A DNA stretch of 64,000 nucleotides from Pseudomonadota bacterium (lineage in GTDB: Bacteria; Pseudomonadota; Alphaproteobacteria; SP197): positions 25,904-89,903 of the forward strand of contig JBCCIS010000003.1 in NCBI GenBank assembly GCA_039028155.1. Direction: 5' to 3'. The position numbers and the translations under genes were made by a program. Positions 1-64,000 of the stretch are shown here, one piece after another. A model generated the notes under the pieces. It saw nothing but the letters and a program-made list of their open reading frames with translations. It was not told the DNA's origin and ran no database searches. How positions within the stretch are numbered: position 1 is the stretch's first letter; each line of letters opens with the position of its first letter.

Positions 1-117
1 TCATCACCTTGGGCTGAGGTAACGGCAATCCGCCGTTATCCCATGATCTGACGACCGGCATCGTCCGAACCTAACGTGACTGCCGAAGCTTCCTTGTTCG
101 ACGCGAGATCGAATCCT

Positions 118-2130
118 ATGCGTGATCCCAAGTACGACATTCTCTTCGAGCCCATCCAACTCGGCCCGGTGACCGCCAAGAACCGATTCTACCAGGTGCC
201 CCACTGCTCCGGCATGGGCTGGCACCGGCCCAACACCTTGGCCGGCATGCGCGCCATGAAGGCCGAGGGTGGCTGGGGCGTGGTGTGCACGGAGTATTGT
301 TCGATCAATCCGACATCCGACGACGGCGCTTTTCCCCATGCTCGCCTCTGGGATGCCGACGATCTGCGCAACCAGGCGCTGATGGCCGACGGCGTCCACG
401 AGCATGGCGGTCTCGCCGGTGTCGAGCTGTGGCATGGCGGTAGCCGCGTCGCCAACCTGGATAGCCGCATGGCGCCCCTTGGTGTCGGTCCTGGCCGCGC
501 GCCGTCGCAGTCCGGCGCCAACCATCCGGTCCAGGCGCGCCAGCCGGACAAAACAGACATCAAGAACCTCCGGCGCTGGCAGGGTGAAGCAGCGCGGCGC
601 GCCATCGAGGCCGGGTTCGATGTCGTCTATGTCTACGCGACCCACGGTTATCTGCTCTCGGAGTTTCTGTACCCCGAGACAAACCAGCGCACGGACGAAT
701 ACGGCGGATCGGTTGAGAACCGCGTGCGCATCGTGCGTGAACTGATCGAGGAGACGCTCGAGGCCGTCGCCGGCAAGGCCGCGGTCGCCACCCGCTTCAC
801 GGTCGATCTGGGGGACGAGGAGACCTACGAGTCCTTCTCGCTGATCAAGGACCTGCCCGATCTGTGGGACCTTACCGTCGACGACTACGGCATCGAGATG
901 GGCGTCTCGCGCTTCGTCAAGGAAGCGGCCCTCGAAGACAGTGTCGCGCGCGCCAAGGCGATGACCTCGAAACCGGTCGTCGCGGTCGGTCGCTTCACCA
1001 GCCCCGATACCATGGCGCGGGTCATCAAGGCGGGCTCGCAGGACATGATCGGCGCGGCCAGGCCCTCCATCGCCGATCCGTTTCTGCCCAAGAAGATCGA
1101 GGAAGGGCGCCTGGAAGACATCCGTGAATGCATCGGCTGCAACATCTGCTACGCCCACGACACCTTGGGCATCCCCATCCGCTGCACTCAGAACCCGACC
1201 ATGGGCGAGGAATGGCGCCGCGGCTGGCATCCCGAACACATCGAGCGCAGCGCGTCGCCGGCAAACGCCTTGATCGTCGGCGCCGGTCCGGCCGGCCTTG
1301 AAGCGGCGCGGGTCCTGGGCGAGCGCGGCTTCGATGTCATGCTTGCCGAGGCGACACGCGACCTCGGCGGCCGGGTGACCACCGAAAGCCGCCTGCCCGG
1401 TCTTTCCGAATGGGCGCGGGTGCGCGACTGGCGCACGACCCAACTCGACAAGCTGATGAACGTCGAGGTGTTTCGTGAGAGCCATTTGGCCGCCGATGAT
1501 GTCATGGCCACCGGCGCCGAGTACGTCCTGATCGCAACGGGTTCGCAGTGGCGCACCGACGGCATCGGCAACAACCGCATGGAGCCGTGGGAAAACGGCG
1601 ACGGCGCGCGAATTGTCGGCGTCGACGCGATCCTAGCAGGCGATGAAACGCCCGCCGGACGCGTGGTCATCTACGACGACGACCACTACTACATGGCATC
1701 GGTCGTGGCGCTGGCGCTCGTCCAACGCGGCAACGACGTCACCTTGGTCACGACCGCGCACCGGCCCGTCGCCTGGGGCTCCCATACAGCCGAGATCTCG
1801 CAGTCTAATGCCGCCCTGCGCGACGCCGGCGTGGACGTTGTCACCTATCACCGCCTGGACGCCGTCGCGCCCGGCGAGGCGACCGTTGCCTGCGTCCACA
1901 GCGACAAGACGCAGACGATCAAGGCCGACTGGGTGGTGCCGGTGACGAACCGCGAGCCGGCGGGCGACCTCTACGAGGACCTTTTGGCGCGCGCCAGCAA
2001 TCTCTCCTTACACCGCATCGGCGATTGCGACGCGCCAGGCACCATCGCCGCGGCCGTCTACAGCGGCTACCGCACAGCGCTCGAGCTGGGCGAACCGGCA
2101 AGCGATCCACTCTACAGGCGCCAGCTCTAA
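118..2130 (+). CDS. Trimethylamine/dimethylamine/histamine dehydrogenase-family flavoprotein (OYE-like FMN TIM barrel + 4Fe-4S + C-terminal ADP-binding domain)
   Basis: N-terminus MRDPKYDILFEPIQLGPVTAKNRFYQVPHCSGMG matches the TMADH family, including the Cys of the VPHC motif (6-S-cysteinyl-FMN site). The CIGCNICY...IRCTQNP Fe-S motif is present. The Rossmann GAGPAG motif follows. Start taken at the ATG at 118, in frame with the track ORF whose first codon at 76 is GTG. Confidence 0.8.
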   Translation: MRDPKYDILFEPIQLGPVTAKNRFYQVPHCSGMGWHRPNTLAGMRAMKAEGGWGVVCTEYCSINPTSDDGAFPHARLWDADDLRNQALMADGVHEHGGLAGVELWHGGSRVANLDSRMAPLGVGPGRAPSQSGANHPVQARQPDKTDIKNLRRWQGEAARRAIEAGFDVVYVYATHGYLLSEFLYPETNQRTDEYGGSVENRVRIVRELIEETLEAVAGKAAVATRFTVDLGDEETYESFSLIKDLPDLWDLTVDDYGIEMGVSRFVKEAALEDSVARAKAMTSKPVVAVGRFTSPDTMARVIKAGSQDMIGAARPSIADPFLPKKIEEGRLEDIRECIGCNICYAHDTLGIPIRCTQNPTMGEEWRRGWHPEHIERSASPANALIVGAGPAGLEAARVLGERGFDVMLAEATRDLGGRVTTESRLPGLSEWARVRDWRTTQLDKLMNVEVFRESHLAADDVMATGAEYVLIATGSQWRTDGIGNNRMEPWENGDGARIVGVDAILAGDETPAGRVVIYDDDHYYMASVVALALVQRGNDVTLVTTAHRPVAWGSHTAEISQSNAALRDAGVDVVTYHRLDAVAPGEATVACVHSDKTQTIKADWVVPVTNREPAGDLYEDLLARASNLSLHRIGDCDAPGTIAAAVYSGYRTALELGEPASDPLYRRQL

Positions 2131-2208
2131 GCCCTTCGCGGGACGAACGGGACACAGTTGTCCACCCCCTCTCCTCTTAAGAGCGAGCCGGAGCGATGGT
2201 CTTTGCTG

Positions 2209-3084
2209 TCAGCCGGCGAACTTCGGTTCCGGCAGACCTTTGGCGCCCAGACCGGTGACCGCGTAAATGCCGCCGGCATCCGGTTTTGACGGCCTCAGCC
2301 CGTCAATCTCGTCACCGATCGACGTGACATAGAGCACGTCCATGTCGTCGCCGCCGAACGTCAGACTGGTGACCATCTCGATCGGCGTTTCGATCAGCTC
2401 GTCCAGACTGCCGTCAGGCGCGAAGCGCGCGATGCAGCCGGTTTCCGTGAAGGTCGTCCAGAGATAGCCGTCCGCGTCGATGGTCCCGCCATCGGGCGTG
2501 GCGTTATAGGGCCGGGTGTCGAGAAAAACGCGCCGGTTGGCCAGCTCGCCGGTCTCGATGTCGTAGTCATAGGCGTAGATCGTGTGTTTGTTGCTGTCGG
2601 CAAAATAGAAAATGCTGTTGTCCGGGCTCCAGCACGGACCATTGGCGCAAATGAACCCGCGGTCGACGACCGACCAGCTGAGATCAGGATCAAGCCGGTA
2701 GAGCGAGCCCTTCGGTTCCTTGAACGACAGGTCCTCGCTGCCGGCGAAGAAACGGCCGCGTCGATCGGCCTTGCCGTCGTTAATGGTCGTATCCGTTTTC
2801 TCCGGTTCGGGCTCCACGATGGTCTCGCAGGTGCCGGTGTCGAAGTCGAAGAAGTGGAAACCGCGATCCATTGCGATGACGGCGCCACCCTTCTCGCGCA
2901 ACGCCATGGAACCGCCGACATCACCGGGCAGTTCCCATCCGTCGATGTCACCCGAGCTGGGGTCGTACCGGAAAACGCCGGGTTGCAACAGGTCGAGCCA
3001 ATAAAGAGTACCGTTGTCGTGATCCCAAAGCGGTCCTTCACCGAGCCGGTAGCTTGCCGTGCCAATTCGTTCGTAGTTCACCAT
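2209..3084 (-). CDS. SMP-30/gluconolactonase/LRE-like lactonase (regucalcin family)
   Basis: The GEGPLWDHDNGTLYWLDLLQP motif and repeated beta-propeller blades are present. Start placed at the internal ATG (MVNYERIG); the outermost ORF codon is GTG. Confidence 0.75.
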   Translation of the reverse strand: MVNYERIGTASYRLGEGPLWDHDNGTLYWLDLLQPGVFRYDPSSGDIDGWELPGDVGGSMALREKGGAVIAMDRGFHFFDFDTGTCETIVEPEPEKTDTTINDGKADRRGRFFAGSEDLSFKEPKGSLYRLDPDLSWSVVDRGFICANGPCWSPDNSIFYFADSNKHTIYAYDYDIETGELANRRVFLDTRPYNATPDGGTIDADGYLWTTFTETGCIARFAPDGSLDELIETPIEMVTSLTFGGDDMDVLYVTSIGDEIDGLRPSKPDAGGIYAVTGLGAKGLPEPKFAG

Positions 3085-3261
3085 CGCGTTTCCACCCACC
3101 CGTTTTGGTCATGACATCGGCTATGCCGGCCGCACGCCGCATGACTCAAGTCTAGGTGGGCACCGGCGCCCTACCATGTATGAACAGCCATGCATCGTTC
3201 GCGGCATGCGATGTATTGGTTGAATGCGCGAACCCGAAAAGGGATTGGCGGACGAAAAAAC

Positions 3262-3738
3262 TTACACCTTCGCGACGTCGACAAAGGGCCCACCGGTCAG
3301 CGCCGCCAACTGGTCGGGTGTCAACTTGAAGACGGCGTTGGGCGTGCCGCCCGAGGCCCAGATCTCGTCGTGCTGCTGCAGGTCGTTGTCGAGCAGAACC
3401 AGAGGCGCCTGGTTATGACCGACCGGCGGCACCCCACCGATCGCAAAGCCGGTGGCGTCGCGCACGAAGTCGGCATCGGCCCGGCGAATTGTCATACCCA
3501 GCAGCCGGCCCACCTTCTTTTCGTCGACCCGGTTTGTGCCGCTGGCGATCACGAGGACGGGCCGATTGTCTTCCTTGGTGCGAAACAGAAGCGACTTGGC
3601 GATCTGCGCGACCGCGCAACCGATGGCCGCTGCCGCGTCATCCGCGGTTCTCGTACTCTCGTCGAACTCGAGCACCTCGAAACCGTCACCCAGCAACCCC
3701 TGAACACGAAGCGCGGTGGCATTGGTCACCTGTTTCAT
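3262..3738 (-). CDS. YbaK/ProX-type aminoacyl-tRNA deacylase domain protein
   Basis: The C-terminal 158 aa (MKQVTNATALRVQGLL...GGVPPVGHN...) fit the YbaK/EbsC deacylase fold. The upstream 47 aa of the track ORF are Arg-rich read-through. Start set at the internal ATG. Confidence 0.65.
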   Translation of the reverse strand: MKQVTNATALRVQGLLGDGFEVLEFDESTRTADDAAAAIGCAVAQIAKSLLFRTKEDNRPVLVIASGTNRVDEKKVGRLLGMTIRRADADFVRDATGFAIGGVPPVGHNQAPLVLLDNDLQQHDEIWASGGTPNAVFKLTPDQLAALTGGPFVDVAKV

Positions 3739-3758
3739 GGGTCTCCGACCAGCGCCGC

Positions 3759-4439
3759 CTAGCCGTTGAGCAGCGCCTCGACGGCATCCTTTGAAGCGCC
3801 GGACGCCAGGCCGCCGCCGTAGACGAACCCGATCGCGCGGCGATCGAAATCGGTCAGCCAGTCGGCCGGGTCGTCCCATGACATGACGCTTGCGACGCCG
3901 TTGCCCGGCACGCCGACCAGGCCCAGGGCTTTCATCGTTTCGCGCGCGACACCGCGTCCGATCTGGGTCTCCTCTTTCGACGTCACGAACATCATCGCCC
4001 CGGCGATGCCGCGTTCGAAGCTGAGCACGGAGATCTGACCGAAATTGTCCTGCTCTTGTTGGGCGGCGATGAAGTCCCGGGTCTTCTGATCGCGTTCCTC
4101 GGCGGACGCTCCGGGGAAGAACTTGGCCAGCAGCTCGGCATGACGTCCCGCTGCCTCCAGAGTGTTGTTGGCGACGATGAAGACAATGTTGACGTCACCG
4201 CCCTCGCGGTATTCGGCTTTCAGCTCAGAGGCGTCGCGGATCTCGTCGACCAAGGCCTCCAGGCAGACGCGGCCGGCCTCGCTGTCATCTTCGGCGACGA
4301 CGAACTTCGGCACGCTCTCCCAACGCACCATCTGGCGCAGACCGAACTGACCGTCCGGCATTCTGGCGAACATCAAATTCAGCAGGGCTTCCCTCTCGTC
4401 TTCCGCGAAGTGGTGCCCAACAAGCGATGTGGTCGTCAT
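3759..4439 (-). CDS. Hypothetical protein
   Basis: 226-aa ORF with GC3-biased codons and no recognisable family motifs. Confidence 0.5.
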   Translation of the reverse strand: MTTTSLVGHHFAEDEREALLNLMFARMPDGQFGLRQMVRWESVPKFVVAEDDSEAGRVCLEALVDEIRDASELKAEYREGGDVNIVFIVANNTLEAAGRHAELLAKFFPGASAEERDQKTRDFIAAQQEQDNFGQISVLSFERGIAGAMMFVTSKEETQIGRGVARETMKALGLVGVPGNGVASVMSWDDPADWLTDFDRRAIGFVYGGGLASGASKDAVEALLNG

Positions 4440-4561
4440 TTTGTCCTACCCAACAACGTGAACGTCATCCAAAGACCCGTCATGGCGAGGGGATGATATA
4501 TCGACCGGACCGTCCTATCCTGCGGTTTCTTCGTAACGACCCCCACGGGATGAGGATAACC

Positions 4562-5230
4562 ATGTCGGAACGCGTGTTACAGATGAGCGATCCCCTGCAC
4601 CAGTATCTTGTGGACGTCGCCGTCCGCGAACACCCGGTGCTGGCGGAGTTGCGTGAAGAGACGGCGACCATGCCCATGGGCATGATGCAGATATCGCCCG
4701 ATCAGGGCCAGCTTATGGCCATGCTGGTGCGCCTGACCGGCGCGCGCCGGATTCTAGAGGTCGGCACCTTCACTGGCTACAGCTCTCTGTCCATGGCGCT
4801 TGCCCTGCCTGACGACGGCTCGATCCATGCGTTGGACGTCAGCGATGAGTATACGTCGGTCGCCCGGCGACACTGGGAGAAGGCAGGCGTCGCCGACAAG
4901 ATCAGCCTGACCCTGGCGCCGGCGGCCGAAACTCTGCGCGGTTTCCTGGACGACGGCATGGCTGGCAGTTTCGATCTGATGTTCATCGATGCCGACAAGG
5001 AAAGCTACGATGCCTATTACGAGCACGGGCTGGAACTGGTGCGCGATGGCGGCGTCATTCTGGTCGACAATGTGCTTTGGGGCGGCTCGGTGATCGATCA
5101 CGCCAAACAGGACGCCGATACCGCCGCGATCCGCGCTTTGAACCACAAGCTCAAACATGACGAGCGGATCGACCTTACCATGCTGTCCATCGGCGACGGC
5201 CTTACACTCGCGCACAAGCGGGCATCGTAG
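4562..5230 (+). CDS. Class I SAM-dependent O-methyltransferase (family 3, caffeoyl-CoA OMT-like)
   Basis: The motifs ILEVGTFTGYSSL and FIDADKESY are typical of family-3 O-methyltransferases. Start set at the ATG preceded by GGATGAGGATAAC (RBS). The track ORF begins further upstream. Confidence 0.8.
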   Translation: MSERVLQMSDPLHQYLVDVAVREHPVLAELREETATMPMGMMQISPDQGQLMAMLVRLTGARRILEVGTFTGYSSLSMALALPDDGSIHALDVSDEYTSVARRHWEKAGVADKISLTLAPAAETLRGFLDDGMAGSFDLMFIDADKESYDAYYEHGLELVRDGGVILVDNVLWGGSVIDHAKQDADTAAIRALNHKLKHDERIDLTMLSIGDGLTLAHKRAS

Positions 5231-5275
5231 AGCAGATAGAATACGTCAATCTGCTCTACCTGTTTGGTTTTGGGC
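5227..5275 (+). terminator. Rho-independent terminator-like hairpin at the OMT stop codon
   Basis: Perfect 11-bp inverted repeat GTAGAGCAGAT / ATCTGCTCTAC with an 11-nt loop. It is followed by CTGTTTGGTTTTGGG (U-rich). The left arm overlaps the OMT TAG stop. Confidence 0.55.
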
Positions 5276-5333
5276 AGATCAACTTCGTCATGGGCGCAGA
5301 GGATTCGATCATTGGGGAAGGAAGGAATGCCAC

Positions 5334-5807
5334 ATGACAAACATTCTGTTTCGATTCGTGATTTTCGGTTTGGTCGCCGCGTTCCCCTGGGCCACGGCGT
5401 CAGCCGACGAGGTGACGGTGTCGGGATCAGCGACCTACATTCAAAGATGGGGTGAGACCATCACGCTGGAGAACGGCGGGCGATTGGAGCGTCTTCACCT
5501 CCAGGCCATCATCCACGACGACAACAACAGTCCGATCGACATGAACGCGCAGGACTGCACCGGCACTGCGGTTTACGACGCCGACGGCGCGTTCGTCATG
5601 AACACCGGCCATTGCCACGCGACCGACCTGGACGGCGACACCTGGTCCATGTGGTACCACCACACGCCCGACGGCAACACATGGGGTATCATGGGCGGAA
5701 CGGGCAAGTTCGCCGGGCTCAGCGGTGGCGGGACGACGTTTGTCGAGACGATCCACGCCGACGGCCGCCTATTCCTGACCTATGAAGGAACCATCGCGAC
5801 GCCTTAA
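5334..5807 (+). CDS. Secreted hypothetical protein (signal peptide)
   Basis: The internal ATG preceded by GGAAGGAATG gives MTNILFRFVIFGLVAAFPWATASA, a classic signal peptide. The upstream portion of the track ORF overlaps the OMT gene. Confidence 0.6.
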   Translation: MTNILFRFVIFGLVAAFPWATASADEVTVSGSATYIQRWGETITLENGGRLERLHLQAIIHDDNNSPIDMNAQDCTGTAVYDADGAFVMNTGHCHATDLDGDTWSMWYHHTPDGNTWGIMGGTGKFAGLSGGGTTFVETIHADGRLFLTYEGTIATP

Positions 5808-5836
5808 CGCAGGACGACCGCAAGGAGGCACGCATC

Positions 5837-6262
5837 ATGTCGACAGTGACCGACGCCACGACCCGGACCGCTCAATGCGGCTGCGGGGCGCTTTCGTTTA
5901 ACGTCAGCGGTGAGCCGAAACATGTTTACACCTGCAGCTGCACGAACTGCCAACGCGAAAGCGGCAGCGCCTTCACCTATTGCGCCATCTACTCGGATTC
6001 AGCGGTCAATACTCTTGGTGACCCCAAGCTGTGGCGTCGCAGCACGACGGAGTCAGGTCGCTGGATTGAATCCGGCTTTTGCCCTTCATGCGGCGTCACC
6101 GTGTTTTTCCGCATGGAAGCGTGGCCGAACGTGGTCGGCGTATCGGTGGGATGTTTCGCCGACCCCGGGTTCGCACAGCCAAGTCAACACTATTGGGCCT
6201 CGCGCAAGCACGCCTGGCTCAGTGTTCCCGACGGCACGGAGGTCCTGTCGTCACAAGACTGA
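5837..6262 (+). CDS. GFA (glutathione-dependent formaldehyde-activating)/CENP-V family protein
   Basis: A CGCG...CSCTNCQRESG...CPSCG zinc-binding Cys pattern characteristic of the GFA family. Confidence 0.7.
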   Translation: MSTVTDATTRTAQCGCGALSFNVSGEPKHVYTCSCTNCQRESGSAFTYCAIYSDSAVNTLGDPKLWRRSTTESGRWIESGFCPSCGVTVFFRMEAWPNVVGVSVGCFADPGFAQPSQHYWASRKHAWLSVPDGTEVLSSQD

Positions 6263-6401
6263 CACATCCGGCCAGCGCACCGAGACCCGGCGCCCCATAC
6301 CGACGATGGGCGACGCAAACCTTCGGTTTCCGACGTTGAGGCGAATCCCGTTACTGGTGTAGCGTGCCCGCCTTCGGATCTGGCGCTGGAGGGATGCCGC
6401 A

Positions 6402-6953
6402 ATGCCGTTACAGGAGCTGTTCTTTTCGTTTTCCGGTCGCATCAACCGCGCGACGTTTTGGACCCGCGCGATGCCGATCCTGTTCGTCTACAGCATGATC
6501 ACCAATACGGTCGCGGCCATCGAAATCTATGAGACCGGCCAATACGGCGTCATCTCCATTGTCTTAAGCCTGATCGGGATTTGGCCGGCCCTGGCCGTAA
6601 ACGTGAAACGACTGCACGATCGCGGGCGTTCCGGATGGTTCATTCTGATCGGTCTGATCCCCATTGTCGGTCCGATCTGGCTGCTCATCGAAACCTGGTT
6701 CCTGGGGAGCAAACCCGAAGCCAACCGCTTCGGCGAGGTGCCGACGAACCATGCATCGAGCGGCGCCGTGATCGGCGCCATCGCCACCATCGTCATCGCC
6801 ATGATCGTCGCCGTCGCGGTCGTACTCTCGGTTGTCGACATCAGCGTACCCGCCGACATGGCCTACCCCGAAGCAACCAGCGGCGAGTCGTCGGTCGAAC
6901 CTGAATCCGTGATGCCGGACGATTCGGAGGCCGCCACGTCAACGTCGAACTAG
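6402..6953 (+). CDS. DUF805 (YhaH-like) inner-membrane protein
   Basis: N-terminal FSFSGRINRATFW and KRLHDRGRSGWFILIGLIPIVGPIWLLI motifs typical of DUF805. Multi-TM with an acidic C-terminal tail. Confidence 0.65.
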   Translation: MPLQELFFSFSGRINRATFWTRAMPILFVYSMITNTVAAIEIYETGQYGVISIVLSLIGIWPALAVNVKRLHDRGRSGWFILIGLIPIVGPIWLLIETWFLGSKPEANRFGEVPTNHASSGAVIGAIATIVIAMIVAVAVVLSVVDISVPADMAYPEATSGESSVEPESVMPDDSEAATSTSN

Positions 6954-6966
6954 AGCGGAGCCTGAA

Positions 6967-7563
6967 CTAACCGCCTGCCACTTGGCACAGCGGGCCCGTC
7001 TGATCGGGCGTCGTCATCATCAGCGTGCAGGTGTCGTAGCCCTCATCCTTCAGGATGCCGTCGACCGTCGCCAATGTCGCCGCATCCAGGGTCGGCGTGC
7101 GGGCGAGAACCCAGCCGTATTCGCGTGAGGGATGACCCACCACCGACCAACGGTAGTCGGGATCCAAGCCGATGATCCAGTAGTCTCCGCCGGTCGCCCA
7201 CACCCACTCGCCGAAGACGTCAACGAACGTCACCTCAAGCTTGCCGTCCGTGGGATCACCCTGGAACCGAGCCCGGCCGTCTGCCTCGTCAAACGTGCCG
7301 TCGGCGATCTCGCAACGGTTCGTGACCGCGATCAGATCATCCTCGCCCGGCCCATAGGTCGCGGTGGTGTTTGCCACGCAGTCGCGCTGGAACCACACAG
7401 GGATCGCCGCGACCTGATGCCATTCACCGAGATAGCGGTCGACATCAAAACCGGAGACCGTATCCATCGACCCGTCGTTGCCGGATGCACACGCCGCCAG
7501 CAACAGACCAGTGGCGAACACAGCACTCAGGCGCGCGCGCCGAATCAGGTTGGCAAGTGTCAC
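6967..7563 (-). CDS. blc: Bacterial lipocalin (Blc-like) lipoprotein
   Basis: Lipobox LLLAAC, followed by FDVDRYLGEWHQVAAIP, the lipocalin SCR1 motif. Start assigned to a GTG preceded by GGGAGA; the track ORF extends further upstream. Confidence 0.6.
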   Translation of the reverse strand: MTLANLIRRARLSAVFATGLLLAACASGNDGSMDTVSGFDVDRYLGEWHQVAAIPVWFQRDCVANTTATYGPGEDDLIAVTNRCEIADGTFDEADGRARFQGDPTDGKLEVTFVDVFGEWVWATGGDYWIIGLDPDYRWSVVGHPSREYGWVLARTPTLDAATLATVDGILKDEGYDTCTLMMTTPDQTGPLCQVAGG

Positions 7564-7675
7564 AGGTGTCTCCCGCTTTGGGTTCTTGTTATTGGACCCA
7601 ATTTCTACGCAGCACGCGCCCGGGCCGATCAATTGTGATGTTGGGTCACCCAGAGGTGAGCGCAATACGCCCTGC

Positions 7676-8050
7676 TCAGGAGGCGTCCGAGAATGACAGC
7701 CCCTTCTCCGCCATCACCTCTTCCAAGGCCGCCAGCCCGTTCATGCCGGTCGGCCAGCCGGCGTAGTGGGCGACATGGATCATCACCTCACGCAGGGCTT
7801 CCGGCGAATGGCCGACATTGAGCGCGCCCTTCAGGTGGCCGCGAAGCTGGGTCCCCTGGGAGGTCGCGGTCAGGACCGCAACCGTGATCAAAGAGCGATC
7901 TTTGACCGGCAGGCCCTCGCGCGACCAGATCTCGCCGAACAGGTAATCGCAGGTCAGCTCCATCATGTCGTTGAAAGCCGGGCGGTCGCCGCCCCCGAGC
8001 GAACCGAAGAGTTGCTCAATCAACTTCTGACCTTTTTCGTGATCGCCCAT
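7676..8050 (-). CDS. Carboxymuconolactone decarboxylase (CMD/AhpD-like) family protein
   Basis: The VMIHVAHYAGWPTGMNG region is the CMD family signature. Start at the internal ATG (MGDHEKG). Confidence 0.7.
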   Translation of the reverse strand: MGDHEKGQKLIEQLFGSLGGGDRPAFNDMMELTCDYLFGEIWSREGLPVKDRSLITVAVLTATSQGTQLRGHLKGALNVGHSPEALREVMIHVAHYAGWPTGMNGLAALEEVMAEKGLSFSDAS

Positions 8051-8210
8051 CGTGCCACTCCTTTGCTGCCATGTCGGCCCCGGGAACCAGGGCATAGCGC
8101 GAGCAAATCAAGAAACCGGATCGGGCGCAAACGCAAACCCCGCGAACGACCTCTCCGTACCCCGTCTTCTCTGCGTAGTGGCCGCCAGGTCGTCCCGGCC
8201 CGATCCCGCC

Positions 8211-9128
8211 CTAGCTGCGCTTCAGCTTCGGGTCGAGTGCGTCGCGCAACCCGTCGCCCATCAAGTTAAAGGCCAAGACGGTGATCAGGATCGCTAGACC
8301 CGGGAACGTCACCACCCACCAGGCGCGCTGGATGAACTGCAGCGCGTCGGCCAGCATGGTGCCCCATTCGGGTGTCGGCGGCTGCGCGCCCAACCCCAAA
8401 AAGCCGAGCGCGGCGGCGTCCAAAATGGCGCTGGAGAAACCGAGCGTCGCCTGCACGATCAAGGGCGCCATGCAGTTCGGCAGCACGGTGACGAACATCA
8501 ACCGAAACGGGCCGGCGCCGGCGACGCGCGATGCCGTGACGTAGTCGCGGCCCAGTTCGGCCAGCACCGCGCCGCGCGTGATCCGCGCGTAGTGCGGTAT
8601 CACCACCACGGTCACGGCAATCATGGCGTTGATCAGGCCGGGCCCCAGGATAGCGACGATGACGATGGCCAAGAGCAGCGCCGGGAGTGCCAGCATGATA
8701 TCCATCAGCCGCATGATGGCGACGTCGACGACACCGCCGAAGAAGCTGGCCAGCAGGCCAAAGGTGACGCCGACCGCGAGTGCCAGGGTAACGACGACGA
8801 CGCCGATGATCAGCGACAGGCGCGCGCCGTAGATCAGCCGCGATAGAATGTCGCGGCCGACATCGTCGGTCCCCAGGATAAAGCGCGGATCGCCGCCCGC
8901 CCAGATCGGCGGCGACAGGAACGCGTCGCGGAACTGCTCGCTCGGCGCGTATGGCGCCAGCAGCGGCGCGAAGATCGCCACCGCGATAACAATCATGATC
9001 GTGATCAGGCCCAGCATCGCGCCCTTGTTGCGGCGGAACTGGCGCCAGAACAGGACCACCGGATGACGCGACGGCTCGGCCGGCGTCAGGGTGTCCGGCG
9101 TGTCGGTGGCGTTGACGCGGTCGGTCAT
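8211..9128 (-). CDS. ABC transporter permease, DppC/OppC family
   Basis: Multi-TM permease with the binding-protein-dependent transport EAA-like loop. It overlaps the upstream permease by 4 bp. Confidence 0.8.
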   Translation of the reverse strand: MTDRVNATDTPDTLTPAEPSRHPVVLFWRQFRRNKGAMLGLITIMIVIAVAIFAPLLAPYAPSEQFRDAFLSPPIWAGGDPRFILGTDDVGRDILSRLIYGARLSLIIGVVVVTLALAVGVTFGLLASFFGGVVDVAIMRLMDIMLALPALLLAIVIVAILGPGLINAMIAVTVVVIPHYARITRGAVLAELGRDYVTASRVAGAGPFRLMFVTVLPNCMAPLIVQATLGFSSAILDAAALGFLGLGAQPPTPEWGTMLADALQFIQRAWWVVTFPGLAILITVLAFNLMGDGLRDALDPKLKRS

Positions 9129-10159
9129 GCCTGCCCCCTGGCGCCGCGCTCGGTGACATGGCGGATGCGCGGGTTGATGACGCCGTACAGCACATCGACC
9201 AGCAGGTTGACCGCCATGATGACGGTGGCAACCAGCAGCACCCCGCCCTGAACGGTCGGATAGTCGCGCCGTCTAACGGACTCGATCAGCCACTTACCGA
9301 TGCCCGGCCACGAGAAGATCGTCTCGGTCAAGATGGCGCCGGCCAAGAGAATGCCGGTCGCCAGGCCGATCACCGTGACCACCGGGATCAGCGCGTTGGG
9401 CAGCGCGTGCGCGGTGACGACGCGAAGCTGCGACATCCCCTTGGCGCGCGCGGTCCTGACATAGTCCTCGCGCAGCACCTCCAGCATCGACGAACGGGTC
9501 ATGCGCGCGATGATCGCCAGCGGAATGGTGCCCAACGCCACCGCCGGCAGGATCAGATGGCGCACCGCTGACCAGAACGCGCCCTTTTCATCGGACAGCA
9601 GCGTGTCGATCAGCATGAAGCCTGTCTGATGATCGACCCAGAAATGCGCGGAGATGCGGCCCGAGACTGGCGTCCATCCCAGATTGACGGAGAAGAACAG
9701 GACCAGCAGCAGCGCCCACCAGAAGATCGGCATGGAAAAGCCGGTGACAGCAACACCCATGACCGCGTAATCGGCGGCGGTCCCGCGTTTGACCGCGGCG
9801 ATGACACCCAGCGGCAACCCCAGCACAATGGCGAAGATCATGGCGCAGACCGACAGCTCGACCGTCGCGGGGAAGCGGTCGAAGAACTCGCGCAGGACCG
9901 GTTCCTTGGTCACCACGGAGTCGCCGAAATCGCCCTGGACGATACCCAGCAGATAGTCGCCGTACTGCACCAAAAGCGGCTGGTCGAAACCGAACTTGGC
10001 CTTCAGTTCGGCGTGGCGTTCGGGCTCGATACCGCGCTCGCCCGCCATCATCTCGATGGGATCGCCCGGCACCAGCCGGATCAGCGCGAAGGTCAGCAGC
10101 GTCACACCCAGGAACGTGGGGATCAGCAGTCCGATCCTTCGGAGAACGAGCTTAAGCAT
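9125..10159 (-). CDS. ABC transporter permease, DppB/OppB family
   Basis: N-terminal MLKLVLRRIGLLIPTFLGVTLLTFALIRLVPGDP is the classic DppB/OppB start. Confidence 0.85.
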   Translation of the reverse strand: MLKLVLRRIGLLIPTFLGVTLLTFALIRLVPGDPIEMMAGERGIEPERHAELKAKFGFDQPLLVQYGDYLLGIVQGDFGDSVVTKEPVLREFFDRFPATVELSVCAMIFAIVLGLPLGVIAAVKRGTAADYAVMGVAVTGFSMPIFWWALLLVLFFSVNLGWTPVSGRISAHFWVDHQTGFMLIDTLLSDEKGAFWSAVRHLILPAVALGTIPLAIIARMTRSSMLEVLREDYVRTARAKGMSQLRVVTAHALPNALIPVVTVIGLATGILLAGAILTETIFSWPGIGKWLIESVRRRDYPTVQGGVLLVATVIMAVNLLVDVLYGVINPRIRHVTERGARGQA

Positions 10160-10239
10160 GACCTATATTAACGGCAACGGGTGGCGGACGCGCACAGCAT
10201 CCGCCACCCGAAGCCAGCAGCGCCCCCTAGTGGCCCTGC

Positions 10240-11841
10240 TTACTCGGCAAGATCGACGCCATAGAACGGATGACCGCCAAACGGATCGATTCTGTAGTCG
10301 ATCACGTCGTTCGTCATCGGCATGAAGACGACCGAATGGGCGATCGTCACCCACGGCGCCTCCTCCTTGAAGATCACCTGGGCTTCTTCATAGAGGCGTG
10401 TCCGCTCGTCCGGATCACTGCTCTGCTTGGCCTGCTGCAGAAGGCCGTCGAACGGCTCGTGACACCAGCGCGCACGGTTCGCGCCATCCGCGGCGGCGCA
10501 ACCCAGCAGGACATGCAGGAAGTTGTCGGGATCGCCGTTGTCGCCGGTCCAACCCAACAGCAGCATTTGATGCTCACCGTTCCGCGATCGGTCCAGATAC
10601 TCGCCCCACTCAAAGGTCACGATCTCGGCCTCGATGCCGATTTCGGCGAGGTCGGCCTGCATCAGCTCGGCCATGCGTTCGGCGTTCGGGTTATAGGGCC
10701 GCTGCACCGGCATCGCCCACAGGTCCGTCGAGAAGCCGTCGGGATAGCCGGCTTCGGCCAGCAATGCCTTGGCCTTTTCGGGATCGTACTCGTAGTCGGT
10801 GATGGCGTCGTTATAGGACCAGATTGTCGGCGGGATCGGGTTCTTGGCTTTCACGCCGGCACCCAGATAGACGGCTTCGATGATCGCGTCGCGATCGATC
10901 GCCATGTTGATGGCCTGGCGCACGCGCACATCGGTGAACGGATCCTTCTCCGTGTTCATGGCCAGATAGCCGACGTTCAGGCCTTCCTGCTGCATCACGT
11001 TGATGTCTGGATCGGCCATCATGGCTTCCAGATCAGCCGGGTTGGGATACGGCATGATGTGGCATTCGCCGGCCTGCAGCTTGTTGTAGCGCTGGGTCGG
11101 ATCGATCGTGATCAGGAAGACCAGCCGGTCGATCGGGGCGCGCCCGCGCCAATAGTCGTCAAAGGAGCGATAGTCGATGCGCTCGTCCTTGACGTAGCGC
11201 ACCATCTGGAAGGGGTCGGTGCCGATCGGCTCCAGGTCGAACGTATCGGGCGTGCCGGCCGCCATCATGGCATCGGCATACTCCGCCGACATGATGGACG
11301 CGAAATCCATGCCCAGATTGGCGATCATCGGCGCTTCGGGCTGGTTCAAGGTCATGACCACCGTCATGTCGTCGGTCTTCTCGACCGACTTCAGAAGGTT
11401 CGGCATGTCCATGCCCTGGAAGTACTCGTAACTGCCGCCGGACACGTTGTGATAGGGGTGCTCGGGATCGAGCTGACGGTTGAAGCTGAACAACACGTCG
11501 TCGGCGTTGAAATCGCGGGTCGGCGTGAAGTTGTCGCTTGACTGCCACTTCACACCAGGCCGCAGGTGAAACGTGTAGACAAGGCCGTCGTCGGAGACTT
11601 CCCAGCTTTCCGCCAGGGCCGGTTCAATGTTTGTCGAACCGCGCTCGAACTCGACCAGTCTGTTGAAGACATTGCGTGAGGATGCGTCAAACGTCGTACC
11701 GGCTGTATAGAGCGAAGGATTGAAACCTTCCGGGCTCGCTTCCGAACAGTAGACAAGTGTCTTTTCTGCTTGGGCTTCGCCCGCGGCAATACCAAAGGTC
11801 GCCAGCGCCGCGACCAGCGCTGTCAGCAACTTGTTGTTCAT
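10240..11841 (-). CDS. ABC transporter substrate-binding protein, family 5 (DppA/OppA-like), with signal peptide
   Basis: Start at the internal ATG preceded by GGAGGTAAC. Signal peptide [25 protein letters not shown]. Family-5 binding-protein fold over about 530 aa. Confidence 0.8.
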
Positions 11842-11973
11842 GTTACCTCCGTAAGACGAATGACAGGGGCGAGTAAATCGCGCGTCATTCAACCACCCTT
11901 ATCTGCCCCTAAAGAGTGATTAAACCGTACCTGAATCGGGGTCAACGGATGTATGGCTCGTGTAAACTTGCCA

Positions 11974-11989
11974 TCACATAGAAATGTGA
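11974..11989. promoter_or_regulatory. 6-4-6 palindrome TCACAT-AGAA-ATGTGA in the divergent SBP/GST intergenic region
   Basis: Perfect inverted repeat seen directly, in a locally AT-richer stretch. It has the same ATAGAAAT core as a second palindrome at ~12182. Confidence 0.35.
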
Positions 11990-12181
11990 CGCGAAACCAA
12001 CAAACGATATACAAGTTTAAAATTCGGCAAACGCGTGATGCACAACCCAGCATGTTGCAACGCATCATGGGACAAAACTTTAGAATGGCATTAACAAACG
12101 CCATCAATCTGGCGGCATGTTGCCGGAACGCACGCGCCACATCGACCATCCGTCGTGCTCGGGGGTCGATTCAAGATCGGG

Positions 12182-12197
12182 CGCGATAGAAATCGCG
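12182..12197. promoter_or_regulatory. 6-4-6 palindrome CGCGAT-AGAA-ATCGCG (second copy of the ATAGAAAT-core operator-like site)
   Basis: Perfect inverted repeat about 200 bp from the first one, in the same intergenic region. Confidence 0.35.
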
Positions 12198-12393
12198 ACG
12201 AAATCATGGATAAGAAGGCCGAATGTCAGGCGGGAAGCCCTGAAGACGAAGTATTCCGCAAGGAACTCTTGAAGTTATCCAAGGCGACGACCTTGGTGCG
12301 CTGGCGCAGACGGGAAAAATGTCGGGGCGTCTTGCTCGAAGACTGCGCACAGACGTAAACACGGGCCCATAGGCGCCATCGATCGAGGGAGAC

Positions 12394-13053
12394 ATGACCA
12401 TGCTGAAAGTCTGGGGACGCGCGACATCATCGAACGTGCAAAAGGTCATGTGGGCCATCGGAGAGCTTGGCCTTGACCACGAGCGCATCGATCTGGGCGG
12501 CCAGCATGGCGGGCTCGATACGGATGCGTACGGCAAGCTTAATCCGAACCGGGTCGTGCCGACCCTGGAAGACCGCGGCCGGGTGATCTGGGAATCGAAC
12601 GCCATCGTGCGCTACATCGCCGCGCAATACGGTGCCGGCTCTCTGTGGCCACAGGACCCAGGCGAACGCGCGTTGGCCGATATGTGGATGGACTGGGCGG
12701 CGACGACGATCCGCGACGACTATGTGACAGTGTTCTTCGGCCTGGTCCGTATCCCGCCCGAACACCGCGACATGGATGCCATCAACAGAGCGATCGTCCG
12801 ACTAAATGGGATCTACGCCAAGCTGGACGCCCATCTTGCCGGACGCGACTTCATCGCGGGCGATCACCTGACCATGGGCGACATTCCCGCCGGCATGACG
12901 CTGTTTCGTTACTATGACATGCCGCTGGATCGCCCTTCGCTGCCCAACCTGGAAGCATGGTATGCCCGCCTTCAGGAACGCGCGGCGTATCGCGAGCACG
13001 TCATGGTGAGTTACGAAAGCCTGCGCAACGACACGATCCCCCAGAACGACTGA
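12394..13053 (+). CDS. Glutathione S-transferase
   Basis: N-terminal thioredoxin-like GST fold (KVWGRATSSNVQKVMWAIGELGL...VVPTLED...ESNAIVRYI) and a C-terminal helical domain. Confidence 0.8.
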   Translation: MTMLKVWGRATSSNVQKVMWAIGELGLDHERIDLGGQHGGLDTDAYGKLNPNRVVPTLEDRGRVIWESNAIVRYIAAQYGAGSLWPQDPGERALADMWMDWAATTIRDDYVTVFFGLVRIPPEHRDMDAINRAIVRLNGIYAKLDAHLAGRDFIAGDHLTMGDIPAGMTLFRYYDMPLDRPSLPNLEAWYARLQERAAYREHVMVSYESLRNDTIPQND

Positions 13054-13221
13054 GGCGGCCATACCCTCGCCCGCTTGACCTGAAACCGAGGACGGCACCG
13101 TCACGATGGGGTCATAGGGTTCGGGCACACGCCAGCGACCGTGCTCGCAGGAAGCGCCTTCGTGTTGCGGCCACAAGGGTGGCCGTCCAGGATGGCGCTG
13201 AGACTTTAGGAGTTTCAGATC

Positions 13222-14259
13222 ATGCCGCTCTTGACCACGACCATCGGCGCCTTCCCCAAACCGGATTATGTGCCGCGCCGCGCCTGGTTTCACGACGTCG
13301 CGGCGGTCGGTGAGGCAGACGGCGACGATCTGAACGACGAGCAGGTTCTGGCCATCCATGATCGCGCCACGATCGACGTGGTCGAGGCGCAGGCCGACGC
13401 CGGCATCGACATACCGACCGACGGCGAGGTGCGCCGCGAAAACTATATCCACTACCACTGCCGCCACATGACCGGCTTCGAACCGGAGACGTTGACCGAG
13501 CGCGCCATGCGCAACGGCGCCTGGGTCGATGCGGTGCCCACCTTCACCGGCCCGATCAAGCCGACCGAGCCGTTTCTGCCGCGCGACTACCAGGTCGCCC
13601 AGGCCGCCACCGACCGGCCGGTGAAGATCACCGTCCCCGGGCCGCTGACCATTTCCGATTCAACGGCCGACCTGCACTATGGCGACGTGAAGGCCTGGTG
13701 CGGCGACCTGGCAGACGCCTTGAACGCGGAAATCCTGGCCTTGGCAGAAGCCGGCTGCCGGCACATCCAGGTCGACGAGCCGCTGTTTGCGCGCTTGCCC
13801 GATCAGGCTCTCGACTACGGTGTCGAAAACCTGGAGCGCTGTTTCCACGGCGTGCCCAGGCAGGTGACCCGCACCATGCACATGTGCTGCGGCTATCCCG
13901 ACAAGCTGGACGAGACCGACTATGTGAAGGCCGACCCCGAGGTTTATCAGCGGCTGGCCGGCGCCCTCGACGCAGCGGCGATCGACGCGGTGTCATTGGA
14001 GGATGCCCACCGGCATAACGACCTGTCTCTGCTGGAAAAATTCCAGTCGACCAAGGTGATTTTCGGCGCCGTTGAGATCGCGTCGAGCCAGATCGAGACC
14101 GTCGAACACATCAGCGCCCGGCTCGAGCAGGCCCTGCAGCACATCGACGCCGACCGGCTGCTCGCCGCGCCCGATTGCGGTCTAATCATGCTGGGCCACG
14201 ATCTCGCCGTCGCCAAGCTCAAGAATCTCGCCGAAGCCGCCCATAGCATCCCGACATGA
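13222..14259 (+). CDS. Cobalamin-independent methionine synthase (MetE) C-terminal-domain-like protein
   Basis: MPLLTTTIGAFPKP start and a UroD/MetE-like barrel. At about 345 aa it corresponds to only the catalytic half of MetE. Confidence 0.7.
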   Translation: MPLLTTTIGAFPKPDYVPRRAWFHDVAAVGEADGDDLNDEQVLAIHDRATIDVVEAQADAGIDIPTDGEVRRENYIHYHCRHMTGFEPETLTERAMRNGAWVDAVPTFTGPIKPTEPFLPRDYQVAQAATDRPVKITVPGPLTISDSTADLHYGDVKAWCGDLADALNAEILALAEAGCRHIQVDEPLFARLPDQALDYGVENLERCFHGVPRQVTRTMHMCCGYPDKLDETDYVKADPEVYQRLAGALDAAAIDAVSLEDAHRHNDLSLLEKFQSTKVIFGAVEIASSQIETVEHISARLEQALQHIDADRLLAAPDCGLIMLGHDLAVAKLKNLAEAAHSIPT

Positions 14260-14413
14260 GCCTGTTTCCGATGTGATCGCCGACACATTGAATAAACGCA
14301 TGGCAGACCCACATATTCGGCAGTTCTCCAACGGTGTCGGCCGCCCACATCATGGAGCCCTGGATGTTGACGAGACGTCATAACGACGGCCAGCCCAGCG
14401 AAAGGAGTTCGCC

Positions 14414-14566
14414 ATGAGCAAGTTTTTCAAGAAGCATGATGCGAGCCACGCTCGCAACACGGACAAGTACGACCGGCGCGACCACGGCGGGTCGAACGGA
14501 TCGACCGTAACAAGCGCCCTGATCGAGACCGTCTGGAACCCATTCTTCGTGCTCGGCCGCCGCTAA
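14414..14566 (+). CDS. Small hypothetical protein (50 aa), absent from the ORF track
   Basis: Strong Shine-Dalgarno AAAGGAG 6 nt upstream of the ATG. GC3-biased codons throughout. Product MSKFFKKHDASHARNTDKYDRRDHGGSNGSTVTSALIETVWNPFFVLGRR. Confidence 0.45.
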   Translation: MSKFFKKHDASHARNTDKYDRRDHGGSNGSTVTSALIETVWNPFFVLGRR

Positions 14567-14589
14567 GGCGCCGCCAACCACCCCATCCT

Positions 14590-14800
14590 CATCCCGGCCA
14601 AGCACAGCGCGAGCCGGGATCCACGAACACGGTATCCGACGCGTTGGCCATGATCGCGCCAACGCGTCTTAGTGTGCGTTCTTGGCCCCTTGTGTGTTGC
14701 GGCAGTGCGATGATGGTCGCGGACGGAAGACCGTTCGGTACGTTTGCGAAAACCGCATCGACGCCGTGTGCACAGAGCGTGTCTTTCAGAACGCCCCGTG
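14590..14800 (-). pseudogene. Degenerate partial duplicate of the 3' end of the adjacent glycerophosphodiester phosphodiesterase gene
   Basis: The minus-strand translation ...VCRVTRGVLKDTLCAHGVDAVFANVPNG... parallels the GDPD C-terminus ...VVCYTVNDAAKAQSLFARGVDAVFTDVPDV. About 70% nucleotide identity over roughly 60 bp. There is no start codon, and an in-frame stop lies inside the neighbouring repeat. Confidence 0.5.
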
Positions 14801-14812
14801 TAACGCGGCATA

Positions 14813-14937
14813 CCCCCTCACCCTATTTCGGCTAGGGCGCTGGTGCGCCCAAGCCTGCGCATCCCTCTCCCTCAAGGGGCGAGGGAAACAAAAAAATGGA
14901 CCCCCTCTCCCCTTGAGGGAGAGGGCCGGGGTGAGGG
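14813..14937. repeat. Small TIR-bounded palindromic element (MITE/REP-like)
   Basis: Terminal inverted repeats CCCCCTCACCC / GGGGTGAGGGG. Internal hairpins TCCCTC-AAGGGGC-GAGGGA and CCCTCTCC-CCTTGA-GGAGAGGG. An A7 tract. A GC palindrome GCGCGCGGCGGCGCGCC follows. It lies between the GDPD gene and its truncated duplicate. Confidence 0.5.
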
Positions 14938-14964
14938 GTCGCGCGCGGCGGCGCGCCAGATAAC

Positions 14965-15702
14965 TTACCTTAGCACCGGTAGGATGACGTCAGGCACGTC
15001 CGTGAACACCGCATCGACACCGCGCGCGAAGAGCGACTGGGCTTTCGCCGCGTCGTTGACCGTGTAGCAGACGACCTGACGGCCGGCCGCCTTGACGGCG
15101 CGGATCTGTGCGTCCGTGACCTGACGTTCGGAGAAATGCACGGACATGCAGCCGAGGACGCGCGCACCTATCGACCATTGCCAGCGCGACCGGCGCCATA
15201 TATTCAGCCCGGTCGGCACGTCGGGCCGCGCCTGACGGAACCCCATCAGACAACGCAACACGAAGCTTGAGACCAGTGGCCTGGGACGACCGGGCGGCCA
15301 TGCCTTGTCCAATGTCGCGCCGACGACACGGCCGGTGCGCCAGGCTTCGCCGGGGTTCGTCTTGATCTCGATGTTGGGGCGCATGCCGAGGTCGTGGATG
15401 GCGTCGAGCGCGTCGATCAGGGTCAGGACCCTCTCGCCGGCAAAGCGCGGATCAAACCACGCGCCGGCATCCAGTCGTTTCAGTTCGTCAGCTGTCTTCG
15501 CCGCGACCGGCCCGGTGCCGTCAGTGGTGCGGTCCAACGTGTCGTCGTGCACCAGAACCGGCACGCCGTCCTTGGACAGGCGCACATCGAACTCAACCCA
15601 GTCCAGGCCGAACGCGGCCGCCGCCTTGAACCCGGCGAGTGTATTCTCCGGTGCATGGGCGGCGGCGCCCCGATGCCCGATGACACGCGGCAGGTCGATC
15701 AA
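14965..15702 (-). CDS. Glycerophosphodiester phosphodiesterase (GDPD/UgpQ family)
   Basis: VIGHRGAAAHAPENTLAGF...WVEFDVRLSKDGVPVLVHDDTLDRTTDG is the GDPD signature. Start is ambiguous. A TTG at 15702 lies 8 bp from the upstream gene stop and is preferred. The alternative ATG at 15792 would overlap the upstream gene by 82 bp. Confidence 0.7.
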   Translation of the reverse strand: MIDLPRVIGHRGAAAHAPENTLAGFKAAAAFGLDWVEFDVRLSKDGVPVLVHDDTLDRTTDGTGPVAAKTADELKRLDAGAWFDPRFAGERVLTLIDALDAIHDLGMRPNIEIKTNPGEAWRTGRVVGATLDKAWPPGRPRPLVSSFVLRCLMGFRQARPDVPTGLNIWRRSRWQWSIGARVLGCMSVHFSERQVTDAQIRAVKAAGRQVVCYTVNDAAKAQSLFARGVDAVFTDVPDVILPVLR

Positions 15703-15710
15703 TCGGCGCC

Positions 15711-16874
15711 TCAGGCGATCAGGGCGTCCTGGCCGCGCTTGGCCAGACTGTGGGCGATAATCATGCGTTGGATCTCCGAGGTGCCTTCCCAAATCCGATC
15801 GACGCGCAGTTCCCTATAATAGCGTTCGGCGACATTTTCACGCATGTAGCCGCGCCCGCCGAAAACTTGCACCGCGCGGTCGGCCACCCGGTTGGCCATC
15901 TCCGAGCAATAGAGCTTTGCCATGGAGCACATGGCGTGCTGCACCTTGACGTCCTCGCCATCGTCGATTGCCTGCGCCAGGCGGTAGACCATCAGGCGAC
16001 CGGCCCAAAGTTCCGTCACGCAGTCGGCAAGCGGAAACTGCACCGCCTGGTTCTCAAAGATCGGTTTGCCGAACTGGACACGCTCCTTGGCGAACGCCGT
16101 CGCCTCGTCGATCAGCCGGCTCGCCGCGCCGCAGCAGCGCGCCGCGATGCCCAACCGTTCCTGACGGAACCATTCATAGGTCCAGGTGATGCCGTTGCCT
16201 TCGGGATCGATCAGGTTGTCAGCGGGCACCTTAACGTCGGTGAACTGCATGATCAGGTGGTGCGAGGGATAGGTGTGGGTATAGGCCGGCGTTCTGACGG
16301 TCTCGACGCCGGGCGTATCCTTGTCCAGATAGAACAGCGCATGCGTGCCGTCCTCCAGCTTGGCCTGGAAGATAAGGATGTCGGCCCTGTTGGCGCCGGT
16401 GACATGCCACTTAAGGCCGTTCAGCACATAGCCGTTGCCCTGCTTCTTGGCCGTCGCCTCGATGGCGTCGACGTCGGACCCGGCGCCTTCTTCCGTGATC
16501 GCGTAGCACTCATTCTTCGCGCCGGACAAAAGGTCCTTCACGTAGTGCTCCATCTGATACTCGGTCGCGGTGTGCAGCAGGAACGGCGACATGTCGTGAT
16601 AGCACCAACCCAGCCCGTTCGTGGTGCGCCCGATCTCTTCCTGGATCACCGCAATCTCGATCATCGAGAGTTCGGCGCCGCCGTGTTCTTTCGGGATCGA
16701 CGGCATGAAGAGACCCATTTCCTTGGTCATCTGTTTGTGCTTGGCGCGCACGTCTTCGGGGATCTCGCCGTCGTTCATCTCGGCGTGCACTTCCCAGGGG
16801 ATGAGTTCGCTGTCGACAAAGGGCCGCAGTTTCTCCTGCCAGACGCGGGCGGACTCGGGCAGCGGATAGGACAT
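15711..16874 (-). CDS. Acyl-CoA dehydrogenase
   Basis: ACAD fold with a C-terminal YYRELRVDRIWEGTSEIQRMIIA motif. Start at the internal ATG with a GGAGCG RBS. The track ORF carries an unsupported 54-aa N-terminal extension. Confidence 0.85.
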   Translation of the reverse strand: MSYPLPESARVWQEKLRPFVDSELIPWEVHAEMNDGEIPEDVRAKHKQMTKEMGLFMPSIPKEHGGAELSMIEIAVIQEEIGRTTNGLGWCYHDMSPFLLHTATEYQMEHYVKDLLSGAKNECYAITEEGAGSDVDAIEATAKKQGNGYVLNGLKWHVTGANRADILIFQAKLEDGTHALFYLDKDTPGVETVRTPAYTHTYPSHHLIMQFTDVKVPADNLIDPEGNGITWTYEWFRQERLGIAARCCGAASRLIDEATAFAKERVQFGKPIFENQAVQFPLADCVTELWAGRLMVYRLAQAIDDGEDVKVQHAMCSMAKLYCSEMANRVADRAVQVFGGRGYMRENVAERYYRELRVDRIWEGTSEIQRMIIAHSLAKRGQDALIA

Positions 16875-16947
16875 GGTTCGCGCTCCTTGCGTGACGGTGC
16901 CGGCCGGTTGGCCCGGCCGCACCGGCCGCGTTGTTTTCGAATGGATG

Positions 16948-18852
16948 CTACTCTGCGGCCTCGGCGAAGCCTTTCGCAAGACGCTCATTGGCCTCGGCGA
17001 CGGTGCCGCCGTTCGGCGCCACGTCCAACTCGGCAACCGGAAGGCGTGCGCGCACGTTGTTGTGGAAGGCCGCCAGGCAACGTTCCTTTTCGGAGAAGTA
17101 GCCTGTCGTGTAGGCGCCGGACTCCAGGCCCTGCTGCACGCGCAGGATGAGTTCGTCGTCCTCGTTCTGGACCTGGCTGTTGATTCGGTTGTTCAGCCAG
17201 CGCGCCGCCTTGACCTCGCGCCGTTCGTCGGCCAGGCCGAAGTTGCGCGAGCGCAGCACGCACTTGCCGGGCCCCAGGGGCACGACGTGGAAGAAGCTCA
17301 CCTGATCGGGATAGATGTCGAACGACTGGTTGGGAAACAGGCTGTAATAGCTCCAACTGCGCTGGCGGTCGTCCGGCAGATGATCGAAGCGCGGCAGCAA
17401 CCGCATGTAGAGCCCCTCGGCCCACTGGTTCGACGGCTTGTCGACCATCAACGAATGGGCGCGGCAGGTCGCGCGCTCGTCGGCATCGACCCAGTAGTTG
17501 GCGCCGAACATGCGGTAAAGACCGGGGTGGCCGACATTGATGTGATAACCCTCCAGGTAGTTATCCATCATGTTCTTCCAGTCGACGTCGATGACCTCGC
17601 CGACCCAGCACGAATCAATTGGCTGCAACTCGGCGAAGCGGTACGGCGCCAGCTCATCCTCATAGGCCGCCAGCAGTTCGCCGACGCGCGGGCCGCCGTC
17701 ATCGGAAAGCCGGACGAAGATGAAGCCGTTCCACGTGTCGATCTCAACCGGCTTCAGGCCGAACTTCGCGACATCCAGATCGGGGAACGTTTCCTTGGCG
17801 GGCATTGCCTTCAGGCTGCCGTCATAGTTATAGGACCAGCCGTGATAGGGGCAGACGATGTTAAAACGGTGGTTGCCTTGGCGGCCGGGGCACAGACGCG
17901 CGGCGCGATGGCGGCACACGTTGTGAAATGCCCGGAACGTGCCCTGCTTGTCGCGGATCACGACGACACGCCGGTTGGCGTAATCCAGCGTCAGGTAGTC
18001 GCCGGGTTTCTCGAACTCGCTTGTGTGACCGACGATCTGCCAGGACGCGTCGATCAGATCGCTCATCTCCAGTTCGAAGAACTCGTTGTTGTTGTATGTC
18101 CAGGCAGGCAGCGTCTTGGTCGCGCCGGCCGGTGCGCTCGCTGATGTGCCGGGTGACGACGTGCCGGTCGGCGGCGATACCGGCTCCGCCGGACGCGCGG
18201 CATTCAGGTCCGTCACCTTGTCGTCGGGCTCGCCGCCAAAATCGTCGGGGAAGAACGCCGCCAACACCGCGATGATCGAACGGCGCACCTCGCTGCGGTC
18301 ATAGGTCTCGCCATAGAACAACAGGTCGTACTGGAACCCCTGCTGCATGGCGCTCAGCGTGCGCGCGATGCGCGCGGCGTCCAGATGATCGAAACCGCGC
18401 GCGGCGATCAGCTCGGCGATCGGGCGGCGCAACTCGTCCTGAAAGCGGTCGTCCATGGCGCCACAAAGATCGCTATAGGTCTCGCGGCCCTTGGCCTCGG
18501 CCAGGAACGCGACCCAGGCCGCGGTACGATCAAGTGTCCAGTTGCGCGGGTGAAGGTCGGCGTCGACCAGCGCCAGGACACGCGCGGCCGGGTCGTCGCC
18601 AGCCGCTGCCAGACCGTCCTGCCAGATCGCCACGTAGCCATCGGCCAGATAGCGCATGGTCTCCAGGAACAACGCGTCCTTGCTGTCGAAGTAGAAGCCA
18701 ACGATGCCACGCGACAATCCGGATTCGTCGGAAACATCGCTCAACGTGGTGCGCGCATAGCCGTGTTTGCTGATGGCGCGAATGGTGGCGTCGATAAGCT
18801 GCTGGCGGCGCTCGTCCTTGCGGTCGCGGGTGGTGTCGTTCATGGCAGTCAT
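16948..18852 (-). CDS. Fusion protein: TetR/BetI-like HTH regulator (N-terminal ~215 aa) fused to a Rieske non-heme iron oxygenase alpha subunit (GbcA/Stc2/CntA-like)
   Basis: N-terminus RRQQLIDATIRAISKHGYARTTLSDVSDESGLSRGIVGFYF is a TetR-type HTH. A Pro/Ser/Thr linker follows. Then YNNNEFFELE, the Rieske CRHR...CPYHGW motif and a catalytic domain (NYLEGYHINVGHPGLY). The reading frame is continuous with no internal stop. Confidence 0.75.
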   Translation of the reverse strand: MTAMNDTTRDRKDERRQQLIDATIRAISKHGYARTTLSDVSDESGLSRGIVGFYFDSKDALFLETMRYLADGYVAIWQDGLAAAGDDPAARVLALVDADLHPRNWTLDRTAAWVAFLAEAKGRETYSDLCGAMDDRFQDELRRPIAELIAARGFDHLDAARIARTLSAMQQGFQYDLLFYGETYDRSEVRRSIIAVLAAFFPDDFGGEPDDKVTDLNAARPAEPVSPPTGTSSPGTSASAPAGATKTLPAWTYNNNEFFELEMSDLIDASWQIVGHTSEFEKPGDYLTLDYANRRVVVIRDKQGTFRAFHNVCRHRAARLCPGRQGNHRFNIVCPYHGWSYNYDGSLKAMPAKETFPDLDVAKFGLKPVEIDTWNGFIFVRLSDDGGPRVGELLAAYEDELAPYRFAELQPIDSCWVGEVIDVDWKNMMDNYLEGYHINVGHPGLYRMFGANYWVDADERATCRAHSLMVDKPSNQWAEGLYMRLLPRFDHLPDDRQRSWSYYSLFPNQSFDIYPDQVSFFHVVPLGPGKCVLRSRNFGLADERREVKAARWLNNRINSQVQNEDDELILRVQQGLESGAYTTGYFSEKERCLAAFHNNVRARLPVAELDVAPNGGTVAEANERLAKGFAEAAE

Positions 18853-19063
18853 CTCAAGAATTGGCAGTTTTTAAGGTGATTGGAGACTACCACACTACTT
18901 GGCTGAACGTCCAGCCAAATCTTCACCTACCTGGCAGGAACCGGGCGTGACACGCGACTCGGCAAGATCCTTTACATGTCGTCTGCGGGGTTCAGACTGC
19001 GTGTATGCGGTCGCCACCGCCGCCGGTGACGGCCGCCTAAAACCCAACAAGGAGGCTGCCGTG

Positions 19064-20188
19064 ATGAGGATGGAACTTTCCGAGTTTAAAGACCGCCTGG
19101 CATCGGGTTCGCTGACCCGCCGCGACATCAGCAAGGTGCTGGCTTCGGTCGGTCTGGTGACCGTCTCGATGCCGGTGATCAAGAACGCCGCCCATGCGGC
19201 GCCGACGATCCAGGTCTTCACCTGGTCCGGCTATGACGTGCCGGAGATGCACGGCACCTACACCGAGGCCTATGGTGCCTCGCCGGAGTTCTTGTTCTAC
19301 GCTGACAACGACGAGGCGATTGAAAAGGTCCGTGCCGGTTATGCGCCGACGCTAGTACAGCCGACCAGCTACATGATCGGCCGCTGGCGAGACGCCGGCC
19401 TGCTCGTGCCGATCGATACCTCGCGGCTCTCCTACTATCCCGAGGTCTTTCAGCAGTTGAAGGATATCGGCGCCTTAAGTCACGACGGTCAGACCTATGG
19501 CGTACCGTTGGCGTGGGGCAACAGTTCGGTCCTGTTCCGCAAGGACCTGGCGCCGGAATACGTCGACAACCCGACCTGGGAGATCCTATGGGATCCGAAG
19601 TATGCCGGCCGTCTTGCCCAGCGTGACTCGATGGATGCCGGCGTTCTCGAAGCCGCGCTGATTTTGGGCATCGAGGATCCCTACAACATGTCGGACGCTG
19701 ATCTCGAACGTGTTCGCGAGAAGCTGGTCGAGCAGCGCCCGCTGCTGCGCTACTACTGGAACAGCCAGGCCGACATTGAACAAGCCATCGCATCCGGCGA
19801 AATCGTCGCCGCCTATGCGTGGAACGACGCTTATGCGGCGCTGAAGCGCGAGGGCCATGACGTCGGCTATATGATTCCGAAAGAAGGTATTCTGACCTGG
19901 GTCGACACGACATGCATGATCAAGGACGGACCCGGCGACGAGGCCGAAGCCTATGACTTCATGAACGCGCTGATCTCGCCGGAAACCGGTGTCTTCCTGA
20001 TCGAGGAGTACGGCTACGGATCGGTCAACGAGAAGTCCTATCCGCTGGCCAACCAGGAACTGCTGGTCGAACTCGGCATCGAGGATCCCGACAAGGTTCT
20101 GGCGCTGGGCGAGTTCTTCGACGAGTGGAACCCGCAAGTCCGCGAAAAGGCCAACATCATGTTCGAAGAGGTGAAGGCCGGCTTCTAA
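19064..20188 (+). CDS. PotD/PotF-family periplasmic substrate-binding protein with Tat-type signal
   Basis: Start ATG after AAGGAGG. Signal region SLTRRDISKVLASVGLVTV is a twin-arginine-like motif. The polyamine/opine-type SBP fold follows. Confidence 0.7.
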   Translation: MRMELSEFKDRLASGSLTRRDISKVLASVGLVTVSMPVIKNAAHAAPTIQVFTWSGYDVPEMHGTYTEAYGASPEFLFYADNDEAIEKVRAGYAPTLVQPTSYMIGRWRDAGLLVPIDTSRLSYYPEVFQQLKDIGALSHDGQTYGVPLAWGNSSVLFRKDLAPEYVDNPTWEILWDPKYAGRLAQRDSMDAGVLEAALILGIEDPYNMSDADLERVREKLVEQRPLLRYYWNSQADIEQAIASGEIVAAYAWNDAYAALKREGHDVGYMIPKEGILTWVDTTCMIKDGPGDEAEAYDFMNALISPETGVFLIEEYGYGSVNEKSYPLANQELLVELGIEDPDKVLALGEFFDEWNPQVREKANIMFEEVKAGF

Positions 20189-20268
20189 CCGGTCCTCGCC
20201 TTTTACATTCTAACTGCCACGAAGACCCGGCGATCGAACCTATTGCCGGGTCCTGAGTGCGATTGTCG

Positions 20269-21540
20269 ATGCTAAGTACCGATCCCTATTGGTGGGAGGC
20301 GGCGGCGCCACAAACTTCGGATCAAACGCCGCCGCCTACCGCCGAGATTGCCATCGTCGGTTCCGGCTTTGCCGGGCTGTCGGCAGCGTTGACCTTGGCA
20401 CGCGGCGGCCGAAGCGTCGTTGTGTTGGACGCCGGCGCCATCGGCGGCGGCGCCAGTTCACGCAATGTTGGTTTTTTGGGCCACGAATTGCGCACGTCGC
20501 TGTCGCGCTTGACGGCACTGCACGGCCGATCGGAGGCGATCGAGATCGCGCGCGAGGGGATCGCCGCCCAGCGTTTTGCCATCCAGCGTATCAACGATGA
20601 AGCCATCGCGTGCGACCTCTGCGAACCCGGTCGTCTGGTTCCGGCTTGGCGCCCGTCCCATTACGGCGCCCTGGCCATCGATGCCGAGACCCAGTACCGC
20701 GCCTTCGGCATCGAGTTCGAGATGCTGGATGCCGATGCGCTGCGGCGCGAACTCGGCACAGACGCCTATTGCGGCGCCAAGCTGGTGCGCCGCTCCTTTG
20801 CGCTGCATCCCGGCAAGTTCGTCGCTGGCCTTGCCGAGCGCGCGGCGGATGCAGGGGCTGTTCTGGTCGACACCTGTCCGGTCGAGGCGATGGTCCCCGA
20901 CCACGATGGCGTGAAGCTCCACACCGCGCGCGGTCCCCTTCTTGCGCGTGAGGTTCTGGTCGCCACCAATGGCTACACGGGCCGACTGACCCCGGACCTT
21001 CGCCGCCGGCTGCTGCCCGTCGGCAGTTATGTTGCGGCGACGGAAGAACTCAGCCCCGAACGGATGGCGCGGATCTTGCCGACCGGCCGGGTCGGCGTCG
21101 ACACGCGGCATGTCTTTTCCGCTTTTCGCCCGTCACCGGATGGCAGCCGGCTGATCTTCGGCGGCCGCGCCTCGTTGCACAATCTGGACGCCCGCAGGGC
21201 CGCGACGATCCTGCGTCGCCAGATGGTGCGTCTGTTCCCCGACCTTGCCGATGTCGCGATAACCCACTCATGGAGCGGTTATGTCGCCTTCACGTTCGAC
21301 CGGCTGCCCCATTTGGGCCGCAAGGGTCGCGTTCGACACGTCATGGGATTCAACGGCGCCGGTGTCGGCATGGCGACCTATCTCGGTCACCGGGCGGCTC
21401 TATCGATCCTTGGCGGCAACGAGCCGGAAAGCATCTTCGAACGCCACGATTTTCCTACCCGCCGCTTCTACTCCGGCAACACGTGGTTTTTGCCGCTCGC
21501 CTTCGCCTATTACAAACTCAAGGATCGTTTCGCCCACTGA
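20269..21540 (+). CDS. FAD-dependent oxidoreductase, PuuB/OrdL (gamma-glutamylputrescine oxidase-like) family
   Basis: PYWWE N-terminal motif. Dinucleotide-binding IAIVGSGFAGLSAAL. C-terminal HSWSGYVAFTFDRLPHLG. Paralogous to the gene at 60876. Confidence 0.75.
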   Translation: MLSTDPYWWEAAAPQTSDQTPPPTAEIAIVGSGFAGLSAALTLARGGRSVVVLDAGAIGGGASSRNVGFLGHELRTSLSRLTALHGRSEAIEIAREGIAAQRFAIQRINDEAIACDLCEPGRLVPAWRPSHYGALAIDAETQYRAFGIEFEMLDADALRRELGTDAYCGAKLVRRSFALHPGKFVAGLAERAADAGAVLVDTCPVEAMVPDHDGVKLHTARGPLLAREVLVATNGYTGRLTPDLRRRLLPVGSYVAATEELSPERMARILPTGRVGVDTRHVFSAFRPSPDGSRLIFGGRASLHNLDARRAATILRRQMVRLFPDLADVAITHSWSGYVAFTFDRLPHLGRKGRVRHVMGFNGAGVGMATYLGHRAALSILGGNEPESIFERHDFPTRRFYSGNTWFLPLAFAYYKLKDRFAH

Positions 21541-21564
21541 TCAGCAGCAAGGGGACCGCAGACC

Positions 21565-22389
21565 ATGTTCTCATTCGAAGGCAAATGCGCCGTCGTGACC
21601 GGTGCGGGCCGCGGCATCGGCCGACAGATCGCGCTCAATCTCGCCGAGCTTGGTGCTGATCTGGTCCTTGCCTCACGCACCGAAGGCGAAATCCAGACGG
21701 TCGCCGGCGAGATCGAAGCGATGGGGCGGCGCGCCTGGCCGATCATCGCTGACATGGGCGACCTTGATCAGGCGCTTGGTCTTGTCGACCAGGCCATCGA
21801 CGCCATGGGCGCCATCGATGTCTGGATTAACAACGCCGGTGGCGGGAGCAGCGTCAAGGGCGGTGTCGGTCCGATCGAGGAGGCGACCGTCGAAGGATTC
21901 GACGCGATCTACCAGCTCAATGTCCGCGTTCCATTCTTCTGCGCGCGCAAGACGGCTGACCACATGGCAACGCGCGGTGGCGGCGCCGTGTTGAACATCG
22001 TCTCGATTGACGGTGTCTTCGCCGCGCCCGGTGAAGGCGTCTATGGATCGGCGAAGGCCGCTTTGATCAGCCTGACCGAAACCATGGCAATCGAATACGG
22101 CCGACACAACGTGCGCTTCAACGCGATCGCACCGGCGCTGATCGACACCAAGCTGGTCGAGCGCCACCTGAGATCCGACGAGGATCGCCAGACCCGTGCC
22201 TCGTTCTACCCGCTCAACCGGGTCGGCAAACCGCAAGACATCGCCGCTGCGGCGATCTACTTCTGCTCCGACGAAGCCGGTTGGACATCCGGCCAGACCC
22301 TGGTCGTTGCCGGCGGCAATCAGGCGACCAGCGATCTCTTCTTGTGGGTTCGCAAGCACAACCCGGTGCCGGAGAGCAGGAGGATGTAG
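21565..22389 (+). CDS. Short-chain dehydrogenase/reductase (SDR)
   Basis: TGAGRGIG Rossmann motif, NNAG, and the YGSAKAA catalytic Tyr-x3-Lys. Confidence 0.85.
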   Translation: MFSFEGKCAVVTGAGRGIGRQIALNLAELGADLVLASRTEGEIQTVAGEIEAMGRRAWPIIADMGDLDQALGLVDQAIDAMGAIDVWINNAGGGSSVKGGVGPIEEATVEGFDAIYQLNVRVPFFCARKTADHMATRGGGAVLNIVSIDGVFAAPGEGVYGSAKAALISLTETMAIEYGRHNVRFNAIAPALIDTKLVERHLRSDEDRQTRASFYPLNRVGKPQDIAAAAIYFCSDEAGWTSGQTLVVAGGNQATSDLFLWVRKHNPVPESRRM

Positions 22390-22530
22390 CCGGATCCCAT
22401 CGCGGCCGATGATTTTGGATGCGGCGAGGGCCGTGAACCTGCTATGGGGCGCGGACAGCATCATCTGTCGCCTCACTAGACAGCATCGCGCCCCGGGCGC
22501 CCGAACCACACCTTGCCAGGGATCACGCCC

Positions 22531-24402
22531 ATGACCGGACATCGTCTCGACCCCCTGTTGACGCCGCGCTCGATCGCGCTGGTCGGCGCCTCCGACCGGG
22601 CCGGCACGGTCGGCCACGGCATGGTGGCGGGCCTCAAGGACGCCGGGTTCGCCGGACCGCTTTACGCGGTTAACCCCAAGTATGACGAGGTTCAGGGCGT
22701 CCCCTGTTTTGCGTCGCTCACCGACCTGCCGGAACCTGTCGACCTCGCGGTGCTCGGCGTCAACTCGATCCGCATCGAACAGCAGATGGCCGACGCCATC
22801 GCGCTTGGCGCGCGCGCCTGTGCCATCTTCGACAGCTGTTATCTGGATGACGAAACCGATCGCGGCCTCCTGAAACGACTGCGCGCCATGGCGGCCGAGG
22901 CCGACATGCCAGTCTGCGGCGGCAACGGCATGGGTTACCTCAACATGGATGCCTGGCTGCCGGTCACGATCTATAACGCGGTGCCCAAGATGAAACGCGG
23001 CGGCAATGTCGCCTTCATCACCCATTCCGGCACCGTGTTTTCGGAGATCGGACTCAACGATCCCCGTTACGCCTGCAACCTCATCGTCTCGTGCGGGCAA
23101 GAGATCAATGGCACCATGGCCGATTACATCGACTATGCGCTTGCCCTGCCCTCGACCCGTGTCATCGCGCTCTTCATGGAAACCGCGCGCGATCCCGGCG
23201 CCATGACGTCCGCGCTCGACAAGGCGCGCAAGCAGGGCGTACCCATCGTTGCGATGAAAGTCGGGCGTACAGACCTGGCATCCGCCTACGCGGTCGTTCA
23301 CTCCGGCGCCATCACCGGCGACGACAACGTCTATCAGGCGCTGTTCGACCGCTATGACGTCATGCGCGTCGACACCATGGACGACATGGCCAACCTCTTG
23401 ACCCTGCTCTCGAACCCGCGCGATGTCGCCGATGGCGGTCTTTCCTGTGTGCTCGATTCCGGCGGCGAACGCGAGATGCTGGTTGATCTGGCAGACAGCT
23501 CAGGCACGCCGTTGACCGCGTTGTCGCCGGCGACACAAGAGGCGTTGCGCCCGCGCCTGAACCATGCGCTGGAGCCGGTCAACCCGCTGGACGCCTGGGG
23601 CACCGCCGACAACTACGAGGAAGATTTCGAGGAGTATCTCGCGCTGATGGCGGGCGACGACGGTACCGGCATGGTCGTCTTCTGCGGTGACATGACGTGG
23701 AGCCCGAACGTCAAGGAGGGCTATCCCAAGGCCCTGGTCGAGGCGACCAAGCGCACCGACAAACCGGTCGGCGTTCTCATCAACATGCCGACCTCCGGCT
23801 TCATGGAGGTCGGTCTGGAGATGGCCGAGGCTGGCCTCGTCGTTTTGTCGGGCACAAAATCGGGCCTGACCGCCATCCGCCACGCGATGACGTGGCGCGA
23901 TCGCGACATGTTGTCCCCTGACATTGGTGTTGTGTCGGCCGACCCGGCCGCCATTGACCGTTGGCGCGAACGCTTCGCCGCAGGCACACCGTCCAACGAC
24001 GACGCGCTCGCCCTCGTGGCGGACTTCGGTATCGCGTCTTCTGCCGATGCCGCGTCAGCCGGCGGGCATCCGCCGCTGGTCTTCTTGATGATCCGCGATG
24101 ACCAGTTCGGTCCCGTCGTCACGCTCGCCTTCGATGGCGCCCTGGGCGACGCCGACAACGACCGCCGTTATGTCATGGCGCCCATCGGTCCGGATGCGGC
24201 GGGGCGGCTGATCGACAGCGTGCGCCTGCGTTCACTTCTGGGCGAGGACGACGCTGACGTGGGCGCTTTGGCCCAGGCTCTCAGCCGTTTTTCCGTTCTC
24301 GTCGCGGCGCTCGGCGAGAGCTTGGACCGCCTCGAGGCCGGGAATGTCATTGCTTCTCCCAATGGCTCGACGGTTGGCCGCGCCAGCCTTTCGCTTCGAT
24401 GA
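22531..24402 (+). CDS. Acyl-CoA synthetase (NDP-forming), single-chain CoA-binding + ATP-grasp
   Basis: N-terminal CoA-binding domain (SIALVGASDRAGTVGH...LYAVNPKY) and a succinyl-CoA-synthetase-like flavodoxin domain. About 620 aa. Confidence 0.7.
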   Translation: MTGHRLDPLLTPRSIALVGASDRAGTVGHGMVAGLKDAGFAGPLYAVNPKYDEVQGVPCFASLTDLPEPVDLAVLGVNSIRIEQQMADAIALGARACAIFDSCYLDDETDRGLLKRLRAMAAEADMPVCGGNGMGYLNMDAWLPVTIYNAVPKMKRGGNVAFITHSGTVFSEIGLNDPRYACNLIVSCGQEINGTMADYIDYALALPSTRVIALFMETARDPGAMTSALDKARKQGVPIVAMKVGRTDLASAYAVVHSGAITGDDNVYQALFDRYDVMRVDTMDDMANLLTLLSNPRDVADGGLSCVLDSGGEREMLVDLADSSGTPLTALSPATQEALRPRLNHALEPVNPLDAWGTADNYEEDFEEYLALMAGDDGTGMVVFCGDMTWSPNVKEGYPKALVEATKRTDKPVGVLINMPTSGFMEVGLEMAEAGLVVLSGTKSGLTAIRHAMTWRDRDMLSPDIGVVSADPAAIDRWRERFAAGTPSNDDALALVADFGIASSADAASAGGHPPLVFLMIRDDQFGPVVTLAFDGALGDADNDRRYVMAPIGPDAAGRLIDSVRLRSLLGEDDADVGALAQALSRFSVLVAALGESLDRLEAGNVIASPNGSTVGRASLSLR

Positions 24403-24665
24403 TCCCAGCAAGCGCCTGAGTCCGCGCGATATCTTCGGTTCCCAGGCCGCTTGTGGCGGGGTCAAACATCACTACAATAAATCCGGGGTCGGGGCGCGTT
24501 CCGATAACCTACACGCGAAGCCGCAGACAACTCCGCGACGGAGGTTGCGTGTCCCGGCCCTACGCAGGGGCCTGACGCCATTGTGAGGGCCGACACTGGC
24601 AAAGCGCCAGTTCCCATCGCATGTATAGAGCCAGACGTTCTTGAATGGACTGCCGGGACCGAACG

Positions 24666-25574
24666 ATGACCCGCACGGCACGATACGTCACGCGCGAGCT
24701 CAGCGCCCTTTTGCTTTTGGTTGTCACATCGCCGCTCGCCTTGGCCGAAACGAACTTCGACCGCGGCCTTCTGTGGCGTGTCGAGCGCGAGGGCCTGCCG
24801 CCCAGCTTCGTCTTCGGCACCGTGCACGTCACCGACGAACGTGTCTTGGACGTGCCCAAGCCCGTGACCGGCGCGCTCGCCCAAAGCAAGACCGCGGTCT
24901 TTGAGCTGATTGTGACGCCGGAGCTGCAAGCCGAACTGGCCGGCGCCATGATGTTCACCGACGGCACGTCCTTGAAGCAGCTTACCGGTGAGGAACTGTT
25001 CGCAACGACCAGCGATGTCGCTGCCACCTACGGCCTGATCCCTTCCGTCTTGAACCTGATCAAACCCTGGGCGCTGATCGCCATGTTCAGCGCGCCGCCG
25101 GAGGAGACCCAGCGCCAGGCGCTCGGCCATCCCATGCTCGATGCCTGGCTGCAGGACGAGGCGCGGCGCCAGAACAAGAAGCTCTTGGCGCTGGAAGAAC
25201 CGCACGAACAGATCGCCGCGTTGGAAGGCTTGGAACTCGACCACCAGCTCGAACTGCTGCGCGCGACAGTCGAAAACAAAGCGGACGTCGACCGCATGTT
25301 CGCCAACACACTTGATCTCTATCTCGACCGTGACCTCGCCGGCCTTCAGCAACTGACCCAGGACGAAATGGCGGCGGGCGTCGGCAGTGACGTCCTCGAT
25401 GACTTCAATCAGAACCTCATCATCAGCCGCAACGACACCATGGCCGAAAGGCTGTTGCCCCTGATGAAGGACGGCGGTGTGTTCGTCGCCGTCGGCGCGC
25501 TGCACCTGCCCGGCGACAACGGCCTTTTGAACCAGTTGGCCGACGCCGGCTACGACGTCACGGTCGTCTACTAG
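24666..25574 (+). CDS. TraB/GumN family protein (secreted)
   Basis: Signal peptide followed by the LLWRVEREGLPPSFVFGTVHVTDE motif typical of TraB/GumN. Confidence 0.65.
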   Translation: MTRTARYVTRELSALLLLVVTSPLALAETNFDRGLLWRVEREGLPPSFVFGTVHVTDERVLDVPKPVTGALAQSKTAVFELIVTPELQAELAGAMMFTDGTSLKQLTGEELFATTSDVAATYGLIPSVLNLIKPWALIAMFSAPPEETQRQALGHPMLDAWLQDEARRQNKKLLALEEPHEQIAALEGLELDHQLELLRATVENKADVDRMFANTLDLYLDRDLAGLQQLTQDEMAAGVGSDVLDDFNQNLIISRNDTMAERLLPLMKDGGVFVAVGALHLPGDNGLLNQLADAGYDVTVVY

Positions 25575-25652
25575 GCTCTTCCCCCGTAAACTCGACAACC
25601 CGGGCGCCACGGCGCCATGGGCACATGGTCGATTACGCGGGGACAGCCTTCG

Positions 25653-26414
25653 ATGCCGAACAGAAAAGACCAGATCCGCGCGCTGTTGAAGAGTATCGAG
25701 ACCGGCGACCCCGGGCCTATCGCCGTCGTCAATCAGGAACGCTACATCCAGCATAACCCGCAGACCCATAAGGGCAGCGAGGGTCTGGAGGTGCTCTTCG
25801 AGCGCCTGTCGAAGACCTCGCCGCGCGTCAACGTCGTGCGCGCGTTCGAAGACGGCGACTTCGTTTTCGGCCACACCGAGTATGACTTCTCACGCTCGAA
25901 CATCGGTTTCGAAGTGTTCCGGTTCGACGGTGACCGCGTCGTCGAGCACTGGGACAACATCCAACAGCGCCAGGGCCCGAACCCGTCGGGCCGCACCATG
26001 GTCGACGGCGTGATTGAGTCGACTGACCGTGAGTTGACGGAGACGAACCGCGAGATCGCGCGCGCCTTTGTCGATGAGGTTCTCGTGCATCGCCAGTTGG
26101 ACACGCTGGAGAGCTACGTCAACGACGGATGTCTCATCCAACACGACCCGCACCTTGCCGACGGCGCCGAGGCGCTTCGTGCTGCACTTGAAACACGGTC
26201 GGAGACGGGTTTCGCGATCCAGTACGACCGCATCCATCGCGTCCTTGCCGAAGGCAGTTTTGTCCTGACCGTCAGCGAAGGATTCCGGAACGGCGTGCAC
26301 ACCTCATTCTACAATCTCGTGCGCATCGAAGACGGCAAAGTCGTCGAACACTGGAACACCGTCGAGGCGATCCCGCCACGCAGCGCGTGGAAGAACGACA
26401 ACGGCAAGTTCTGA
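25653..26414 (+). CDS. Tandem SnoaL-like/NTF2-like domain protein (predicted ester cyclase-like)
   Basis: Two repeated approximately 120-aa units, each ending in (V)VEHW(D/N), consistent with SnoaL-like polyketide cyclase folds. Confidence 0.55.
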   Translation: MPNRKDQIRALLKSIETGDPGPIAVVNQERYIQHNPQTHKGSEGLEVLFERLSKTSPRVNVVRAFEDGDFVFGHTEYDFSRSNIGFEVFRFDGDRVVEHWDNIQQRQGPNPSGRTMVDGVIESTDRELTETNREIARAFVDEVLVHRQLDTLESYVNDGCLIQHDPHLADGAEALRAALETRSETGFAIQYDRIHRVLAEGSFVLTVSEGFRNGVHTSFYNLVRIEDGKVVEHWNTVEAIPPRSAWKNDNGKF

Positions 26415-26423
26415 ACGACAGCT

Positions 26424-26639
26424 CTAGTCGAACGACTCCAGGTCCTCCGGCGTGGTTTCCATGGACGGCCAGCGCCAAAACGCCGCGACCCAGAACAGCA
26501 CGATGTTGGCGATAGGCACGTAGGCCAGCAGTCCCCACAACGGCGAGCGGCCCATCTTCTTCAATACCCAGAAGAACGGCAGGAAGAGGATGAGCCAAAA
26601 CATCAGCGTCCAATGGAGGATCGAGAGGACACCCATCAT
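26424..26639 (-). CDS. Small membrane protein (~71 aa, PLDc_N/DUF805-like motif), second gene of pair 1
   Basis: Internal start MMGVLSIL; contains WVLKKMGRSPLWGLLAYVPIANIVLFWVAAFWRWPS. Paralogous to the gene at 27878..28105. Confidence 0.6.
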   Translation of the reverse strand: MMGVLSILHWTLMFWLILFLPFFWVLKKMGRSPLWGLLAYVPIANIVLFWVAAFWRWPSMETTPEDLESFD

Positions 26640-26821
26640 GCGACCTCCCGCCGCCACGGCCGGTTCGCCAGAAGCAACAGCGCGATCGGCAGGCCGATGA
26701 TCGGTAGCAGCACGAAAAGGCTGAACGCCCATGAGGCGCCCGAACGCGCAAACATGATCGCGATCGGAATGCCAAACAGCACGTAGATGCTGATCATGTG
26801 AACAATCAGGAACAGCGACAT
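26636..26821 (-). CDS. Small membrane protein (61 aa), first gene of pair 1
   Basis: Two TM helices, MSLFLIVHMISIYVLFGIPIAIMFARSGASWAFSLFVLLPIIGLPIALLLL. Its stop overlaps the next start (ATGA). Paralogous to the gene at 28102..28299. Confidence 0.6.
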   Translation of the reverse strand: MSLFLIVHMISIYVLFGIPIAIMFARSGASWAFSLFVLLPIIGLPIALLLLANRPWRREVA

Positions 26822-26917
26822 CGCCTCACCTCCCTGGGGGGCACAAGTGTCGCGTCGAGGGCGCGCGGCTGTCCAGTCGGCTTGACACTCTATGCGACAA
26901 TATATAACATATACGTT
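26822..26917. promoter_or_regulatory. AT-rich divergent promoter/operator region of the ArsR operon
   Basis: TATGCGACAATATATAACATATACGTTATGG is strikingly AT-rich in a 65% GC genome. It contains the imperfect palindrome AACATATACGTT immediately upstream of the ArsR ATG. Confidence 0.5.
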
Positions 26918-27289
26918 ATGGAACTATCTCGTTATGAACAGGCACCGGCCAACCTGGACGCCGTGTTCTCAGCACTCGCCGATCCGACGCGCCGCGCCAT
27001 CCTGACCCGGCTGGCCGACGGTCAGGCCTCGGTCAACGAGATCGCGGCGCCGTTTTCCATGAGCCAGCCTGCCGTCTCGCGCCACCTGAAAGTCCTGGAA
27101 CGGGCCGGCTTGATCGAGCGCGATATCGACCAACAGCGCCGTCCGGCCCGCCTGAAGGCCGAGACCATGGCGGACGCCGTGGCGTGGCTGGAGCGTTTCC
27201 GTGCGTTCTGGGGCGCCAGTTTCGATCAACTCGACGACCTTCTGACCGATATGAAACGCAGCCATCAGAAAGACGAGGACCATGCCTGA
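26918..27289 (+). CDS. ArsR/SmtB family transcriptional regulator
   Basis: LADPTRRAILTRLADGQASVNEIAAPFSMSQPAVSRHLKVLERAGLI is the ArsR winged HTH. Start at the internal ATG (MELSRYE). Confidence 0.85.
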   Translation: MELSRYEQAPANLDAVFSALADPTRRAILTRLADGQASVNEIAAPFSMSQPAVSRHLKVLERAGLIERDIDQQRRPARLKAETMADAVAWLERFRAFWGASFDQLDDLLTDMKRSHQKDEDHA

Positions 27290-27785
27290 CACAGCCACGT
27301 ACGTTTTCGACCGCATGTTCGACGCGCCGCGCGCCATGGTCTGGCGCACCTGGACCGACCCCGAGCTTCTGGCCCGCTGGTACGGCCCGGGCGTCGAAAC
27401 AATCATTCACGGGTTCGACCTGAAGCCCGGTGGCGCATGGCTTAACGAGATGCGCTGGGGCGACAAATCCGACCGCAGCAAGATGGTGTTTCAGGAGGTC
27501 GTGCCCGAGGAGAAGCTGGTCTGGCACCACTCATCGACCGACGCCGATTGGAACATCGTCACCAATCCCATGATGGCCGACTGGCCGCGCGTGCTGCTGA
27601 CCACAGTGACGTTTGAAGACCAGGGCGCCCAGACCAAGGTCCGCCTGACCATGGTGCCGCTCGACGCCACCGAGGCAGAGATCGCCTGTTTCGCCGGCGC
27701 CATGGCCGGCATGGACAAGGGCTGGGGCAGCGGCGCCGACATTCTCGACACGATGCTCGCCGAACTTCAGGCAGCGGCCTCTTAA
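27282..27785 (+). CDS. SRPBCC/AHSA1 (activator of Hsp90 ATPase homolog-like) domain protein
   Basis: FDAPRAMVWRTWTDPELLARWYGP is the AHSA1/SRPBCC signature. It overlaps ArsR by 8 bp, the usual ArsR-AHSA1 pairing. Confidence 0.8.
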   Translation: MPDTATYVFDRMFDAPRAMVWRTWTDPELLARWYGPGVETIIHGFDLKPGGAWLNEMRWGDKSDRSKMVFQEVVPEEKLVWHHSSTDADWNIVTNPMMADWPRVLLTTVTFEDQGAQTKVRLTMVPLDATEAEIACFAGAMAGMDKGWGSGADILDTMLAELQAAAS

Positions 27786-27877
27786 GCGCCACCGCCAGAA
27801 CGAACATGACCGACGCACCTGGAGAGTGCGCCGGTCATGGATCTCAATGTCGACCCGGACGACGACCGGGCGATGCG

Positions 27878-28105
27878 CTAATCGAACTCGAGCGCGGTGT
27901 ACTGGTAGCCGTCGACCGACGGCCAGCGCCAGAAGGCGAAGACCCAGTACATAACGACGTTGACGAGGGGCACAAACAGCAGAACGCCCCACCACGGTGT
28001 GCGGCCCATCTTCTTCAAGACCCAGAAGAAGGGCAGAACGGGCAGCACAATAATGATCAACGCGACGACGATGAGCATGCCGCCAGCCATTGCGTCCGGA
28101 GTCAT
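27878..28105 (-). CDS. Small membrane protein (75 aa, PLDc_N/DUF805-like motif), second gene of pair 2
   Basis: PFFWVLKKMGRTPWWGVLLFVPLVNVVMYWVFAFWRWPS is nearly identical in pattern to pair 1. ATGA overlap with the upstream small gene. Confidence 0.6.
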   Translation of the reverse strand: MTPDAMAGGMLIVVALIIIVLPVLPFFWVLKKMGRTPWWGVLLFVPLVNVVMYWVFAFWRWPSVDGYQYTALEFD

Positions 28106-28299
28106 GCTCGCCTCCCGCGCGGTTCCCAGTCAGAGACCGCCAAAATCACGGCGGCAATCGGCAAGCCAATATAGGGAATGAGAACCAGCAGGCTCCATGC
28201 CCAGGTTTTGCCAATTCGGTTAAACATCACGGCAACGGGTATGCCGATCAGCAGATAGCCGAATATGGAAAAAATGATCGTTTCCATAGATATCCCCAA
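28102..28299 (-). CDS. Small membrane protein (65 aa), first gene of pair 2
   Basis: METIIFSIFGYLLIGIPVAVMFNRIGKTWAWSLLVLIPYIGLPIAAVILAV, paralog of the gene at 26636..26821. Confidence 0.6.
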   Translation of the reverse strand: MGISMETIIFSIFGYLLIGIPVAVMFNRIGKTWAWSLLVLIPYIGLPIAAVILAVSDWEPRGRRA

Positions 28300-28461
28300 T
28301 CACCCTTGGAAGCGGCGATTATCGCGGCTGATGGCCAAAACTGTCGTGTGACGCCCACTACATCCGTGCCTTTTGGGACTCTTTCGCGCTAGAGACCGTC
28401 GACAGGGCAGTTTTCGGCCTTCACGATACCAAAATAGCCCAAATCCGGAGGGATCAGCGCC

Positions 28462-28803
28462 ATGACCCAGCCTCTACGCTCCATCGTTAACGTTTATGAC
28501 GACACGTTTGGCCCCTATGACATGGAGGGGCCCGTGCAGGACGACATGAGTGTGTTGCTGGGCAGCTACAGCAACGACAGCAAGCGCGGGATCTACGTCA
28601 TGCGGATGCAACCGGGCGCGGAAACCATCGCCCACACCCACGGCTGCACCGAGGAGTTTCTGATCCTGGAGGGCGAGCTGATCGAGAGTGACGGCACCGT
28701 CCTAAAGCGCGGCGACCTCGTGACCTACGCCCCCGGCAGCCACCACAACTCCCGCACCGAAACCGGCTGTCTCCTGATCGGCTTCGATTGGGATCGTGCT
28801 TAG
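28462..28803 (+). CDS. Cupin domain protein
   Basis: Small beta-barrel with His-containing motifs (AHTHGCTEEF...GSHHN). Confidence 0.6.
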   Translation: MTQPLRSIVNVYDDTFGPYDMEGPVQDDMSVLLGSYSNDSKRGIYVMRMQPGAETIAHTHGCTEEFLILEGELIESDGTVLKRGDLVTYAPGSHHNSRTETGCLLIGFDWDRA

Positions 28804-28844
28804 GTCGTAGACCGCTAGCGCGGGTAGCTGCACCAGCCCACGCG

Positions 28845-29597
28845 CTAGATAACCACCGGGAACAGCAGGCAGAGGTAACAGGAAAGCGCCAGGGCGGGCC
28901 CGAAGGGAAAGACGCGGCCACGCCCGGCACCGCGCCAGAGAAGCGCCAGGACGATGCCGGCCAGGCCGCCCAACACGAGAAACGCCGGGATCAGCGGCAA
29001 GCCGATCCATAAGCCCGCCACCGCCATCAGCTTGACGTCGCCGAGGCCCAGGCCCTCGCGAGCGCGGAACCGGCGGTAGACCCAGCGCAACGCCATACCA
29101 GCGCCGCCCAGGACAAGTGCCGCGGCAAGGCCCATGGCGCCCGCGCCAATTGGATCGCCCAGCGCCACCCACCAACCCGGCGCCAGAACGACGGCCGCGA
29201 TCTGCAGGGGATCCGGCAGGTAGCCGTGCTCCAGGTCGATCACCGCCATCATGATCAGGATAAGACCGAGCGCCGCCAGCATGGGGAACGCGGGTACGAG
29301 ACCATAATCGAGCCAAGCGGCCAGAAAGGCGATCGCCGTCGTGATCTCGATGGCGATATAGCGCAGGCCGATCGCCGCGCCGCAGTGGCGGCAGTGACCG
29401 CGCGACGACAACCAGGACAAAACCGGAACAAGATCCCGGACCGAAAGCGGCGCCCCACAGGACGAACATCGTGAACGCTGTTCACGAAAGCTCTCGCCGC
29501 GCGGCAGCCGATGGGTCAACATGGTTGCGAAACTGCCAAAAACTAGCCCTAAAAGGGTAATCAATACCCCTTCCGAGAGTGCCCCGAGCACGGTCAT
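28845..29597 (-). CDS. pilD: Type IV prepilin leader peptidase (A24 family, PilD/GspO-like)
   Basis: N-terminal Zn-binding CSSCG...CRHCG tetracysteine domain, then the A24 peptidase membrane domain. Start at the internal ATG (MTVLGALSEGVL). Confidence 0.8.
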   Translation of the reverse strand: MTVLGALSEGVLITLLGLVFGSFATMLTHRLPRGESFREQRSRCSSCGAPLSVRDLVPVLSWLSSRGHCRHCGAAIGLRYIAIEITTAIAFLAAWLDYGLVPAFPMLAALGLILIMMAVIDLEHGYLPDPLQIAAVVLAPGWWVALGDPIGAGAMGLAAALVLGGAGMALRWVYRRFRAREGLGLGDVKLMAVAGLWIGLPLIPAFLVLGGLAGIVLALLWRGAGRGRVFPFGPALALSCYLCLLFPVVI

Positions 29598-29724
29598 CGC
29601 TCGGCCGTATGGCTGGCCGGCGTGGCGAAAATGCATCGCCCGACAACAGAAAGAATCAAGAGTCCCAACGGTTTGGTTCCAAATCCTTAAGTTCTAATGT
29701 ATATGGAATCGGTAACGGATTGTA

Positions 29725-31476
29725 TTGGGGTTCGGGGTGGTGTCGTTCAGAACGGATACCTACACCAAGTCACTGCCGCGCGCACGGTTGGCGCTGGCGG
29801 CGATCGCGGTTGCGTCGCTTCTGATCGCCTCGTGCGACAAACCGCTGGGCGACTTTCACGATCCCGAAGCCGGCCTCACCAAGGCCGATTACGAAGACAT
29901 TATTGGCACCTCGGCGACCCCGCCGGACGCCAGCGGCGCGTTGGCGCCGGAAGCGCCGCCGATCCCGGATCTGATGCCGGCCCTGGCCGTACCGGTGCCA
30001 GCGACGGGTCCGGAAAGCCGGCTCGTCTCGATCTCCGTCGTCGACACGGTGCCGATCCGCGACGTGCTGATCGAGCTGGCCCGCGCCGCCGAGGTCGACC
30101 TGGAACTCGATCCCGCGATCGAAGGCGGCATCATCTTCAGTGCCCAGAACCGACCGTTCATCGAGGTCATCGACCGCATCTCGGCCATGGCCAACCTGCG
30201 CTACGAATACAAGGGCGGTATCCTGAGGATCGAGATCGACCGGCCCTATCACGCGACCTACAAGGTCGAGCATCTGGCCGCCGCGCGCAGCGCAACGAGT
30301 TCGGTCGATATCTTCACCGACGTCTTCTCCTCGGTCGGCGACAACGCGATCAGCAACGGCTCTGCCGCCCGCATCGAGCAGGTCACAGAGAACGACTTCT
30401 ATGGCGAACTGGCGACCAACGTGCGCCAGATCCTGACCAATTCCTCGCCAGCCGAAGAAATCGAGGAAATCCAGCTTGCTTCGGTCCAACCGACCCTGGA
30501 CGGCGAGGGCGAGGAAGTGACCGACGCGGTCGCCGAGCCGGTCGAGGACTTCTCCATCAATCGCCAAAGCGGGCTGCTCTCCGTCTTCGCGACCCAGCGC
30601 CAGCACCGCCTGGTGCAGGACTACCTGCGCGAGCTGATCATCCGCTCGTCGTCCCAGATCGTGGTCGAGGCCAAGGTGTTGGAAGTCCAGCTGAGCGATC
30701 AGTTCCGCAGCGGCGTCGACTGGAGCGTGGTGGTCGGCATGCTGGGCGGCCAGGCGGGTTTCCTGTTGAACACCGGCCTTGCCAACATCCCCAACAATTC
30801 GCCGGATCTGGCTCAACTCAGCTTTGTTGGCGGCGATGTCGACGCGGTCGTCAACCTGATCAGCGAGTTCGGCACCACGCGCACGCTCGCCAATCCGCGC
30901 CTATCGATCACCAACAACGAGCCGGCGGTTCTGAAGGTCGCCCAGAACCAGGTCTATTTCACCCTGGAGTTCGAAACCAACACGACCCAGGGCGTCGTGA
31001 CCGAGACGGTCGAAAGCACGGTCAACACGGTGCCGATCGGTCTGGTCATGCTGGTGCAGCCGTCGATCGATCTGGACACCGACCGCGTGACGCTGAGTTT
31101 GCGCCCGACACTGTCCAACATTGTCGAATTCGTTGACGATCCCGCGGTCTCGATCGAATCCAACAACACGGTTGTCTCGCAGGTCCCGGTGGTCGAGGTA
31201 CGCGAGTTCGACTCCATCGTCACGGCGCGATCGGGCGAGGTCATCATCCTGGGCGGCCTGATGCAGGAGACCGCGCAGAACAACGAGGCCGGCCTGCCCG
31301 GCTTCCAGGACATCCCGTGGGTCGGCAACGCCTTCAAGTCGAATGACGACGATCGCGAGGTCCGCGAACTCGTCATCTTCCTGCGCGCGACCATCGTGCC
31401 CCAGCCGGTGCCGGCGCCTGCGGATATCGATCTCTACAACACCTTCGCCATCGACCCGCGACCGCTCACATTCTAG
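29725..31476 (+). CDS. Type II/IV secretion system secretin (GspD/PilQ/MshL-like), lipoprotein
   Basis: C-terminal secretin domain (VTARSGEVIILGGLMQET...LPGFQDIPWVGNAFKS...LVIFLRATIV) and N-terminal N0/N1-like domains. Lipobox LLIASC near the N-terminus. First codon TTG; GTG alternatives at 29737 and 29740. Confidence 0.8.
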   Translation: MGFGVVSFRTDTYTKSLPRARLALAAIAVASLLIASCDKPLGDFHDPEAGLTKADYEDIIGTSATPPDASGALAPEAPPIPDLMPALAVPVPATGPESRLVSISVVDTVPIRDVLIELARAAEVDLELDPAIEGGIIFSAQNRPFIEVIDRISAMANLRYEYKGGILRIEIDRPYHATYKVEHLAAARSATSSVDIFTDVFSSVGDNAISNGSAARIEQVTENDFYGELATNVRQILTNSSPAEEIEEIQLASVQPTLDGEGEEVTDAVAEPVEDFSINRQSGLLSVFATQRQHRLVQDYLRELIIRSSSQIVVEAKVLEVQLSDQFRSGVDWSVVVGMLGGQAGFLLNTGLANIPNNSPDLAQLSFVGGDVDAVVNLISEFGTTRTLANPRLSITNNEPAVLKVAQNQVYFTLEFETNTTQGVVTETVESTVNTVPIGLVMLVQPSIDLDTDRVTLSLRPTLSNIVEFVDDPAVSIESNNTVVSQVPVVEVREFDSIVTARSGEVIILGGLMQETAQNNEAGLPGFQDIPWVGNAFKSNDDDREVRELVIFLRATIVPQPVPAPADIDLYNTFAIDPRPLTF

Positions 31477-31567
31477 GATCGCGGCCGTTCGTCGGCGGAC
31501 TTGTCTGGGGTTGGGCAAGCGGCGGGTTTAGGGCGCTCGGGTTAAAGGGGAAGTTGGGTCTTAAGCC

Positions 31568-32335
31568 TTGGTTACGACGTTCCGCTATATCGTGCTGACA
31601 GCCGTGCGCGACCGGTTGCTGATCGGTGTGGCGGTCGCGCTCGTCTTGGCGGCCCTGCTTGGCGCTTTCCTGGGCGACGCGACGGCGCTGGAACAGGGCC
31701 AGATGTCGCTGGCCTATGCCGGTTTCATGACGCGGCTGATCCTGGCCATGGGCCTGATCCTTTTTGTCTGTTTTCACGTGCAGCGCAGCTACGATAACCG
31801 CGAAATCGATCTTATGCTGTCGCGGCCGATCTCGCGTGCCCAGTTCGTCATCATCTACTGGCTCGGCTTTTCCGGCGTCGCTGTGCTGCTGGCGCTGCTC
31901 GCGACCGTCGTGCTGCCGATTGCCGCGTTGCCACAAGGCGCCGGCCTTCTTCTGTGGATGATCAGCCTGATGTTGGAGTCCCTGCTGGTCGTCGCGGTCA
32001 GCCTCTTCTTCGCGCTGACGCTGAAGAGCGCGGTCGCCTCGGTGATGGCGAGTTTCGGTTTCTATCTCCTGGCGCGCATGACCGGCCTGTTGGTCAACAT
32101 CGCCGAGGCCGACTGGTCCATCTTGCAAGAGACCACGCTCGGCGCGTTCATCGGCTATGCCGTCTATGTGTTCGGCTTCATCATGCCGCGGCTCGACCTG
32201 TTCGGCCAGACCTGGTGGCTCAACTATGGCATGCCGGCCGAGCTGCCGGCCGGCCTGATTGTCGCGCAGGCGGCGATCTATACGGCGCTGCTGCTGGCCG
32301 CGACGATTTTCGACTTCCGGCGGCGGCGGTTCTGA
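31568..32335 (+). CDS. ABC-2 type transporter permease-like membrane protein
   Basis: Six predicted TM helices and the ABC-2 signature-like segment NREIDLMLSRPISRAQFVIIYWLG. TTG start, no ATG until residue 46. Its TGA is directly adjacent to the next ATG (TGATGG). Confidence 0.55.
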   Translation: MVTTFRYIVLTAVRDRLLIGVAVALVLAALLGAFLGDATALEQGQMSLAYAGFMTRLILAMGLILFVCFHVQRSYDNREIDLMLSRPISRAQFVIIYWLGFSGVAVLLALLATVVLPIAALPQGAGLLLWMISLMLESLLVVAVSLFFALTLKSAVASVMASFGFYLLARMTGLLVNIAEADWSILQETTLGAFIGYAVYVFGFIMPRLDLFGQTWWLNYGMPAELPAGLIVAQAAIYTALLLAATIFDFRRRRF

Positions 32336-33066
32336 TGGCCGGCCAACGCCTGACGCTCGCCCTCATCGCGCTGCTGCTGGCCGCGCAGGTGGCGCTCGCG
32401 ACCCAGACCATCGCGCGCCACGACATCGACGACACGCTCGCCATGCCGCCACCACGCGAGGTCGCGAGCGTGCTTGCGCTGGGCGACGACCAGTTCTTTT
32501 TCCGTCATGGCGTCTTGGAGATCACCCATGCCGGCGTCGCCGACGGCGACACCATCTATCTGCGCGATTTCGACTATGACGTGCTGGTCGCCTGGCTGTT
32601 CCTGCTCGACGAGCTCGACCCGCGTTCCGGCGCCGTGCCCTTCTTGGCGGCCTACTGGTATGGCCGCACGCCAGTGGTCGCCGATGCCGCCTTGATCGTC
32701 GACTATCTGGAAGCCCGCGCGCTCGCCGACCCGGAAACCGGTTGGCGGTGGCTGGTCGAGGCGGTTTATCTGGCGCGCTACCGGCTTAACGATCTTGACC
32801 GCGCGCTGGCGCTCGCCGAGCTCGCGGCCGACGGCAAAATCGAGAATGCGCCGTTCTACGTGCAGCATCTGCCGGCCTTCATCCAGCTCGATCTCGGCGA
32901 ACGCGACGCCGCGCTCGTGCTGCTGCGCGCGCTCTTGGAAGAGAACCCAGATCTGCCGGAAGACGAGCTCAATCTGTTATTCTTCATGATCGACCGGATC
33001 GAACGCGACGGGGGTGACGGCATGACCGAGCCCGGCGCCGCATCCGGCGAAACGGACGGAACATGA
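32336..33066 (+). CDS. Secreted all-helical (TPR-like) hypothetical protein
   Basis: ATG immediately after the upstream stop. Signal peptide MAGQRLTLALIALLLAAQVALA. The track merges it into a 370-aa read-through ORF. Confidence 0.6.
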
Positions 33067-34163
33067 ACGACATTACACTCTCGCTCTCGCAGATCCTGCA
33101 GCTCGTCGGCGTGGTGCAATGCGTTTACGTCATCGCGCTGACGCTGGTCCGCACCGACGATTACCGTTTCGCCGCCCTGCCGGTCATGCTGTTCGCCGCG
33201 ATCGCCGTCGGTTTCGGCGTCCAGCTATTGATGACCTTGACGGAGATCGGCGAAAGCCCGTTCTTGAACGGCGTCTATCTGTTCGTAGAAACGGCGGTGC
33301 CGCCCTTGATGTACCTGATGGTCATCGAGTTGGCGAAGCGGCGCATTCCCGCCTCGCCCCATTGGCTGATCCTGGGCCTGCCGCTGCTGGCGGTGCCGGC
33401 GATCAATGTCGCCGTCCAGGCCGAGACCATCTGCCTGGGCGCCGATGGCAGCTTCTGCGTCGAGCCCTACCCGATGTTCTCGCTGTTCCGGGTTATCGCC
33501 GGCGTCGCCATTCTGCTGTTGCTGGTCGCGGTGATCTCGCGCGATCTCAAGTCGCTCCTGACCCAGAGCATGGGCAAGGAGAAGTACTGGATCGTCATCG
33601 CGTTGATCGGCGCCATCATCTCGTTGCTGGCGGTGAACCTGTTGAGCGCCTTCGAGGTGCTGAACGAGAGCGAGGCGGTGTTCGTCACGACCGTCCTGGA
33701 ACTGACGCTGATCTACCTGCTGATCTCATCCCTGTTCCGGGTCTATGGCGGCGCCGTCACGATCCGCACCAGCCGTGACAAGGGGCGTGACGGCGAGCGT
33801 GAACCGCTCAACGACGAGGAAATCAAGCTGGTCGAGCGCATCAACGAGCTGATGACCCTGGACAAGGTCTATCAGGAGGCCTCCTACAGCCGCAAAGATC
33901 TGGCCCAGGAGCTCGCCATCGCCGAACACCAGCTGTCGCGGATCATCAACACCGGCTTCGCCATGAGCTTCAGCGACCTCATCAACAACCATCGGGTCGA
34001 GGAAGCGAAGTACCTGCTGCGCACCACCGACGAGCCGGTCAGCTCGATCGCCTTTGATGTCGGCTTCAACAGCCTGGCCTCGTTCAACCGCGTGTTTCGC
34101 AAGGTGACCGATCAGACGCCGACCGCGTTTCGCCAGAACGGCGGCGAGGCGCCGAGCCAATAG
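33063..34163 (+). CDS. Membrane-integrated AraC-family transcriptional regulator (N-terminal polytopic membrane domain + C-terminal AraC HTH)
   Basis: About 230 aa with six or seven hydrophobic helices, then a classic AraC HTH (YSRKDLAQELAIAEHQLSRIINTGFAMSFSDLINNHRVEEAKYLLRTTDEPVSSIAFDVGFNSLASFNRVFRK). ATGA overlap with the upstream gene. Confidence 0.75.
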   Translation: MNDITLSLSQILQLVGVVQCVYVIALTLVRTDDYRFAALPVMLFAAIAVGFGVQLLMTLTEIGESPFLNGVYLFVETAVPPLMYLMVIELAKRRIPASPHWLILGLPLLAVPAINVAVQAETICLGADGSFCVEPYPMFSLFRVIAGVAILLLLVAVISRDLKSLLTQSMGKEKYWIVIALIGAIISLLAVNLLSAFEVLNESEAVFVTTVLELTLIYLLISSLFRVYGGAVTIRTSRDKGRDGEREPLNDEEIKLVERINELMTLDKVYQEASYSRKDLAQELAIAEHQLSRIINTGFAMSFSDLINNHRVEEAKYLLRTTDEPVSSIAFDVGFNSLASFNRVFRKVTDQTPTAFRQNGGEAPSQ

Positions 34164-34522
34164 CCCGTTTCGGCTGTCGGACCCCGCCGCCGGCCTACCC
34201 TGTCGATCGTAGTAGAATCTTCGGTTCTTCCCCTAAGGTCTTGATTCAATATCGAATCTTGTGCGCTGCAGCATGAGTTTTCAGCGACTGGCAGGGTCAG
34301 TTTAGAGCTAGAACTCCTCAATCTGTAAATCTGACACCGCACAACGCCAGATAGCGAAGACCCCCCAAAGGATTAGCCCTAAAGAGTAGGTTCGAGGAGA
34401 ACGAGAGCGTTGCGTCTGTGCCGTTTTGGGACAGTCGCAAGTCGAGCAAGGCGCGATCGACTTCGTATCACAGTGAAACAGCCGGCAAGCCGGCACAGAG
34501 ACCAACGCGAGGATCCGAAACC

Positions 34523-35185
34523 ATGCAGGGTAACGTGGGTAACGACAGACACAGCTCCGAACGCGGCTTTACGCTGGTCGAGCTTTCCATCGTTCTTGTC
34601 ATCATCGGGCTTTTGATCGGCGCCGTCCTGAAGGGCCAGGAGTTGATCGAAAGCGCGCGGCTGAAGTCGCTGATGACGCAGATGAACAGCTACAAGACGG
34701 CGACCCAGATCTTCAAGGATCGTTATGGCTCGCTGCCCGGCGATTTCGACGAGGCGACGACCGTGCTGAACGCCTCGGCCAACGGCGACGGCGACGGCCT
34801 GATCGACGGCAACGGTGGCAACGGCGAAGGCCCGCTGTTTTTCGAGCATTTGGTTCGCGCTGAGCTGATCTCCGGTGTTTCGGTCAACGATCCCATCCCC
34901 GACAGCAAAGCCGGCAACGGCGAAGTCCAGGCCGACAACGACGACGTCAACCAGGGCTCGCAGGACACCAACTTCTTCCGCGCCGGCGGCCTGAACGGCG
35001 TCGCCAGCACCCGCGATATCCTGAGCGGCGCCCAGGCGGGCGAGCTGGACAACAATTTCGACGACGGCAGCGGTATCACGGGCGATATCCAGTCCGAGGG
35101 CGGCAATGACTGCCGCACCAATGCCGGCGTCCACAACTTCACCGATGGCGACGTCGCCTGCGTCTTCTTCGTGAAAATCGAATAG
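34523..35185 (+). CDS. Type IV prepilin / pseudopilin (class III signal peptide)
   Basis: MQGNVGNDRHSSERG|FTLVELSIVLVIIGLLIGAV is a prepilin peptidase cleavage motif (G/FTLxE) followed by a hydrophobic N-methylation helix. Gly/Asp-rich C-terminus with a Cys pair. RBS GAGGAT. Confidence 0.8.
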   Translation: MQGNVGNDRHSSERGFTLVELSIVLVIIGLLIGAVLKGQELIESARLKSLMTQMNSYKTATQIFKDRYGSLPGDFDEATTVLNASANGDGDGLIDGNGGNGEGPLFFEHLVRAELISGVSVNDPIPDSKAGNGEVQADNDDVNQGSQDTNFFRAGGLNGVASTRDILSGAQAGELDNNFDDGSGITGDIQSEGGNDCRTNAGVHNFTDGDVACVFFVKIE

Positions 35186-35235
35186 ACCGCACGACCATGG
35201 CGGATGACGGGCCAGCCGGCCCGAGCTGATCACCG

Positions 35236-35266
35236 TTAGGGGGAAGCGCCGCGCGCTTCCCCCTAA
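35236..35266 (+). terminator. Rho-independent terminator-like hairpin after pilin gene 1
   Basis: Perfect 14-bp inverted repeat TTAGGGGGAAGCGC/GCGCTTCCCCCTAA with a 3-nt loop, followed by TCGTTTG. It begins 50 bp after the pilin stop. Confidence 0.6.
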
Positions 35267-35543
35267 TCGTTTGAATCCGCTCTCCATCTAAGAATAGAGC
35301 AGATTCACCTGCCTTGAAGGCATCGCGTCGTGATGCGTTCAAGGCAGGATCTGCTCTTGCCGGCTGGCCCTTTCTTTTGCGCCGAAGACGCAGCTAGCAG
35401 GTTGCGCGGAGTCGCAAAAGAGTGCAGAATTACAAGCTGTTATCGGGGAGTCTGCGACTCAGACTCGAGATATCGGCGACAAGTCATTGAATGCCGAAAA
35501 ACCGGGGTTGGGCGATCGCTAAGGCGCGACGGAAGCTGATCAG

Positions 35544-36920
35544 GTGAGCATCCTCTACAAGGCATTGTCGAAAGCCGCGCGCGAGAACGCCGAGCAGGCG
35601 GATGGCGCGCCCCTGGTGCTCGGCAACGACCTCGGCGACGACCCCGGAACCGCCTTCGACGACGCGACCTACCGCGAGCCGCGCCGGCGCCCCTGGGCGC
35701 TGCTGGGTGTGGCCGGCCTCGTTGTCGTGGCCTGCATCGGCGGCTACGTCTATTTGACCTCGCTGGAAGATGACGATGTCGTGGTTAACACCGGTGGCGA
35801 GATTGTCGATTTCTCCAAGCAGAACCAGGCTGCGGCCGGGGCCGACGAACCCGACGTCATTGCGGCTGATCCGTCGAACGAGACGTCAGACGACGCTCTT
35901 GTCGAAACGGTCGAGGTGGTCGAAGTCGTCGAAACCGCCGATACCGTCGAGCCGGTCGAACTCGCCGAACCGGATGTGACGACCGAAACCCAGACGTCGA
36001 CCGCGCTCGATATCGTTCCGGCCGCCTCGCTGGATGTCGTCAACGGCAGCGGGACCGCGACCGACGTCGCCGAAATCAGCGAAACGGCGGAAACGACGAC
36101 GAGCGAGAACGCCGGCGACGTAACCGCGGCAGTCAATGGCGAGACCATCGAGGAGACGCTGGCACGCCTCAGCAACGAACGCGGCGGCGACGACCTCACC
36201 ACGCCCATCGACGTCGACCGCACGCCCGAAGCGGCCATGGAAGCTGCGACCACCGGCGACGGCGCCATCACCGTGTCGTCCGTAGAGACGGCGGCCACCG
36301 AAACCACCCCCGAAACCACAGTCGAGTTCACCATCGATGCGGAGGGCTCCGGCAACCGGCAGAAGTTCGAGGCGGCCTATGCCGCGCTTCAAGCGGGCAA
36401 CGCGGAAGCCGCCATGGATCTCTACATGGATGTCTTGCGGGAAGAGCCGGACAACCAGTTCGCCCTCTTCGGCCTGGCTTCCACCCTGCAGCGCATGGGC
36501 TGGTTGGGCGAGGCGCGCGCGACCTATGAGGAGCTCTTGGCGATCGACCCGAACAATCGCGGCGCGCTGACCAACATGATGGCCCTGATCGCCCAGGAGG
36601 CGCCCGACCAGGCACTGGCGAACCTGCAGCGGCTCTATGAGATCAATCCGGGGTTCAGTCCGATCCCCGCCCAGATCGGCCTGCTCTACGCCGACATGGG
36701 CGACTATGGCGAGGCGGTGCGCAATCTGAGTCTCGCCATCGACATGGAGCCGGACAACATGAACTACGTCTACAACCTCGCGATCATTCACGACCGGCTC
36801 GGCCAGCACACCGAGGCGCAGGCGCTCTACGAGCAGGTGATCGAGTTTGCCCAGTATCGCGATGTCAGCGTGCCCGTTGCCGCCATCCGCGAGCGCGTGT
36901 CCTACCTGAAACGATTGTAA
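35544..36920 (+). CDS. TPR-repeat pilus biogenesis protein (MshN/PilF-like) with N-terminal membrane anchor and acidic low-complexity spacer
   Basis: GTG start. TM helice WALLGVAGLVVVACIGGYVYL. A long acidic spacer rich in Glu, Thr, Ala and Val. C-terminal TPR repeats (...AAMDLYMDVLREEPDNQFALFGLASTLQRMGWLGEARATYEELLAIDPNN...). Confidence 0.65.
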   Translation: MSILYKALSKAARENAEQADGAPLVLGNDLGDDPGTAFDDATYREPRRRPWALLGVAGLVVVACIGGYVYLTSLEDDDVVVNTGGEIVDFSKQNQAAAGADEPDVIAADPSNETSDDALVETVEVVEVVETADTVEPVELAEPDVTTETQTSTALDIVPAASLDVVNGSGTATDVAEISETAETTTSENAGDVTAAVNGETIEETLARLSNERGGDDLTTPIDVDRTPEAAMEAATTGDGAITVSSVETAATETTPETTVEFTIDAEGSGNRQKFEAAYAALQAGNAEAAMDLYMDVLREEPDNQFALFGLASTLQRMGWLGEARATYEELLAIDPNNRGALTNMMALIAQEAPDQALANLQRLYEINPGFSPIPAQIGLLYADMGDYGEAVRNLSLAIDMEPDNMNYVYNLAIIHDRLGQHTEAQALYEQVIEFAQYRDVSVPVAAIRERVSYLKRL

Positions 36921-36934
36921 GCGGAGATCAGGCG

Positions 36935-37801
36935 ATGCCTTTCTTGAACCATTTCGGCTTGAAGGAACATCCGTTCTCGCTGACACCCAATCCGGCGCTT
37001 TTCTTCGGCGGACGCCTGCATCGCCCGATCCTGGAAATGCTGAGCTTTGCCCTGAAGCGCGGCGATGGCGTCTTGACCGTGGTCGGCGATGTCGGCACCG
37101 GCAAGACCATGCTGTGCCGCCTGCTGCTGCAGGTTCTGGACGGCGAGGCGGCGCTGGCCTACCTGCATGCGCCGCTCTCCGACGATACGGACATCGCTCG
37201 CGACGTCGCGCGCGAGTTCGGTCTTGATGTCGGCCCACACGATGACGCCTTCCACATCCTGAACCGCTTCCTGCTGGAACAGCATAGCGCCGGCCGCCGC
37301 GCCGTCCTGGTCATTGACGAAGCCCAGTCGCTTGGCCGCCCGGGGCTGGAGACGATCCGTCTGCTGTCGAACCTGGAGACCGAATACAGCAAACTTCTGC
37401 AGACCGTCATGTTCGGCCAGCCCGAGCTCGACGCCCTGCTGCAGCAGCACGCGCTGCGCCAGCTCAACCAGCGCATCGCCTTCCGGTTCGAGACCCGCGC
37501 GCTCACCGCGCGTGATGCCTCGCGTTACGTGCAGCACCGTGTCCACCGCTGTTCGATCAACGGAGACCCGCGCGAGATGTTCACCAAGAGCGCGCTTGCC
37601 ATGCTGGCGCGACACAGCCGGGGCGTGCCGCGCGTCATCAACATTCTGGCCGACAAGGCGATGCTGGCGGCCTATGCGGAAAACGTCACGACCGTGCGCC
37701 GCCGCCACATGGTGGCCGCCATCGACGACTCACCGTCGATCGCCCAGAAGCTTGCCTTCTTCCGCCGCTGGAACGTGGCGCGGCTGGCCGGCGTCGGCTG
37801 A
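36935..37801 (+). CDS. ExeA/GspA/MshM-like AAA ATPase
   Basis: MPFLNHFGLKEHPFSLTPNPALFFGG...VVGDVGTGKTMLCRLLL...VIDEAQSL is the ExeA-type AAA domain, with Walker A and the conserved N-terminus. Confidence 0.8.
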   Translation: MPFLNHFGLKEHPFSLTPNPALFFGGRLHRPILEMLSFALKRGDGVLTVVGDVGTGKTMLCRLLLQVLDGEAALAYLHAPLSDDTDIARDVAREFGLDVGPHDDAFHILNRFLLEQHSAGRRAVLVIDEAQSLGRPGLETIRLLSNLETEYSKLLQTVMFGQPELDALLQQHALRQLNQRIAFRFETRALTARDASRYVQHRVHRCSINGDPREMFTKSALAMLARHSRGVPRVINILADKAMLAAYAENVTTVRRRHMVAAIDDSPSIAQKLAFFRRWNVARLAGVG

Positions 37802-37803
37802 TC

Positions 37804-38961
37804 ATGGCCGGCGCCAACCAGATCGACCAACTGCTCGCCTATATCGTCAAGAGCGGTGCGTCGGATCTGCATCTCTCATCCGGCCGCGCGCCCGCCATGC
37901 GCGTCGACGGCGACATCGCCGCCATGACCGATCAGGAATTCACCGCCGATCAGGTGCGCGTGCTGGTGACCGAGATCATGTCGGACGACCAGAAAGCGGC
38001 TTACGACGAAGACCTGGAACTGGACTTCGCCTATCAGGCCGATCACAGCCTCGGCCGCTTCCGCGTTAACGCGTTCAACACGGCGCAAGGCCCCGCGGCC
38101 GTGCTGCGTACCATTCCGACCGACGTCCCAACACTCTCGGATCTCGCCGCGCCCAGCCTGTTCGCCAAGCTCGCCTCGCTGGAACACGGCCTGATCCTGG
38201 TGACCGGACCCACCGGCAGCGGCAAGTCGACGACACTCGCCGCGATAATCGACCACATCAACACCAACAGCAAAAAACACATCCTGACCGTCGAGGACCC
38301 AATCGAATTCGTGCACCCGCCCAAGCAGTCGTTGGTCAACCAGCGCGAGGTCGGGCGCGACACATTGTCCTTCCACCGTGCCCTCAAAAGCGCGTTGCGC
38401 GAGGACCCCGACGTCATCCTGGTCGGCGAGATGCGCGACCTCGAAACCATTTCGCTCGCGCTGACGGCGGCCGAGACCGGCCATCTGGTGCTCGGCACAT
38501 TGCACACGACCTCGGCGCCCAAGACCATGGACCGCATCATCGATGTCTTCCCGGCCGGCGATAAGGACATGGTCCGCGCCATGCTGTCGGAGTCGATCCA
38601 GGCGGTGGTCAGTCAGATTCTGCTGAAGCGTCTCGACGGCGGCCGCGTCGCCGTCCACGAGATCATGACCGGCACGCCCGCGGTCAGGAACCTGATCCGC
38701 GAGAACAAGATCCCGCAGATCGTTTCGATGATTCAAACCGGCCAGCGCCACGGCATGGTCACCATGAAGGACGCGGTGCAGGCTCTGGTCGACAACAATG
38801 TCGTCGACGCCGGCGAACTCGAACGCTTCGAGGCGATCTCCGGCGAGTCCGCCGAGGCGAACGAGTCGACGGTCAACGACAACGGCGCCGGCCAACAGTC
38901 GACGCCGCAGGCGCCACCGCCGGAGCCCAACAAGAAAAGCCTCCTGCGCGGCCGTTTCTGA
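37804..38961 (+). CDS. pilT: Type IV pilus retraction ATPase PilT/PilU
   Basis: GLILVTGPTGSGKSTT Walker A. VEDPIEF, the Asp box and REDPDVILVGEMRD motifs. AIRNLIRE-like helix. About 385 aa. Confidence 0.85.
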   Translation: MAGANQIDQLLAYIVKSGASDLHLSSGRAPAMRVDGDIAAMTDQEFTADQVRVLVTEIMSDDQKAAYDEDLELDFAYQADHSLGRFRVNAFNTAQGPAAVLRTIPTDVPTLSDLAAPSLFAKLASLEHGLILVTGPTGSGKSTTLAAIIDHINTNSKKHILTVEDPIEFVHPPKQSLVNQREVGRDTLSFHRALKSALREDPDVILVGEMRDLETISLALTAAETGHLVLGTLHTTSAPKTMDRIIDVFPAGDKDMVRAMLSESIQAVVSQILLKRLDGGRVAVHEIMTGTPAVRNLIRENKIPQIVSMIQTGQRHGMVTMKDAVQALVDNNVVDAGELERFEAISGESAEANESTVNDNGAGQQSTPQAPPPEPNKKSLLRGRF

Positions 38962-38973
38962 CGGGTCGCCTGA

Positions 38974-39738
38974 CTAGCGCGCCGACTCCGGTTCGGCGTC
39001 TGCGTGATCGATAGCGTCCAGAAAGGCGCGTTCCAGTGACCCGCCGCCATGGCGCTCGCGCAAACTTGTGGGGTCGCCATGATAGAGGATGCGCCGGTCG
39101 CTCAAGACAGCGACGGCATCGCAGATCTCGTCGATGTCGGACAGGATGTGCGAGCTGAAAAAGACCGACCCGCCGGCCTCGCGATAGGCAATCAGACGGT
39201 CCTTCAGAAGGATCCGCGCGCGTGGATCCAGGCCCGTCATCGGTTCGTCGAGGACCAGCAACGGGCGTTCGCTCATCAGCGTCGCCATCAAGCCGGCCTT
39301 CTGCATCATGCCCTTCGAATAGGTCGCGACGCTGCGGTTAAGCGCGTCGGGATCGAGCGCCAGGCCTTCCGCGCTCGATGCCAACGTCGCGCGATCGGCC
39401 TTGATGCCGAAATAGGCGAGGCTCAACGTAACGAACTCGCGGCCCTTCAGCGTGCGTGAGACATTGAGGTTTTCCGGCAGGTAAGCGAGCGCGTTACGCG
39501 CGGCGGCGTCGCGGCAGTCGCGGCCAAAAAGCCGGATTGTACCGGCCGCCGGTTCGATCAGGTTCAGCATCGTCTTGATGAAGGTCGTCTTGCCGACGCC
39601 GTTCAGGCCGATCAGCCCCAGGATCTCGCCGCGCCCGACCGTCAGGCCGACGTTCTCCAGCACGGTGCGCTCACCATAGGCAACGCTCAACGTCTCGGCT
39701 TCAAGTGCCGGTCCCTCGCCATCGTCGCGCCCAACCAT
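38974..39738 (-). CDS. ABC transporter ATP-binding protein (ABC-2/CcmA-like subfamily)
   Basis: GLNGVGKTT Walker A, the ABC signature YSKGMMQKAGL, and Walker B LLVLDEPMTGLD. Start at the internal ATG; the track ORF reads through the upstream hairpin. Confidence 0.8.
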   Translation of the reverse strand: MVGRDDGEGPALEAETLSVAYGERTVLENVGLTVGRGEILGLIGLNGVGKTTFIKTMLNLIEPAAGTIRLFGRDCRDAAARNALAYLPENLNVSRTLKGREFVTLSLAYFGIKADRATLASSAEGLALDPDALNRSVATYSKGMMQKAGLMATLMSERPLLVLDEPMTGLDPRARILLKDRLIAYREAGGSVFFSSHILSDIDEICDAVAVLSDRRILYHGDPTSLRERHGGGSLERAFLDAIDHADAEPESAR

Positions 39739-39782
39739 GATGCGTCGCCCTAGAGCCTTAACGGCTCGGCTAGCATCACCGG

Positions 39783-39843
39783 CCCGCTCCCCCGCCCGGC
39801 CACCCATGGCAGCATCCTAGGGGTGGCCGGGCGGGGGAGCGGG
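39783..39843. terminator. Perfect 23-bp GC-rich inverted repeat (hairpin) between the pilus-assembly operon and the ABC ATPase gene
   Basis: CCCGCTCCCCCGCCCGGCCACCC - 15-nt loop - GGGTGGCCGGGCGGGGGAGCGGG. The two arms are exact reverse complements. Confidence 0.5.
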
Positions 39844-39875
39844 CTGGTCACAGCGACGCGTAAGCAAATCATACT

Positions 39876-40616
39876 CTAGTCCTGTGCCTGCAAGGCTCTT
39901 TCCAGATCGCGCAATTGGTCCTGTTGCGCCGGGCTCAAGCTCAGATCCTCCGGCGTCGCCAGTGCTTCGACATCGATCTCGCCGCCGCCGTCCGCGATGG
40001 TCCCACCCTGCTCTTCGGGCGGCCTCAAAATCGCAAGCGCGGAGACGTCGACCACGTCGTCGGTGTCGGCGAGATAGATCTGATGGGGCCGCAGTGTAAA
40101 GACGCGGCGGTTCTGCGGCTGCGACGCATCCGGCATCCAGACCAGGTCGACATAGTCCGGCCCGATCGCGTTGACGCGCAGGTCCGCCGGCATGGTGTCG
40201 GGTGTCACGTGCTCGCTGTTCAGCCACAACGACCAGCGCGTCGGACTGAAGTAGAGCAAGGCATCCAGGCGAAAGTCGCGCAGGGCGACCGGTGCCACGG
40301 TCACTGTCTCGCCGGTCTCCTGCACATCGGCGAGGCCGTCGGCGCCGGTGACGGCCAGGCGCACGGCGGCATCGATCAAGGCCGCCTCGTGTTCCGTCAG
40401 CATCAGGTTGTCGCGGGCGATGATGCGTAGGACGTCGTCGTCGCTCAGGCTGCTGTCGACCTGGAGCTGCTGGACCGCGGGCAGGTCGATGGCGGGTGTA
40501 GTCGCTTCATCGCCGGAGTCCTCGCCGTCTTGTGCCAGCCCCCAGCCCGCGATAACCACGGCCGACAACACGACGGCGCCGAGCCATGTGCCAGTCTTTC
40601 GAACAATTCGGCCCAT
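39876..40616 (-). CDS. Periplasmic pilus-assembly-associated hypothetical protein (PilP/MshK-position)
   Basis: ATGA-coupled to the upstream PilO-like gene. N-terminal signal-anchor. No recognisable motifs; assignment is positional. Confidence 0.45.
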   Translation of the reverse strand: MGRIVRKTGTWLGAVVLSAVVIAGWGLAQDGEDSGDEATTPAIDLPAVQQLQVDSSLSDDDVLRIIARDNLMLTEHEAALIDAAVRLAVTGADGLADVQETGETVTVAPVALRDFRLDALLYFSPTRWSLWLNSEHVTPDTMPADLRVNAIGPDYVDLVWMPDASQPQNRRVFTLRPHQIYLADTDDVVDVSALAILRPPEEQGGTIADGGGEIDVEALATPEDLSLSPAQQDQLRDLERALQAQD

Positions 40617-41308
40617 CACGACTCGTCCCAATCGTCGTCGTCCCAGTCGTCGTCATCATCGTCGTTACCGGCGACAACAACCGCGTTGTTCCAGTTGATC
40701 GATAGCGTTCCCTCGAACACGGCAACCCGTTCGCCGGCGACGATTTGATCCAGCAGCGCGTCGGAGATCTCACTGATGCGCCGGACGTTCATCGCATCGA
40801 CCTGGACCTGACCGTCCAGCCGGCTGATGAACTCGGCGATGAACCCCAGGATCTGCGTGTCCGTCAGGCTGCGGACCTCCAGGCCGATCTCCGTCCGGGT
40901 CAGGAGAAGCTCGGTACCGTCTTCACCTTTAATCTCCTCGACCATCTCGGGCTGGAAGTCATAGCCCAAAAACACCAGGCCGTACTTCGGGCCCAGTTCC
41001 TCAAGCAGTTGCGCGGCGCGCAGGCGGCTTTGCTCGGTCAGAAAGCCGTTGGCGACAATCGTCTCATAGCGCTCACCCTGGGCCTGCACGACGGCGATCT
41101 CGTCTTTCAGTTCGCCGATGCGTTCGTCCAGCTCTTCGATTTCCCATTCCAGGCTGCCAATCTCGATCAGCTTCTGCTGGTTCTGAGCCTCGATCTCGCT
41201 GGAATAGTGCACGACCGCCCCGCCAACGACGATCAGCACGATCACCGGGATGATCAGCCGGCGCGCGATCGCCTTCAGCACCTGCGGCGTCAGATAGTTC
41301 AGGTTCAT
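40616..41308 (-). CDS. PilO/MshJ-like pilus assembly protein (TM + coiled coil) with poly-Asp/Trp C-terminal tail
   Basis: N-terminal TM (IIPVIVLIVVGGAVV). Coiled-coil region. C-terminus ...AGNDDDDDDWDDDDWDES. ATGA overlap with the upstream PilM/N gene. Confidence 0.55.
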   Translation of the reverse strand: MNLNYLTPQVLKAIARRLIIPVIVLIVVGGAVVHYSSEIEAQNQQKLIEIGSLEWEIEELDERIGELKDEIAVVQAQGERYETIVANGFLTEQSRLRAAQLLEELGPKYGLVFLGYDFQPEMVEEIKGEDGTELLLTRTEIGLEVRSLTDTQILGFIAEFISRLDGQVQVDAMNVRRISEISDALLDQIVAGERVAVFEGTLSINWNNAVVVAGNDDDDDDWDDDDWDES

Positions 41309-42873
41309 GACGCCGCCTCGCTCACCTCGATCTCAGGCAGGATAATGCTGATGACGGCGGCGAAGCCGGTGTCGCCGTCCTCCAGCGGATCGCCCAATGC
41401 GACCTGACCGATCAAGTTCTGGTTCGGCAGGATATCGACCGGCGGATCGGTCACGCGCACGTCGAAACCCGGCATGATTTCGGCCATGCGCTCGGCCAGC
41501 GCGTCGGTCACGACAACGGCGTCTTCCATGTCGCCTATGGTGCTGTCCAAATGCACCGTTACCGCCAAGCGGATATCGCGCAGGCCGGCCTCTTCCTCGA
41601 TGACCCAATCGACTTCGTGCACCACGATGTCCGGGCCCAAGGTCGGCCCGATCAAGGCCAGGAACGGCAGGGGTGACGGCGCATGGGTCGACAGCCGGTC
41701 ATAGGTAGCAACGGTGTCGGCGACTTCGGGTGCGGAAACCAGGAAGCTCGCGGCGAGCTTGCCGGTCGCTTCCAGTTCGGCTTCGCGCTCTGTCGCCACC
41801 AACGCGATGTCGCGATGGGCCCGGTCGACTTCCTGGGATTCGACATAGGCCTCGGAAAGACCGAACGTCGCGTAGCCGACGATCAGCGCGATGAAGACGT
41901 AGGCCGCGCGCGTCGTCAGCGCACCCGCGCGTTTTTCGTAAAGCTCCTCGGGCAGCAGCGACAGAACCGGACGTCGTTTCTGTGCGAACACCGCGCCGTG
42001 CAGCACCTCGCCATAGCTATCATCGGGCTCGGCGACGCCCGCAAGCCTCAGCCTTTCGGCCGCATCATGCGGTGTCACCATGCGCAGATGCGACGGCGAC
42101 ATGCCGAGATTAAGCAACTCCTGGCCGATCTCCGGCGTTCCCGCGACGATAATGTCCAGGCCCTGATCGTCGCTATAGGACATGCGCCTCAGATAGCCCA
42201 TGCTCAGCTTGTATTCGCGCTCGATGGTCTGGGCGACTTCGCTGGCGCTGGCATCCGCCGGCGCGCTTTGCGTCAGGCGCGTGAAGACGAACTCGTCGCC
42301 GCGAATGACCACCTGACGGAAACCGCCGGTGCGGTGGCGCGTCACCAGCATGACCCATTGGGGCCGGCTGCCGCGCCGATGAAACAGGTTGGAGAGATTG
42401 CGCGCCAGCGACACCGCTTCCAGTGGCAACAGCGAGAACGGCTTGACCGGGTTGGGCGCCTGATTGATCCAGTCGATCCAGCCGTCAAGCGCCGGTGAGG
42501 CAGGCAAACCGGCCAACAGATAGCGGCGGTCGCGCCGCTCGCCATCCTGGCGGCCCAGGTAGTGCGCGGCCTTTATCTTCGCTTCCGAAAACGCCGTCGC
42601 CAGCCTGCGCTGCAACATGCCGGCGGCGTCGAACATCGAAACCGGCGGAATCGATTCCTTGGCAAACGACTGCTCGAGGACGTCGATCAGCGGGTACACC
42701 GGCGTCGACGGCGAGTCCTTCAGCATCTCCAGCATCTGCGCGCTGTCGCCGGGATCGCTGGTCGGCGCGAAACAGCGGTCGCGCACCCGCGCTCCTGTCA
42801 CGCGCAGCAGCACCGCGCCCTCATCGCCGATGACCAGGACGAACTTGTTCGACGTGCCGAACGAGAAGTTCAT
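41305..42873 (-). CDS. PilM-PilN fusion-type pilus assembly protein (MshI-like)
   Basis: N-terminal actin-like PilM start (FSFGTSNKFVLVIGDEGAVLL). A central TM (AAYVFIALIVGYATFGL) followed by a PilN-like periplasmic region. 522 aa, comparable to MshI. Confidence 0.6.
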   Translation of the reverse strand: MNFSFGTSNKFVLVIGDEGAVLLRVTGARVRDRCFAPTSDPGDSAQMLEMLKDSPSTPVYPLIDVLEQSFAKESIPPVSMFDAAGMLQRRLATAFSEAKIKAAHYLGRQDGERRDRRYLLAGLPASPALDGWIDWINQAPNPVKPFSLLPLEAVSLARNLSNLFHRRGSRPQWVMLVTRHRTGGFRQVVIRGDEFVFTRLTQSAPADASASEVAQTIEREYKLSMGYLRRMSYSDDQGLDIIVAGTPEIGQELLNLGMSPSHLRMVTPHDAAERLRLAGVAEPDDSYGEVLHGAVFAQKRRPVLSLLPEELYEKRAGALTTRAAYVFIALIVGYATFGLSEAYVESQEVDRAHRDIALVATEREAELEATGKLAASFLVSAPEVADTVATYDRLSTHAPSPLPFLALIGPTLGPDIVVHEVDWVIEEEAGLRDIRLAVTVHLDSTIGDMEDAVVVTDALAERMAEIMPGFDVRVTDPPVDILPNQNLIGQVALGDPLEDGDTGFAAVISIILPEIEVSEAAS

Positions 42874-42935
42874 GTCTGTCCTGCCGGCCTAATGACGAGC
42901 GTGGTTAGCGGGTTTCGTTGCATCGGGCTCCACCC

Positions 42936-44147
42936 CTAGAAGCCCATATTGCCGAAGTTGTCGTAGATCGGGCCCAGCACGCCCAGCACGACCCACAAGA
43001 CGATACCGCCGATGGCGATGGTCAGCGCCGGCTCGATCGAGCTGATCATCGACGTCACGGCATTATCGACCTCGCGGTCATAGAAGTAACCGATGTTCTC
43101 CAGCGCTTCATTCAGCTTGCCGGACTCTTCGCCAATCTTGAACATGCGCACCACCAGATGCGGAAACTGGCCGGTCGCCTCCAGGGCCGCCGACAGCGAC
43201 GTACCGCTCTGCACGTTTTGGCGCGCCATGCTGAGCGATTCCGCCAGCATCTTGTTGGCGACGACACGGCGTCCGGTATCGATGCAGTTCAGAACGTCGA
43301 TGCCGCTTTGGAATGTCAGGGCGAAGAAGTGGGCGAAGCGCGCCAGCGCCAGCTTCTTCAAGACCGGGCCGACGCCTGGAATACGGAACTTCATGGCGTC
43401 GAACCAATAGGAGAAACCCTCGAAGAAACGCAGCAGAAAGGTGACGGTCAAGAAACCGATGACCGGCACGGCAAGCACGACCCACCAGTAGGAAGCGAAG
43501 AAGTTCGACGTCGCGATCAACGCGCGGGTCATGAACGGCAGCTCGCCGGACGTCGAGATCAGGAATTCCGACACCTGCGGTACGACGAACACCATCATCA
43601 TGAAGATGACGCCGAAAACCATGATCATCATGAACATGGGATAACGCGTCGCCTTCTTGATCTTCGACGTCATCTCGCCTTGCCACTTCAGGTGGTCGGC
43701 CAGATGGCCGAACGCGTTGGAGAGATTGCCGCTCTGTTCACCGGCGGCGACAACACCGGTGAAGACCGCGTTGAAGACCTTCGGGTGCACCTCCAGCGCG
43801 CGGCTCAGATACATGCCGTCGCTGACGTTCCGAACGACTTCCGACAGGATATCTTGCAGGCGCCCGGAATCGGTCGCCTCGCGCACATCGTTCAGCGCAT
43901 CCAGCAACGGCACGCCGGCGCGGTCCAGTTGCTGCAGATGAATGCACATCTGCACCATGTCGTCGTTGGTGATTTTCTTCTGCAGAAAGGTCGAGACCTT
44001 GCTCTGGCGCACCTCGCCATGGCGGATCAGGTCCAGACCCATGACGCGAAGGTTCGACTCAAGGTCCATGACGTTGACCGCGTTCAACGTGCCCGTGACG
44101 TTGCGGCCGCTCTGGTTCATGGCGCGGTACTTGTAGAGCGGCATCAA
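42936..44147 (-). CDS. Type IV pilus/T2SS inner-membrane platform protein (PilC/GspF/MshG family)
   Basis: Two T2SSF repeats and a conserved C-terminus (...IEPALTIAIGGIVLWVVLGVLGPIYD...). 4-bp overlap with the upstream ATPase gene. Confidence 0.85.
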   Translation of the reverse strand: MMPLYKYRAMNQSGRNVTGTLNAVNVMDLESNLRVMGLDLIRHGEVRQSKVSTFLQKKITNDDMVQMCIHLQQLDRAGVPLLDALNDVREATDSGRLQDILSEVVRNVSDGMYLSRALEVHPKVFNAVFTGVVAAGEQSGNLSNAFGHLADHLKWQGEMTSKIKKATRYPMFMMIMVFGVIFMMMVFVVPQVSEFLISTSGELPFMTRALIATSNFFASYWWVVLAVPVIGFLTVTFLLRFFEGFSYWFDAMKFRIPGVGPVLKKLALARFAHFFALTFQSGIDVLNCIDTGRRVVANKMLAESLSMARQNVQSGTSLSAALEATGQFPHLVVRMFKIGEESGKLNEALENIGYFYDREVDNAVTSMISSIEPALTIAIGGIVLWVVLGVLGPIYDNFGNMGF

Positions 44148-46210
44148 AACAGCCTGTCGGTCATGTTGATGTGGCGCACCAGCTCGGCGACGCTGGTCTC
44201 GCCCGCCAGCACCTTCGCGATGCCGTCATCGCCCATGGTCTTGAAGCCGTGCTTGCGCGCGCACGACAGAAGCTCGACGCGCGAGGCCTCACGGGCGACC
44301 AGTTCATCCATCTCATCGTTGAAGCCCAGAATCTCGACCGCCGCCACGCGGCCGCGGTATCCCCGGTTGTCGCAGGCCTCGCAACCGACGGGATGCCAGA
44401 TCTCCGGCTTTTCGGCGGGGTCGATGCCCAGCACCTGACATTCGTCCTCGGTAGCCGGGCGCGCCTCCTTGCAGGCGTCACACAGGCGGCGCACCAGGCG
44501 CTGGGCCAGGATGCCGATGACGTGGCCGGCCAGCATGGACGGGTTGAGTTTCAGATCGACCAGACGGGGAATGGCGCCCAGCGCATCGTTGGTGTGCAGC
44601 GTCGTATAGACCTGATGGCCGGTCATGGCCGCGCGCAACGCCATGGTCGCGGTGTCTTCGTCGCGCACCTCGCCGATGAAGACGATATCGGGGTCCTGGC
44701 GCAGAATAGAGCGCACGCCCTCGCCGAACGACATGCCGGCGGCCTCGCGGATATGCGACTGGCGGATCAGCGGCAGCTCGTACTCGACCGGGTCTTCAAG
44801 GGTCATGATATTGACCTCGACCGAGTTGATCTTCTCCAGCATGGCGTAAAGCGTCGTCGTCTTACCCGAACCGGTCGGGCCGGTGATGACGATGATGCCT
44901 TCCGGCCGCTTCAAGAGCGTGCCCATGACCCGCGTGTTGTGCTGGCTGAAGCCGAGCTCGTCCAACGGCTTCAACGACTTGGATTTGTCGAGCACGCGGA
45001 TAACGATGTTCTCGCCGTGCACGGTCGGGTGCGACGCCACACGGAAGTCAACCTCCCGGCCGCCGACATGGATGCTCATGCGCCCGTCCTGCGGGTTGCG
45101 CGTATCGGCGATGTTCATGCCGGAGATGATCTTGATGCGCACCGAGATCGCCGGCCAATAGTCCTTATGGAAGGTGCGCACCTGGGTCAGGATGCCATCG
45201 ACGCGATAGCGCAGACGCACGAACACGCCTTCCGGTTCGAAATGCATGTCGGACGCGCCGACCTTCACCGAGTCCATGATGATCGCGTTGACCAGGCGCA
45301 CCGTCGGGTTGACGTAGCCGTCCTCGGTGGTCAGCGCCTGAATGTCGACAACGCCGGTCTCGATCTCGCGCAGAATGCCGTCGATCGACATTTCGTAGCC
45401 GTAGAGCCGGTCGATCGCCTCGGTCAGGTCCTGTTCGGATGTCAGCAGCGGCAGGATTTCGATATCGCGCGGGAAACAGCGGCGCAGCTGGTCAAGCGCC
45501 AGGACGTCATAGGGATCCGACATCGCCGCCTGCAGCACATCGTCGACCATGGCGACGGGCAGGACCGCGTACTTCGACGCAATGTCCTTAGGCACCTGTT
45601 TGATCAGGTCGGCGTCGAACATGGCGGTCGCGGGGTCGAACTGTTCCAGCCCGGTCGATTCCGCCAACACTTCCGACAGCGCCGACTGGGTGATGAAGCC
45701 CAGATCGACAAATACTTCGCCCAGGAGCTTGTCGCCGCGCTTGCGCTCGCGCATGGCAACGTCGAGTTGGTCCTGCGAGATCAGGCCGAGTTCGCGCAGC
45801 CGCTCGCCCAGGCGCATCTGCTTGACCTGCCCGGTCTGGGGCGCGCCCGCCGGACGCGTCGGCGCGTCGGCCACGCCCCTATCCGCCAACGCCGCCAGAT
45901 CGGGCATCGGCGGCATGGCCGGCGTCTCCGGCGCCGCCGGTGCCGCCGACGCTGTCGTGGCATCCTCGATCGTCTCGGCTGCCGTGTCGCTGGCAGGAGC
46001 GGCCGCACCGGTATCGTCGACGCGAATTTCGAAGCTGGGTTTGGGTGCTGAGACCGGTGCCGCGTCCTCATCCAATGCTGGTTCGGACCGTGCCGGTGGC
46101 GGCGGTGGTGGCGGGGCGTCCGCGCGAACTTGGGCGCCGGCCCCCTTGGCGAGGTCCGCTGCCATGGTCAACGGTTTGCCCGACCTGCCGGGCTTGCCGA
46201 ATACCGCCAT
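44144..46210 (-). CDS. GspE/PilB/MshE-family assembly ATPase with MshEN-type N-terminal domain and a ~150-aa Pro/Ala-rich N-terminal extension
   Basis: Walker A GPTGSGKTTT. Asp and His boxes. C-terminal tetracysteine CDAC...CEAC. An N-terminal T2SSE_N/MshEN-like segment (LGEVFVDLGFITQSALSEVL...). Residues 1-150 are low-complexity (PPPPPPPA...). Strong RBS GGTGAGGA before the ATG. Confidence 0.85.
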   Translation of the reverse strand: MAVFGKPGRSGKPLTMAADLAKGAGAQVRADAPPPPPPPARSEPALDEDAAPVSAPKPSFEIRVDDTGAAAPASDTAAETIEDATTASAAPAAPETPAMPPMPDLAALADRGVADAPTRPAGAPQTGQVKQMRLGERLRELGLISQDQLDVAMRERKRGDKLLGEVFVDLGFITQSALSEVLAESTGLEQFDPATAMFDADLIKQVPKDIASKYAVLPVAMVDDVLQAAMSDPYDVLALDQLRRCFPRDIEILPLLTSEQDLTEAIDRLYGYEMSIDGILREIETGVVDIQALTTEDGYVNPTVRLVNAIIMDSVKVGASDMHFEPEGVFVRLRYRVDGILTQVRTFHKDYWPAISVRIKIISGMNIADTRNPQDGRMSIHVGGREVDFRVASHPTVHGENIVIRVLDKSKSLKPLDELGFSQHNTRVMGTLLKRPEGIIVITGPTGSGKTTTLYAMLEKINSVEVNIMTLEDPVEYELPLIRQSHIREAAGMSFGEGVRSILRQDPDIVFIGEVRDEDTATMALRAAMTGHQVYTTLHTNDALGAIPRLVDLKLNPSMLAGHVIGILAQRLVRRLCDACKEARPATEDECQVLGIDPAEKPEIWHPVGCEACDNRGYRGRVAAVEILGFNDEMDELVAREASRVELLSCARKHGFKTMGDDGIAKVLAGETSVAELVRHINMTDRLF

Positions 46211-46398
46211 TCCTCACCTCTAGCGCCTGATGGATGCTGTCGGCCGACCCCTCGGCACAAGACAACAGAACGTCACCGGTCTCCCGTGGCGTTTTCAGGC
46301 GTCCCCAACTGCTTTCTTCCCGCGTATTTTAGTACACAAGCTGTTAGATTCATATTCAGATAATGCTCAACCCGTCCTATAAGTCGGATTAATGTGAA

Positions 46399-46480
46399 CT
46401 GTGTTTATGACGCACAATCAAGCCGGTCTGTGGCGACCGTCACAACTATATCCGTCGTTCTCTTGATTTGATAAACACAG
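46399..46480. promoter_or_regulatory. 10-bp inverted repeat CTGTGTTTAT ... ATAAACACAG (62-bp spacing) in the AT-rich divergent promoter region between the mshE-like operon and pilin gene 2
   Basis: Seen directly in the 290-bp intergenic region, which is markedly AT-richer than the flanks. Confidence 0.35.
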
Positions 46481-46503
46481 TGGATTAGCGGCACTGGCCA
46501 AAT

Positions 46504-47259
46504 ATGACGTCTGATTCAACACAGAATCCGTTCCAATCGACCGAAAAGGGCTTCACCCTGATCGAAATGGCGATTGTGATCGCCATTATCGGCGTTTTGG
46601 TCGCCATGTTGGCGCCGATGCTGGGCAATATCGCGGAAAACAACCGAACGGAACTGACCGTTCAGCGCATGGACCAAATCGAGAACGCCATGGTCGTTTT
46701 CCTGCGCCAGAACGGCCGCCTGCCATGTCCGGCCGCCCCCAACGGCGCGCCCCTAGGCGATGAACGCGCCAGCTGCAACACCGGCAACAACAACGACGGT
46801 ATCGTGCCGTTCCGCAGTCTTGGGCTGGCCGAGGCCGACGTGCGCGACGGCTACGGCAACTATTACACCTATCATGTCGCCGAGGACTACGCCGACAGCA
46901 GTTTGCCCACGGTGATGACCGATCCCGGCGGCTTCTGTTTCGTCGCCTCCGGCGAGCCGAACGGCGATCTGGATATCGAAGACATCAACGGCACCAACGT
47001 GACCGGCCAGGACATCGCCTTCACGCTGATCAGCCATGGCAAGAACGGTTATGGCCGATACGACCCGCCGGGCAACGGCAAGGTCAACGCCAATGGCGGC
47101 GGCACCTTCGAGGACGAGAACAACGATTCCGACGCCGACTTCGTCGACGGCATCCGTCTAACCGACGATGCGACGGACGGCCCGCTCGATGACGCGGTCA
47201 TCTGGAAAACGCGCGACGGGCTGGCCGGCCAGGCCATTGAGTTCGGCTGTTCGCCGTAG
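46504..47259 (+). CDS. Type IV prepilin (class III signal; large 251-aa pilin, candidate major subunit)
   Basis: MTSDSTQNPFQSTEKG|FTLIEMAIVIAIIGVLVAMLAP is a leader plus N-methyl-Phe helix. C-terminal Cys pair (C...GCSP). Confidence 0.8.
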   Translation: MTSDSTQNPFQSTEKGFTLIEMAIVIAIIGVLVAMLAPMLGNIAENNRTELTVQRMDQIENAMVVFLRQNGRLPCPAAPNGAPLGDERASCNTGNNNDGIVPFRSLGLAEADVRDGYGNYYTYHVAEDYADSSLPTVMTDPGGFCFVASGEPNGDLDIEDINGTNVTGQDIAFTLISHGKNGYGRYDPPGNGKVNANGGGTFEDENNDSDADFVDGIRLTDDATDGPLDDAVIWKTRDGLAGQAIEFGCSP

Positions 47260-47379
47260 CCATAACTAGGCTTACTGAACCCACAACTTGCCAGTGCTCG
47301 AACTCAACCATAGGGTGTTGGGCAAGAGTTGCGGAGTCTACCCTTCGCTACGTTGAAGACAGCATTACGATATCATCTC

Positions 47380-47892
47380 ATGGAAACACCAGAGTTCAAC
47401 CTAAAGAACCGTGTCGCGCCGTTAGGGCGTTGGTATGAACACTTGGTCTATTTCTTTATCGCGAGTTTTTTCTTTGCTGTTTGGACATACTGGGTCGCCG
47501 GAAAATACCATCCATACTATGTACTAGATACTTTGGGGCATGCCGTTTGGTCGCTTCTAGCTTTCTATTTATCCAATAAAATCTTACTAATCGTTTATCG
47601 ACACTTAAACTTTGCAATCGCTTTCTGTGCATACTACATTATCGCGCTTATCATATTTGTTACGATAAGCGTATCAATTATAGCGATGAGGTCTCTGGAA
47701 GGAAACGAAGCGCTAAAATTTGACGGAATATGGATCTATCACTATGGGTTTATTACTTGGGAAGGTTTCATATGGGAGGTCAAGTACTTCTCAAGAAACT
47801 TCATTCCGCTGTTTTTGGCAAACCTAGCTTCAATCTTACTGCTACGATTAATCTACAAACTTCTAAGTTGCCGATTTGTACGCGGTGGGTAG
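47380..47892 (+). CDS. Hypothetical polytopic membrane protein encoded in an AT-rich (~42% GC) island
   Basis: The ORF (TTG at 47329, first ATG at 47380) encodes four or five hydrophobic helices. It is rich in Phe, Tyr, Ile and Lys, with AT-rich codons unlike the host genome. Confidence 0.5.
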   Translation: METPEFNLKNRVAPLGRWYEHLVYFFIASFFFAVWTYWVAGKYHPYYVLDTLGHAVWSLLAFYLSNKILLIVYRHLNFAIAFCAYYIIALIIFVTISVSIIAMRSLEGNEALKFDGIWIYHYGFITWEGFIWEVKYFSRNFIPLFLANLASILLLRLIYKLLSCRFVRGG

Positions 47893-47962
47893 TGGCTTAA
47901 GCACTCTCCGACGCCAGTGCATCAACATGTACAGACGACCTCTTTCAACCCGATCTTCTTCG

Positions 47963-48013
47963 AACTCGTGACGACCTAGCCGGCCTGGCGATCGAGTTCG
48001 GCTGTTCGCCCTA
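47963..48013 (+). repeat. Imperfect direct repeat of the last ~17 codons of pilin gene 2 (relic 3' end), bounding the AT-rich insert
   Basis: CGTGACGACCTAGCCGGCCTGGCGATCGAGTTCGGCTGTTCGCCCTAG matches ACGCGCGACGGGCTGGCCGGCCAGGCCATTGAGTTCGGCTGTTCGCCGTAG at 47208-47259 (about 38/45 identities over the central alignable 45 nt). The two translate as RDDLAGLAIEFGCSP* and RDGLAGQAIEFGCSP*. Confidence 0.6.
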
Positions 48014-48026
48014 GGGTAGGCCGGCT

Positions 48027-49439
48027 CTAGACCGCGTTCGTCCCTTCGTTCCAGCTTTGCAGCTTGCGGTAGACGGTCGACGGACTGATCTCCAGCAGCG
48101 CGGCGGCGCGTGGCACGTTGCCCTCGCTTAGACGCAGAGCTGCTTCGATCGCCTCGCGTTCGACCTCGTGCAGCGGACGGATATCGACGTCCGTCAAATC
48201 ACCAGGTGCGGCATCGGCCCTGCGTTTGCGCAAGGGATCGTTGGCCGGCTGCGGCAGCCCGGCCGAGCCGTCCAGTGGAGGCGGCAGCATCTCGCGCGTC
48301 ACGACCTCGCCGGTGTTCAAGACTACCACGTTACGGATGATGTTCTGCAATTCCCTGACATTGCCCGGCCATGAATAGGCACGGAAGAGATCGCGCACGC
48401 TGGCGTCCAACCGCGCGAACGGTTTGCTTTCCTGGCGCGCGAACTCACGCAGGAAGTTTTCGGCAATGTCGATGACGTCGTCGTCACGCCGGTTGAGCGG
48501 CGGCAGGTGAATCGGAATGACATGCAGGCGGTAATAGAGGTCGGCGCGGAACCGGCCGCTCTCGACCTCCTTCAAGGGATTGCGGTTGGTCGCGCAGACA
48601 AAACGCACATCGACCCGCTCCGACCGGCTTGAGCCGACCTGCTGGAACGTTCCGGTTTGCACGAAACGCAACAGCTTGGCCTGCAGCGCCGGCGCCATGT
48701 CGCAGATCTCGTCCAGGAACAGCGTGCCGCCATCGGTCAAGGTCGCCGCGCCGTCGCGATTGGAAACCGCGCCCGTAAACGCGCCTTTCACATGGCCGAA
48801 CAGCTCGCTCTCCAGAAGGTCGCGCGGTATTGCCGCGCAATTGAGCGCCATGAACGGCCCGTCGGAGCGCTCACTTAGATGGTGAATCGCCTCGGCGCAC
48901 AGCTCCTTGCCGGTGCCGCTCTCACCGGTAATGAAGATCGATGCCTGACTGGGCGCGGCGCTTTGAATGGTCGCGTAGACGCTTTGCATCTCCATCGACG
49001 AACCGATGAAGCCGGCGAAGGAGCTGTGTCGTGTCTCGCTCGTCATGCCGTCGACCAGACGCTGCAGTTCGCGCCGCTCCAGCGCGTTGCGCAACGTGAC
49101 GATCAGGCGTTCTTGGCTGAACGGTTTGACCAGGAAATCGTACGCGCCGTCGCGCATCGCCTCGACCGCCGCGCTGACCGAGCCGTGGGCGGTGATGATG
49201 ACGACGGGGCACGGCAACTGGCGTTGCTTGATCCAGCGCAAGATTTCCAAGCCATCGATGTCGGGCAGTCTGAGATCGAGAAGGACCGCGTCCGGCGCCT
49301 GTTTGTCGATTGACGAAAACGCCGCCTCGCCGGTTTCGACGTGTTCAACGGAGACGGGCTCGAAGCGCAAGTACTCCTTGTAGACACGCGCCAAGGGTGG
49401 CGTGTCTTCGACCAGAAGCACTGTCTGCTGACGGTTCAT
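48027..49439 (-). CDS. Sigma-54-dependent response regulator (NtrC/PilR family: REC + AAA+ + Fis HTH)
   Basis: Receiver domain ([14 protein letters not shown]...[16 protein letters not shown]). GESGTGKE Walker A. The GAFTGA sigma54-contact motif. C-terminal HTH. RBS GGAGG before the ATG at 49439. Confidence 0.9.
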
Positions 49440-49645
49440 AGCCCTCCTCACGAACCGTAGTCCCGCTGCGTCTTAAACTAGAGCAGATTGGACATGTGTT
49501 CAATCTTTTGGACCCCGCGTAGGACGCCCATCGACTCTACGTATCATCAGTAATCATGGATTTGGCGACGAACATACAAATCGTGGCAACTCCGCCGGAG
49601 GACGTCGTCCAACAGCAGTTTTCCTTGTCGTCTCAACGCTTTATC

Positions 49646-50191
49646 ATGCTAGGCTTGGACGACGACGAACTCATGAAGCTGGCCGGCGAAGGTGACCGCG
49701 AAGCCTTTGCCGGGCTGGTCGAAAGGCACCTGGACCGTTGCGTGACGATCGCGCGGCGCAGCCTGGGTGGTGCCCAGAGCGAAGCCGAAGACGTCGCCCA
49801 GGACGCCATGATGCGTTTGTGGCGGCACGCACCGCGCTGGGAATCGGGCCGCGCCCGGGTATCGACCTGGCTCTACCGCGTGGTCGTCAATCTTTGCATC
49901 GACCATGCGCGCAAGAACAAACGCTATGGGGGCGAGGTGCCCGAGGATACCGTCGATGAGGCGCCAAGCGCCTTCGACGGGCTGGCGGCCAAGGGGGTGT
50001 CCGACGCGGTCCAGGATGCCATCCAGGAACTGCCGGAACGACAGAAGACGGCGCTCGTCTTGTGCTTCTATGAAGGCATGAGCAACGCGGAAGCGGCGAG
50101 CGTGATGGAATTGACTGTAGGAGCGGTTGAGCAATTATTGGTCCGGGCCAGGCGCAGCCTGCGCGTCAGTTTGGCCGGCCTTCGCGAGTAA
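49646..50191 (+). CDS. ECF-type RNA polymerase sigma-70 factor
   Basis: Region 2 (AEDVAQDAMMRLWRHAPRW...STWLYRVVVNLCIDHAR) and region 4 (MSNAEAASVMELTVGAVEQLLVRARRSL). Start inferred at the internal ATG (MLGLDDDELMKL). Confidence 0.75.
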   Translation: MLGLDDDELMKLAGEGDREAFAGLVERHLDRCVTIARRSLGGAQSEAEDVAQDAMMRLWRHAPRWESGRARVSTWLYRVVVNLCIDHARKNKRYGGEVPEDTVDEAPSAFDGLAAKGVSDAVQDAIQELPERQKTALVLCFYEGMSNAEAASVMELTVGAVEQLLVRARRSLRVSLAGLRE

Positions 50192-50202
50192 CGGAAACAA
50201 CA

Positions 50203-50502
50203 ATGAACGAGACAAACAACATCCATGGTCTGTTGAGCGAGCGCGAGCTCGACCGGGCGCTGAACGCCTGGCGAGTGGAAGGCGCCAGCGACGGTTTGGC
50301 CGAACGCATCGCGGCTGACATCGATATGATGGAGCAGACCGAAAACCCGCGCATCGTCACCCCGCTGCTGAAGACCGCCGCGGCGCTTCTATTCGCCGCC
50401 GGCCTCGGCATCTTCGTCGGCCTGATGGAAGACAACCCCTCGACCGTCGACCTGACCGACTTCGTGTTCGGCCAGCACGCCGAAGACGGATTGACGCTAT
50501 GA
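50203..50502 (+). CDS. Putative anti-sigma factor (small single-TM protein)
   Basis: Lies immediately downstream of the ECF sigma gene. One TM (AAALLFAAGLGIFVGL). ATGA-coupled to the next gene. Confidence 0.45.
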   Translation: MNETNNIHGLLSERELDRALNAWRVEGASDGLAERIAADIDMMEQTENPRIVTPLLKTAAALLFAAGLGIFVGLMEDNPSTVDLTDFVFGQHAEDGLTL

Positions 50503-50939
50503 ACGGGTTGGGGCGATGGACAAAGGTCCTGGGCGTCGTGCTCGTCGTGTCGCTGGCGTTCAACTTTTTCCTGATCGGCTGGATGGGCGCGCGATGGGTC
50601 TATGACCAGCACATGGGCCCGAAGTTCTCCGTGACGCGCCTGGTGCACGACCTGCCCGACGAGCAGCGCGAAGCCGTCTTGGCGGTTTTCGAGAACAACC
50701 GCGACAAGGTCCACGAAGCCATGGACAGCCTGCGCGACGCCCGTCACGCGGTATCGGACGTCATGCTGGCGGAGCCGTTCGATGCGGAAGCCGCCGCGGC
50801 CGCGCTCGCCGAACTCAGACGCCAAAGCACCACCATGCAGGAGACCATGCACGCCGCGCTTCTGGAGGCGGCGGTCAACCTGCCGCCTGAAACCCGCGTC
50901 GACCTCGGCCGCTTTGCCACCATGCCCCGCGCGCGGTAG
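50499..50939 (+). CDS. Periplasmic helical protein, Spy/CpxP (LTXXQ)-like, putative
   Basis: Signal-anchor followed by a helical region with LxDEQ/LPPETR motifs. Co-operonic with the ECF sigma and anti-sigma genes. Confidence 0.4.
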   Translation: MNGLGRWTKVLGVVLVVSLAFNFFLIGWMGARWVYDQHMGPKFSVTRLVHDLPDEQREAVLAVFENNRDKVHEAMDSLRDARHAVSDVMLAEPFDAEAAAAALAELRRQSTTMQETMHAALLEAAVNLPPETRVDLGRFATMPRAR

Positions 50940-50973
50940 GACGGCTTCGTACGCTTGCCAAAGCAGGTCGAAG

Positions 50974-51597
50974 ATCAAACGGCTCGCACACTACTTTGTC
51001 ACCGATATCGAGAGCGACGGGCCTTCGCCCCTAGACAACTCGATGCTCAGCTTCGCGACCGTCGTCGTGCGCGAAGATGGTGAGATTTGCGGCACGTTCG
51101 AAGCAGTCCTCGAGCCCCGACCTGATAAACAGCCGAATCACCAGACCATGACCTTCTGGCGGTCTCAGCCGGAAGCGTGGAAAGCCGCAACAGCGGATCC
51201 GCAGCCGCCGCGGGAGGTCATGACAGCATTTGCCGACTGGGTTGAGAGCTTTGATGGTCCGCGCTCGTTTGCAGCACGGCCTCTCGCCTTTGACGGAAGC
51301 TGGATCGATGCCTACCTGCGGGAGTACACCGACACCTACCTCCTAGACGTTCCCTATTGGGGACGATGCATCTTCACGTCGGGTGCACTCGATATTGGCT
51401 CCTACATCTCCGGCGTTTTCAATCGAACCGATCCCCACGGCGACATCGACATTCCGAAGGCATGGCTTGGTGAACACGAACACACCCATCGTGCCATCGA
51501 TGACGCGCGCGGATACGCCGCGCTTCTTAGTCGCCTGCTGCGGGTTGCGTCACGCCAACCATCCCACCCCGACGACTTCCTTCCTGACCGTCGCTAA
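50974..51597 (+). CDS. DEDDh 3'-5' exonuclease (DnaQ/RNase T-like); start codon uncertain
   Basis: Exo I FVTDIESDG, Exo II FDGSWIDAYL, Exo III HRAIDDARGYAALL. No ATG or GTG lies between the upstream stop and Exo I. The candidates are an in-frame ATC at 50974 (KIKRLAHYF) or a TTG at 50914. Confidence 0.55.
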   Translation: MKRLAHYFVTDIESDGPSPLDNSMLSFATVVVREDGEICGTFEAVLEPRPDKQPNHQTMTFWRSQPEAWKAATADPQPPREVMTAFADWVESFDGPRSFAARPLAFDGSWIDAYLREYTDTYLLDVPYWGRCIFTSGALDIGSYISGVFNRTDPHGDIDIPKAWLGEHEHTHRAIDDARGYAALLSRLLRVASRQPSHPDDFLPDRR

Positions 51598-51617
51598 TCG
51601 GGTGAGTCCTTGACTGG

Positions 51618-52271
51618 TCAGTGATGCACCGCTTCGATGATGCCGAAGCGGCCGAGGCCGGCGACGACCATTTCGACGGCGAGCGCGATCAACAGGATGC
51701 CGAAGACGACCTCCGAGATGACCAGCGTTGTCGGTTTGAGCCGCTTCGAGAGTTTGTCGATATTGCTGAAGATCAGGTAGTCGAACCCGGCAATCACGAT
51801 AATGACGGCAAGGACAACCAGCACCGCCCAGATCGAGCCGACCTCGCCGGACGCGATGATCAAGACCGCGATGCCGACCGGATTGAGCAGATAGGGTATG
51901 GCCAGCGGGTAGACCGCCATGCTGTTGATATCAGTCGGCTCGTCCTCGGCCCCTTCTTCCTTTTTCTTGCCGGGTCCAGCGAACATGCCGAGCGCCAGGA
52001 TCAACAGAATGATTCCGCCCGCGATGCTGATGGCGCCGCCGGAAATGTGCAGAAGCCGCATCAGCAACGCGCCGCATGCAAACAGCACGATCGCCGTGAT
52101 GAAGGCCGTCTTGACCATCTTGACGCCGACTTCACGCTGCTGGTGCGCCTCAAGATGTTTGGTTTTCTCTAGAAACGGAACCAGCGCGATTTTCGGTCCC
52201 ATGCCGATGAGCATCAGGACCAAAAGGTTCACGACCATAGGAACACTAACGACAGAAAGATCCACGGGCAC
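51618..52271 (-). CDS. MarC family (UPF0056) integral membrane protein
   Basis: Six TM helices with an N-terminal GMGPKIALVPFL motif. RBS GGAGGGGG before the ATG. Confidence 0.6.
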   Translation of the reverse strand: MPVDLSVVSVPMVVNLLVLMLIGMGPKIALVPFLEKTKHLEAHQQREVGVKMVKTAFITAIVLFACGALLMRLLHISGGAISIAGGIILLILALGMFAGPGKKKEEGAEDEPTDINSMAVYPLAIPYLLNPVGIAVLIIASGEVGSIWAVLVVLAVIIVIAGFDYLIFSNIDKLSKRLKPTTLVISEVVFGILLIALAVEMVVAGLGRFGIIEAVHH

Positions 52272-52402
52272 CCCCTCCCCTTTGACAGCAGCCTAGAGCA
52301 GATTGTGTCTGGATGGAATCGCTTGACTGTTTGATCCAACCCTGAGGCGCCCGGCGGCGGATACGCAACCAGCGGTTAGCCATCGGTATGGGCCAATGAT
52401 GA

Positions 52403-53281
52403 CTAGTCGTCGCGCAGCAAGCGTAGGTAGCTGTCGTAACGCGCCGGCGGAATCTCGCCCGCCTCAGCGGCCTCACGAACGGCGCAACCGGGTTCGTGAT
52501 CGTGTGTGCAGTCGCGGAACCGGCATGCGGGGATCAAGTCGAGGAACTCCGGGAAGTATCCGGCCAGCTCCTGCGGGCTGATGCCGGTCATGGCGAGCGA
52601 GCGTACGCCAGGCGTATCGACGACGCCGGTTTCGTCGTCCAGCCAGTGCAAGGTCGCGACGGACGTCGTGTGACGCCCCTGCCCGCGCTTGCCGCCGACC
52701 TCCGCCGTCTCGGCCGCCGCCTCACCGACCAGGGCATTGACCAGCGACGACTTGCCGACACCGCTGTGGCCGGCGAAGACCACCAGCTTGCCGTCGATCA
52801 GGCGCCTTAACTCATCCAAGCCGCGATGGGTCTTGGCTGACACCTCGACGATCGGCAGGCCGAGATCGCGGTAGATCGAGAGATCGGGCAGATCGTCGGT
52901 CAGATCCGCCTTGTTGACGGCAACCGCCGCGTCGATGCCGCCGTATTGGCAGAGCACGAGGTAGCGGTCGATCAGGCGGGGGTGAAACGGCGGACGTTTG
53001 GCGGCGACGACGATGACGGCGAGATCGATGTTGGCGGCCAGCACGTGCTCCTCCGCACCCGCGTCGGAACGGCGCGTCCGGTCATGGCGCAACCGTGCCA
53101 GACGATTTTGGCGCGGCGCGGCGTCGACCACCACCGGTCGGCCGCGCGGCCCATCCTCGTCGACCACGACGCGGTCGCCGATCACCGGAAAGAACGGCGC
53201 ATCCGGCGAGACGGCACAGCGCCTGATGTCACCCGACGGTTCCTCCACGCTGACGAGTTCGCCATGCACCTCGACCACCAT
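52403..53281 (-). CDS. rsgA: Ribosome small-subunit-dependent GTPase A (RsgA/YjeQ)
   Basis: Circularly permuted GTPase: NKADL precedes GHSGVGKSSL, then DTPG. C-terminal zinc knuckle CRFRDCTHDHEPGC. Start at the internal ATG (MVVEVHGELV). The track ORF has a 109-aa spurious extension. Confidence 0.8.
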   Translation of the reverse strand: MVVEVHGELVSVEEPSGDIRRCAVSPDAPFFPVIGDRVVVDEDGPRGRPVVVDAAPRQNRLARLRHDRTRRSDAGAEEHVLAANIDLAVIVVAAKRPPFHPRLIDRYLVLCQYGGIDAAVAVNKADLTDDLPDLSIYRDLGLPIVEVSAKTHRGLDELRRLIDGKLVVFAGHSGVGKSSLVNALVGEAAAETAEVGGKRGQGRHTTSVATLHWLDDETGVVDTPGVRSLAMTGISPQELAGYFPEFLDLIPACRFRDCTHDHEPGCAVREAAEAGEIPPARYDSYLRLLRDD

Positions 53282-53319
53282 GGGCCAGTCAGTGTGTGGT
53301 GTCGGGCGCACGGACGCTG

Positions 53320-54531
53320 TCACGTTCCCGGCGCACGGCGCGCCAGAATGAGCAGCGCGGCGGCCAGCATGCCCAGGCCAACGGCACAAACGACCGCCGC
53401 CAACGGCACCGGCGTACCAGTACCCAACGCGCCGACTGCCAGGCTCGCGCCTGCCCAGCCGCCGAACTGCAGGAAGCCCAGCAAGGCCGATGCCAGACCG
53501 GCATCGTCCGCATAGCGGTTGATGGCTTCGGCCATGGCGTTGGGCATCGAAAGGCCCATGCCGACAAAGTAAAAGGCCATGGGCGCCAGGATAGACAAGA
53601 CCGACCAAAACCCCAGCGCCATCGTGATGATCAAGACAATGCCGCTAAGCGCCGACAAGGCGGAGCCAATCGCAATCATGACGGTGACCGAATAGACGCG
53701 GCCCGTCAGACGCGTCGCAATGGCGCTGCCCAAGGCGAAACTGCCGACATTCAGCATGGAGAACATGCCGAAGACCTGGGGCGATACGTCGAGTAGGCGG
53801 ATAAAGACGAATGGCGCCCCGGCGATGTAGCCACCCAGGCCCGCCATACCAAAACCGACCACCAGCGCCGGCGCCAGAAACCGGCTGTCCCGCAACAAGG
53901 AAAAGTACCGCGCGACAATCGAGGTGATCTGCGCGCGCCGCCGGCGATCCCGGGGCAGCGTCTCGTCGAGCGACAGGTAGACGAATACAATGCTCAACAG
54001 CCCGAGCGCGGTCAGGACGCCGAACACAGTACGCCAACCAAACCAGGTCGCGATAAAGCCGCCGGCGGTCGGCCCGAAGGCCGGCGCCAACGCCATGACC
54101 ATGCCGATGGCGGCCAGCACGCGCGCGGACTCCGCTCCCTCATAGCGATCGCGCACGATGGCGCGGCTCAAGGTCGGCGCGACGCAGGCGCCGAAGGCCT
54201 GGACGATGCGCGCGGCGATCAGGATCTCGACCGTTGGCGCGATCATGCAGACCAGACTTGCCACGCTGAAGACGATCAGGCCCGCGTGCAGCACCGGCAG
54301 ACGTCCGTAGCGATCGGATAACGGCCCGACGATCAACTGCACGACCGCGAAGATCAGAATGAAAAGCGTGAACGTCAGCTGGACCTGGGCGTCGGGCACA
54401 CCATAGTCGTCGGCGATTGCCGGCAGCGACGGCAGGTAGAGGCTCAGCGCCAACTGACCGATACCGGTCAGATAGGCCATCAGCAGGATCAGGCCGGTGC
54501 CGCCTGCCCGTCCGTTACCCGCCACGCTCAT
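53320..54531 (-). CDS. MFS transporter, Bcr/CflA drug-resistance subfamily
   Basis: Twelve TM helices and the GPLSDRYGR motif (MFS signature A region). Confidence 0.8.
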   Translation of the reverse strand: MSVAGNGRAGGTGLILLMAYLTGIGQLALSLYLPSLPAIADDYGVPDAQVQLTFTLFILIFAVVQLIVGPLSDRYGRLPVLHAGLIVFSVASLVCMIAPTVEILIAARIVQAFGACVAPTLSRAIVRDRYEGAESARVLAAIGMVMALAPAFGPTAGGFIATWFGWRTVFGVLTALGLLSIVFVYLSLDETLPRDRRRRAQITSIVARYFSLLRDSRFLAPALVVGFGMAGLGGYIAGAPFVFIRLLDVSPQVFGMFSMLNVGSFALGSAIATRLTGRVYSVTVMIAIGSALSALSGIVLIITMALGFWSVLSILAPMAFYFVGMGLSMPNAMAEAINRYADDAGLASALLGFLQFGGWAGASLAVGALGTGTPVPLAAVVCAVGLGMLAAALLILARRAPGT

Positions 54532-54568
54532 GCGTGCATCGCGCGCGGCCTCAGCGGGTGAACGACCC

Positions 54569-56272
54569 TCATCGTGTCAATGGTTTGTACTTGATGCGAT
54601 GGGGCTGGTCGGCCTCCGCGCCCAGGCGCCGGCGCCGGTCTTCCTCATAGGCTTCGTAGTTGCCCTGGAACCACTCGACATGGCTGTCGCCCTCGAAAGC
54701 CAGGATGTGGGTCGCGATGCGGTCCAGGAACCAGCGATCATGGCTGATGACGATGGCGCAGCCGGCAAACTCGGCTAGCCCGTCTTCCAGCGCGCGCAGC
54801 GTGTCGACATCCAGATCGTTCGACGGTTCGTCCAGCATCAACAGGTTCGCGCCCGACGTCAGCACCTTCGCCAAGTGCACGCGGTTGCGCTCACCACCGG
54901 ACAGCTGGCCGACTTTCTTCTGCTGGTCGGCGCCGCGAAAACCGAACGCGCCGACATAGGCCCGGCTCGGCACCTCGCGCTTGCCCATCTGGATCGTGTC
55001 GGCGCCACCAGAAATCTCTTCCCACACATTGGCGTCGGCCTTCAGATCGGCCCGCGATTGATCGACATAACCCAGCTTCACCGTGTCGCCGATGCGCAGG
55101 GCGCCGCTGTCCGGCGTCTCCTGTTCGGCGATCATGCGGAACAGGGTCGTCTTGCCGGCGCCGTTCGGCCCGACCACGCCGACAATGCCGGCCGGCGGCA
55201 GCTTGAACGACAGGTCGTCGATCAGGAACTTGTCGCCGAACGCCTTGTTCAAATGATCGGCCTCGATCACCAGATCGCCCAGGCGCGGGCCGGGCGGAAT
55301 GACGATGCGACCGCGCGACGGACCTTCGTCGCGCTGCTGGCTTTCGGCGAGCAGATTCTCATAGGCGTTCAGACGCGCCTGGCCCTTGGCCTGGCGGGCG
55401 CGCGGGCTTTCGCGCACCCATTCCAGTTCGCGCTGCAGCACGCGGCGGCGCGCCGCCTCCTCGCGGCCTTCCTGCTCCAAGCGTTTCTGCTTCTGATCGA
55501 GCCAGCCGGAATAGTTGCCTTCATAGGGAATGCCCTGGCCGCGATCCAGTTCCAGGATCCAGCCGGCGACATTGTCCAGGAAGTAGCGGTCATGGGTGAC
55601 GGCGACGACCGTACCCTCGTAGTCCTCCAGGTGGCGCTCCAGCCAGGCGACGGACTCGGCGTCCAGATGGTTGGTCGGCTCGTCCAGCAGCAGAAGATCG
55701 GGTTTCTGCAGCAACAGTCGGCACAGCGCGACGCGGCGCCGCTCGCCGCCGGACAGATTGGTCACGGCCGCGTCGCCCGGCGGCAGGCGCAGCGCGTCCA
55801 TGGCGATTTCCAGCGTGCGCTCGAGATCCCACCCGTTGACCGCGTCGATCTGCTCCTGCAGTTCGCCCTGCTCCTCGATCAGCGCCGCCATCTCGTCGTC
55901 GTCCATCGGCTCGGCGAACTTCAGCGCCACTTCGTTGAACCGATCCAGCAGCGCCTTGGTCTCGGCCATTGCCTCCATGACGTTACCCATGACGTCCTTG
56001 GAGTCATCAAGCTCCGGTTCCTGGGGCAGATAGCCGACCTTGACGCCCTCGGCGGCCCAGGCCTCACCGTTGAACTCGGTCTCGATGCCGGCCATGACCT
56101 TCATCAGGGTCGACTTGCCGGCGCCGTTGGGGCCGAGGACACCGATCTTCGCACCCGGCAGGAAACTCAGCCAGATGTCCTTCAACACCTCGCGCCCACC
56201 GGGATAGGTCTTCGTGAGACCCTTCATGACATAAACGTATTGATAAGCCGCCAAGGCGCGCTCCTGCTTCAA
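54569..56272 (-). CDS. ettA: ABC-F ATPase EttA (energy-dependent translational throttle)
   Basis: Collinear with EttA throughout ([15 protein letters not shown]...[20 protein letters not shown]...; two ABC cassettes; C-terminal [10 protein letters not shown]). The outermost codon is TTG. A second in-frame TTG at 56254 gives an EttA-like [10 protein letters not shown] start. Confidence 0.85.
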
Positions 56273-56479
56273 CGATGTGTTTGTGTGTGGTGCGGCTCAG
56301 GCCGCGCGCGCCTTTTACCCCAAAGTCGCGGAGAAGCGGAAGCCCAACGTGAACACCCTGCGTTCGCGCTCGGCGGCCTCTGGCGACGCGCTCGGCGCCG
56401 AGTTAGCGGTTGCCGGTCAACGACAGGACACCGTAAGCTTGACACCGCCGGTAGCGAGGTGGGGGAGCCTGTGCAACGT

Positions 56480-57607
56480 ATGTGGGGTATCAGTCCGCGT
56501 CGCCTGTCGATCCTTCCTCTGTTGCTGGTACTGGCCGCCGGGTGTGACGATCAGGAGTCCGAGGCCAAGACCGCGGAGCCGCCAAAGGTTATCGTAACTG
56601 AGGCAATCCTGGAGACGGTGCCGCTCTATCTTGAGCTGACCGGTCGCACGGAAGCATCCATCACCGTTGAGATTCAGGCGCTGGTCGACGGCCATATCGA
56701 AACACGCAACTTTGTCGAAGGCAGCGATGTCGCCAGGGGCGACACACTGTTCGTCATCGATCAAAGACCCTACGAACTCGAGCTCGAGCAGTTGCTTGGC
56801 CAGCAAGCCAAGGACAGCGGCAGTCTGGCGTTCGCGAACAAGCAGCTGCAACGCATGACGGAACTGGCGCAGGACGGCACGGTCGCGCCGGAACGTGTTG
56901 ATCAGGCGACCGCTACCGCCCAGGAGGCGCAAGGCACCTACGACAGCAGCGCGGCCGCGGTAGCGAACGCGCAACTCAATCTGGCGTTCACCACCGTCCA
57001 GGCGCCGATCGACGGTCGCGTCGGCAGGATCTTGCAAGACGTCGGCAATGTCGTCACCGGCGGCGAGACCGTCCTGGCGGAGCTGGTGCAGATGGATCCG
57101 ATGTATATCTATCTCAGCCTCAGCGAAGCCCAGTACCTGAGCTTTCGCGAGCACCGGGACATCTACGATGATCTGCCGGTAACGATCGAACTGTTGGACG
57201 GCACGAAACACCCGCACATGGCGCTTCTCGACTTCGTCGACCCCGGCTTCAATCCGTTGACGGGCACGATCGCCTTCCGCGCGGCGTTTCCCAATCCCGA
57301 CGACACGATGCGGCCGGGGCAGTATGCCGTCGTCCGTATCGAATTGGCCGAACAGCCCGACCAGGTGACGGTGCCGGCCGAAGCGGTCGGCCAGGATCAG
57401 GCGGGCTTCTACGTCTTTGTTGTCGATGAAGAAGACAAAGCCCAGATGCGGCGGGTCAAGATAGGACGCCTCTATGAGGGCCGGCGCATCATCGAAGAGG
57501 GCCTCGAGGCCGGCGAGACCGTCATCGTAAAAGGCCTGCAGAAGGTTAGATCCGGCACGACGGTGCGGATAGAACGAGACCAACCCTCAGAACCCGTCGA
57601 GGGCTGA
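56480..57607 (+). CDS. RND efflux membrane fusion protein (periplasmic adaptor), lipoprotein
   Basis: Lipobox LVLAAGC, biotinyl-lipoyl-like and beta-barrel domains (AcrA-like). RBS GGGGGAG. The track fuses it into a 910-aa read-through ORF. Confidence 0.8.
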   Translation: MWGISPRRLSILPLLLVLAAGCDDQESEAKTAEPPKVIVTEAILETVPLYLELTGRTEASITVEIQALVDGHIETRNFVEGSDVARGDTLFVIDQRPYELELEQLLGQQAKDSGSLAFANKQLQRMTELAQDGTVAPERVDQATATAQEAQGTYDSSAAAVANAQLNLAFTTVQAPIDGRVGRILQDVGNVVTGGETVLAELVQMDPMYIYLSLSEAQYLSFREHRDIYDDLPVTIELLDGTKHPHMALLDFVDPGFNPLTGTIAFRAAFPNPDDTMRPGQYAVVRIELAEQPDQVTVPAEAVGQDQAGFYVFVVDEEDKAQMRRVKIGRLYEGRRIIEEGLEAGETVIVKGLQKVRSGTTVRIERDQPSEPVEG

Positions 57608-57660
57608 ATGCCCCTTCGCCAGCGACAGCCATGTGTGACCGGCCTATCTGATGGCGTGTC

Positions 57661-60600
57661 ATGGTGAGCAATTTCTTCATCGACAGGCCGATCTTCGCCT
57701 CCGTCATCGCGATTATCTTTGTCCTGGCAGGCTTGATCGCGATCCCGGTCCTGCCGGTGGGCGAGTTTCCGGAGGTCGTGCCGCCGACCGTCGTCGTCAA
57801 CGCCACCTACACCGGCGCCAGCGCCGACGTGGTCGAAGAGGCCGTGACCACGCCGCTGGAAGAGGTGATCAACGGCGTTGAGGGCATGGTCTACATGTCG
57901 TCGACCAGCTCCAACGACGGCACCTCCAACATCACGGTCACGTTCGAGGAAGGTTACGATCTCAACATCGCCAATATCGACGTCGACAAACGTGTATCGA
58001 CCGCGATGTCGAACCTGCCCGACCAGGTGGTGGCGCAAGGCGTGAACGTCACCAAAGAGGCGGTGGATCTGACCATCGTCGTCAACCTTATCTCGCCTAA
58101 CGGCACATTCGACAGTCTGTTCATGTCGAACTACGCCGACATCCACATCTACGAACGGCTGAAGCGGATTCCAGGCGTCGGCAAGGTTCAGGTGTGGGGG
58201 CAACGGCTTTACGCCATGCGCATCTGGCTCGACCCGCAGAAGCTTGCCAGCCTGGGCCTGACCGCCGGTGACGTCTTCGACGCCGTCACCGATCAGAACC
58301 AGCAGGTTGCCGCCGGTGCCATTGGTGAGCCACCGGCGCCATCGGACCAGAAGTTCGAGCTGATGCTGACGACACTGGGGCGACTGGAGACACCTGAGCA
58401 GTTCGAGAACATCATCCTTGGCACCGGTGACGACAACGCGATCATCCGCGTGAAAGACGTGGCGCGTGTGGAGCTGGGGGCAGAAGACTACACGTTCACC
58501 TCACATCTCGACGGTGGGCAGAGCGTCGGGCTTGCCATCTCGCAGCTGCCGGGCGCCAACGCCTTGGCGCTGGCGACGGGCGTACGTGCCCTGATGGCCG
58601 ACTTATCGAAGGACTTTCCGGAAGGCCTGGAGTACCGCGTCCTCTACGACACCACGGAGTTTGACCGCGAAGCGATCCACGATGTGATCGTCACACTGTG
58701 CGAGGCGATCTTTCTCGTCATCATCGTCGTTGTCATCTTTCTGCCCAGCCTGCGTTCCGCGCTGATTCCGCTGATCACCATCCCGGTGTGTCTTGTCGGC
58801 ACGTTCGGCATGATGTTGGCGCTCGGCTTCTCAATCAATCTGCTGACCCTGTTCGGCCTCGTGCTTGCCGTCGGGTTGGTGGTGGATGACGCGATCGTGG
58901 TGGTCGAGAACGTCTCACGGCACATCGAATTGGGCGAGAAGGACCCGAAGGTGGCGGCGCGGCGTGCCATGGCCGAAGTAACCGGCCCCATCATCGCGAC
59001 CTCGCTGGTCTTGATGGCGGTCTTCATTCCCGTCGCGTTGATACCAGGCTTGTCCGGCAAGCTCTATCAACAGTTCGCCTTGACCATTGCTGCGGCTGTC
59101 GCGATCTCGGCGATCAATGCGCTGACCCTGAGCCCGGCCTTGTGCAGCCTCCTCCTCGGTAGCGCCAAGCCGAAGCCCAAACTGATACAGCGCTTCGATG
59201 CCGGCTTTACCTGGTTCTCCAAACGCTACGAGACGGCCGTGGGTAAGCTGGTACGCCATCGCAAAATGGTGATGCTCGGTTTCATCGGGCTGCTCGCCGC
59301 GACCGTTTTCATGTTCACGATCGTCCCGGCCGGATTCATTCCCGACGAGGATCAGGGCTACTTCATCGTCAGCCTGCAGACGCCCGAAGGCACCTCGCTT
59401 GGAAAGACCCAGGAGGTCGTCAACCAAGGCTACGAAGTCCTGCACCGGATGCCCGGCATCGAGGGCGTGATCACCTTCGCCGGCTTCAATTCACTGACGA
59501 ACACGTCAGCGCCCAATATCGGCAACCTGTTTGTCGTGCTCAAACCCTGGAGCGACCGCAGCGACGCCAACGAGGACGTTGAGTCGCTGATCGCCCAAGC
59601 CCAGGCCAAGTTTGACGACATCCCCGGCGGCGTTTTTCAGACATACAACCCGCCACCGATCTTCGGTTTGTCACCGACCGGCGGCTTTCAGTTTGAACTG
59701 GAGGACACGACCGGCGGATCCATCGCCGACTTGGAGGATATCGCGACAAGCCTGATCGCGGCCGGCAACGCGCGCCCAGAGCTGGAAGGGCTGTTCAGCC
59801 AGTACTCGGCTACCACGCCACAGCTCTACATCGACCTCGATCGCGAAAAGGCCATGCTTGAAGGCGTGGCGATCAGCGATATCTTCGATGCGCTGCAGAC
59901 CTTCCTCGGTGGCGCCTATGTCAACGACTTCAACATCTTCGGGCGCGTCTATGAAGTCTATCTGCAGGCCGATGTCGACGCGCGGCAAACGCAGGAGAAC
60001 ATCGGGCAACTCTATGTGCGCAACGCGGCCGGCGAGATGGTCCCGCTCAGCGCCCTGGTGACCCTGCATCCGGATGTCGGCACGCGGACCATCTATCACT
60101 ACAACCTCTTCCGCGCGTTGGAGATAAGCGGCTCGCCGGCCGAGGGCTACAGTTCGAGCGAGGCAATCGACGCGATGGAGGAAGTCGCCGAGCAGAGCCT
60201 GCCGCGTGGCTACACCTACGAATGGACCGGCAACGCCTATCAGGAACTCCAGGCCGGCGACGTGGCGCCACTGATCTTCGCGCTGGCGGTGGTGTTCGCC
60301 TTCCTCTTCCTGGCCGCCCAGTACGAAAGCTGGATCATGCCGTTGATGGTGCTGCTGGCCGTGCCGCTTGCCATGTTCGGCGCCCTGGTGGCGCAGTATG
60401 TGCGCGGCTTCGACAACGATCTCTATGCGCAGATCGGCCTGGTGATGCTGATCGGTCTGGCCAGCAAGGGCGCGATCCTGATCATCGAGTTCGCGCGGCG
60501 CCGCCGCCAGGACGGTCTGGGTATCGAGGAGGCGGCGTTGGAGGCGGCCCGCATCCGCCTGCGGCCGCTCTTGATGACAGCCTTCGCGTTCATCATCGGC

Positions 60601-60762
60601 GTGCTGCCGCTGGTCCTCGCCAGCGGCGCCGGTGCCGCGGCCCGCCAGTCGCTGGGCACCGCGGTGTTCGGCGGCATGATTGTCGCGACCGTGCTTAGCC
60701 TCGTGCTGGTCCCGGTCCTTTATGTGGTGATCGAGCGGTTGCGCGAGAGGCGTTCAAGGTAA
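57661..60762 (+). CDS. RND family efflux pump permease (AcrB/HAE1-like)
   Basis: 1033 aa. MVSNFFIDRPIFASVIAIIFVLAGL start. Twelve TM helices with two large periplasmic loops. Confidence 0.9.
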   Translation: MVSNFFIDRPIFASVIAIIFVLAGLIAIPVLPVGEFPEVVPPTVVVNATYTGASADVVEEAVTTPLEEVINGVEGMVYMSSTSSNDGTSNITVTFEEGYDLNIANIDVDKRVSTAMSNLPDQVVAQGVNVTKEAVDLTIVVNLISPNGTFDSLFMSNYADIHIYERLKRIPGVGKVQVWGQRLYAMRIWLDPQKLASLGLTAGDVFDAVTDQNQQVAAGAIGEPPAPSDQKFELMLTTLGRLETPEQFENIILGTGDDNAIIRVKDVARVELGAEDYTFTSHLDGGQSVGLAISQLPGANALALATGVRALMADLSKDFPEGLEYRVLYDTTEFDREAIHDVIVTLCEAIFLVIIVVVIFLPSLRSALIPLITIPVCLVGTFGMMLALGFSINLLTLFGLVLAVGLVVDDAIVVVENVSRHIELGEKDPKVAARRAMAEVTGPIIATSLVLMAVFIPVALIPGLSGKLYQQFALTIAAAVAISAINALTLSPALCSLLLGSAKPKPKLIQRFDAGFTWFSKRYETAVGKLVRHRKMVMLGFIGLLAATVFMFTIVPAGFIPDEDQGYFIVSLQTPEGTSLGKTQEVVNQGYEVLHRMPGIEGVITFAGFNSLTNTSAPNIGNLFVVLKPWSDRSDANEDVESLIAQAQAKFDDIPGGVFQTYNPPPIFGLSPTGGFQFELEDTTGGSIADLEDIATSLIAAGNARPELEGLFSQYSATTPQLYIDLDREKAMLEGVAISDIFDALQTFLGGAYVNDFNIFGRVYEVYLQADVDARQTQENIGQLYVRNAAGEMVPLSALVTLHPDVGTRTIYHYNLFRALEISGSPAEGYSSSEAIDAMEEVAEQSLPRGYTYEWTGNAYQELQAGDVAPLIFALAVVFAFLFLAAQYESWIMPLMVLLAVPLAMFGALVAQYVRGFDNDLYAQIGLVMLIGLASKGAILIIEFARRRRQDGLGIEEAALEAARIRLRPLLMTAFAFIIGVLPLVLASGAGAAARQSLGTAVFGGMIVATVLSLVLVPVLYVVIERLRERRSR

Positions 60763-60875
60763 CCGGTTCTTCAATGGCGCGACATGTCGTGCTCGCCTCG
60801 TGCGGACTCGCGCCGAGGCGGGTGTCAGCCTCTCAACATCGCGCTACCATGACCGACAACAGCGGGGGATGAACC

Positions 60876-62180
60876 ATGGCCGACCTCTTTGCCGACGGTT
60901 TCAAGGAAACGCCCTACTGGTGGGACTTGGCGCCGCACGACGAGACCGACGAACAGATGCCACCGGCCGAGGCCGACGTGGTTATCATCGGCTCCGGCAA
61001 TGTCGGGCTCTCCTGCGCGCTTTCCCTGGCGCGATTAGGCAGAAAGGCGGTCGTGCTGGACGCCGAGGCGGTCGGCCATGGCGCCAGCACGCGCAATGCC
61101 GGCTATCTGGGGCGCGGCCTCGCCTTCAAGTACAGCGATCTTGCCGCCAAGCTCGGTCGCGATGCGGCGGCGGAACTCGCCACCATGGCGGTCACCGCTC
61201 ACGACTATGCCGCCGGCCTGATCCGCGACGAGCAGATCACCTGCTACTACCGCGACAGCGGCCGGTTTCTGGCGGCGCCCTCCAAGCGCTTCTACGACAA
61301 GCTCGCCAAAGACCTCGACATGATGCGCGCCGACGGCGTTCCCATCGACGCGGAGATGATCCCGCCCGAGCGCCAGCATGAGGAGATCGCCAGCGACATC
61401 TATCACGGCGGCCAGATCCTGCGCGGCAACGGCATCATCCATCCGGGCCTCTATCATCGCGGCCTGGTCGAGCGGGTCCGCGCCCAGGGCGCCGATGTCA
61501 TCGGCTACTGTCCAGCGACGTCGGTCGACCGATCAGGTGGCGGGTTCTCGGTCGCCACGCCCAGGGGGACCATTCGGGCGCGCGATGTCGTCGTGGCGAC
61601 CAACGGTTACACGCCTAAGGCGCTGCCCTGGCATCGCCGTCGCGTCGTGCCGATCTCCGCCTTCATGGTCGCCACCGAGGCGATCACGCCCGAGCTCATG
61701 GCGACGATTCTGCCTCGGGGTCGGCCGCTCCTGGAGATCTGCAACACGCCGATTTGGATCCGGCCGAACGAAGACGGCACCCGTATCCTCTTCGGCGGCA
61801 CGACGGGCGAGGAGCTCGGCAATCTGCATGACAAGGCGCGCCGCCTCTATCAGGAGATGACACGCGTCGTGCCGGCGCTCGACGGCGTCAAGCTCACACA
61901 CTGCTGGACGGGAAAGGTCGCCTTCAGCTTCGACATGCTGCCGCACACCGGCACCCATGACGGCATCCACTACGCGCTCGGCTGGTGCGCGGTGGGCGTG
62001 CCGCTGGGCACCTATCTGGGCCACCAGACGGCGCTGCGCATCGCGGGCGACCCCGCCTCGGCCACACCCCTGGACGATCGGCCGTTCCCGACCCGCCCCT
62101 TCTATTACGGCACGCCGTGGTTCCTGCCGCTCGTCGTTGGTTGGCGCAAATGGCAGGACCGCAGGATGCTGCGCGAGTAG
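60876..62180 (+). CDS. FAD-dependent oxidoreductase, PuuB/OrdL family (paralog of 20269..21540)
   Basis: PYWWD motif, VVIIGSGNVGLSCAL, HCWTGKVAFSFDMLPHTG. Collinear with the earlier paralog. Confidence 0.75.
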   Translation: MADLFADGFKETPYWWDLAPHDETDEQMPPAEADVVIIGSGNVGLSCALSLARLGRKAVVLDAEAVGHGASTRNAGYLGRGLAFKYSDLAAKLGRDAAAELATMAVTAHDYAAGLIRDEQITCYYRDSGRFLAAPSKRFYDKLAKDLDMMRADGVPIDAEMIPPERQHEEIASDIYHGGQILRGNGIIHPGLYHRGLVERVRAQGADVIGYCPATSVDRSGGGFSVATPRGTIRARDVVVATNGYTPKALPWHRRRVVPISAFMVATEAITPELMATILPRGRPLLEICNTPIWIRPNEDGTRILFGGTTGEELGNLHDKARRLYQEMTRVVPALDGVKLTHCWTGKVAFSFDMLPHTGTHDGIHYALGWCAVGVPLGTYLGHQTALRIAGDPASATPLDDRPFPTRPFYYGTPWFLPLVVGWRKWQDRRMLRE

Positions 62181-62456
62181 GGTCAGTCTCAGGCGACCAG
62201 AGCGGATCGCGATTAATCAGAGCCGCTGCAGAGCCACAGCGAAGTCGCCGGAGATCGGCAAGGGATCGCTGAGATCGATTTCGTCGCCGAAATCTCCGCT
62301 CGTACCGAGTTGGCACGCCACGCTGCCGATATCCGTGAGGATGTCGCCGTCTTGGGATGTGGATTCCACATCGATGACAAGAACACCGCCCTCCGGTTCA
62401 TCCTTGCGGTAGAGGCTCTCCGTCGCATCGCCGCAACAGGCTCGCTTCGGCGCCTC

Positions 62457-63128
62457 TCAACTGGCCCCCGTGCCCCTGCCAAAGGTGTTTGTTTCGAACC
62501 AACGTGACCAAGCCTGCCACGCATCGACGAGATCGGCCATGATGGCGTAGCCGGATCCGTCGCAGTGCATCCGATCGCCTCGCGTCAGGCTCTCCCTATA
62601 GCGGCGGTCGGCCAGAAGCGGCGTTTGAATGTCGAGATAGGGCACGCCGAGCTTGGCGGCCAACGCCATGAAACGCTGATTGAGCGCGACGGCGGTTTCC
62701 TGCTTGAAATCGAGCTCCAGACCTTCGCTGGGGCGCATCGGCGAACACGCCACGTTTGCCGGCGGAAGACCGACCCACAGGACCGGCGCCAAGTCACGGG
62801 CCTCGCCGACAATCGCTTCGGCGTTCGCGACGGAGGCATCCTCCGCGACGCGGCGGCCAACACCCCTCACCTCCGCGACGTCGTTGATGCCGAACTGGAG
62901 CACGATACGGTTGTCGGCGCCCTCGGAGAAACGCGCCAGGCATTCATCTTTCCAGCGATCGCGGATCTCATCGGTGGTTTGGCCCCGGATGCCGAGATCA
63001 TAGAAGGTCAGGCGATAGGCACCCGAGAACCGCCGCTCGCACAAACGTCCGATCCAGCCCAGCCCCGCTTCGTCGCCGGAGCCGTTGATGTAACTGTCGC
63101 CCACGAAGCAGATGCGCAAGTCACGCAT
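62457..63128 (-). CDS. SGNH/GDSL hydrolase family protein
   Basis: Block I ICFVGDSYINGSGD (catalytic Ser in GDS), block III GINDV, and a C-terminal DxxH-like region. RBS GGGAGGGG before the internal ATG. Confidence 0.7.
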   Translation of the reverse strand: MRDLRICFVGDSYINGSGDEAGLGWIGRLCERRFSGAYRLTFYDLGIRGQTTDEIRDRWKDECLARFSEGADNRIVLQFGINDVAEVRGVGRRVAEDASVANAEAIVGEARDLAPVLWVGLPPANVACSPMRPSEGLELDFKQETAVALNQRFMALAAKLGVPYLDIQTPLLADRRYRESLTRGDRMHCDGSGYAIMADLVDAWQAWSRWFETNTFGRGTGAS

Positions 63129-63303
63129 GACATTCCCCTCCCGGCCAACGCGGTAGAGCATAGGATGACGCGATGCCACGCGCCAACCCGATCAGTCCGG
63201 CCCGTACGCATCATCGCCAGCCCCGTTCCGCGGCCGGTAGGCAGGGCCGTGGCGTTCACTTATCATTATCGGTGTCTTGCGCGCTTGTTGGAGGGGAGTT
63301 GCG

Positions 63304-63858
63304 ATGCATTTGGCGCGACGCTGCGTATGGTTGGCGGTCTTTACGATGTTTCTGGGATCACAGGCTGAGGCCGGGGAGATCGTTCGTGACCCCGCGTTAA
63401 TCTCTTCGATGCCGATCAGGGGCGTCACACTGGACATGACACCAAGAGAGGCCTTCGAGCACCTGATCGCCATGGGTTACAACGCCGGCAATGTCGCGAC
63501 CTATGACGACTGGGATACCGGCGGATTGAACCTGGTGCTCGGCGACTTCGGCGCGCCGGAAGGCCGGTCGGAGATTTCCTTGTCGCGCACGGCCGCCGGT
63601 GAGCGCCTGGTCAACATATCTGAGACGCTCAACGTGCCGCCGGGTCAGATCGACTCGCATGCGGAGATCAATGCCATCCGGGCTCATTTCGGTATCGCGC
63701 CCGACGATCCGAACTGCCACGTCAACGAACACGACACCGGCGCCTGCCGCGTCGGCGACGCTGCGGAGAATGCGAACCATGCCTTTGGCATCAACGCGTT
63801 TCCGACGATGATTCTGCGCTACGCCACGCGCAACCATGAAATGAAGGACTCTTACTGA
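63304..63858 (+). CDS. Secreted hypothetical protein
   Basis: RBS GGAGGGGAG before the ATG. Signal peptide MHLARRCVWLAVFTMFLGSQAEA. No recognisable family motifs. Confidence 0.5.
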   Translation: MHLARRCVWLAVFTMFLGSQAEAGEIVRDPALISSMPIRGVTLDMTPREAFEHLIAMGYNAGNVATYDDWDTGGLNLVLGDFGAPEGRSEISLSRTAAGERLVNISETLNVPPGQIDSHAEINAIRAHFGIAPDDPNCHVNEHDTGACRVGDAAENANHAFGINAFPTMILRYATRNHEMKDSY

Positions 63859-64000
63859 TCTCCAATGATCCGCGTGCTTGCCGGAGAAGCCCTCGTCATC
63901 AACCGATGAACGGCACCGAAGTAGCGCGGCGGACCGAACGCGAAGCCAGAGACTGACTATGTTCACCTCAGACTACATCACCTCACACCCCTCCGTTCCT

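Follow-up and report, generated by a model that had tools for sequence, protein, structure and literature searches.

A type IV pilus gene cluster with an embedded ABC transporter module in an uncultured alphaproteobacterium

In Vibrio cholerae, retraction of the MSHA pilus is dependent on PilT (PMC9815625, PMC7096442). MSH systems, as described by Denise et al. 2019, have been reported only from Gamma- and Epsilonproteobacteria and from Chrysiogenetes; they are encoded in single loci that lack a prepilin peptidase, and their model is without pilT and has an MshM-like gene as a mandatory component. In Myxococcus xanthus, pilG, pilH and pilI mutants are non-piliated, and PilGHI has been described as essential for pilin translocation across the inner membrane (PMC3724824, PMC6060248).

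The cluster analyzed here, at positions 28845-49439 of a 64-kb window (the whole stretch of DNA under study), is a genuine and complete gene set for a retractable type IV pilus of an uncultured alphaproteobacterium. The genes reported for it in an initial annotation are all present, with coding frames marked by GC3 values of 0.77-0.89. That annotation omitted the ABC-2 permease, the TPR-like periplasmic protein, the AraC-family regulator with 7 TM helices and the ABC ATPase, which are included below.

28845..29636, minus strand: prepilin peptidase of the PilD/GspO type (Pfam A24_N_bact 9.9e-28, Peptidase_A24 1.7e-13)
29725..31476, plus strand: lipoprotein secretin, MshL/GspD-like (Pfam Secretin 3.6e-32; NCBIfam MshL)
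31568..32335, plus strand: ABC-2-type permease, 5-6 TM helices (weak Pfam ABC2_membrane_4, 0.0033; TM scan)
32335..33066, plus strand: TPR-like periplasmic protein, 243 aa, signal- or anchor-bearing (weak TPR_14; TM scan)
33063..34163, plus strand: membrane-embedded AraC-family regulator, 7 predicted TM helices and a C-terminal HTH (Pfam HTH_18 1.9e-21, HTH_AraC; TM scan)
34523..35185, plus strand: prepilin 1 (Pfam N_methyl 4.3e-07, TIGR02532, motif scan)
35544..36920, plus strand: bitopic TPR protein, MshN-like (Pfam TPR_19/8/2 and others; TM scan)
36935..37801, plus strand: cytoplasmic AAA_22 ATPase of the ExeA/GspA/MshM type (Pfam AAA_22 3.6e-24)
37804..38961, plus strand: PilT retraction ATPase (TIGR01420, 460.8 bits, cutoff 319.1)
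38974..39807, minus strand: ABC transporter ATP-binding protein, DrrA/NodI/GldA-like ABC-2 subfamily (Pfam ABC_tran 1.9e-24)
39876..40631, minus strand: protein in the PilP/GspC/MshK position, 251 aa, signal- or anchor-bearing (gene position)
40616..41308, minus strand: PilO/GspM-like bitopic protein, 230 aa (AF2 model, Foldseek)
41305..42873, minus strand: PilM-PilN fusion, 522 aa, GspL-like architecture (AlphaFold model)
42936..44147, minus strand: inner-membrane platform, PilC/GspF/MshG (Pfam T2SSF twice, 8.2e-52)
44144..46210, minus strand: extension ATPase of the PilB/MshE type (Pfam T2SSE 9e-119, MshEN 5.8e-19)
46504..47259, plus strand: prepilin 2 (Pfam N_methyl 3.1e-07, TIGR02532, motif scan)
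48027..49439, minus strand: orphan NtrC-family response regulator, REC-sigma54 AAA-HTH_8 (Pfam; NF041946)

The pilus genes are non-contiguous, as the four genes absent from the initial annotation (31568-32335, 32335-33066, 33063-34163 and 38974-39807) are embedded among them, and a low-GC insertion of 755 bp (47260-48014) interrupts the cluster. Operon structure was deduced from overlapping stops and starts at five sites (32335; 33063-33066; 44144-44147; 41305-41308; 40616-40631); the peptidase gene is divergent from the secretin gene, and prepilin 2 from the ATPase operon. Pfam and NCBIfam models recognized the peptidase, secretin, prepilins, TPR protein, AAA_22 protein, PilT, platform, MshEN ATPase and regulator, while the 522-aa protein had no match. 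As described earlier, the cluster encodes a full type IV filament system with similarities to MSH: the liposecretin is MshL-like, the AAA_22 protein MshM-like and the TPR protein MshN-like, and the ATPase is of the MshEN type. By motif scan, the two prepilin genes are the only ones in the window, where no minor-pilin or PilY1-type set was found; the priming components would thus be either encoded elsewhere or different.

For comparison, 67 related genomic loci were used, 48 of them informative for the ABC ATPase, 45 for the TPR and PilT genes, and 12 for the permease and its partner. The family comprises 2449 representatives at 50% identity, and 56 of the 67 loci are labelled Alphaproteobacteria.

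Both prepilins are large. Prepilin 1 has a leader of 15 aa, a G|FTLVE cleavage motif and a mature protein of ~205 aa, whose globular part is acidic and Gly/Asp/Asn-rich with a C-terminal Cys-X17-Cys; prepilin 2 has a leader of 16 aa, the motif G|FTLIE and a mature protein of ~235 aa with four Cys. The N-termini of both match GspG best, over the first 60 residues only. For the secretin, MshL is the best NCBIfam model at 215.8 bits, below its cutoff of 250.2, followed by GspD (97 bits) and PilQ (75 bits, cutoff 284); its best PDB relatives are GspD proteins, and Pfam scans found no AMIN domain. The lipobox noted previously is present (LLIAS|C near residue 37), with its Cys kept in all 6 relatives with complete N-termini, and, as also noted, the cluster contains no recognizable pilotin lipoprotein.

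The extension ATPase consists of an Ala/Pro-rich tail (42% Ala+Pro), tandem MshEN motifs (133-156 and 162-185), an MshEN domain (187-275) and a core that carries Walker A (444) and a tetracysteine motif. The tail had been put at roughly 150 aa, but is 132 aa long; the NCBI annotation has the identical start, giving 688 aa. Among solved structures, Thermus PilF and the PilB proteins of M. xanthus and Geobacter are the nearest (PDB scores: PilF, 411; M. xanthus PilB, 390; GspE, 349), while the top NCBIfam score is GspE (502, below its curated cutoff), then PilB (487). For the N-domain, PilB and V. cholerae MshE (5HTL, 61 bits) give similar scores. This domain had been called a c-di-GMP-binding type: the tandem motif with its 5-residue spacer is present and NF053729 is passed (55.4 bits, cutoff 38), but V. 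cholerae MshE has other residues at three of the four polar contact positions. From its sequence, binding of c-di-GMP is plausible. The platform protein matches GspF (319 bits) and PilC (266 bits), both under cutoff.

PilT lies inside the locus, as reported, and is conserved in the family. It carries Walker A, AVRNLIRE and the His box, and matches P. aeruginosa PilT (3JVU) at 410 bits and PilU at 249. The initial annotation took retraction in MSHA-type systems to be usually PilT-independent, which the V. cholerae results cited above contradict; the presence of pilT is therefore not paradoxical, and only its place within the locus is unusual.

The alignment proteins are less readily recognized. 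No Pfam or NCBIfam model, those for PilM and PilN included, matches the 522-aa protein. It consists of an actin-like cytoplasmic domain (1-300), a TM segment (326-344) within a long helix and a ferredoxin-like periplasmic domain, and since its AlphaFold model resembles the PilM and GspL folds, its designation as a PilM/N fusion holds; it is a putative equivalent of MshI. The 230-aa protein has no HMM match and consists of a TM segment (18-36), a coiled coil, a domain with two alpha-beta-beta repeats (AF2 pLDDT 72-87) and an acidic tail; Foldseek matches of its model to PilO (2RJZ, E 3.4e-3, TMt 0.52; also 3JC8 PilO) weakly suggest a PilO-like protein. The 251-aa protein, likewise without a Pfam or NCBIfam match, has one conserved beta-rich domain at ~115-195. 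Its family profile weakly matches the GspB periplasmic domain (4WFW, E=0.0095), and its gene position is kept among relatives at lengths from 160 to 700 aa, which gives weak support for a PilP equivalent. Both genes are located where the initial annotation had them, their identities depending on these weak structural or profile matches and on gene position.

The MshN-like TPR protein has a short cytoplasmic N-terminus (SILYKALSKA), a TM segment (53-71), an acidic Thr/Glu-rich linker and C-terminal TPRs (270-458); in other clades it is fused to a lytic-transglycosylase-like domain. In 27 of 45 loci, the TPR and PilT genes are convergent to the ABC ATPase gene. Neither a TM segment nor a peptidoglycan-binding domain is present in the AAA_22 protein, whose best NCBIfam match is TIGR03015 (212 bits, under cutoff). 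Its gene is found only in a close clade (L001, L002, L006, L007, L008 and L011), and most family members lack it.

The most distinctive conserved feature of the cluster is the ABC transporter module. The ABC ATPase gene is the last of the pilB-pilC-pilMN-pilO-pilP operon; its best NCBIfam matches include the drrA subfamily at 133 bits and, at 115 bits, GldA. Translation probably begins at an internal Met (~39738), and the long form is absent from the protein collection. The gene is directly downstream of the pilMN-pilO-pilP block, on the same strand, in 41 of the 48 informative loci, even though the fusion protein is 25-45% identical and the outer flanks differ; being missing from the other 7, it is not universally essential. 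The permease gene is the first downstream of the secretin and is invariably accompanied, in the loci compared, by the gene for the 243-aa protein, whose start overlaps the permease stop. This protein has a single N-terminal TM/signal segment and no family match at default thresholds (Pfam, NCBIfam), with weak TPR_14 matches in 7 of 9 members of its family. Of 12 loci, 9 have the pair after the secretin, and the 3 exceptions are also without the ABC ATPase, so that the phyletic co-variation is perfect (9/9 vs. 0/3). The AraC gene, which shares 4 bp with the end of the gene before it, adjoins pilin 1 in L001, L002, L004, L026, L027, L044 and L045.

The regulator at the far end had been called PilR-like, but its best curated family is LuxO (NF041946, 642 bits, cutoff 800) as opposed to NtrC (401), and it adjoins the cluster only in L001, L002, L005 and L006, relatives whose 522-aa protein is at least 43% identical. 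It does lack an adjacent sensor kinase, as neither the genes of the cluster nor the 10 large flanking ORFs scanned include a histidine kinase. No sigma54 consensus was found upstream of either pilin, and the window has 20 matches vs. 27 expected by chance. The membership of this regulator in the pilus system is uncertain.

Such limited linkage of the LuxO-like gene raises the question of whether it, the ABC genes and the AraC gene are unrelated passengers between pilus operons. ABC-2 transporters are common and generic, and the ABC ATPase matches subfamily models only (drrA, nodI, gldA) and is not found in every locus. Against this, its place and strand after the pilP-position gene are kept where the fusion is only 25-35% identical, the permease pair is lost along with it, and start/stop overlaps couple the permease, TPR-like and AraC genes. 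We regard the passenger explanation as quite unlikely overall, although for the LuxO-like gene it is favoured.

Taken together, these results make it likely that the cluster specifies a single complete type IV pilus machine, retractile and of a distinct lineage, with an ABC-2 transporter as an accessory. This lineage is probably widespread, mainly in uncultured Alphaproteobacteria, so far without a name, and typically equipped with the transporter. By homology, the A24 peptidase would process the two large prepilins, and the hexameric PilB/MshE-type ATPase, possibly c-di-GMP-gated via its MshEN motifs, would dock on the PilC platform and the actin-like domain of the PilM-PilN fusion to polymerize pilin, while PilT would depolymerize the fibre. 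The fusion, the PilO-like partner and the PilP-position protein would bridge the periplasm to the self-lipidated MshL-like secretin, and the bitopic TPR protein may aid the secretin or cell-wall passage, in this clade with the cytoplasmic ExeA/MshM-like AAA+ protein. The three-component transporter, its ATPase encoded with the motor and alignment proteins and its permease and TPR-like partner after the secretin, would be an accessory of this machine. Its closest analogue is most likely Myxococcus PilGHI, needed for assembly-competent pilin at the inner membrane, from which its step and substrate are inferred. The best candidate for a local regulator is the 7-TM AraC protein, predicted to be co-transcribed with the permease, the LuxO-like protein being a weaker one.

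Several components recall type II secretion, and the cluster could be taken for such a system, with a pseudopilus exporting folded proteins and no surface pilus. As in GspL-GspM, one polypeptide combines the actin-like, TM and ferredoxin-like parts; as in GspA-GspB (ExeA-ExeB), an AAA_22 ATPase may have a bitopic partner, with the weak GspB-domain match in the PilP-position protein. The best platform model, the top NCBIfam model of the ATPase, the nearest PDB relative of the secretin and the prepilin N-termini are likewise Gsp. However, every Gsp equivalog score is under its curated cutoff, a true, family-conserved PilT is embedded although PilT is characteristically absent from T2SS, there is no GspC or GspH-K set (motif scan), the AAA_22 protein lacks a TM or peptidoglycan-binding domain, and the mature pilins, at 205-235 aa, exceed the ~135 aa implied by the GspG model (134 positions). 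A T2SS is thus very unlikely.

A Vibrio-type MSHA orthologue with shuffled gene order has more in its favour but is still unlikely. Shared with V. cholerae MSHA are the MshL-like secretin, the adjacent MshM-like AAA_22 and MshN-like TPR genes, the MshEN ATPase, a fused PilM/N-type protein and encoding in one locus. On the other hand, the secretin is under the MshL cutoff, the full-length ATPase scores higher with PilB/PilF of T4aP than with GspE, an ABC module is present, and there are only two prepilins, compared with the larger set of pilin genes in the Vibrio msh locus (mshB/A/C/D and others). Filing the cluster under MSHA, as was done initially, also conflicts with the MSH loci of Denise et al. 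2019 in its prepilin peptidase and conserved pilT, in the absence of the mandatory MshM-like gene from most family members and in its alphaproteobacterial hosts.

With the T4aP of P. aeruginosa and M. xanthus (PilABCDMNOPQT), the cluster shares a PilB-type ATPase, PilC platform, PilD peptidase, secretin, a true PilT with an AIRNLIRE-type motif, a PilM fold, a PilN-like segment and a PilO-like fold. It differs in the fusion of PilM and PilN, undetected by the respective models, in a short lipoprotein secretin of the MshL/GspD type far from the PilQ cutoff, in the absence of a minor-pilin/PilY1 set from the window, in its ExeA/MshM-like and bitopic TPR accessories, and in encoding the whole system in one locus.

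The comparison with M. xanthus PilG-PilH-PilI is one of gene linkage. The host class differs, and the three genes lie in two operons here, that of the motor and alignment genes for the ATPase and that of the secretin for the permease and its partner. In both systems, a type IV pilus cluster with unusually large pilins also encodes an ABC ATPase together with an ABC-2-type permease and a non-ABC third protein. The machine appears to be a T4aP/MSH mosaic pilus with an integral ABC module.

The window has a G+C content of about 63%, with coding frames that are distinct by GC3 (0.77-0.89), and the closest genomes, 95% and 91% identical, are MAGs of Alphaproteobacteria. All the pilus genes listed in the initial annotation were recovered at their positions using Pfam, NCBIfam and frame calls. 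Inside the cluster there are also four genes that it had missed, namely: an ABC-2-type permease, a 243-aa protein, an AraC regulator and an ABC ATP-binding protein. The HMMs recognize the peptidase, secretin, prepilins, TPR protein, AAA_22 protein, PilT, platform, extension ATPase and regulator, but find no match for the fusion, PilO-like and PilP-position proteins. Rfam scans at gathering thresholds and tRNA scans of the entire window return nothing, and sigma70 and terminator scans over the cluster are at chance level. The features of the cluster, with the basis of each assignment, are as follows.

28845-29636, minus strand: A24 prepilin peptidase (Pfam)
29725-31476, plus strand: secretin (Pfam, NCBIfam)
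31568-32335: ABC-2-type permease
32335-33066: 243-aa signal- or anchor-bearing TPR-like protein
33063-34163: seven-TM AraC regulator
34523-35185, plus strand: prepilin 1, cleavage site G↓FTL(V/I)E (Pfam/NCBIfam)
35544-36920, plus strand: TPR protein (Pfam)
36935-37801, plus strand: AAA_22 protein of the ExeA/MshM type (Pfam)
37804-38961, plus strand: PilT (TIGR01420)
38974-39807, minus strand: ABC ATP-binding protein, at the end of the pilB-pilC-pilMN-pilO-pilP operon and convergent with pilT
39876-40631, minus strand: PilP-position protein, 251 aa (conserved position, topology)
40616-41308, minus strand: PilO-like protein, 230 aa, bitopic, coiled coil followed by two alpha-beta-beta units (topology, position, weak fold match)
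41305-42873, minus strand: PilM-PilN fusion protein, 522 aa
42936-44147, minus strand: platform, two T2SSF domains (Pfam)
44144-46210, minus strand: extension ATPase, T2SSE and MshEN domains (Pfam)
46504-47259, plus strand: prepilin 2, cleavage site G↓FTL(V/I)E (Pfam/NCBIfam)
48027-49439, minus strand: REC-sigma54-HTH_8 regulator (Pfam Response_reg, Sigma54_activat, AAA_lid_14, HTH_8)

In folds and motifs, the products of these genes amount to a complete apparatus for extension and retraction. The fusion protein, a 'hypothetical protein' in the NCBI annotation (locus tags AAF563_025xx), has no match in Pfam or NCBIfam; its halves have none in relaxed Pfam scans, and none of 38 diverse members of its family matches any PilM or PilN Pfam model. 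Its AlphaFold2 model, built from a 19-sequence alignment, is confident (mean pLDDT 81) and comprises an actin-like domain (residues 1-300), a sole TM segment (326-344) inside a long helix, and a C-terminal domain of two alpha-beta-beta units. In Foldseek searches with this model, PilM structures come first (5EOU, 4.8e-10; 2YCH; M. xanthus PilM in 3JC8), ahead of FtsA and the GspL cytoplasmic domain. Profiles of the family match M. xanthus PilN in the region of the TM segment and coiled coil (E 0.002 and 4.4e-4). The PilM-like fold and the PilN profile matches thus support the proposed reading as a PilM/N fusion, an architecture that can equally be described as GspL-like. Since both folds reside in one polypeptide, the separate PilM and PilN that characterize T4aP are not found here.

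The PilO-like and PilP-position genes of the initial annotation are present, but their assignment is based chiefly on topology and conserved position. Among pilus-related structures, Foldseek matches the 230-aa protein best to PilO 2RJZ, though weakly (E 3.4e-3, TMt 0.52, mean model pLDDT 62); the 251-aa protein has a weak profile match to the periplasmic domain of GspB (E 0.0095). Pfam scans of all members of both families give no pilus-family match, the PilO-like family profile retrieves only coiled-coil noise from the PDB sequences, and hhalign pairs the PilO-like and fusion families over just 15 columns, at a common 'helix-LPG' element (7% probability).

In order to gather relatives, the fusion protein was used as a query. 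A word-indexed search returns 24 relatives, and an exhaustive profile search returns 2449 representatives at 50% identity, 757 of them at E<=1e-30. Scanning one genome per species gave 67 loci, all from MAGs except that of strain LM-1 (individual related loci carry the prefix L below). The label is Alphaproteobacteria for 56 of them (27 unclassified, 14 Rickettsiales, 10 Rhodospirillales or Rhodospirillaceae, 4 Azospirillum/Azospirillaceae and 1 Hyphomicrobiales), unclassified Pseudomonadota for 8 and something else for 3. Alphaproteobacteria are usually discussed as Tad-pilus organisms, and the open-access literature on Alphaproteobacteria, type IV pili, PilT and ABC transporters gave no description of such a system. 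Pilus machines encoded in a single locus and equipped with PilT prove to be common in uncultured alphaproteobacterial lineages; the fusion protein, overlooked by standard domain libraries, is a marker family for finding such systems, and strain LM-1 is a magnetotactic, culturable carrier.

The ABC transporter genes are tightly linked to this machinery. The permease, 243-aa protein and AraC genes overlap at their stops and starts, and the trio sits after the secretin gene. On the basis of tblastn searches of all window proteins against the related loci, the ABC ATPase gene immediately follows the pilP-position gene, with no change of strand, in 41 of the 48 loci with enough downstream sequence, and a convergent PilT with the TPR protein is found just past it in 27 of 45. 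Where the secretin is visible (12 loci), the permease and 243-aa protein come after it in 9, and the other three (L050, L067 and L069) are also without the ABC ATPase. The persistence of the ABC ATPase linkage where the adjacent fusion proteins are 25-35% identical, together with the joint loss of the three ABC parts, argues that the transporter belongs to the pilus machine, and this strict linkage and co-loss, both read from gene order and content, support a functional requirement for it. To our knowledge, the PilG/H/I proteins of M. xanthus are the only precedent for such a module, and as in a PilGHI-type system, an ABC ATPase, an ABC-2 permease and a third protein are all encoded in the type IV pilus cluster. 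PilG/H/I are needed for piliation in M. xanthus and have been described as required for pilin translocation across the inner membrane (PMC3724824, PMC6060248). The requirement for an ABC transporter was previously based on Myxococcus genetics alone.

The secretin gives its top score, by a wide margin, with TIGR02519 MshL (215.8 bits; curated cutoff 250.2). It scores 97 bits against the GspD model (cutoff 351) and 75.4 bits against TIGR02515 PilQ (cutoff 284), and hence is not the PilQ-type secretin of a T4aP; in PDB comparisons, GspD reaches 71 bits vs. 38 bits for PilQ. Secretin_N_2, below threshold, is the sole match in relaxed Pfam scans of domain fragments. The proposal that it is a liposecretin holds, as the lipobox LLIAS↓C is confirmed and its Cys is conserved in all six relatives with a complete N-terminus. 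The 243-aa TPR-like protein was considered as a pilotin and rejected, since it lacks a lipobox and its presence tracks that of the ABC genes, not that of the secretin.

The extension ATPase is a 688-aa 'GspE/PulE family protein' in the NCBI annotation. It scores 486.5 bits against TIGR02538 PilB (cutoff 675.65) and 502 bits against the GspE model (cutoff 630), while the platform scores 319 bits against GspF (cutoff 424). The solved structures nearest to the ATPase are those of Thermus PilF (411 bits) and M. xanthus PilB (390), vs. 349 bits for GspE, and its N-domain scores 61 bits against V. cholerae MshE 5HTL, about equal to PilB proteins. An N-terminal Pro/Ala-rich extension of roughly 150 aa had been described; the Ala/Pro-rich tail is indeed there (42% Ala+Pro), but measures 132 aa. 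It is poorly conserved among close relatives and missing in L003, and the disordered tail is a recurrent yet variable feature within the fusion-protein family.

The ATPase had also been assigned to the c-di-GMP-binding type. The MshEN motif consists of two 24-residue RLGxx(LVI)(LVI)xxG(LVI)(LVI)xxxxLxxxLxxQ units with a 5-residue spacer (PMC5013675). The ATPase has this layout, with tandem motifs at 133-156 and 162-185 separated by KRGDK, and passes the 38-bit cutoff of the c-di-GMP-motif domain NF053729 with 55.4 bits. On the other hand, substitutions affect three of the four Arg/Gln contacts of the published motif (PMC5013675), namely: Gln to Arg156 (position 24 of motif 1), Arg to Leu162 (position 1 of motif 2) and Gln to Ser185 (position 24 of motif 2). 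In five aligned ATPases, Leu162 is invariant, Arg156 is found in four with Lys in L003, and Ser185 is found in four with Ala in L003. From its sequence, c-di-GMP binding by the ATPase is plausible.

PilT scores 460.8 bits against TIGR01420 (cutoff 319.1), contains the AVRNLIRE motif, and matches P. aeruginosa PilT at 410 bits vs. 249 bits for PilU; it has the features of the T4aP retraction ATPase. According to the initial annotation, retraction in MSHA-type systems is usually considered PilT-independent, which is contradicted by the dependence of V. cholerae MSHA pilus retraction on PilT (PMC9815625, PMC7096442). PilT is therefore functionally expected here and only its position within the locus is unusual. 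For annotation, this corrects the idea of PilT as foreign to MSHA-like pili.

Only two ORFs with a prepilin motif are present across the six frames of the 64-kb window. They match GspG over the first 60 residues only, and the mature pilins are unusually large (205-235 aa); M. xanthus PilA is a large pilin as well (PMC11046646). The minor pilin set (FimU/PilVWXE) and PilY1 are absent from the 64-kb window and may be encoded elsewhere in the genome. Among the accessory genes, an AAA_22 homologue is found in just 6 of 71 fetched loci, all of a close clade (L001, L002, L006-L008 and L011). The ExeA-ExeB and MshM-MshN pairs probably help peptidoglycan passage or secretin assembly. The cytoplasmic N-terminus of the TPR protein, SILYKALSKAAREN (35544-35600), which is presumably akin to the N-terminal motif conserved in GspB/ExeB-type partners of ExeA, recurs in three of the loci with an ExeA-like gene (L001, L006 and L008), and similar forms are seen in the TPR proteins of L050, L059 and L064.

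Distant relatives differ in several respects. In the locus of Rhodospirillaceae bacterium LM-1 (L044:13624-20839) and in L003 (L003:13898-17436), the cytoplasmic anchor of the TPR protein is replaced by a signal peptide and a lytic-transglycosylase (SLT)-like N-domain; there is no ExeA-like gene, and pilT is followed by a second gene for a PilT/PilU-like ATPase. The LM-1 pilin gene is flanked by lectin-like proteins with a 'VEFDT...NHV' motif and by a pilin-2 paralogue without a cleavage site, all of which could be tip adhesins. In the LM-1 extension ATPase (L044:6253-8733), the N-terminal extension is about 290 aa long and rich in Pro, Ala and Gly; it contains four copies of the short motif (F/L)(Q/H)LG(D/E/G)(L/M)(I/V)G, all before the MshEN motifs.

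The regulator at the end of the cluster, with its REC, sigma54 AAA+ and HTH_8 domains, had been described as PilR-like. Its top curated family is LuxO at 642 bits, short of the cutoff of 800 and far over NtrC (401). There is no kinase and no HPt gene among the ORFs scanned, in agreement with the earlier remark that a sensor kinase is not adjacent, and the Rfam scan finds no Qrr-type sRNA beside the gene. A consensus scan for sigma54 promoters (TGGCAC-N5-TTGC, two or fewer mismatches), as had been suggested for the pilin genes, finds none upstream of either pilin and 20 matches in the window vs. 27 expected. These results do not bear out a PilR-like regulator. The LuxO-like gene is beside the cluster only in L001, L002, L005 and L006, and the AraC regulator, apparently co-transcribed with the permease, is conserved with the pilus system more widely. 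Next to the LuxO-like gene are an ECF sigma factor (49556-50191), a 99-aa putative anti-sigma factor (50203-50502) and a Metal_resist/Spy-like periplasmic protein (50499-50939). Since this trio adjoins the regulator and is also conserved in L001, the regulator may be part of an envelope-stress neighbourhood and not of the pilus system.

Between the stop of prepilin 2 and that of the LuxO-like regulator gene lies a 755-bp low-GC insertion (47260-48014), and the 46-48 kb stretch has a GC of 0.54 vs. about 0.63 around it. The insertion ORF (47329-47892, plus strand; GC3 0.46) encodes 187 aa with three TM segments and has no match in Pfam, NCBIfam or PHROG. In the 89%-identical relative L001/L006 the insertion is missing and the prepilin 2 and regulator genes are 12 bp apart. 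Its flanks form a 52-nt direct repeat of 83% identity (47208-47259 and 47963-48014), so that the final 17 pilin codons occur twice, with an in-frame stop in the second copy. Such an arrangement is suggestive of an att-type integration event in the 3′ end of this gene for prepilin 2.

Two further observations concern the surrounding region. Just upstream of the cluster, two paralogous small membrane proteins (26424-26732 and 27878-28105, both minus strand) share the long motif LPFFWVLKKMGR.P.WG.L..VP..N.V..WV.AFWRWPS; L004 has two small ORFs (60 and 70 aa) at a similar position by its cupin and peptidase genes. At 16948-18852 (minus strand), an uninterrupted 634-aa ORF carries TetR_N and TetR_C_6 at 19-200 and Rieske and Ring_hydroxyl_A at 270-604, which is either a regulator-oxygenase fusion or the product of a lost stop codon or MAG assembly error.

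The likely working of the machine can be outlined from established T4aP and T2SS architecture. The peptidase would process both prepilins, and the PilB/MshE-type ATPase would act on PilC while docked to the cytoplasmic part of the fusion protein. The fusion, PilO-like and PilP-position proteins would connect to the liposecretin, which probably would reach the outer membrane as a lipoprotein and need no separate pilotin. The bitopic TPR protein and its AAA_22 partner probably help peptidoglycan passage or secretin assembly, a role that in other clades would probably be filled by the TPR protein carrying the SLT-like domain. PilT would retract the fibre. As a working model by analogy, the ABC module would act like PilG/H/I in pilin translocation at the inner membrane.

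How such a system should be classified was considered against the known types. All the equivalog models (PilB, GspE, GspF, GspD, PilQ and MshL) score below their curated cutoffs. For T2SS, GspD, GspE and GspF are among these, GspC and GspH-K are absent from the cluster, and PilT is present. In the MSH model (TXSScan/Denise 2019), mshL, mshM, mshE and mshG are mandatory, and the cluster has the mshE ATPase and mshG platform at the superfamily level only (T2SSE with MshEN; two T2SSF domains). MSH loci have no prepilin peptidase and no pilT in the system model of Denise et al. 2019 (PMC6668835). Here both genes lie inside the cluster, and the MshM-like gene is absent from most of the family; the filing as MSHA is thus not sustained. 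It is conceivable, though we lean against it, that the cluster represents a separate, unclassified class of type IV filament machine, widespread in uncultured Alphaproteobacteria (among them many MAGs with Rickettsiales or Rhodospirillales labels), in which the ABC-2 transporter is a mechanistic part of biogenesis and not a neighbour. The transporter of such a class might act on the unusually large pilins at the inner membrane, by extracting or priming them, or its role might lie with the lipidated secretin. If true, this would provide a second, independent and genetically simpler system for the 25-year-old question of the role of PilGHI-type transporters.

Taken together, the model scores, motifs and gene content make the system a mosaic. 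Its motor pair is like that of T4aP (the nearest solved ATPases being PilF and PilB), its secretin and fused PilM-N/GspL-type protein are like those of MSH or T2SS, and its accessory proteins, in one clade only, are like those of MSH. The ABC module is like PilGHI in gene content and linkage, and the cluster and the Myxococcus system have unusually large pilins in common.

Follow-up and report, generated by a model that had tools for sequence, protein, structure and literature searches.

Previously, the pilA-pilG-pilH-pilI genes of Myxococcus xanthus were found to encode a pilin plus an ABC exporter that consists of an accessory factor, an ATPase and a permease (PMC3546991). PilGHI is essential for S-motility, and deletion mutants are without pili (PMC3546991, PMC3724824), a precedent for an ABC transporter in a type IV pilus cluster that the first-pass annotation of the DNA studied here did not mention. 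The PilI protein has just over 250 residues (PMC5544727), and the permease described below has 255.

We analyzed a window of 64,000 nucleotides from an uncultured alphaproteobacterium, in which three genes, here called A, B and C, follow a secretin gene within an MSH-like type IV pilus cluster. Our best explanation, to which we assign a probability of roughly 0.6 as a whole, is that these genes form the distal end of a conserved secretin-A-B-(C) operon, and that A and B, together with an ABC ATPase encoded at the other edge of the cluster, form a three-part, pilus-dedicated ABC system that works on a pilus component, an assembly that we infer from gene order. Secretin, A, B and the ATPase make up the conserved core, with C as an optional fourth gene of the operon.

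Gene order and conservation of the secretin-A-B unit

The conserved four-gene unit secretin-A-B-C begins with the secretin gene (29725-31476, plus strand; PF00263 Secretin, E 3.6e-32), which encodes an MshL-like protein with the lipobox LLIASC. Its best NCBIfam match was TIGR02519 pilus_MshL, at 215.8 bits and thus below the cut-off of 250.2. Gene A (31568-32335, plus strand) has a TTG start and encodes a putative six-TM ABC-2-type permease of the NosY/PmtD-like class, 255 aa in length, whose N-terminus, MVTTFRYIVLTA, lines up with the starts of its homologues. Gene B (32335-33066, plus strand; 243 aa, with a predicted N-terminal TM anchor and periplasmic TPR-like domain) starts with an ATG at 32335 that shares one base with the TGA stop of gene A (TGATG), and gene C (33063-34163, plus strand; 366 aa, with seven predicted TM segments and an AraC-type HTH) starts with an ATG at 33063 that overlaps the stop of gene B by four bases (ATGA). 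The tightly coupled triad reported earlier between the secretin and pilin genes is therefore real, with overlaps of one and four bases, and the three genes appear to be co-transcribed. Directly 3' of gene C lies a prepilin gene (34523-35185, plus strand; N_methyl, E 4.3e-7), and a pilin gene follows C or B at seven listed loci of the survey. Stop/start codon overlaps are commonplace in operons, and it is because of its conserved synteny, not because of the overlaps, that the set stands out from chance.

Conservation was surveyed in 84 non-redundant alphaproteobacterial loci, one per species, found by a search with gene A; the genomes are species-level, with only 40-50% protein identity among them. 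The results showed that A is immediately preceded by the secretin gene in 79 of the 83 assessable loci, at a median gap of 22 nt (100 nt or less in 76 of the 79), and that B lies directly downstream of A in 81 of 81 loci, at a median gap of 2 nt (30 nt or less in 78). Four A-B loci have no adjacent secretin, and the secretin-A-B unit stays together even where it is isolated from all other genes of the cluster. The proposed tie of the module to the pilus was thus borne out for A and B, and no wide occurrence of the set without pilus genes was seen.

The position of C was less uniform. It follows B directly in about half of the loci and was linked in 39, with a median B-C gap of 30 nt (100 nt or less in 34 of the 39). 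It is absent in about half of the loci, including that of the cultured Telmatospirillum, so that A, B and C do not constitute one obligate unit. In the loci that lack C, unrelated housekeeping genes come after B, and an alternative conserved partner in the place of C was rejected on these grounds. Gene C was once found alone. Missing from about half of the loci and once solitary, C is therefore dispensable for the transporter, and its tie to A-B may be only regulatory. Nevertheless, most of the deep clades within the A family have C after B, which indicates that the linkage is old.

These results also bear on whether the arrangement is an accident of gene order, i.e., an unrelated housekeeping transporter and regulator that came to lie inside the pilus cluster of one genome. 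The frequency of stop/start overlaps in compact operons and the failure of protein A alone to reach the Pfam threshold would both be compatible with such an accident. However, the secretin-A-B order was found in about 80 species-level genomes at 40-50% identity with near-zero gaps, and an orthologue of the ATPase recurs inside pilus clusters. The synteny survey refutes this explanation, to which we give almost no credence. The three-gene set is real, conserved and unannotated.

The permease, its probable accessory protein and the ABC ATPase

Protein A alone gave a weak match to ABC2_membrane_4 (PF12730; E 3e-3; 17.9 bits, below the cut-off of 27), for which the original label "ABC-2-like" was a fair hedge, and the evidence at the level of the family was positive. 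ABC2_membrane_2 (PF12679) was matched by 16 of 38 family members (best E 3e-6), the family profile matched the PmtD permease (E 2e-4), and an hhalign comparison of the family with permeases that pass the PF12679 threshold (53.2 bits) gave a probability of 98.4% and E 8.5e-15 over the full length. Homologues are named NosY-like in their source records. The traits of the ABC-2 permease class, namely a length of ~250 aa, six TM helices and a cytoplasmic amphipathic segment at the N-terminus, were found in A: by hydropathy, its 255 aa contain six hydrophobic segments, and it has a TAxRD motif conserved at the N-terminal end and an SRPISR loop on the cytoplasmic side. Pairing with a separate ATPase of the DrrA/NodI/NosF subfamily is indicated on genomic grounds, by adjacent or same-cluster orthologues. 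By sequence comparison, gene A is an ABC-2-type permease.

Protein B is predicted to be bitopic, with an N-terminal TM anchor and an acidic, all-helical, TPR-like periplasmic domain; its structure was predicted from 10 sequences only. The first-pass annotation had called it a secreted helical protein. The helical part of this description agrees with the model, and B is better called membrane-anchored than secreted because in most of its homologues the N-terminal hydrophobic helix is not followed by an AxA cleavage site. B is homologous to the accessory gene X of pilin-permease-X-ATPase clusters, and we consider it to be the probable accessory subunit of the transporter formed by A and the ATPase.

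The ABC ATPase gene (38974-39738, minus strand; ABC_tran, E 1.9e-24) comes last in the pilus operon of the minus strand. It sits between pilT and u1 with no permease beside it, as had been reported, and its orthologues occur in pilus clusters and, elsewhere, adjacent to a permease. Upstream in the same operon are genes for an MshE-type ATPase (44144-46210; T2SSE and MshEN), a PilC/MshG platform protein (42936-44147; T2SSF) and three proteins that are bitopic or of unknown type, u3 (41305-42873), u2 (40616-41308) and u1 (39876-40631), which together span 39876-46210 on the minus strand. The cluster in the window also contains an ExeA/MshM-like AAA_22 protein, a TPR protein and PilT. The pilus is best called MSH-like, given the MshEN and T2SSE domains and a secretin whose MshL score lies below the cut-off.

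The ATPase belongs to the DrrA/NodI/NosF/ABCA-type subfamily, which is the one that pairs with ABC-2 permeases. Its best NCBIfam matches were DrrA, RbbA, NodI and GldA, with no equivalog cut-off reached, and its profile matched NosF (E 1e-49), GldA (E 3.5e-33) and also ABCA nucleotide-binding domains. The Walker A, signature, Walker B and H-loop motifs are conserved. Orthologues with 45-54% identity occupy the equivalent slot after u1 in Micavibrio, in Telmatospirillum and at one further locus of the survey.

We also surveyed relatives of the ATPase at 50 metagenomic loci of at least 5 kb. Pilus-cluster genes were present in 35 of these, and 15 had no pilus gene nearby. Three full clusters showed the order MshE-PilC-u3-u2-u1-ABC-TPR-peptidase-PilT-PilT-secretin-A-B-pilin, and the segment MshE-PilC-u3-u2-u1-ABC was seen in eight loci, these three and that of Telmatospirillum included. 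The arrangement A-B-pilin-ABC was found in five loci, A-B-ABC in one and ABC-A in four. In other lineages, the ATPase, the permease and a B-like gene are contiguous and adjoin pilin genes, with no C there, and the families of A, B and the ATPase are all homologous to these pilin-adjacent permease-X-ATPase sets. The ATPase at 38974-39738 is therefore the likely partner and energizer of permease A. Three loci have a solitary ATPase without an adjoining permease, the mirror image of the ATPase-less permease beside the secretin.

Permease and ATPase families of this kind, ABC-2 with DrrA/NodI, are typical of glycan, lipid and drug exporters. A transporter that exports a surface glycan or another non-pilus substrate, as Wzm/Wzt, TagGH and the Geobacter Xap system do, might merely be co-located or co-regulated with the pilus genes, with B as a periplasmic export adaptor. 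For xapD of Geobacter sulfurreducens (GSU1501), an ABC ATPase gene near pil genes, the role described is that of a sugar ABC transporter on which electrode biofilms depend, and the assigned function is sugar export to the cell surface and not pilus assembly (PMC5585712). However, no glycosyltransferase or polysaccharide-synthesis gene was found in the cluster of the window or among the genes flanking the ~80 secretin-A-B units examined, where the flanks are housekeeping or pil genes. In addition, the permease stays beside the secretin even in isolated units, and the M. xanthus pilGHI mutants are without pili (PMC3724824). We regard export of a non-pilus substrate as unlikely.

In the pilus-dedicated system that we favor, ATP hydrolysis in the cytoplasm would power an activity directed at a pilus component of the inner membrane or periplasm, conceivably the pilin or the secretin encoded by the neighboring gene. 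Piliation would probably depend on A, B and the ATPase.

The predicted membrane AraC regulator encoded by gene C

Among the 50,302 transmembrane transcription regulators covered by the census of Demey et al. (2023), HTH_18 was the commonest DNA-binding domain, with 16,725 proteins (33%; PMC10269533, Table S1A), and 27% of the regulators have at least three TM segments (PMC10269533). With seven TM segments and HTH_18 in one polypeptide, protein C belongs to this class by definition, and the rarity that the first-pass annotation had ascribed to membrane-bound AraC regulators is contradicted by the census.

The HTH_18 domain spans residues 280-358 of protein C (E 1.9e-21; profile positions 1-79 of 80), and HTH_AraC was matched at E 6.9e-9. 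Thirteen residues of the domain are invariant across 58 homologues. Superposition of the modeled domain on YesN and AraC-type domains gave 1.4 Å and TM 0.9, and the structure of ToxT was among the Foldseek matches of the domain. The AraC-type HTH is intact, with the double HTH of ~100 aa that marks the AraC/XylS family, and the identification of this domain stands, with no sign of degeneration.

Hydropathy analysis of protein C showed seven hydrophobic segments with an alternating positive-inside pattern that places the N-terminus out and the C-terminus in, and the AF2 model was confident. In this predicted model, seven helices in the N-out/C-in orientation show GPCR-like packing. Comparison with GPCR structures gave 7-16% identity at a Foldseek E of ~1e-2, which is marginal, and a microbial rhodopsin scores alike. 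No Pfam family, 7tm and 7TMR-DISM included, matched residues 1-246 at E <0.01. Because of the missing 7tm match and the low identity, we did not file C as a GPCR, and the likeness is one of fold only. As modeled, the 7-TM domain is a receptor-like bundle and not a known transporter fold, which is consistent with the signaling role first proposed for it.

A phmmer search placed the 7-TM domain in ~165 clusters at 50% identity, almost all with the same 7-TM-AraC architecture, and no fusion to a histidine kinase, GGDEF or similar output was detected at the sensitivity of phmmer. Of the copies of C that were examined, about half are encoded after a secretin-permease-accessory unit. The domain is an unclassified family, almost confined to this architecture. 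One 7-TM-AraC protein carries an additional C-terminal TPR region. No exact match to protein C was found in the assembly collection.

The periplasmic loops of C are 19 residues or shorter, and the one between TM4 and TM5 is a hairpin with conserved Cys124 and Cys132. The bundle would show almost nothing to the periplasm except this one hairpin, stapled by a disulfide. The short loops make sensing within the membrane or through a partner more likely, and C would probably sense a ligand or state within the membrane or read the state of A-B. It would probably adjust how pilus genes are transcribed, in its own operon or at the neighboring pilin gene, and the prepilin gene at 34523-35185 is a possible regulatory target.

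An alignment of the intergenic region between C and the pilin gene revealed a conserved block, CTGTAAATCTGACA, at 34323-34336, and one of the region between the peptidase and secretin genes revealed a conserved block, TTGGTTCCA...TATAT, upstream of the secretin gene. We rejected the CTGTAAATCTGACA block as an operator of C: it is single-copy in the window, at a frequency no higher than chance. A repeated operator-like motif for C was not found in the window, and a generic promoter and terminator scan gave no useful signal within the operon. Sigma-54-like strings 5' of the pilin gene and of the secretin gene were dropped, as they are wrongly spaced or not conserved.

The properties of C raise the question of whether the module is chiefly a signaling device, as the first-pass annotation proposed, in which A, B and the ATPase would act as a co-sensor for C and transporter activity or the load of pilus or secretin would be converted into transcription, by analogy to BceAB-BceS or to ToxS/TcpH with ToxR/TcpP. 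This would fit with the position of C, which, when linked, is always directly after A-B (39 loci, median gap 30 nt), with its loops, with the near absence of its 7-TM domain outside this architecture and with the requirement of many transmembrane regulators for an adjacent co-component (PMC10269533). However, about half of the species keep secretin-A-B without an adjacent C, the cultured Telmatospirillum among them, and homologous permease-X-ATPase sets elsewhere have no C at all. A, B and the ATPase therefore cannot have signaling as their core role. It is at most an added layer, and as a primary function of the module we consider it improbable. For B in particular, a primary role as a ToxS/TcpH-like co-component of C was rejected, since B, unlike C, is universal and has homologues in clusters that lack C.

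Significance and comparison with known systems

The PilGHI transporter is usually regarded as specific to Myxococcus. Our analysis places a three-part set of like composition, with components that are homologous between the two, in two settings, bound to the secretin in ~80 alphaproteobacterial species and bound to the pilin in other lineages. The module lies outside the canonical MSHA/T4P gene lists, as the earlier reading held. A, B and the ATPase are not named by NCBIfam, and A and B are barely covered by Pfam. To our knowledge, the standard pilus-detection models also appear to omit this conserved component. The role of PilGHI in type IV pilus biogenesis is a question that has stood since 1998 and is now testable, and the cultivable carriers Telmatospirillum siberiense and Micavibrio open the way to comparative and genetic tests. 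The 7-TM-AraC protein adds a compact, unclassified family with a predicted GPCR-like sensor fold to the transmembrane regulators and bears on how membrane-tethered regulators sense signals and reach DNA.

A more far-reaching interpretation, which we put forward tentatively and hold to be unlikely, is that a large alphaproteobacterial clade (with many Rickettsiales-labeled lineages, Micavibrio and Telmatospirillum among its members) builds an MSH-like pilus with an obligatory, ATP-powered periplasmic device. The ABC-2 permease and ATPase would drive the TPR-like protein to assemble, gate or clear the secretin or pilin, as an energized counterpart of the passive TPR pilotins, and the GPCR-fold 7-TM-AraC protein would read the state of the device or a membrane ligand to set pilus expression. 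If this is true, PilGHI-type transporters would be a core subsystem of type IV filaments that is widespread and has been overlooked, and not a peculiarity of Myxococcus.

Among regulators, C is like the HTH_18/AraC-output transmembrane class, the commonest one, in that its HTH_18 is tethered to the membrane by TM helices, and it differs in a 7-TM sensor that matches no Pfam family. Soluble AraC-family regulators, ToxT for TCP and PerA/BfpT for BFP, are encoded with and control type IVb pilus loci. C shares with them an AraC-type output encoded with a type IV pilus locus; they are cytoplasmic with soluble ligand-binding N-domains, whereas C is embedded in the membrane through an N-domain of seven TM segments. 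The likeness to eukaryotic class A GPCRs and to de novo designed GPCR-like folds is structural only, in the predicted model, and the output of C is a fused DNA-binding domain and not a G protein.

The predicted transporter resembles NosDFY, GldAFG and PmtCD, which are ABC-2 systems that may or may not include a periplasmic accessory protein, in its combination of permease, ATPase and extracytoplasmic partner. B is predicted to be TPR-like and helical, unlike the NosD beta-helix or GldG, and the genes here sit in a pilus cluster, whereas those systems serve N2O reductase maturation, gliding or peptide export.

The closest parallel is M. xanthus PilG-PilH-PilI (MXAN_5782-5780), in which PilG is the accessory factor, PilH the ATPase and PilI the permease. 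In both sets, an ABC-2-type permease of ~250 aa goes together with an ABC ATPase and an accessory protein that is not an enzyme, and both lie within a type IV pilus cluster beside a pilin gene. Here, however, the ATPase gene is split from those of the permease and accessory protein and closes the other operon, the latter two are tied to the secretin instead of pilA, the pilus is MSH-like (MshL, MshE with MshEN, MshM/N-like) whereas that of Myxococcus is a T4aP, and a membrane AraC regulator is appended. Altogether, A, B and the ATPase resemble PilGHI in composition and genomic context.

Gene order of the pilus cluster

The type IV pilus cluster spans about 28.8 to 49.5 kb of the window, whose G+C content is approximately 63%, and three packed genes, here called A, B and C, come immediately after its secretin gene (29725-31476, + strand). 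Gene A (31568-32335, +; 255 aa) begins with a TTG start that is backed by N-terminal alignment with homologues. The ATG of gene B (32335-33066, +; 243 aa), which encodes a bitopic TPR-like protein, overlaps the TGA stop of A by one base, and gene C (33063-34163, +; 366 aa) shares a four-base overlap (ATGA) with the stop of B. These ORF positions agree with the coordinates and overlaps reported in the first-pass annotation, and a scan of the operon in the window found no terminator- or promoter-like signals between the secretin gene, A, B and C.

The secretin gene is preceded by a prepilin peptidase gene (28845-29636, -). The next pilus gene after C encodes a prepilin (34523-35185, +) and is followed by genes for an MshN-like TPR protein (35544-36920, +), an ExeA/MshM-like AAA protein (36935-37801, +) and PilT (37804-38961, +). 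The minus-strand order is headed by an MshE-type ATPase that carries an MshEN domain (44144-46210) and continues with PilC (42936-44147), the bitopic or unknown proteins u3, u2 and u1 (41305-42873, 40616-41308 and 39876-40631), and, as its final gene, an ABC ATPase (38974-39738). At its far edge, the cluster has another prepilin gene (46504-47259) and a gene for a PilR-like, sigma-54-dependent response regulator (48027-49451, -; Response_reg, Sigma54_activat and HTH_8 domains). The membrane AraC protein encoded by C is thus accompanied by a second regulator of a conventional kind.

The best model for the secretin was pilus_MshL, at 215.8 bits, which is under the model cut-off of 250.2; the protein carries an N-terminal lipobox (LLIASC|DKP) and, given this motif, is probably a lipoprotein. 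In the MshN-like protein, the TM helix and the TPR domain are separated by an acidic, low-complexity segment of some 200 residues in which T, E, V, A and D are abundant. The G+C content falls to 0.54 at 46001-48000, compared to about 0.63 elsewhere, in a region that covers the second prepilin gene and an ORF for a very hydrophobic protein of 188 aa with no above-threshold Pfam match (47329-47892); this part may be a variable or acquired piece of the pilus cluster.

Conservation of A, B and the ABC ATPase

By itself, A gave only a sub-threshold match to ABC2_membrane_4, and no NCBIfam model names A or B. At the family level, 16 of 38 members matched ABC2_membrane_2, many members are annotated by JGI as NosY-type permeases, and the family profile matched PmtD, a solved ABC-2 permease (E 2e-4). 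Furthermore, hhalign comparison of the A family with a sister group that passes the Pfam threshold gave a probability of 98.4% over the full length. Because of these results and the six hydrophobic segments within its 255 residues, A is identified, as judged from sequence, as an ABC-2-type permease.

An alignment of A was searched against one genome per species, which yielded 158 relatives, and 80 loci were kept. All named loci were from Alphaproteobacteria, with labels including Rickettsiales, Rhodospirillales, Azospirillaceae, Magnetospirillaceae, Midichloriaceae and the cultured Telmatospirillum siberiense. Locus ORFs were labelled with HMMs from the window proteins, and 84 loci were left after removal of duplicates. 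Of the 83 loci that reached far enough, 79 had a secretin gene immediately before A and the other 4 had no secretin within 4 kb; B came next after A in every assessable locus (81/81). Median intergenic gaps were 22 nt for secretin-A, 2 nt for A-B and 30 nt for B-C. In many genomes the peptidase-secretin-A-B(-C) unit was isolated from all other pilus genes.

C came next after B in 39 loci. Where more than 1.5 kb followed B or C, 38 loci had C and 34 did not, or about 35 versus 34 once three duplicate records were subtracted, and in the C-less loci unrelated housekeeping genes came next. Telmatospirillum siberiense 26-4b1 is among the carriers without C, and Micavibrio is among those with it. 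Since C-positive loci turn up in most of the deep lineages of the A family, the linkage is old, with repeated losses. When viewed from the C family, secretin-A-B-C was seen in five of six divergent contexts, often with a pilin gene next. The sixth context described here is that of a lone C homologue (L007, 10001-11083; 32% identity) flanked by rpmB and a gene for uracil-DNA glycosylase, with no A, B or secretin gene within 10 kb, which indicates that the regulator can exist unlinked. At another locus (L003, 1833-6393 and 6753-11140), where the C protein is 42% identical, secretin-A-B-C adjoins DotM_C and TraG-D_C genes (Dot/Icm-like type IV secretion), and no further pilus gene was found within 10 kb.

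The first-pass annotation had described the ABC ATPase as lacking an adjacent permease, and the gene order at 38974-39738 bears this out. The protein is a member of the DrrA/NodI/NosF/ABCA subfamily, whose partners are ABC-2 permeases, and its catalytic motifs are intact; the ABC signature of its group is TYSKGMxQK, versus the canonical LSGGQ, and is invariant in five aligned orthologues. In Micavibrio (L005), Telmatospirillum (L052) and one further locus (L008), the position behind u1 is likewise held by an orthologue (45-54% identity), while the remaining ABC genes in the loci are only about 25% identical to the window ATPase. In a metagenome scan with an alignment of the ATPase orthologues, 50 loci of at least 5 kb were considered, and 35 contained labelled pilus-cluster genes. 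Arrangements included MshE-PilC-u3-u2-u1-ABC-TPR-peptidase-PilT-PilT-secretin-A-B-pilin, as well as A-B-pilin-ABC, A-B-ABC and ABC-A. In a more distant group, where the genes run pilin(s)-permease-X-ATPase, the permease is a homologue of A, and the accessory protein X is a homologue of B (hhalign 97.1%, E 4.8e-11). Finally, close orthologues (43-50% identity) stand alone among housekeeping genes, with no adjacent permease, at L089 (9983-10702), L096 (3886-4599) and L100 (5907-6617), as expected if the permease adjoins the secretin gene elsewhere in the genome. Altogether, the shared slots, the arrangements, the homologies and the solitary copies suggest that A, B and the ATPase are a tripartite system specific to type IV pili.

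The membrane AraC regulator

C contains a complete AraC-type HTH_18 domain (E 1.9e-21) and seven TM segments, the alternating loop charges of which place the N-terminus outside and the HTH inside. The confident AlphaFold2 model (pLDDT 88.6) has seven long helices and places a short beta-hairpin in the outer loop between TM4 and TM5; the hairpin cysteines, C124 and C132, are kept in 51 of 58 homologues. The family has about 280 detectable full-length members, and every named source is alphaproteobacterial. When residues 1-236 were searched exhaustively with phmmer against 1.84 billion representative proteins, only 165 matched, and nearly all of these are 340-400 residues long, indicating the same architecture. 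The sole architectural variant observed, P0258 (500 aa), has an additional C-terminal TPR_12/TPR_10 region behind the HTH domain.

The first-pass annotation considered membrane-bound AraC regulators rare. However, a census (PMC10269533) contradicts this: among 50,302 transmembrane transcription regulators, HTH_18 makes up 33%, and three or more TM segments are present in 27%. The distinctive part of C is its sensor. Its minimal periplasmic exposure argues that C would sense inside the membrane, in the helical bundle, or via a partner, and the transporter is a plausible candidate for such a partner, given the constant placement of C behind A-B. Likely targets would be its own operon or the neighbouring pilin gene.

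Sequence searches within the window defined no operator for C. The C-pilin intergenic region contains a block, CTGTAAATCTGACA (34323-34336), that is kept in an 89%-identity relative and partly kept in a 60%-identity relative; it occurs as a single copy in the window, no commoner than expected by chance. In the intergenic region between the peptidase and secretin genes (29640-29724), a second block, TTGGTTCCA(n)TTA...TATAT, is kept in three relatives (L001, L011 and L013) with about 60% protein identity. This block, which deviates in spacing from the sigma-54 consensus, may serve as promoter for secretin-A-B-C.

Proposed role and comparison with known systems

With the components A, B, C and ATPase, their topology and their genomic association with pilus genes in hand, we propose that A assembles with the ATPase into an ABC-2 transporter, that B serves as its periplasmic arm, and that this machine performs ATP-driven work on a pilus component. 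One candidate target is the secretin, because of the alphaproteobacterial gene order and because the TPR-like fold of B recalls passive secretin pilotins. The other is the pilin, because of gene order in other lineages and because Myxococcus xanthus pilG, pilH and pilI mutants resemble a pilA mutant without pilins and pili (PMC3724824). The main rival explanation, that the transporter exports a surface glycan instead of serving the pilus, draws on Geobacter xapD (GSU1501), an ABC ATPase near pil genes that has been tied to surface-sugar export (PMC5585712), but glycan-synthesis genes accompany none of the loci examined.

For a transporter that serves the pilus, M. xanthus PilGHI (MXAN_5782-5780) is the closest precedent by analogy. 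In the gene set pilA-pilG-pilH-pilI, the pilin is encoded together with an ABC exporter made up of an accessory factor, an ATPase and a permease, and these genes are required for S-motility and pili (PMC3546991; PMC3724824). A 2018 comparative study noted that the transport role of PilGHI was without experimental support (PMC6060248). PilI, with little over 250 residues (PMC5544727), is similar in size to A (255 aa), and the likeness to PilGHI rests on composition and context, not on sequence. The layout of permease, ATPase and partner has structural analogues in NosDFY, GldAFG and PmtCD.

In the literature searched, no description was found of the alphaproteobacterial secretin-A-B-C/ATPase module or of a 7-TM-AraC family. 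The finding is real and conserved, and the module is not categorically new: it is a putative pilus ABC transporter of the PilGHI type in a new, split arrangement, together with a new family of a common regulator class. Its main value is that the long-unexplained PilGHI question becomes broadly comparative and testable.

Follow-up and report, generated by a model that had tools for sequence, protein, structure and literature searches.

Single cis-mobilizable elements (CIMEs) are under-detected. These elements are att-flanked, decayed forms of ICEs or IMEs that lack recombination genes, and often they sit at the 3' end of a protein-coding gene (PMC7563491). In streptococci their target genes include fda, rpsI and rpmG, and their sizes extend from 130 bp to 13 kb, with microCIMEs of 130-220 bp and classical CIMEs of 1.2-13 kb (PMC7563491).

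The accessory cassettes that lie next to pilin genes are a second point of reference for the locus described here. In these cassettes a Rho-independent terminator stands between the pilin gene and the accessory gene (PMC11841053). TfpY-like proteins of 235-245 aa combine three N-terminal TM helices with a periplasmic mixed alpha/beta domain that contains two beta-sheets, whereas TfpO and TfpW are large glycosyltransferases (PMC11841053).

Here we describe a lineage-specific, horizontally acquired and integrase-less genomic islet, which lies within the final 52 nt of a gene for a type-IV-pilin-like protein and which we regard as real. We set out its layout, the unoccupied site in close relatives, the duplicated end of the target gene and the gene that the islet carries, and weigh the ways in which it could have come about before we return to the systems introduced above.

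The Pilin Locus and Its AT-Rich Islet

The window, by which we mean the whole 64-kb stretch of DNA that was analysed, comprises a type-IV-pilus-like gene cluster. A pilC-like gene (42936-44147) and a gene for a pilB/MshE-like ATPase (44144-46210) are both located on the minus strand and diverge from an intact pilin-like gene on the plus strand (46504-47259, "pilin 2"), which encodes 251 aa. Its assignment is based on Pfam N_methyl and NCBIfam prepilin-domain matches, and its product displays the prepilin cleavage/methylation motif GFTLIEM. No sigma-54 promoter consensus was found upstream of this gene. The right flank of the insertion site is formed by a gene for a sigma-54-dependent response regulator (LuxO/NtrC-like; 48027-49451, minus strand), which is convergent with the pilin gene and is followed by a gene for an ECF sigma factor. 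From the pilin stop to the regulator stop there are 767 nt, and the islet is contained in this interval.

The original prediction, which was made from the sequence of the window alone, placed an AT-rich island just past the pilin gene, and the base composition agrees with this. Positions 47260-47962 have a GC content of 43.1% (44.4% if the relic tail at the right end is included), compared with 62.8% for the window. When a frame of 300 nt is moved along the 64 kb, the islet is the sole extended low-GC patch; its minimum is 0.37 per frame against a mean of 0.628 with an SD of 0.041, that is, about 6 SD below. In all, 755 bp have been inserted, including 703 nt of AT-rich DNA that are enclosed between two copies of the pilin tail.

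On the plus strand, the segment opens with copy 1 of a direct repeat (47208-47259), which is the working 3' end of the pilin gene and consists of 16 codons plus TAG; it was delimited by a repeat search and by site-by-site comparison with relatives. The first base past the pilin stop begins a non-coding, AT-rich leader of 120 nt (47260-47379), and homology to the relatives ends at 47255-47258. The leader is followed by an ORF of 170 aa counted from its ATG (47380-47892), by a spacer between the ORF stop and the relic (47893-47962) and by copy 2 of the repeat, the relic pilin 3' end (47963-48014). A native spacer of 12 nt (48015-48026) then separates the original pilin stop from the regulator stop. 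Thus, the AT-rich insert does start directly behind the pilin stop, as had been proposed, while the ORF itself does not, since the leader precedes its ATG. The proposed relic copy is likewise present, and its true end is position 48014 instead of 48013.

The islet contains no integrase or transposase domain and no Rfam family at E <= 1. No inverted repeat pairs its two ends, no attC-like hairpin is found at either of them (z-scores between -0.8 and +1.7), and there is no tRNA in the 64-kb window. Single-stranded DNA folds of 47885-47975 are weaker than most shuffles on both strands (z = +1.6 to +1.7), and the leader holds no convincing structured RNA. Between the pilin gene and the ORF, no terminator-like site was detected on the plus strand of 47250-47385 (fold z-score -0.11) and no convincing sigma-70-like promoter. 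With neither terminator nor promoter in between, read-through of the ORF from the pilin promoter is predicted and plausible.

The Unoccupied Site in Close Relatives

It had been suggested that the locus be compared across related strains for presence or absence of the insert. Three pilin homologue loci served for this purpose: L001 from an ENA metagenome, and L005 and L006 from alphaproteobacterial MAGs, of which L006 lies on a complete 5.5-Mb chromosome. To the left and right of the site they remain collinear with the window for kilobases, at nucleotide identities of 88.3% (L001), 91.6% (L005) and 86.6% (L006), and the sigma-54 regulator gene is syntenic in these three and in L007. All three alignments to the window break exactly at the islet, which is missing from each of them (3/3). 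Between the pilin stop and the regulator stop, L001 and L006 have 12 nt, and this gap equals the one between relic and regulator in the window in both length and position. The spacer of L005 measures 88 nt and is unrelated in sequence; considered as a possible scar of the islet or of the relic tail, its similarity to them was not above that of shuffles. The absence of the islet from L001, L005 and L006, together with collinear flanks and a matching 12-nt gap, leads us to conclude that it is a lineage-specific insertion with target duplication.

The pilin of the window shares 92-95% aa identity with P0001, L005 and L006, and its C-terminus is identical in amino acids to those of L005 and L006. 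This does not sustain the idea of a cassette replacement at the 3' end of the gene: the pilin is an orthologous allele, to which DNA was added with duplication of 52 nt, and nothing was replaced; the protein sequence of the pilin has stayed the same. The broader claim, namely that a foreign insertion left behind a functional and a relic tail, is supported by its absence from the three close relatives and by its non-host codon usage.

The direction of the event can also be considered. Ranked by identity, the loci arrange as ((window, L005), L001), L006, which makes one gain in the lineage of the window the parsimonious history. The opposite history would hold that the islet is ancestral and was precisely deleted in the relatives via recombination between the tails. 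Direct repeats would indeed permit a precise excision that restores the 12-nt configuration, but the position of the window closest to L005 means that at least two or three independent losses would have to be set against a single gain. Moreover, the composition of the islet is far from that of the host (GC3 0.46), which argues for recent arrival, and the ORF is missing from the whole genomes of relatives in the genome collection searched. We find an ancestral islet barely credible.

A further explanation is an assembly chimera, in which a low-GC fragment was joined into the contig. The close relatives are all MAGs or metagenome contigs, the window may be likewise, and the islet has no match anywhere searched. 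Assemblers, however, join identical repeats and not 52-mers of 83% identity, and both junctions are in register, with an intact frame and the exact 12-nt native spacer. A fragment of 703 nt with a complete ORF, bracketed by copies of a gene tail, would also be atypical of a chimera, and we therefore judge this explanation very improbable.

We also scanned 44 fetched genome, metagenome and ENA loci, in each of which a homologue of this pilin is nearly complete and is followed by sufficient sequence for the scan. A second pilin tail was present in none of them (0/44), and hence these loci provide no evidence for a recurrent att site.

The Duplicated Pilin Tail

The duplication of the pilin 3' end, another element of the original prediction, is borne out as a repeat of 52 nt (47208-47259 against 47963-48014), in which 43/52 positions are identical (83%), stop codon included. 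It contains an exact core of 17 nt, GAGTTCGGCTGTTCGCC, which occurs twice in the window where 0.03 occurrences are expected and for which the BLAST E is 2.5e-7. Copy 1 translates as TRDGLAGQAIEFGCSP and copy 2 as TRDDLAGLAIEFGCSP, each followed by a stop, which in the relic is the codon at 48012-48014. An in-frame stop is found 37 codons before the relic's own stop, so that no upstream pilin frame enters copy 2. Homology that extends upstream past the 52 nt was not significant by local alignment (232/2000 shuffles) and was marginal when the alignment was anchored (181/5000).

Both copies were compared site by site with L001, L005 and L006. The changes that are specific to copy 2 are all found within its left 27 nt (5/5), an arrangement with a chance of about P = 0.04, calculated from few sites. 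The right 25 nt of copy 2 match the end of the L005 pilin gene with the exception of the stop codon. On its left, copy 1 resembles the relatives, and its right side has a single change of its own. Of the six left-half differences between the copies, three are synonymous in the old frame. TAG closes both copies, as opposed to TAA in L001, L005 and L006.

These details are relevant for the main rival to the origin that we propose below. Without any step guided by homology, foreign DNA might have been caught at a staggered or resected break in the pilin tail, where fill-in or template switching duplicated the 52 nt and the relic subsequently drifted. The TAG found in both copies, in contrast to the TAA of the three relatives, is what would be seen if both came from one native sequence. 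The divergence at four-fold sites between the window and L005 amounts to 0.24-0.27, from which neutral drift could yield roughly five relic-specific changes. The lack of an integrase and of repeated use of the site also agrees with a capture event. Random decay, on the other hand, is unlike the observed clustering of the relic changes in the left 27 nt and the synonymous nature of half of the left-half differences, and it is unusual for bacterial insertion mechanisms to duplicate about 50 nt. We consider capture at a break unlikely, even though it is the alternative that we take most seriously.

An Orphan Membrane Protein Gene as Cargo

The ORF ends at 47892 and may start either at TTG 47329 (187 aa) or at ATG 47380 (170 aa). 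Its GC content is 40.5%, with values of 0.42, 0.34 and 0.46 at codon positions 1, 2 and 3; its GC3 of 0.46 compares with 0.76-0.85 in five neighbouring genes. A stop-free stretch of at least 187 codons did not arise in any of 2000 shuffles of the islet. Among the findings that the original prediction had named as counting against it were a missing duplication and an ORF that is universal in relatives and host-like in codon usage. Both were examined; the duplication exists, the ORF is neither universal nor host-like, and the insertion reading has come through these checks.

The encoded protein had been described as hydrophobic, with four to five TM helices. It has four hydrophobic segments that span its whole length, and a fifth was not found. 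Judging from the distribution of charged residues, the product is probably a four-TM inner-membrane protein with N-in/C-in topology, whose conserved aromatic loop (NEALKFDGIWIYHYGFITWEGFIWEV, between hydrophobic segments 3 and 4) would face the periplasm. An AF2 model computed from the single sequence is all-helical and has no strands, at low confidence (mean pLDDT 65). A Foldseek search with this low-confidence model against PDB and BFVD gave no match with E below 3.

A remote-homology search of the protein, which had been recommended, produced one weak homologue and no family assignment. Pfam, NCBIfam, PHROGs and PADLOC returned nothing, and a Pfam or NCBIfam domain was absent even at E <= 10. 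A word-indexed search of 5.8 billion protein clusters gave no match, and a full HMMER search of 1.84 billion cluster representatives gave a single one, P0121, with E = 1.6e-4. P0121 is collinear with the ORF product over the full length at 24% identity. The two proteins share a G-x-x-H-P motif and an aromatic block of 26 residues with 50% identity, which reads NEALKFDGIWIYHYGFITWEGFIWEV in the ORF and NESLARYGVWMYRYGSLTWDGLVYEV in P0121. A profile built from both retrieved P0121 only and nothing further. At the DNA level, a scan with a degenerate motif yielded 0 matches in 185,579 species genomes, JGI metagenomes and IMG/VR; tblastn against plasmids and phages yielded none, and PDB sequences searched with a profile contained nothing credible. 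ORFs that follow the pilin gene in L002 and L003 were also considered as relatives and were rejected, as they are homologues of the other pilin of the window.

The metagenome that yielded L001 is also the source of P0121, whose gene is likewise lower in GC than the DNA around it (about 0.50 vs 0.63). The neighbours of this gene are unrelated and include a GFA-family gene and a lipocalin gene; there is no pilin nearby, and no repeats flank it. With two family members among about 15 billion predicted proteins, the ORF is essentially unique, and we infer that it represents the cargo of the islet.

The position of the ORF raises the question whether it could act on the adjacent pilin, as part of a pilin-specific accessory or modification cassette of the kind that follows pilA in Pseudomonas, Dichelobacter and other bacteria. 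The ORF is co-oriented with the pilin gene and lies 120 nt downstream with no terminator between the two, which makes co-transcription plausible. Based on charged residues, the aromatic loop is predicted to be periplasmic, where the globular domain of the pilin is situated, and known accessory genes occupy the same position (PMC11841053). Nevertheless, the ORF matches no family by sequence, its architecture is unlike that of TfpY-like proteins and of the large glycosyltransferases TfpO and TfpW, and the terminator typical of such cassettes is missing. In addition, relatives whose pilin is 92-95% identical manage without the ORF, and its sole homologue, P0121, is found among GFA and lipocalin genes with no pilin in the vicinity. 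Such a cassette, and with it a pilus-related role of the ORF, is in our estimation possible but distinctly unlikely.

How the Islet May Have Arrived

Where foreign DNA is flanked by directly repeated copies of its target gene's 3' end and that gene has been rebuilt, the layout bears the signature of a circular molecule that integrates by a single crossover within the repeated segment. Integrative elements aimed at gene 3' ends act in this manner. The lack of an integrase or transposase, of inverted repeats, of attC, of a tRNA and of an Rfam element favours the same explanation. We consider it probable, though well short of certain, that circular DNA integrated in the pilin tail by a single crossover and left an att-flanked, integrase-less remnant.

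In this scenario, a circular DNA with a segment similar to the pilin tail would meet the last ~50 nt of the pilin gene. One reciprocal crossover within the tail would then necessarily leave the incoming DNA between two directly repeated copies of the homologous segment and rebuild the gene. Two routes could lead to this outcome. In the first, a site-specific recombinase would act on an att-type site at the gene 3' end, and the recombinase and the rest of the element would since have been lost or would have been supplied in trans; this would leave a remnant comparable to a CIME. The second route would be homologous recombination of the Campbell type. A crossover close to the midpoint of the repeat would give a working tail with a native left and an incoming right side, and a relic with an incoming left and a native right side. 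The distribution of the differences between the copies appears to fit an exchange in the middle of the repeat.

Several points weigh against integration by a single crossover. The hybrid pattern of the copies could instead reflect selection on the 3' UTR of the regulator gene, and a plain duplication of native sequence would account equally well for the shared TAG. For the homologous route in particular, a repeat of 83% identity over 52 nt is a poor substrate for recombination of the RecA type. The weak point of the model is that no parent element, integrase or full-length relative was found in genomes, metagenomes, IMG/VR, plasmids or phages, and that the 44 scanned loci gave no second use of the site.

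A more far-reaching idea is that the islet is a live member of an undescribed class of tiny cassettes that lack a recombinase and home to the 3' tail conserved in this pilin family, and that it carries a surrogate tail in order to keep its target functional. It would deliver a periplasm-facing four-TM protein, co-transcribed with the pilin, that alters the behaviour of the pilus, for instance by the exclusion of pilus-dependent phages or by blocking DNA uptake, and the left half of the relic, being divergent, would record the pilin allele of a previous host. We speculate along these lines in the knowledge that the idea is quite improbable.

If integration by a single crossover is the true course of events, foreign DNA entered a tight junction between convergent genes only 12 nt apart and damaged neither of them, since the insertion rebuilt the tail of one. 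It also would have placed a near-unique gene for a membrane protein where a pilin promoter probably controls it. The locus thereby offers a lead for the cataloguing of integrase-less islets and for work on a poorly known pilus system of uncultured alphaproteobacteria. Its significance would grow if the repeats turned out to function as att sites, or the ORF to act on the pilus.

Comparison With Known Systems

Among mobile elements, insertion sequences, MITEs and transposons are unlike the islet. The islet has neither terminal inverted repeats nor a transposase, and its duplication spans 52 nt as opposed to 2-14 bp. Integron cassettes resemble it in content. Like them, the islet is a single, apparently promoterless ORF in about 0.7 kb, which encodes an orphan protein and departs from the composition of the host. 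Unlike them, it has no attC hairpin, an integron integrase or attI was not seen adjoining it, and it is flanked by 52-nt copies of the target end in place of a GTT core site.

The relic tail may call to mind the pilS loci of Neisseria, which are silent partial pilin copies that carry the conserved 3' region. The likeness consists in a promoterless pilin 3' fragment downstream of an expressed pilin gene. The relic, however, is one copy of 16 conserved-tail codons with no variable region to donate, and it is explained more simply as the scar of an insertion than as a pilS-like copy.

The original prediction had drawn an analogy to the pilin-accessory islands downstream of pilA in other bacteria. 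The P. aeruginosa cassettes of pilA with tfpO, tfpW/tfpX, tfpY or tfpZ are of this type, and FimB-like proteins may be added to the group (PMC11841053). There is a general resemblance, in that a membrane-protein gene is located directly downstream of the pilin gene and co-oriented with it, within a variable region that appears to be horizontally acquired. The analogy fails, however, with regard to architecture, sequence, terminator and pilin co-inheritance. The TfpY/TfpX/TfpZ/FimB-like architecture is not reproduced by an ORF of 170 aa with four hydrophobic segments and an all-helical model, itself of low confidence, and TfpO and TfpW differ from it in that these 170 aa include no glycosyltransferase or O-antigen-ligase-type domain. 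By sequence, the ORF resembles none of TfpO, TfpW and TfpX/Y/Z. The islet has no terminator between the genes, the pilin allele did not travel with the ORF, and P0121 is not linked to a pilin.

CIMEs provide the closest match. As in these elements, foreign cargo is enclosed between direct repeats, each of which includes the target's 3' end, and the ORF of the target is preserved. The islet possesses no integrase, relaxase or conjugation genes, and its single ORF has no match in Pfam, NCBIfam or PHROGs; the site is unoccupied in L001, L005 and L006. At 0.75 kb, its size falls between those of microCIMEs and classical CIMEs. It differs in having no known parent ICE or IME at this site, so that its mobility is a matter of inference, in the identity of its repeats, which is only 83%, and in its setting, as the host is an uncultured alphaproteobacterium and the target a pilin-like gene.

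Altogether, we regard the islet as a real yet fairly ordinary small genomic islet. By analogy, it resembles the known integrase-less remnants at gene 3' ends, to which it would add a new case, one whose target is unusual and whose cargo gene is essentially unique.

Junction between pilin and regulator genes

Among the four close relatives compared, namely the window and the island-free loci L001, L005 and L006, the junction between the pilin 2 gene and the convergent sigma-54-dependent regulator gene differs. The two genes are separated by a 12-nt gap in L001 (6760-6771) and L006 (6757-6768) and by an 88-nt spacer of unrelated sequence in L005 (6757-6844); the counterpart of the gap in the window lies at 48015-48026, beside the 755-nt insertion. 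In L001 and L006 the two convergent genes lie so near each other that their transcripts must overlap unless termination falls within the neighbouring gene.

The region directly upstream of pilin 2 (46251-46503) is also GC-poor (0.46-0.49), and its conservation in L001, L005 and L006 marks it as native. A sigma-54 promoter (TGGCAC-N5-TTGCW-like, at most two mismatches) was not found in this region, although a sigma-54 activator gene adjoins the pilin. Elsewhere in the window, only 11801-12200 drops below 50% GC in 300-nt windows, with a minimum of 0.48.

Homologue of the island ORF

P0121, encoded at 4751-5185 of locus L004, is the only homologue found for the membrane-protein ORF of the island, and its locus and L001 derive from a common metagenome sample (ERZ25072999). 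Its gene is likewise GC-poor (about 0.50 vs. 0.63 for its contig) and is flanked by a GFA-family gene on one side and a lipocalin gene on the other; no pilin was found nearby, nor do repeats flank the gene.

Pilin family and pilus gene cluster

The pilin-2 family, whose members measure 240-270 aa and share conserved Cys residues and the tail ...EFGC.., is common across proteobacterial MAGs (520 hits). One pilin homologue, P0011 (436 aa, on an 86-kb ENA contig), lacks the normal N-terminal prepilin motif and apparently carries the pilin globular region as two tandem copies, each closed by a ...W.TRD...GC-like tail.

Downstream of the pilC-like gene, three minus-strand genes (39876-42873) encode products of 522, 230 and 251 aa, for which no credible Pfam family was found; their synteny is kept in L001 and in the more distant L003, and they are probably uncharacterised components of the pilus system of the window. 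The pilus locus of L002 (2654-5699), another distant relative, looks degraded, since its pilB-like gene is called in three fragments and IS1595-family transposase ORFs separate it from the pilin gene.

The window also harbors a second pilin gene, pilin 1 (34520-35185, plus strand), with an N_methyl motif and the C-terminus ...ACVFFVKIE. It lies 12 kb from pilin 2, with an AraC gene (33063-34163) upstream of it. In L002 (6922-7437, minus strand) and L003 (7061-7717, minus strand), the pilin-1 homologue is found directly downstream of the pilin-2 homologue and convergent to it, followed by an AraC-type regulator. These different layouts show that the cluster has undergone rearrangement.
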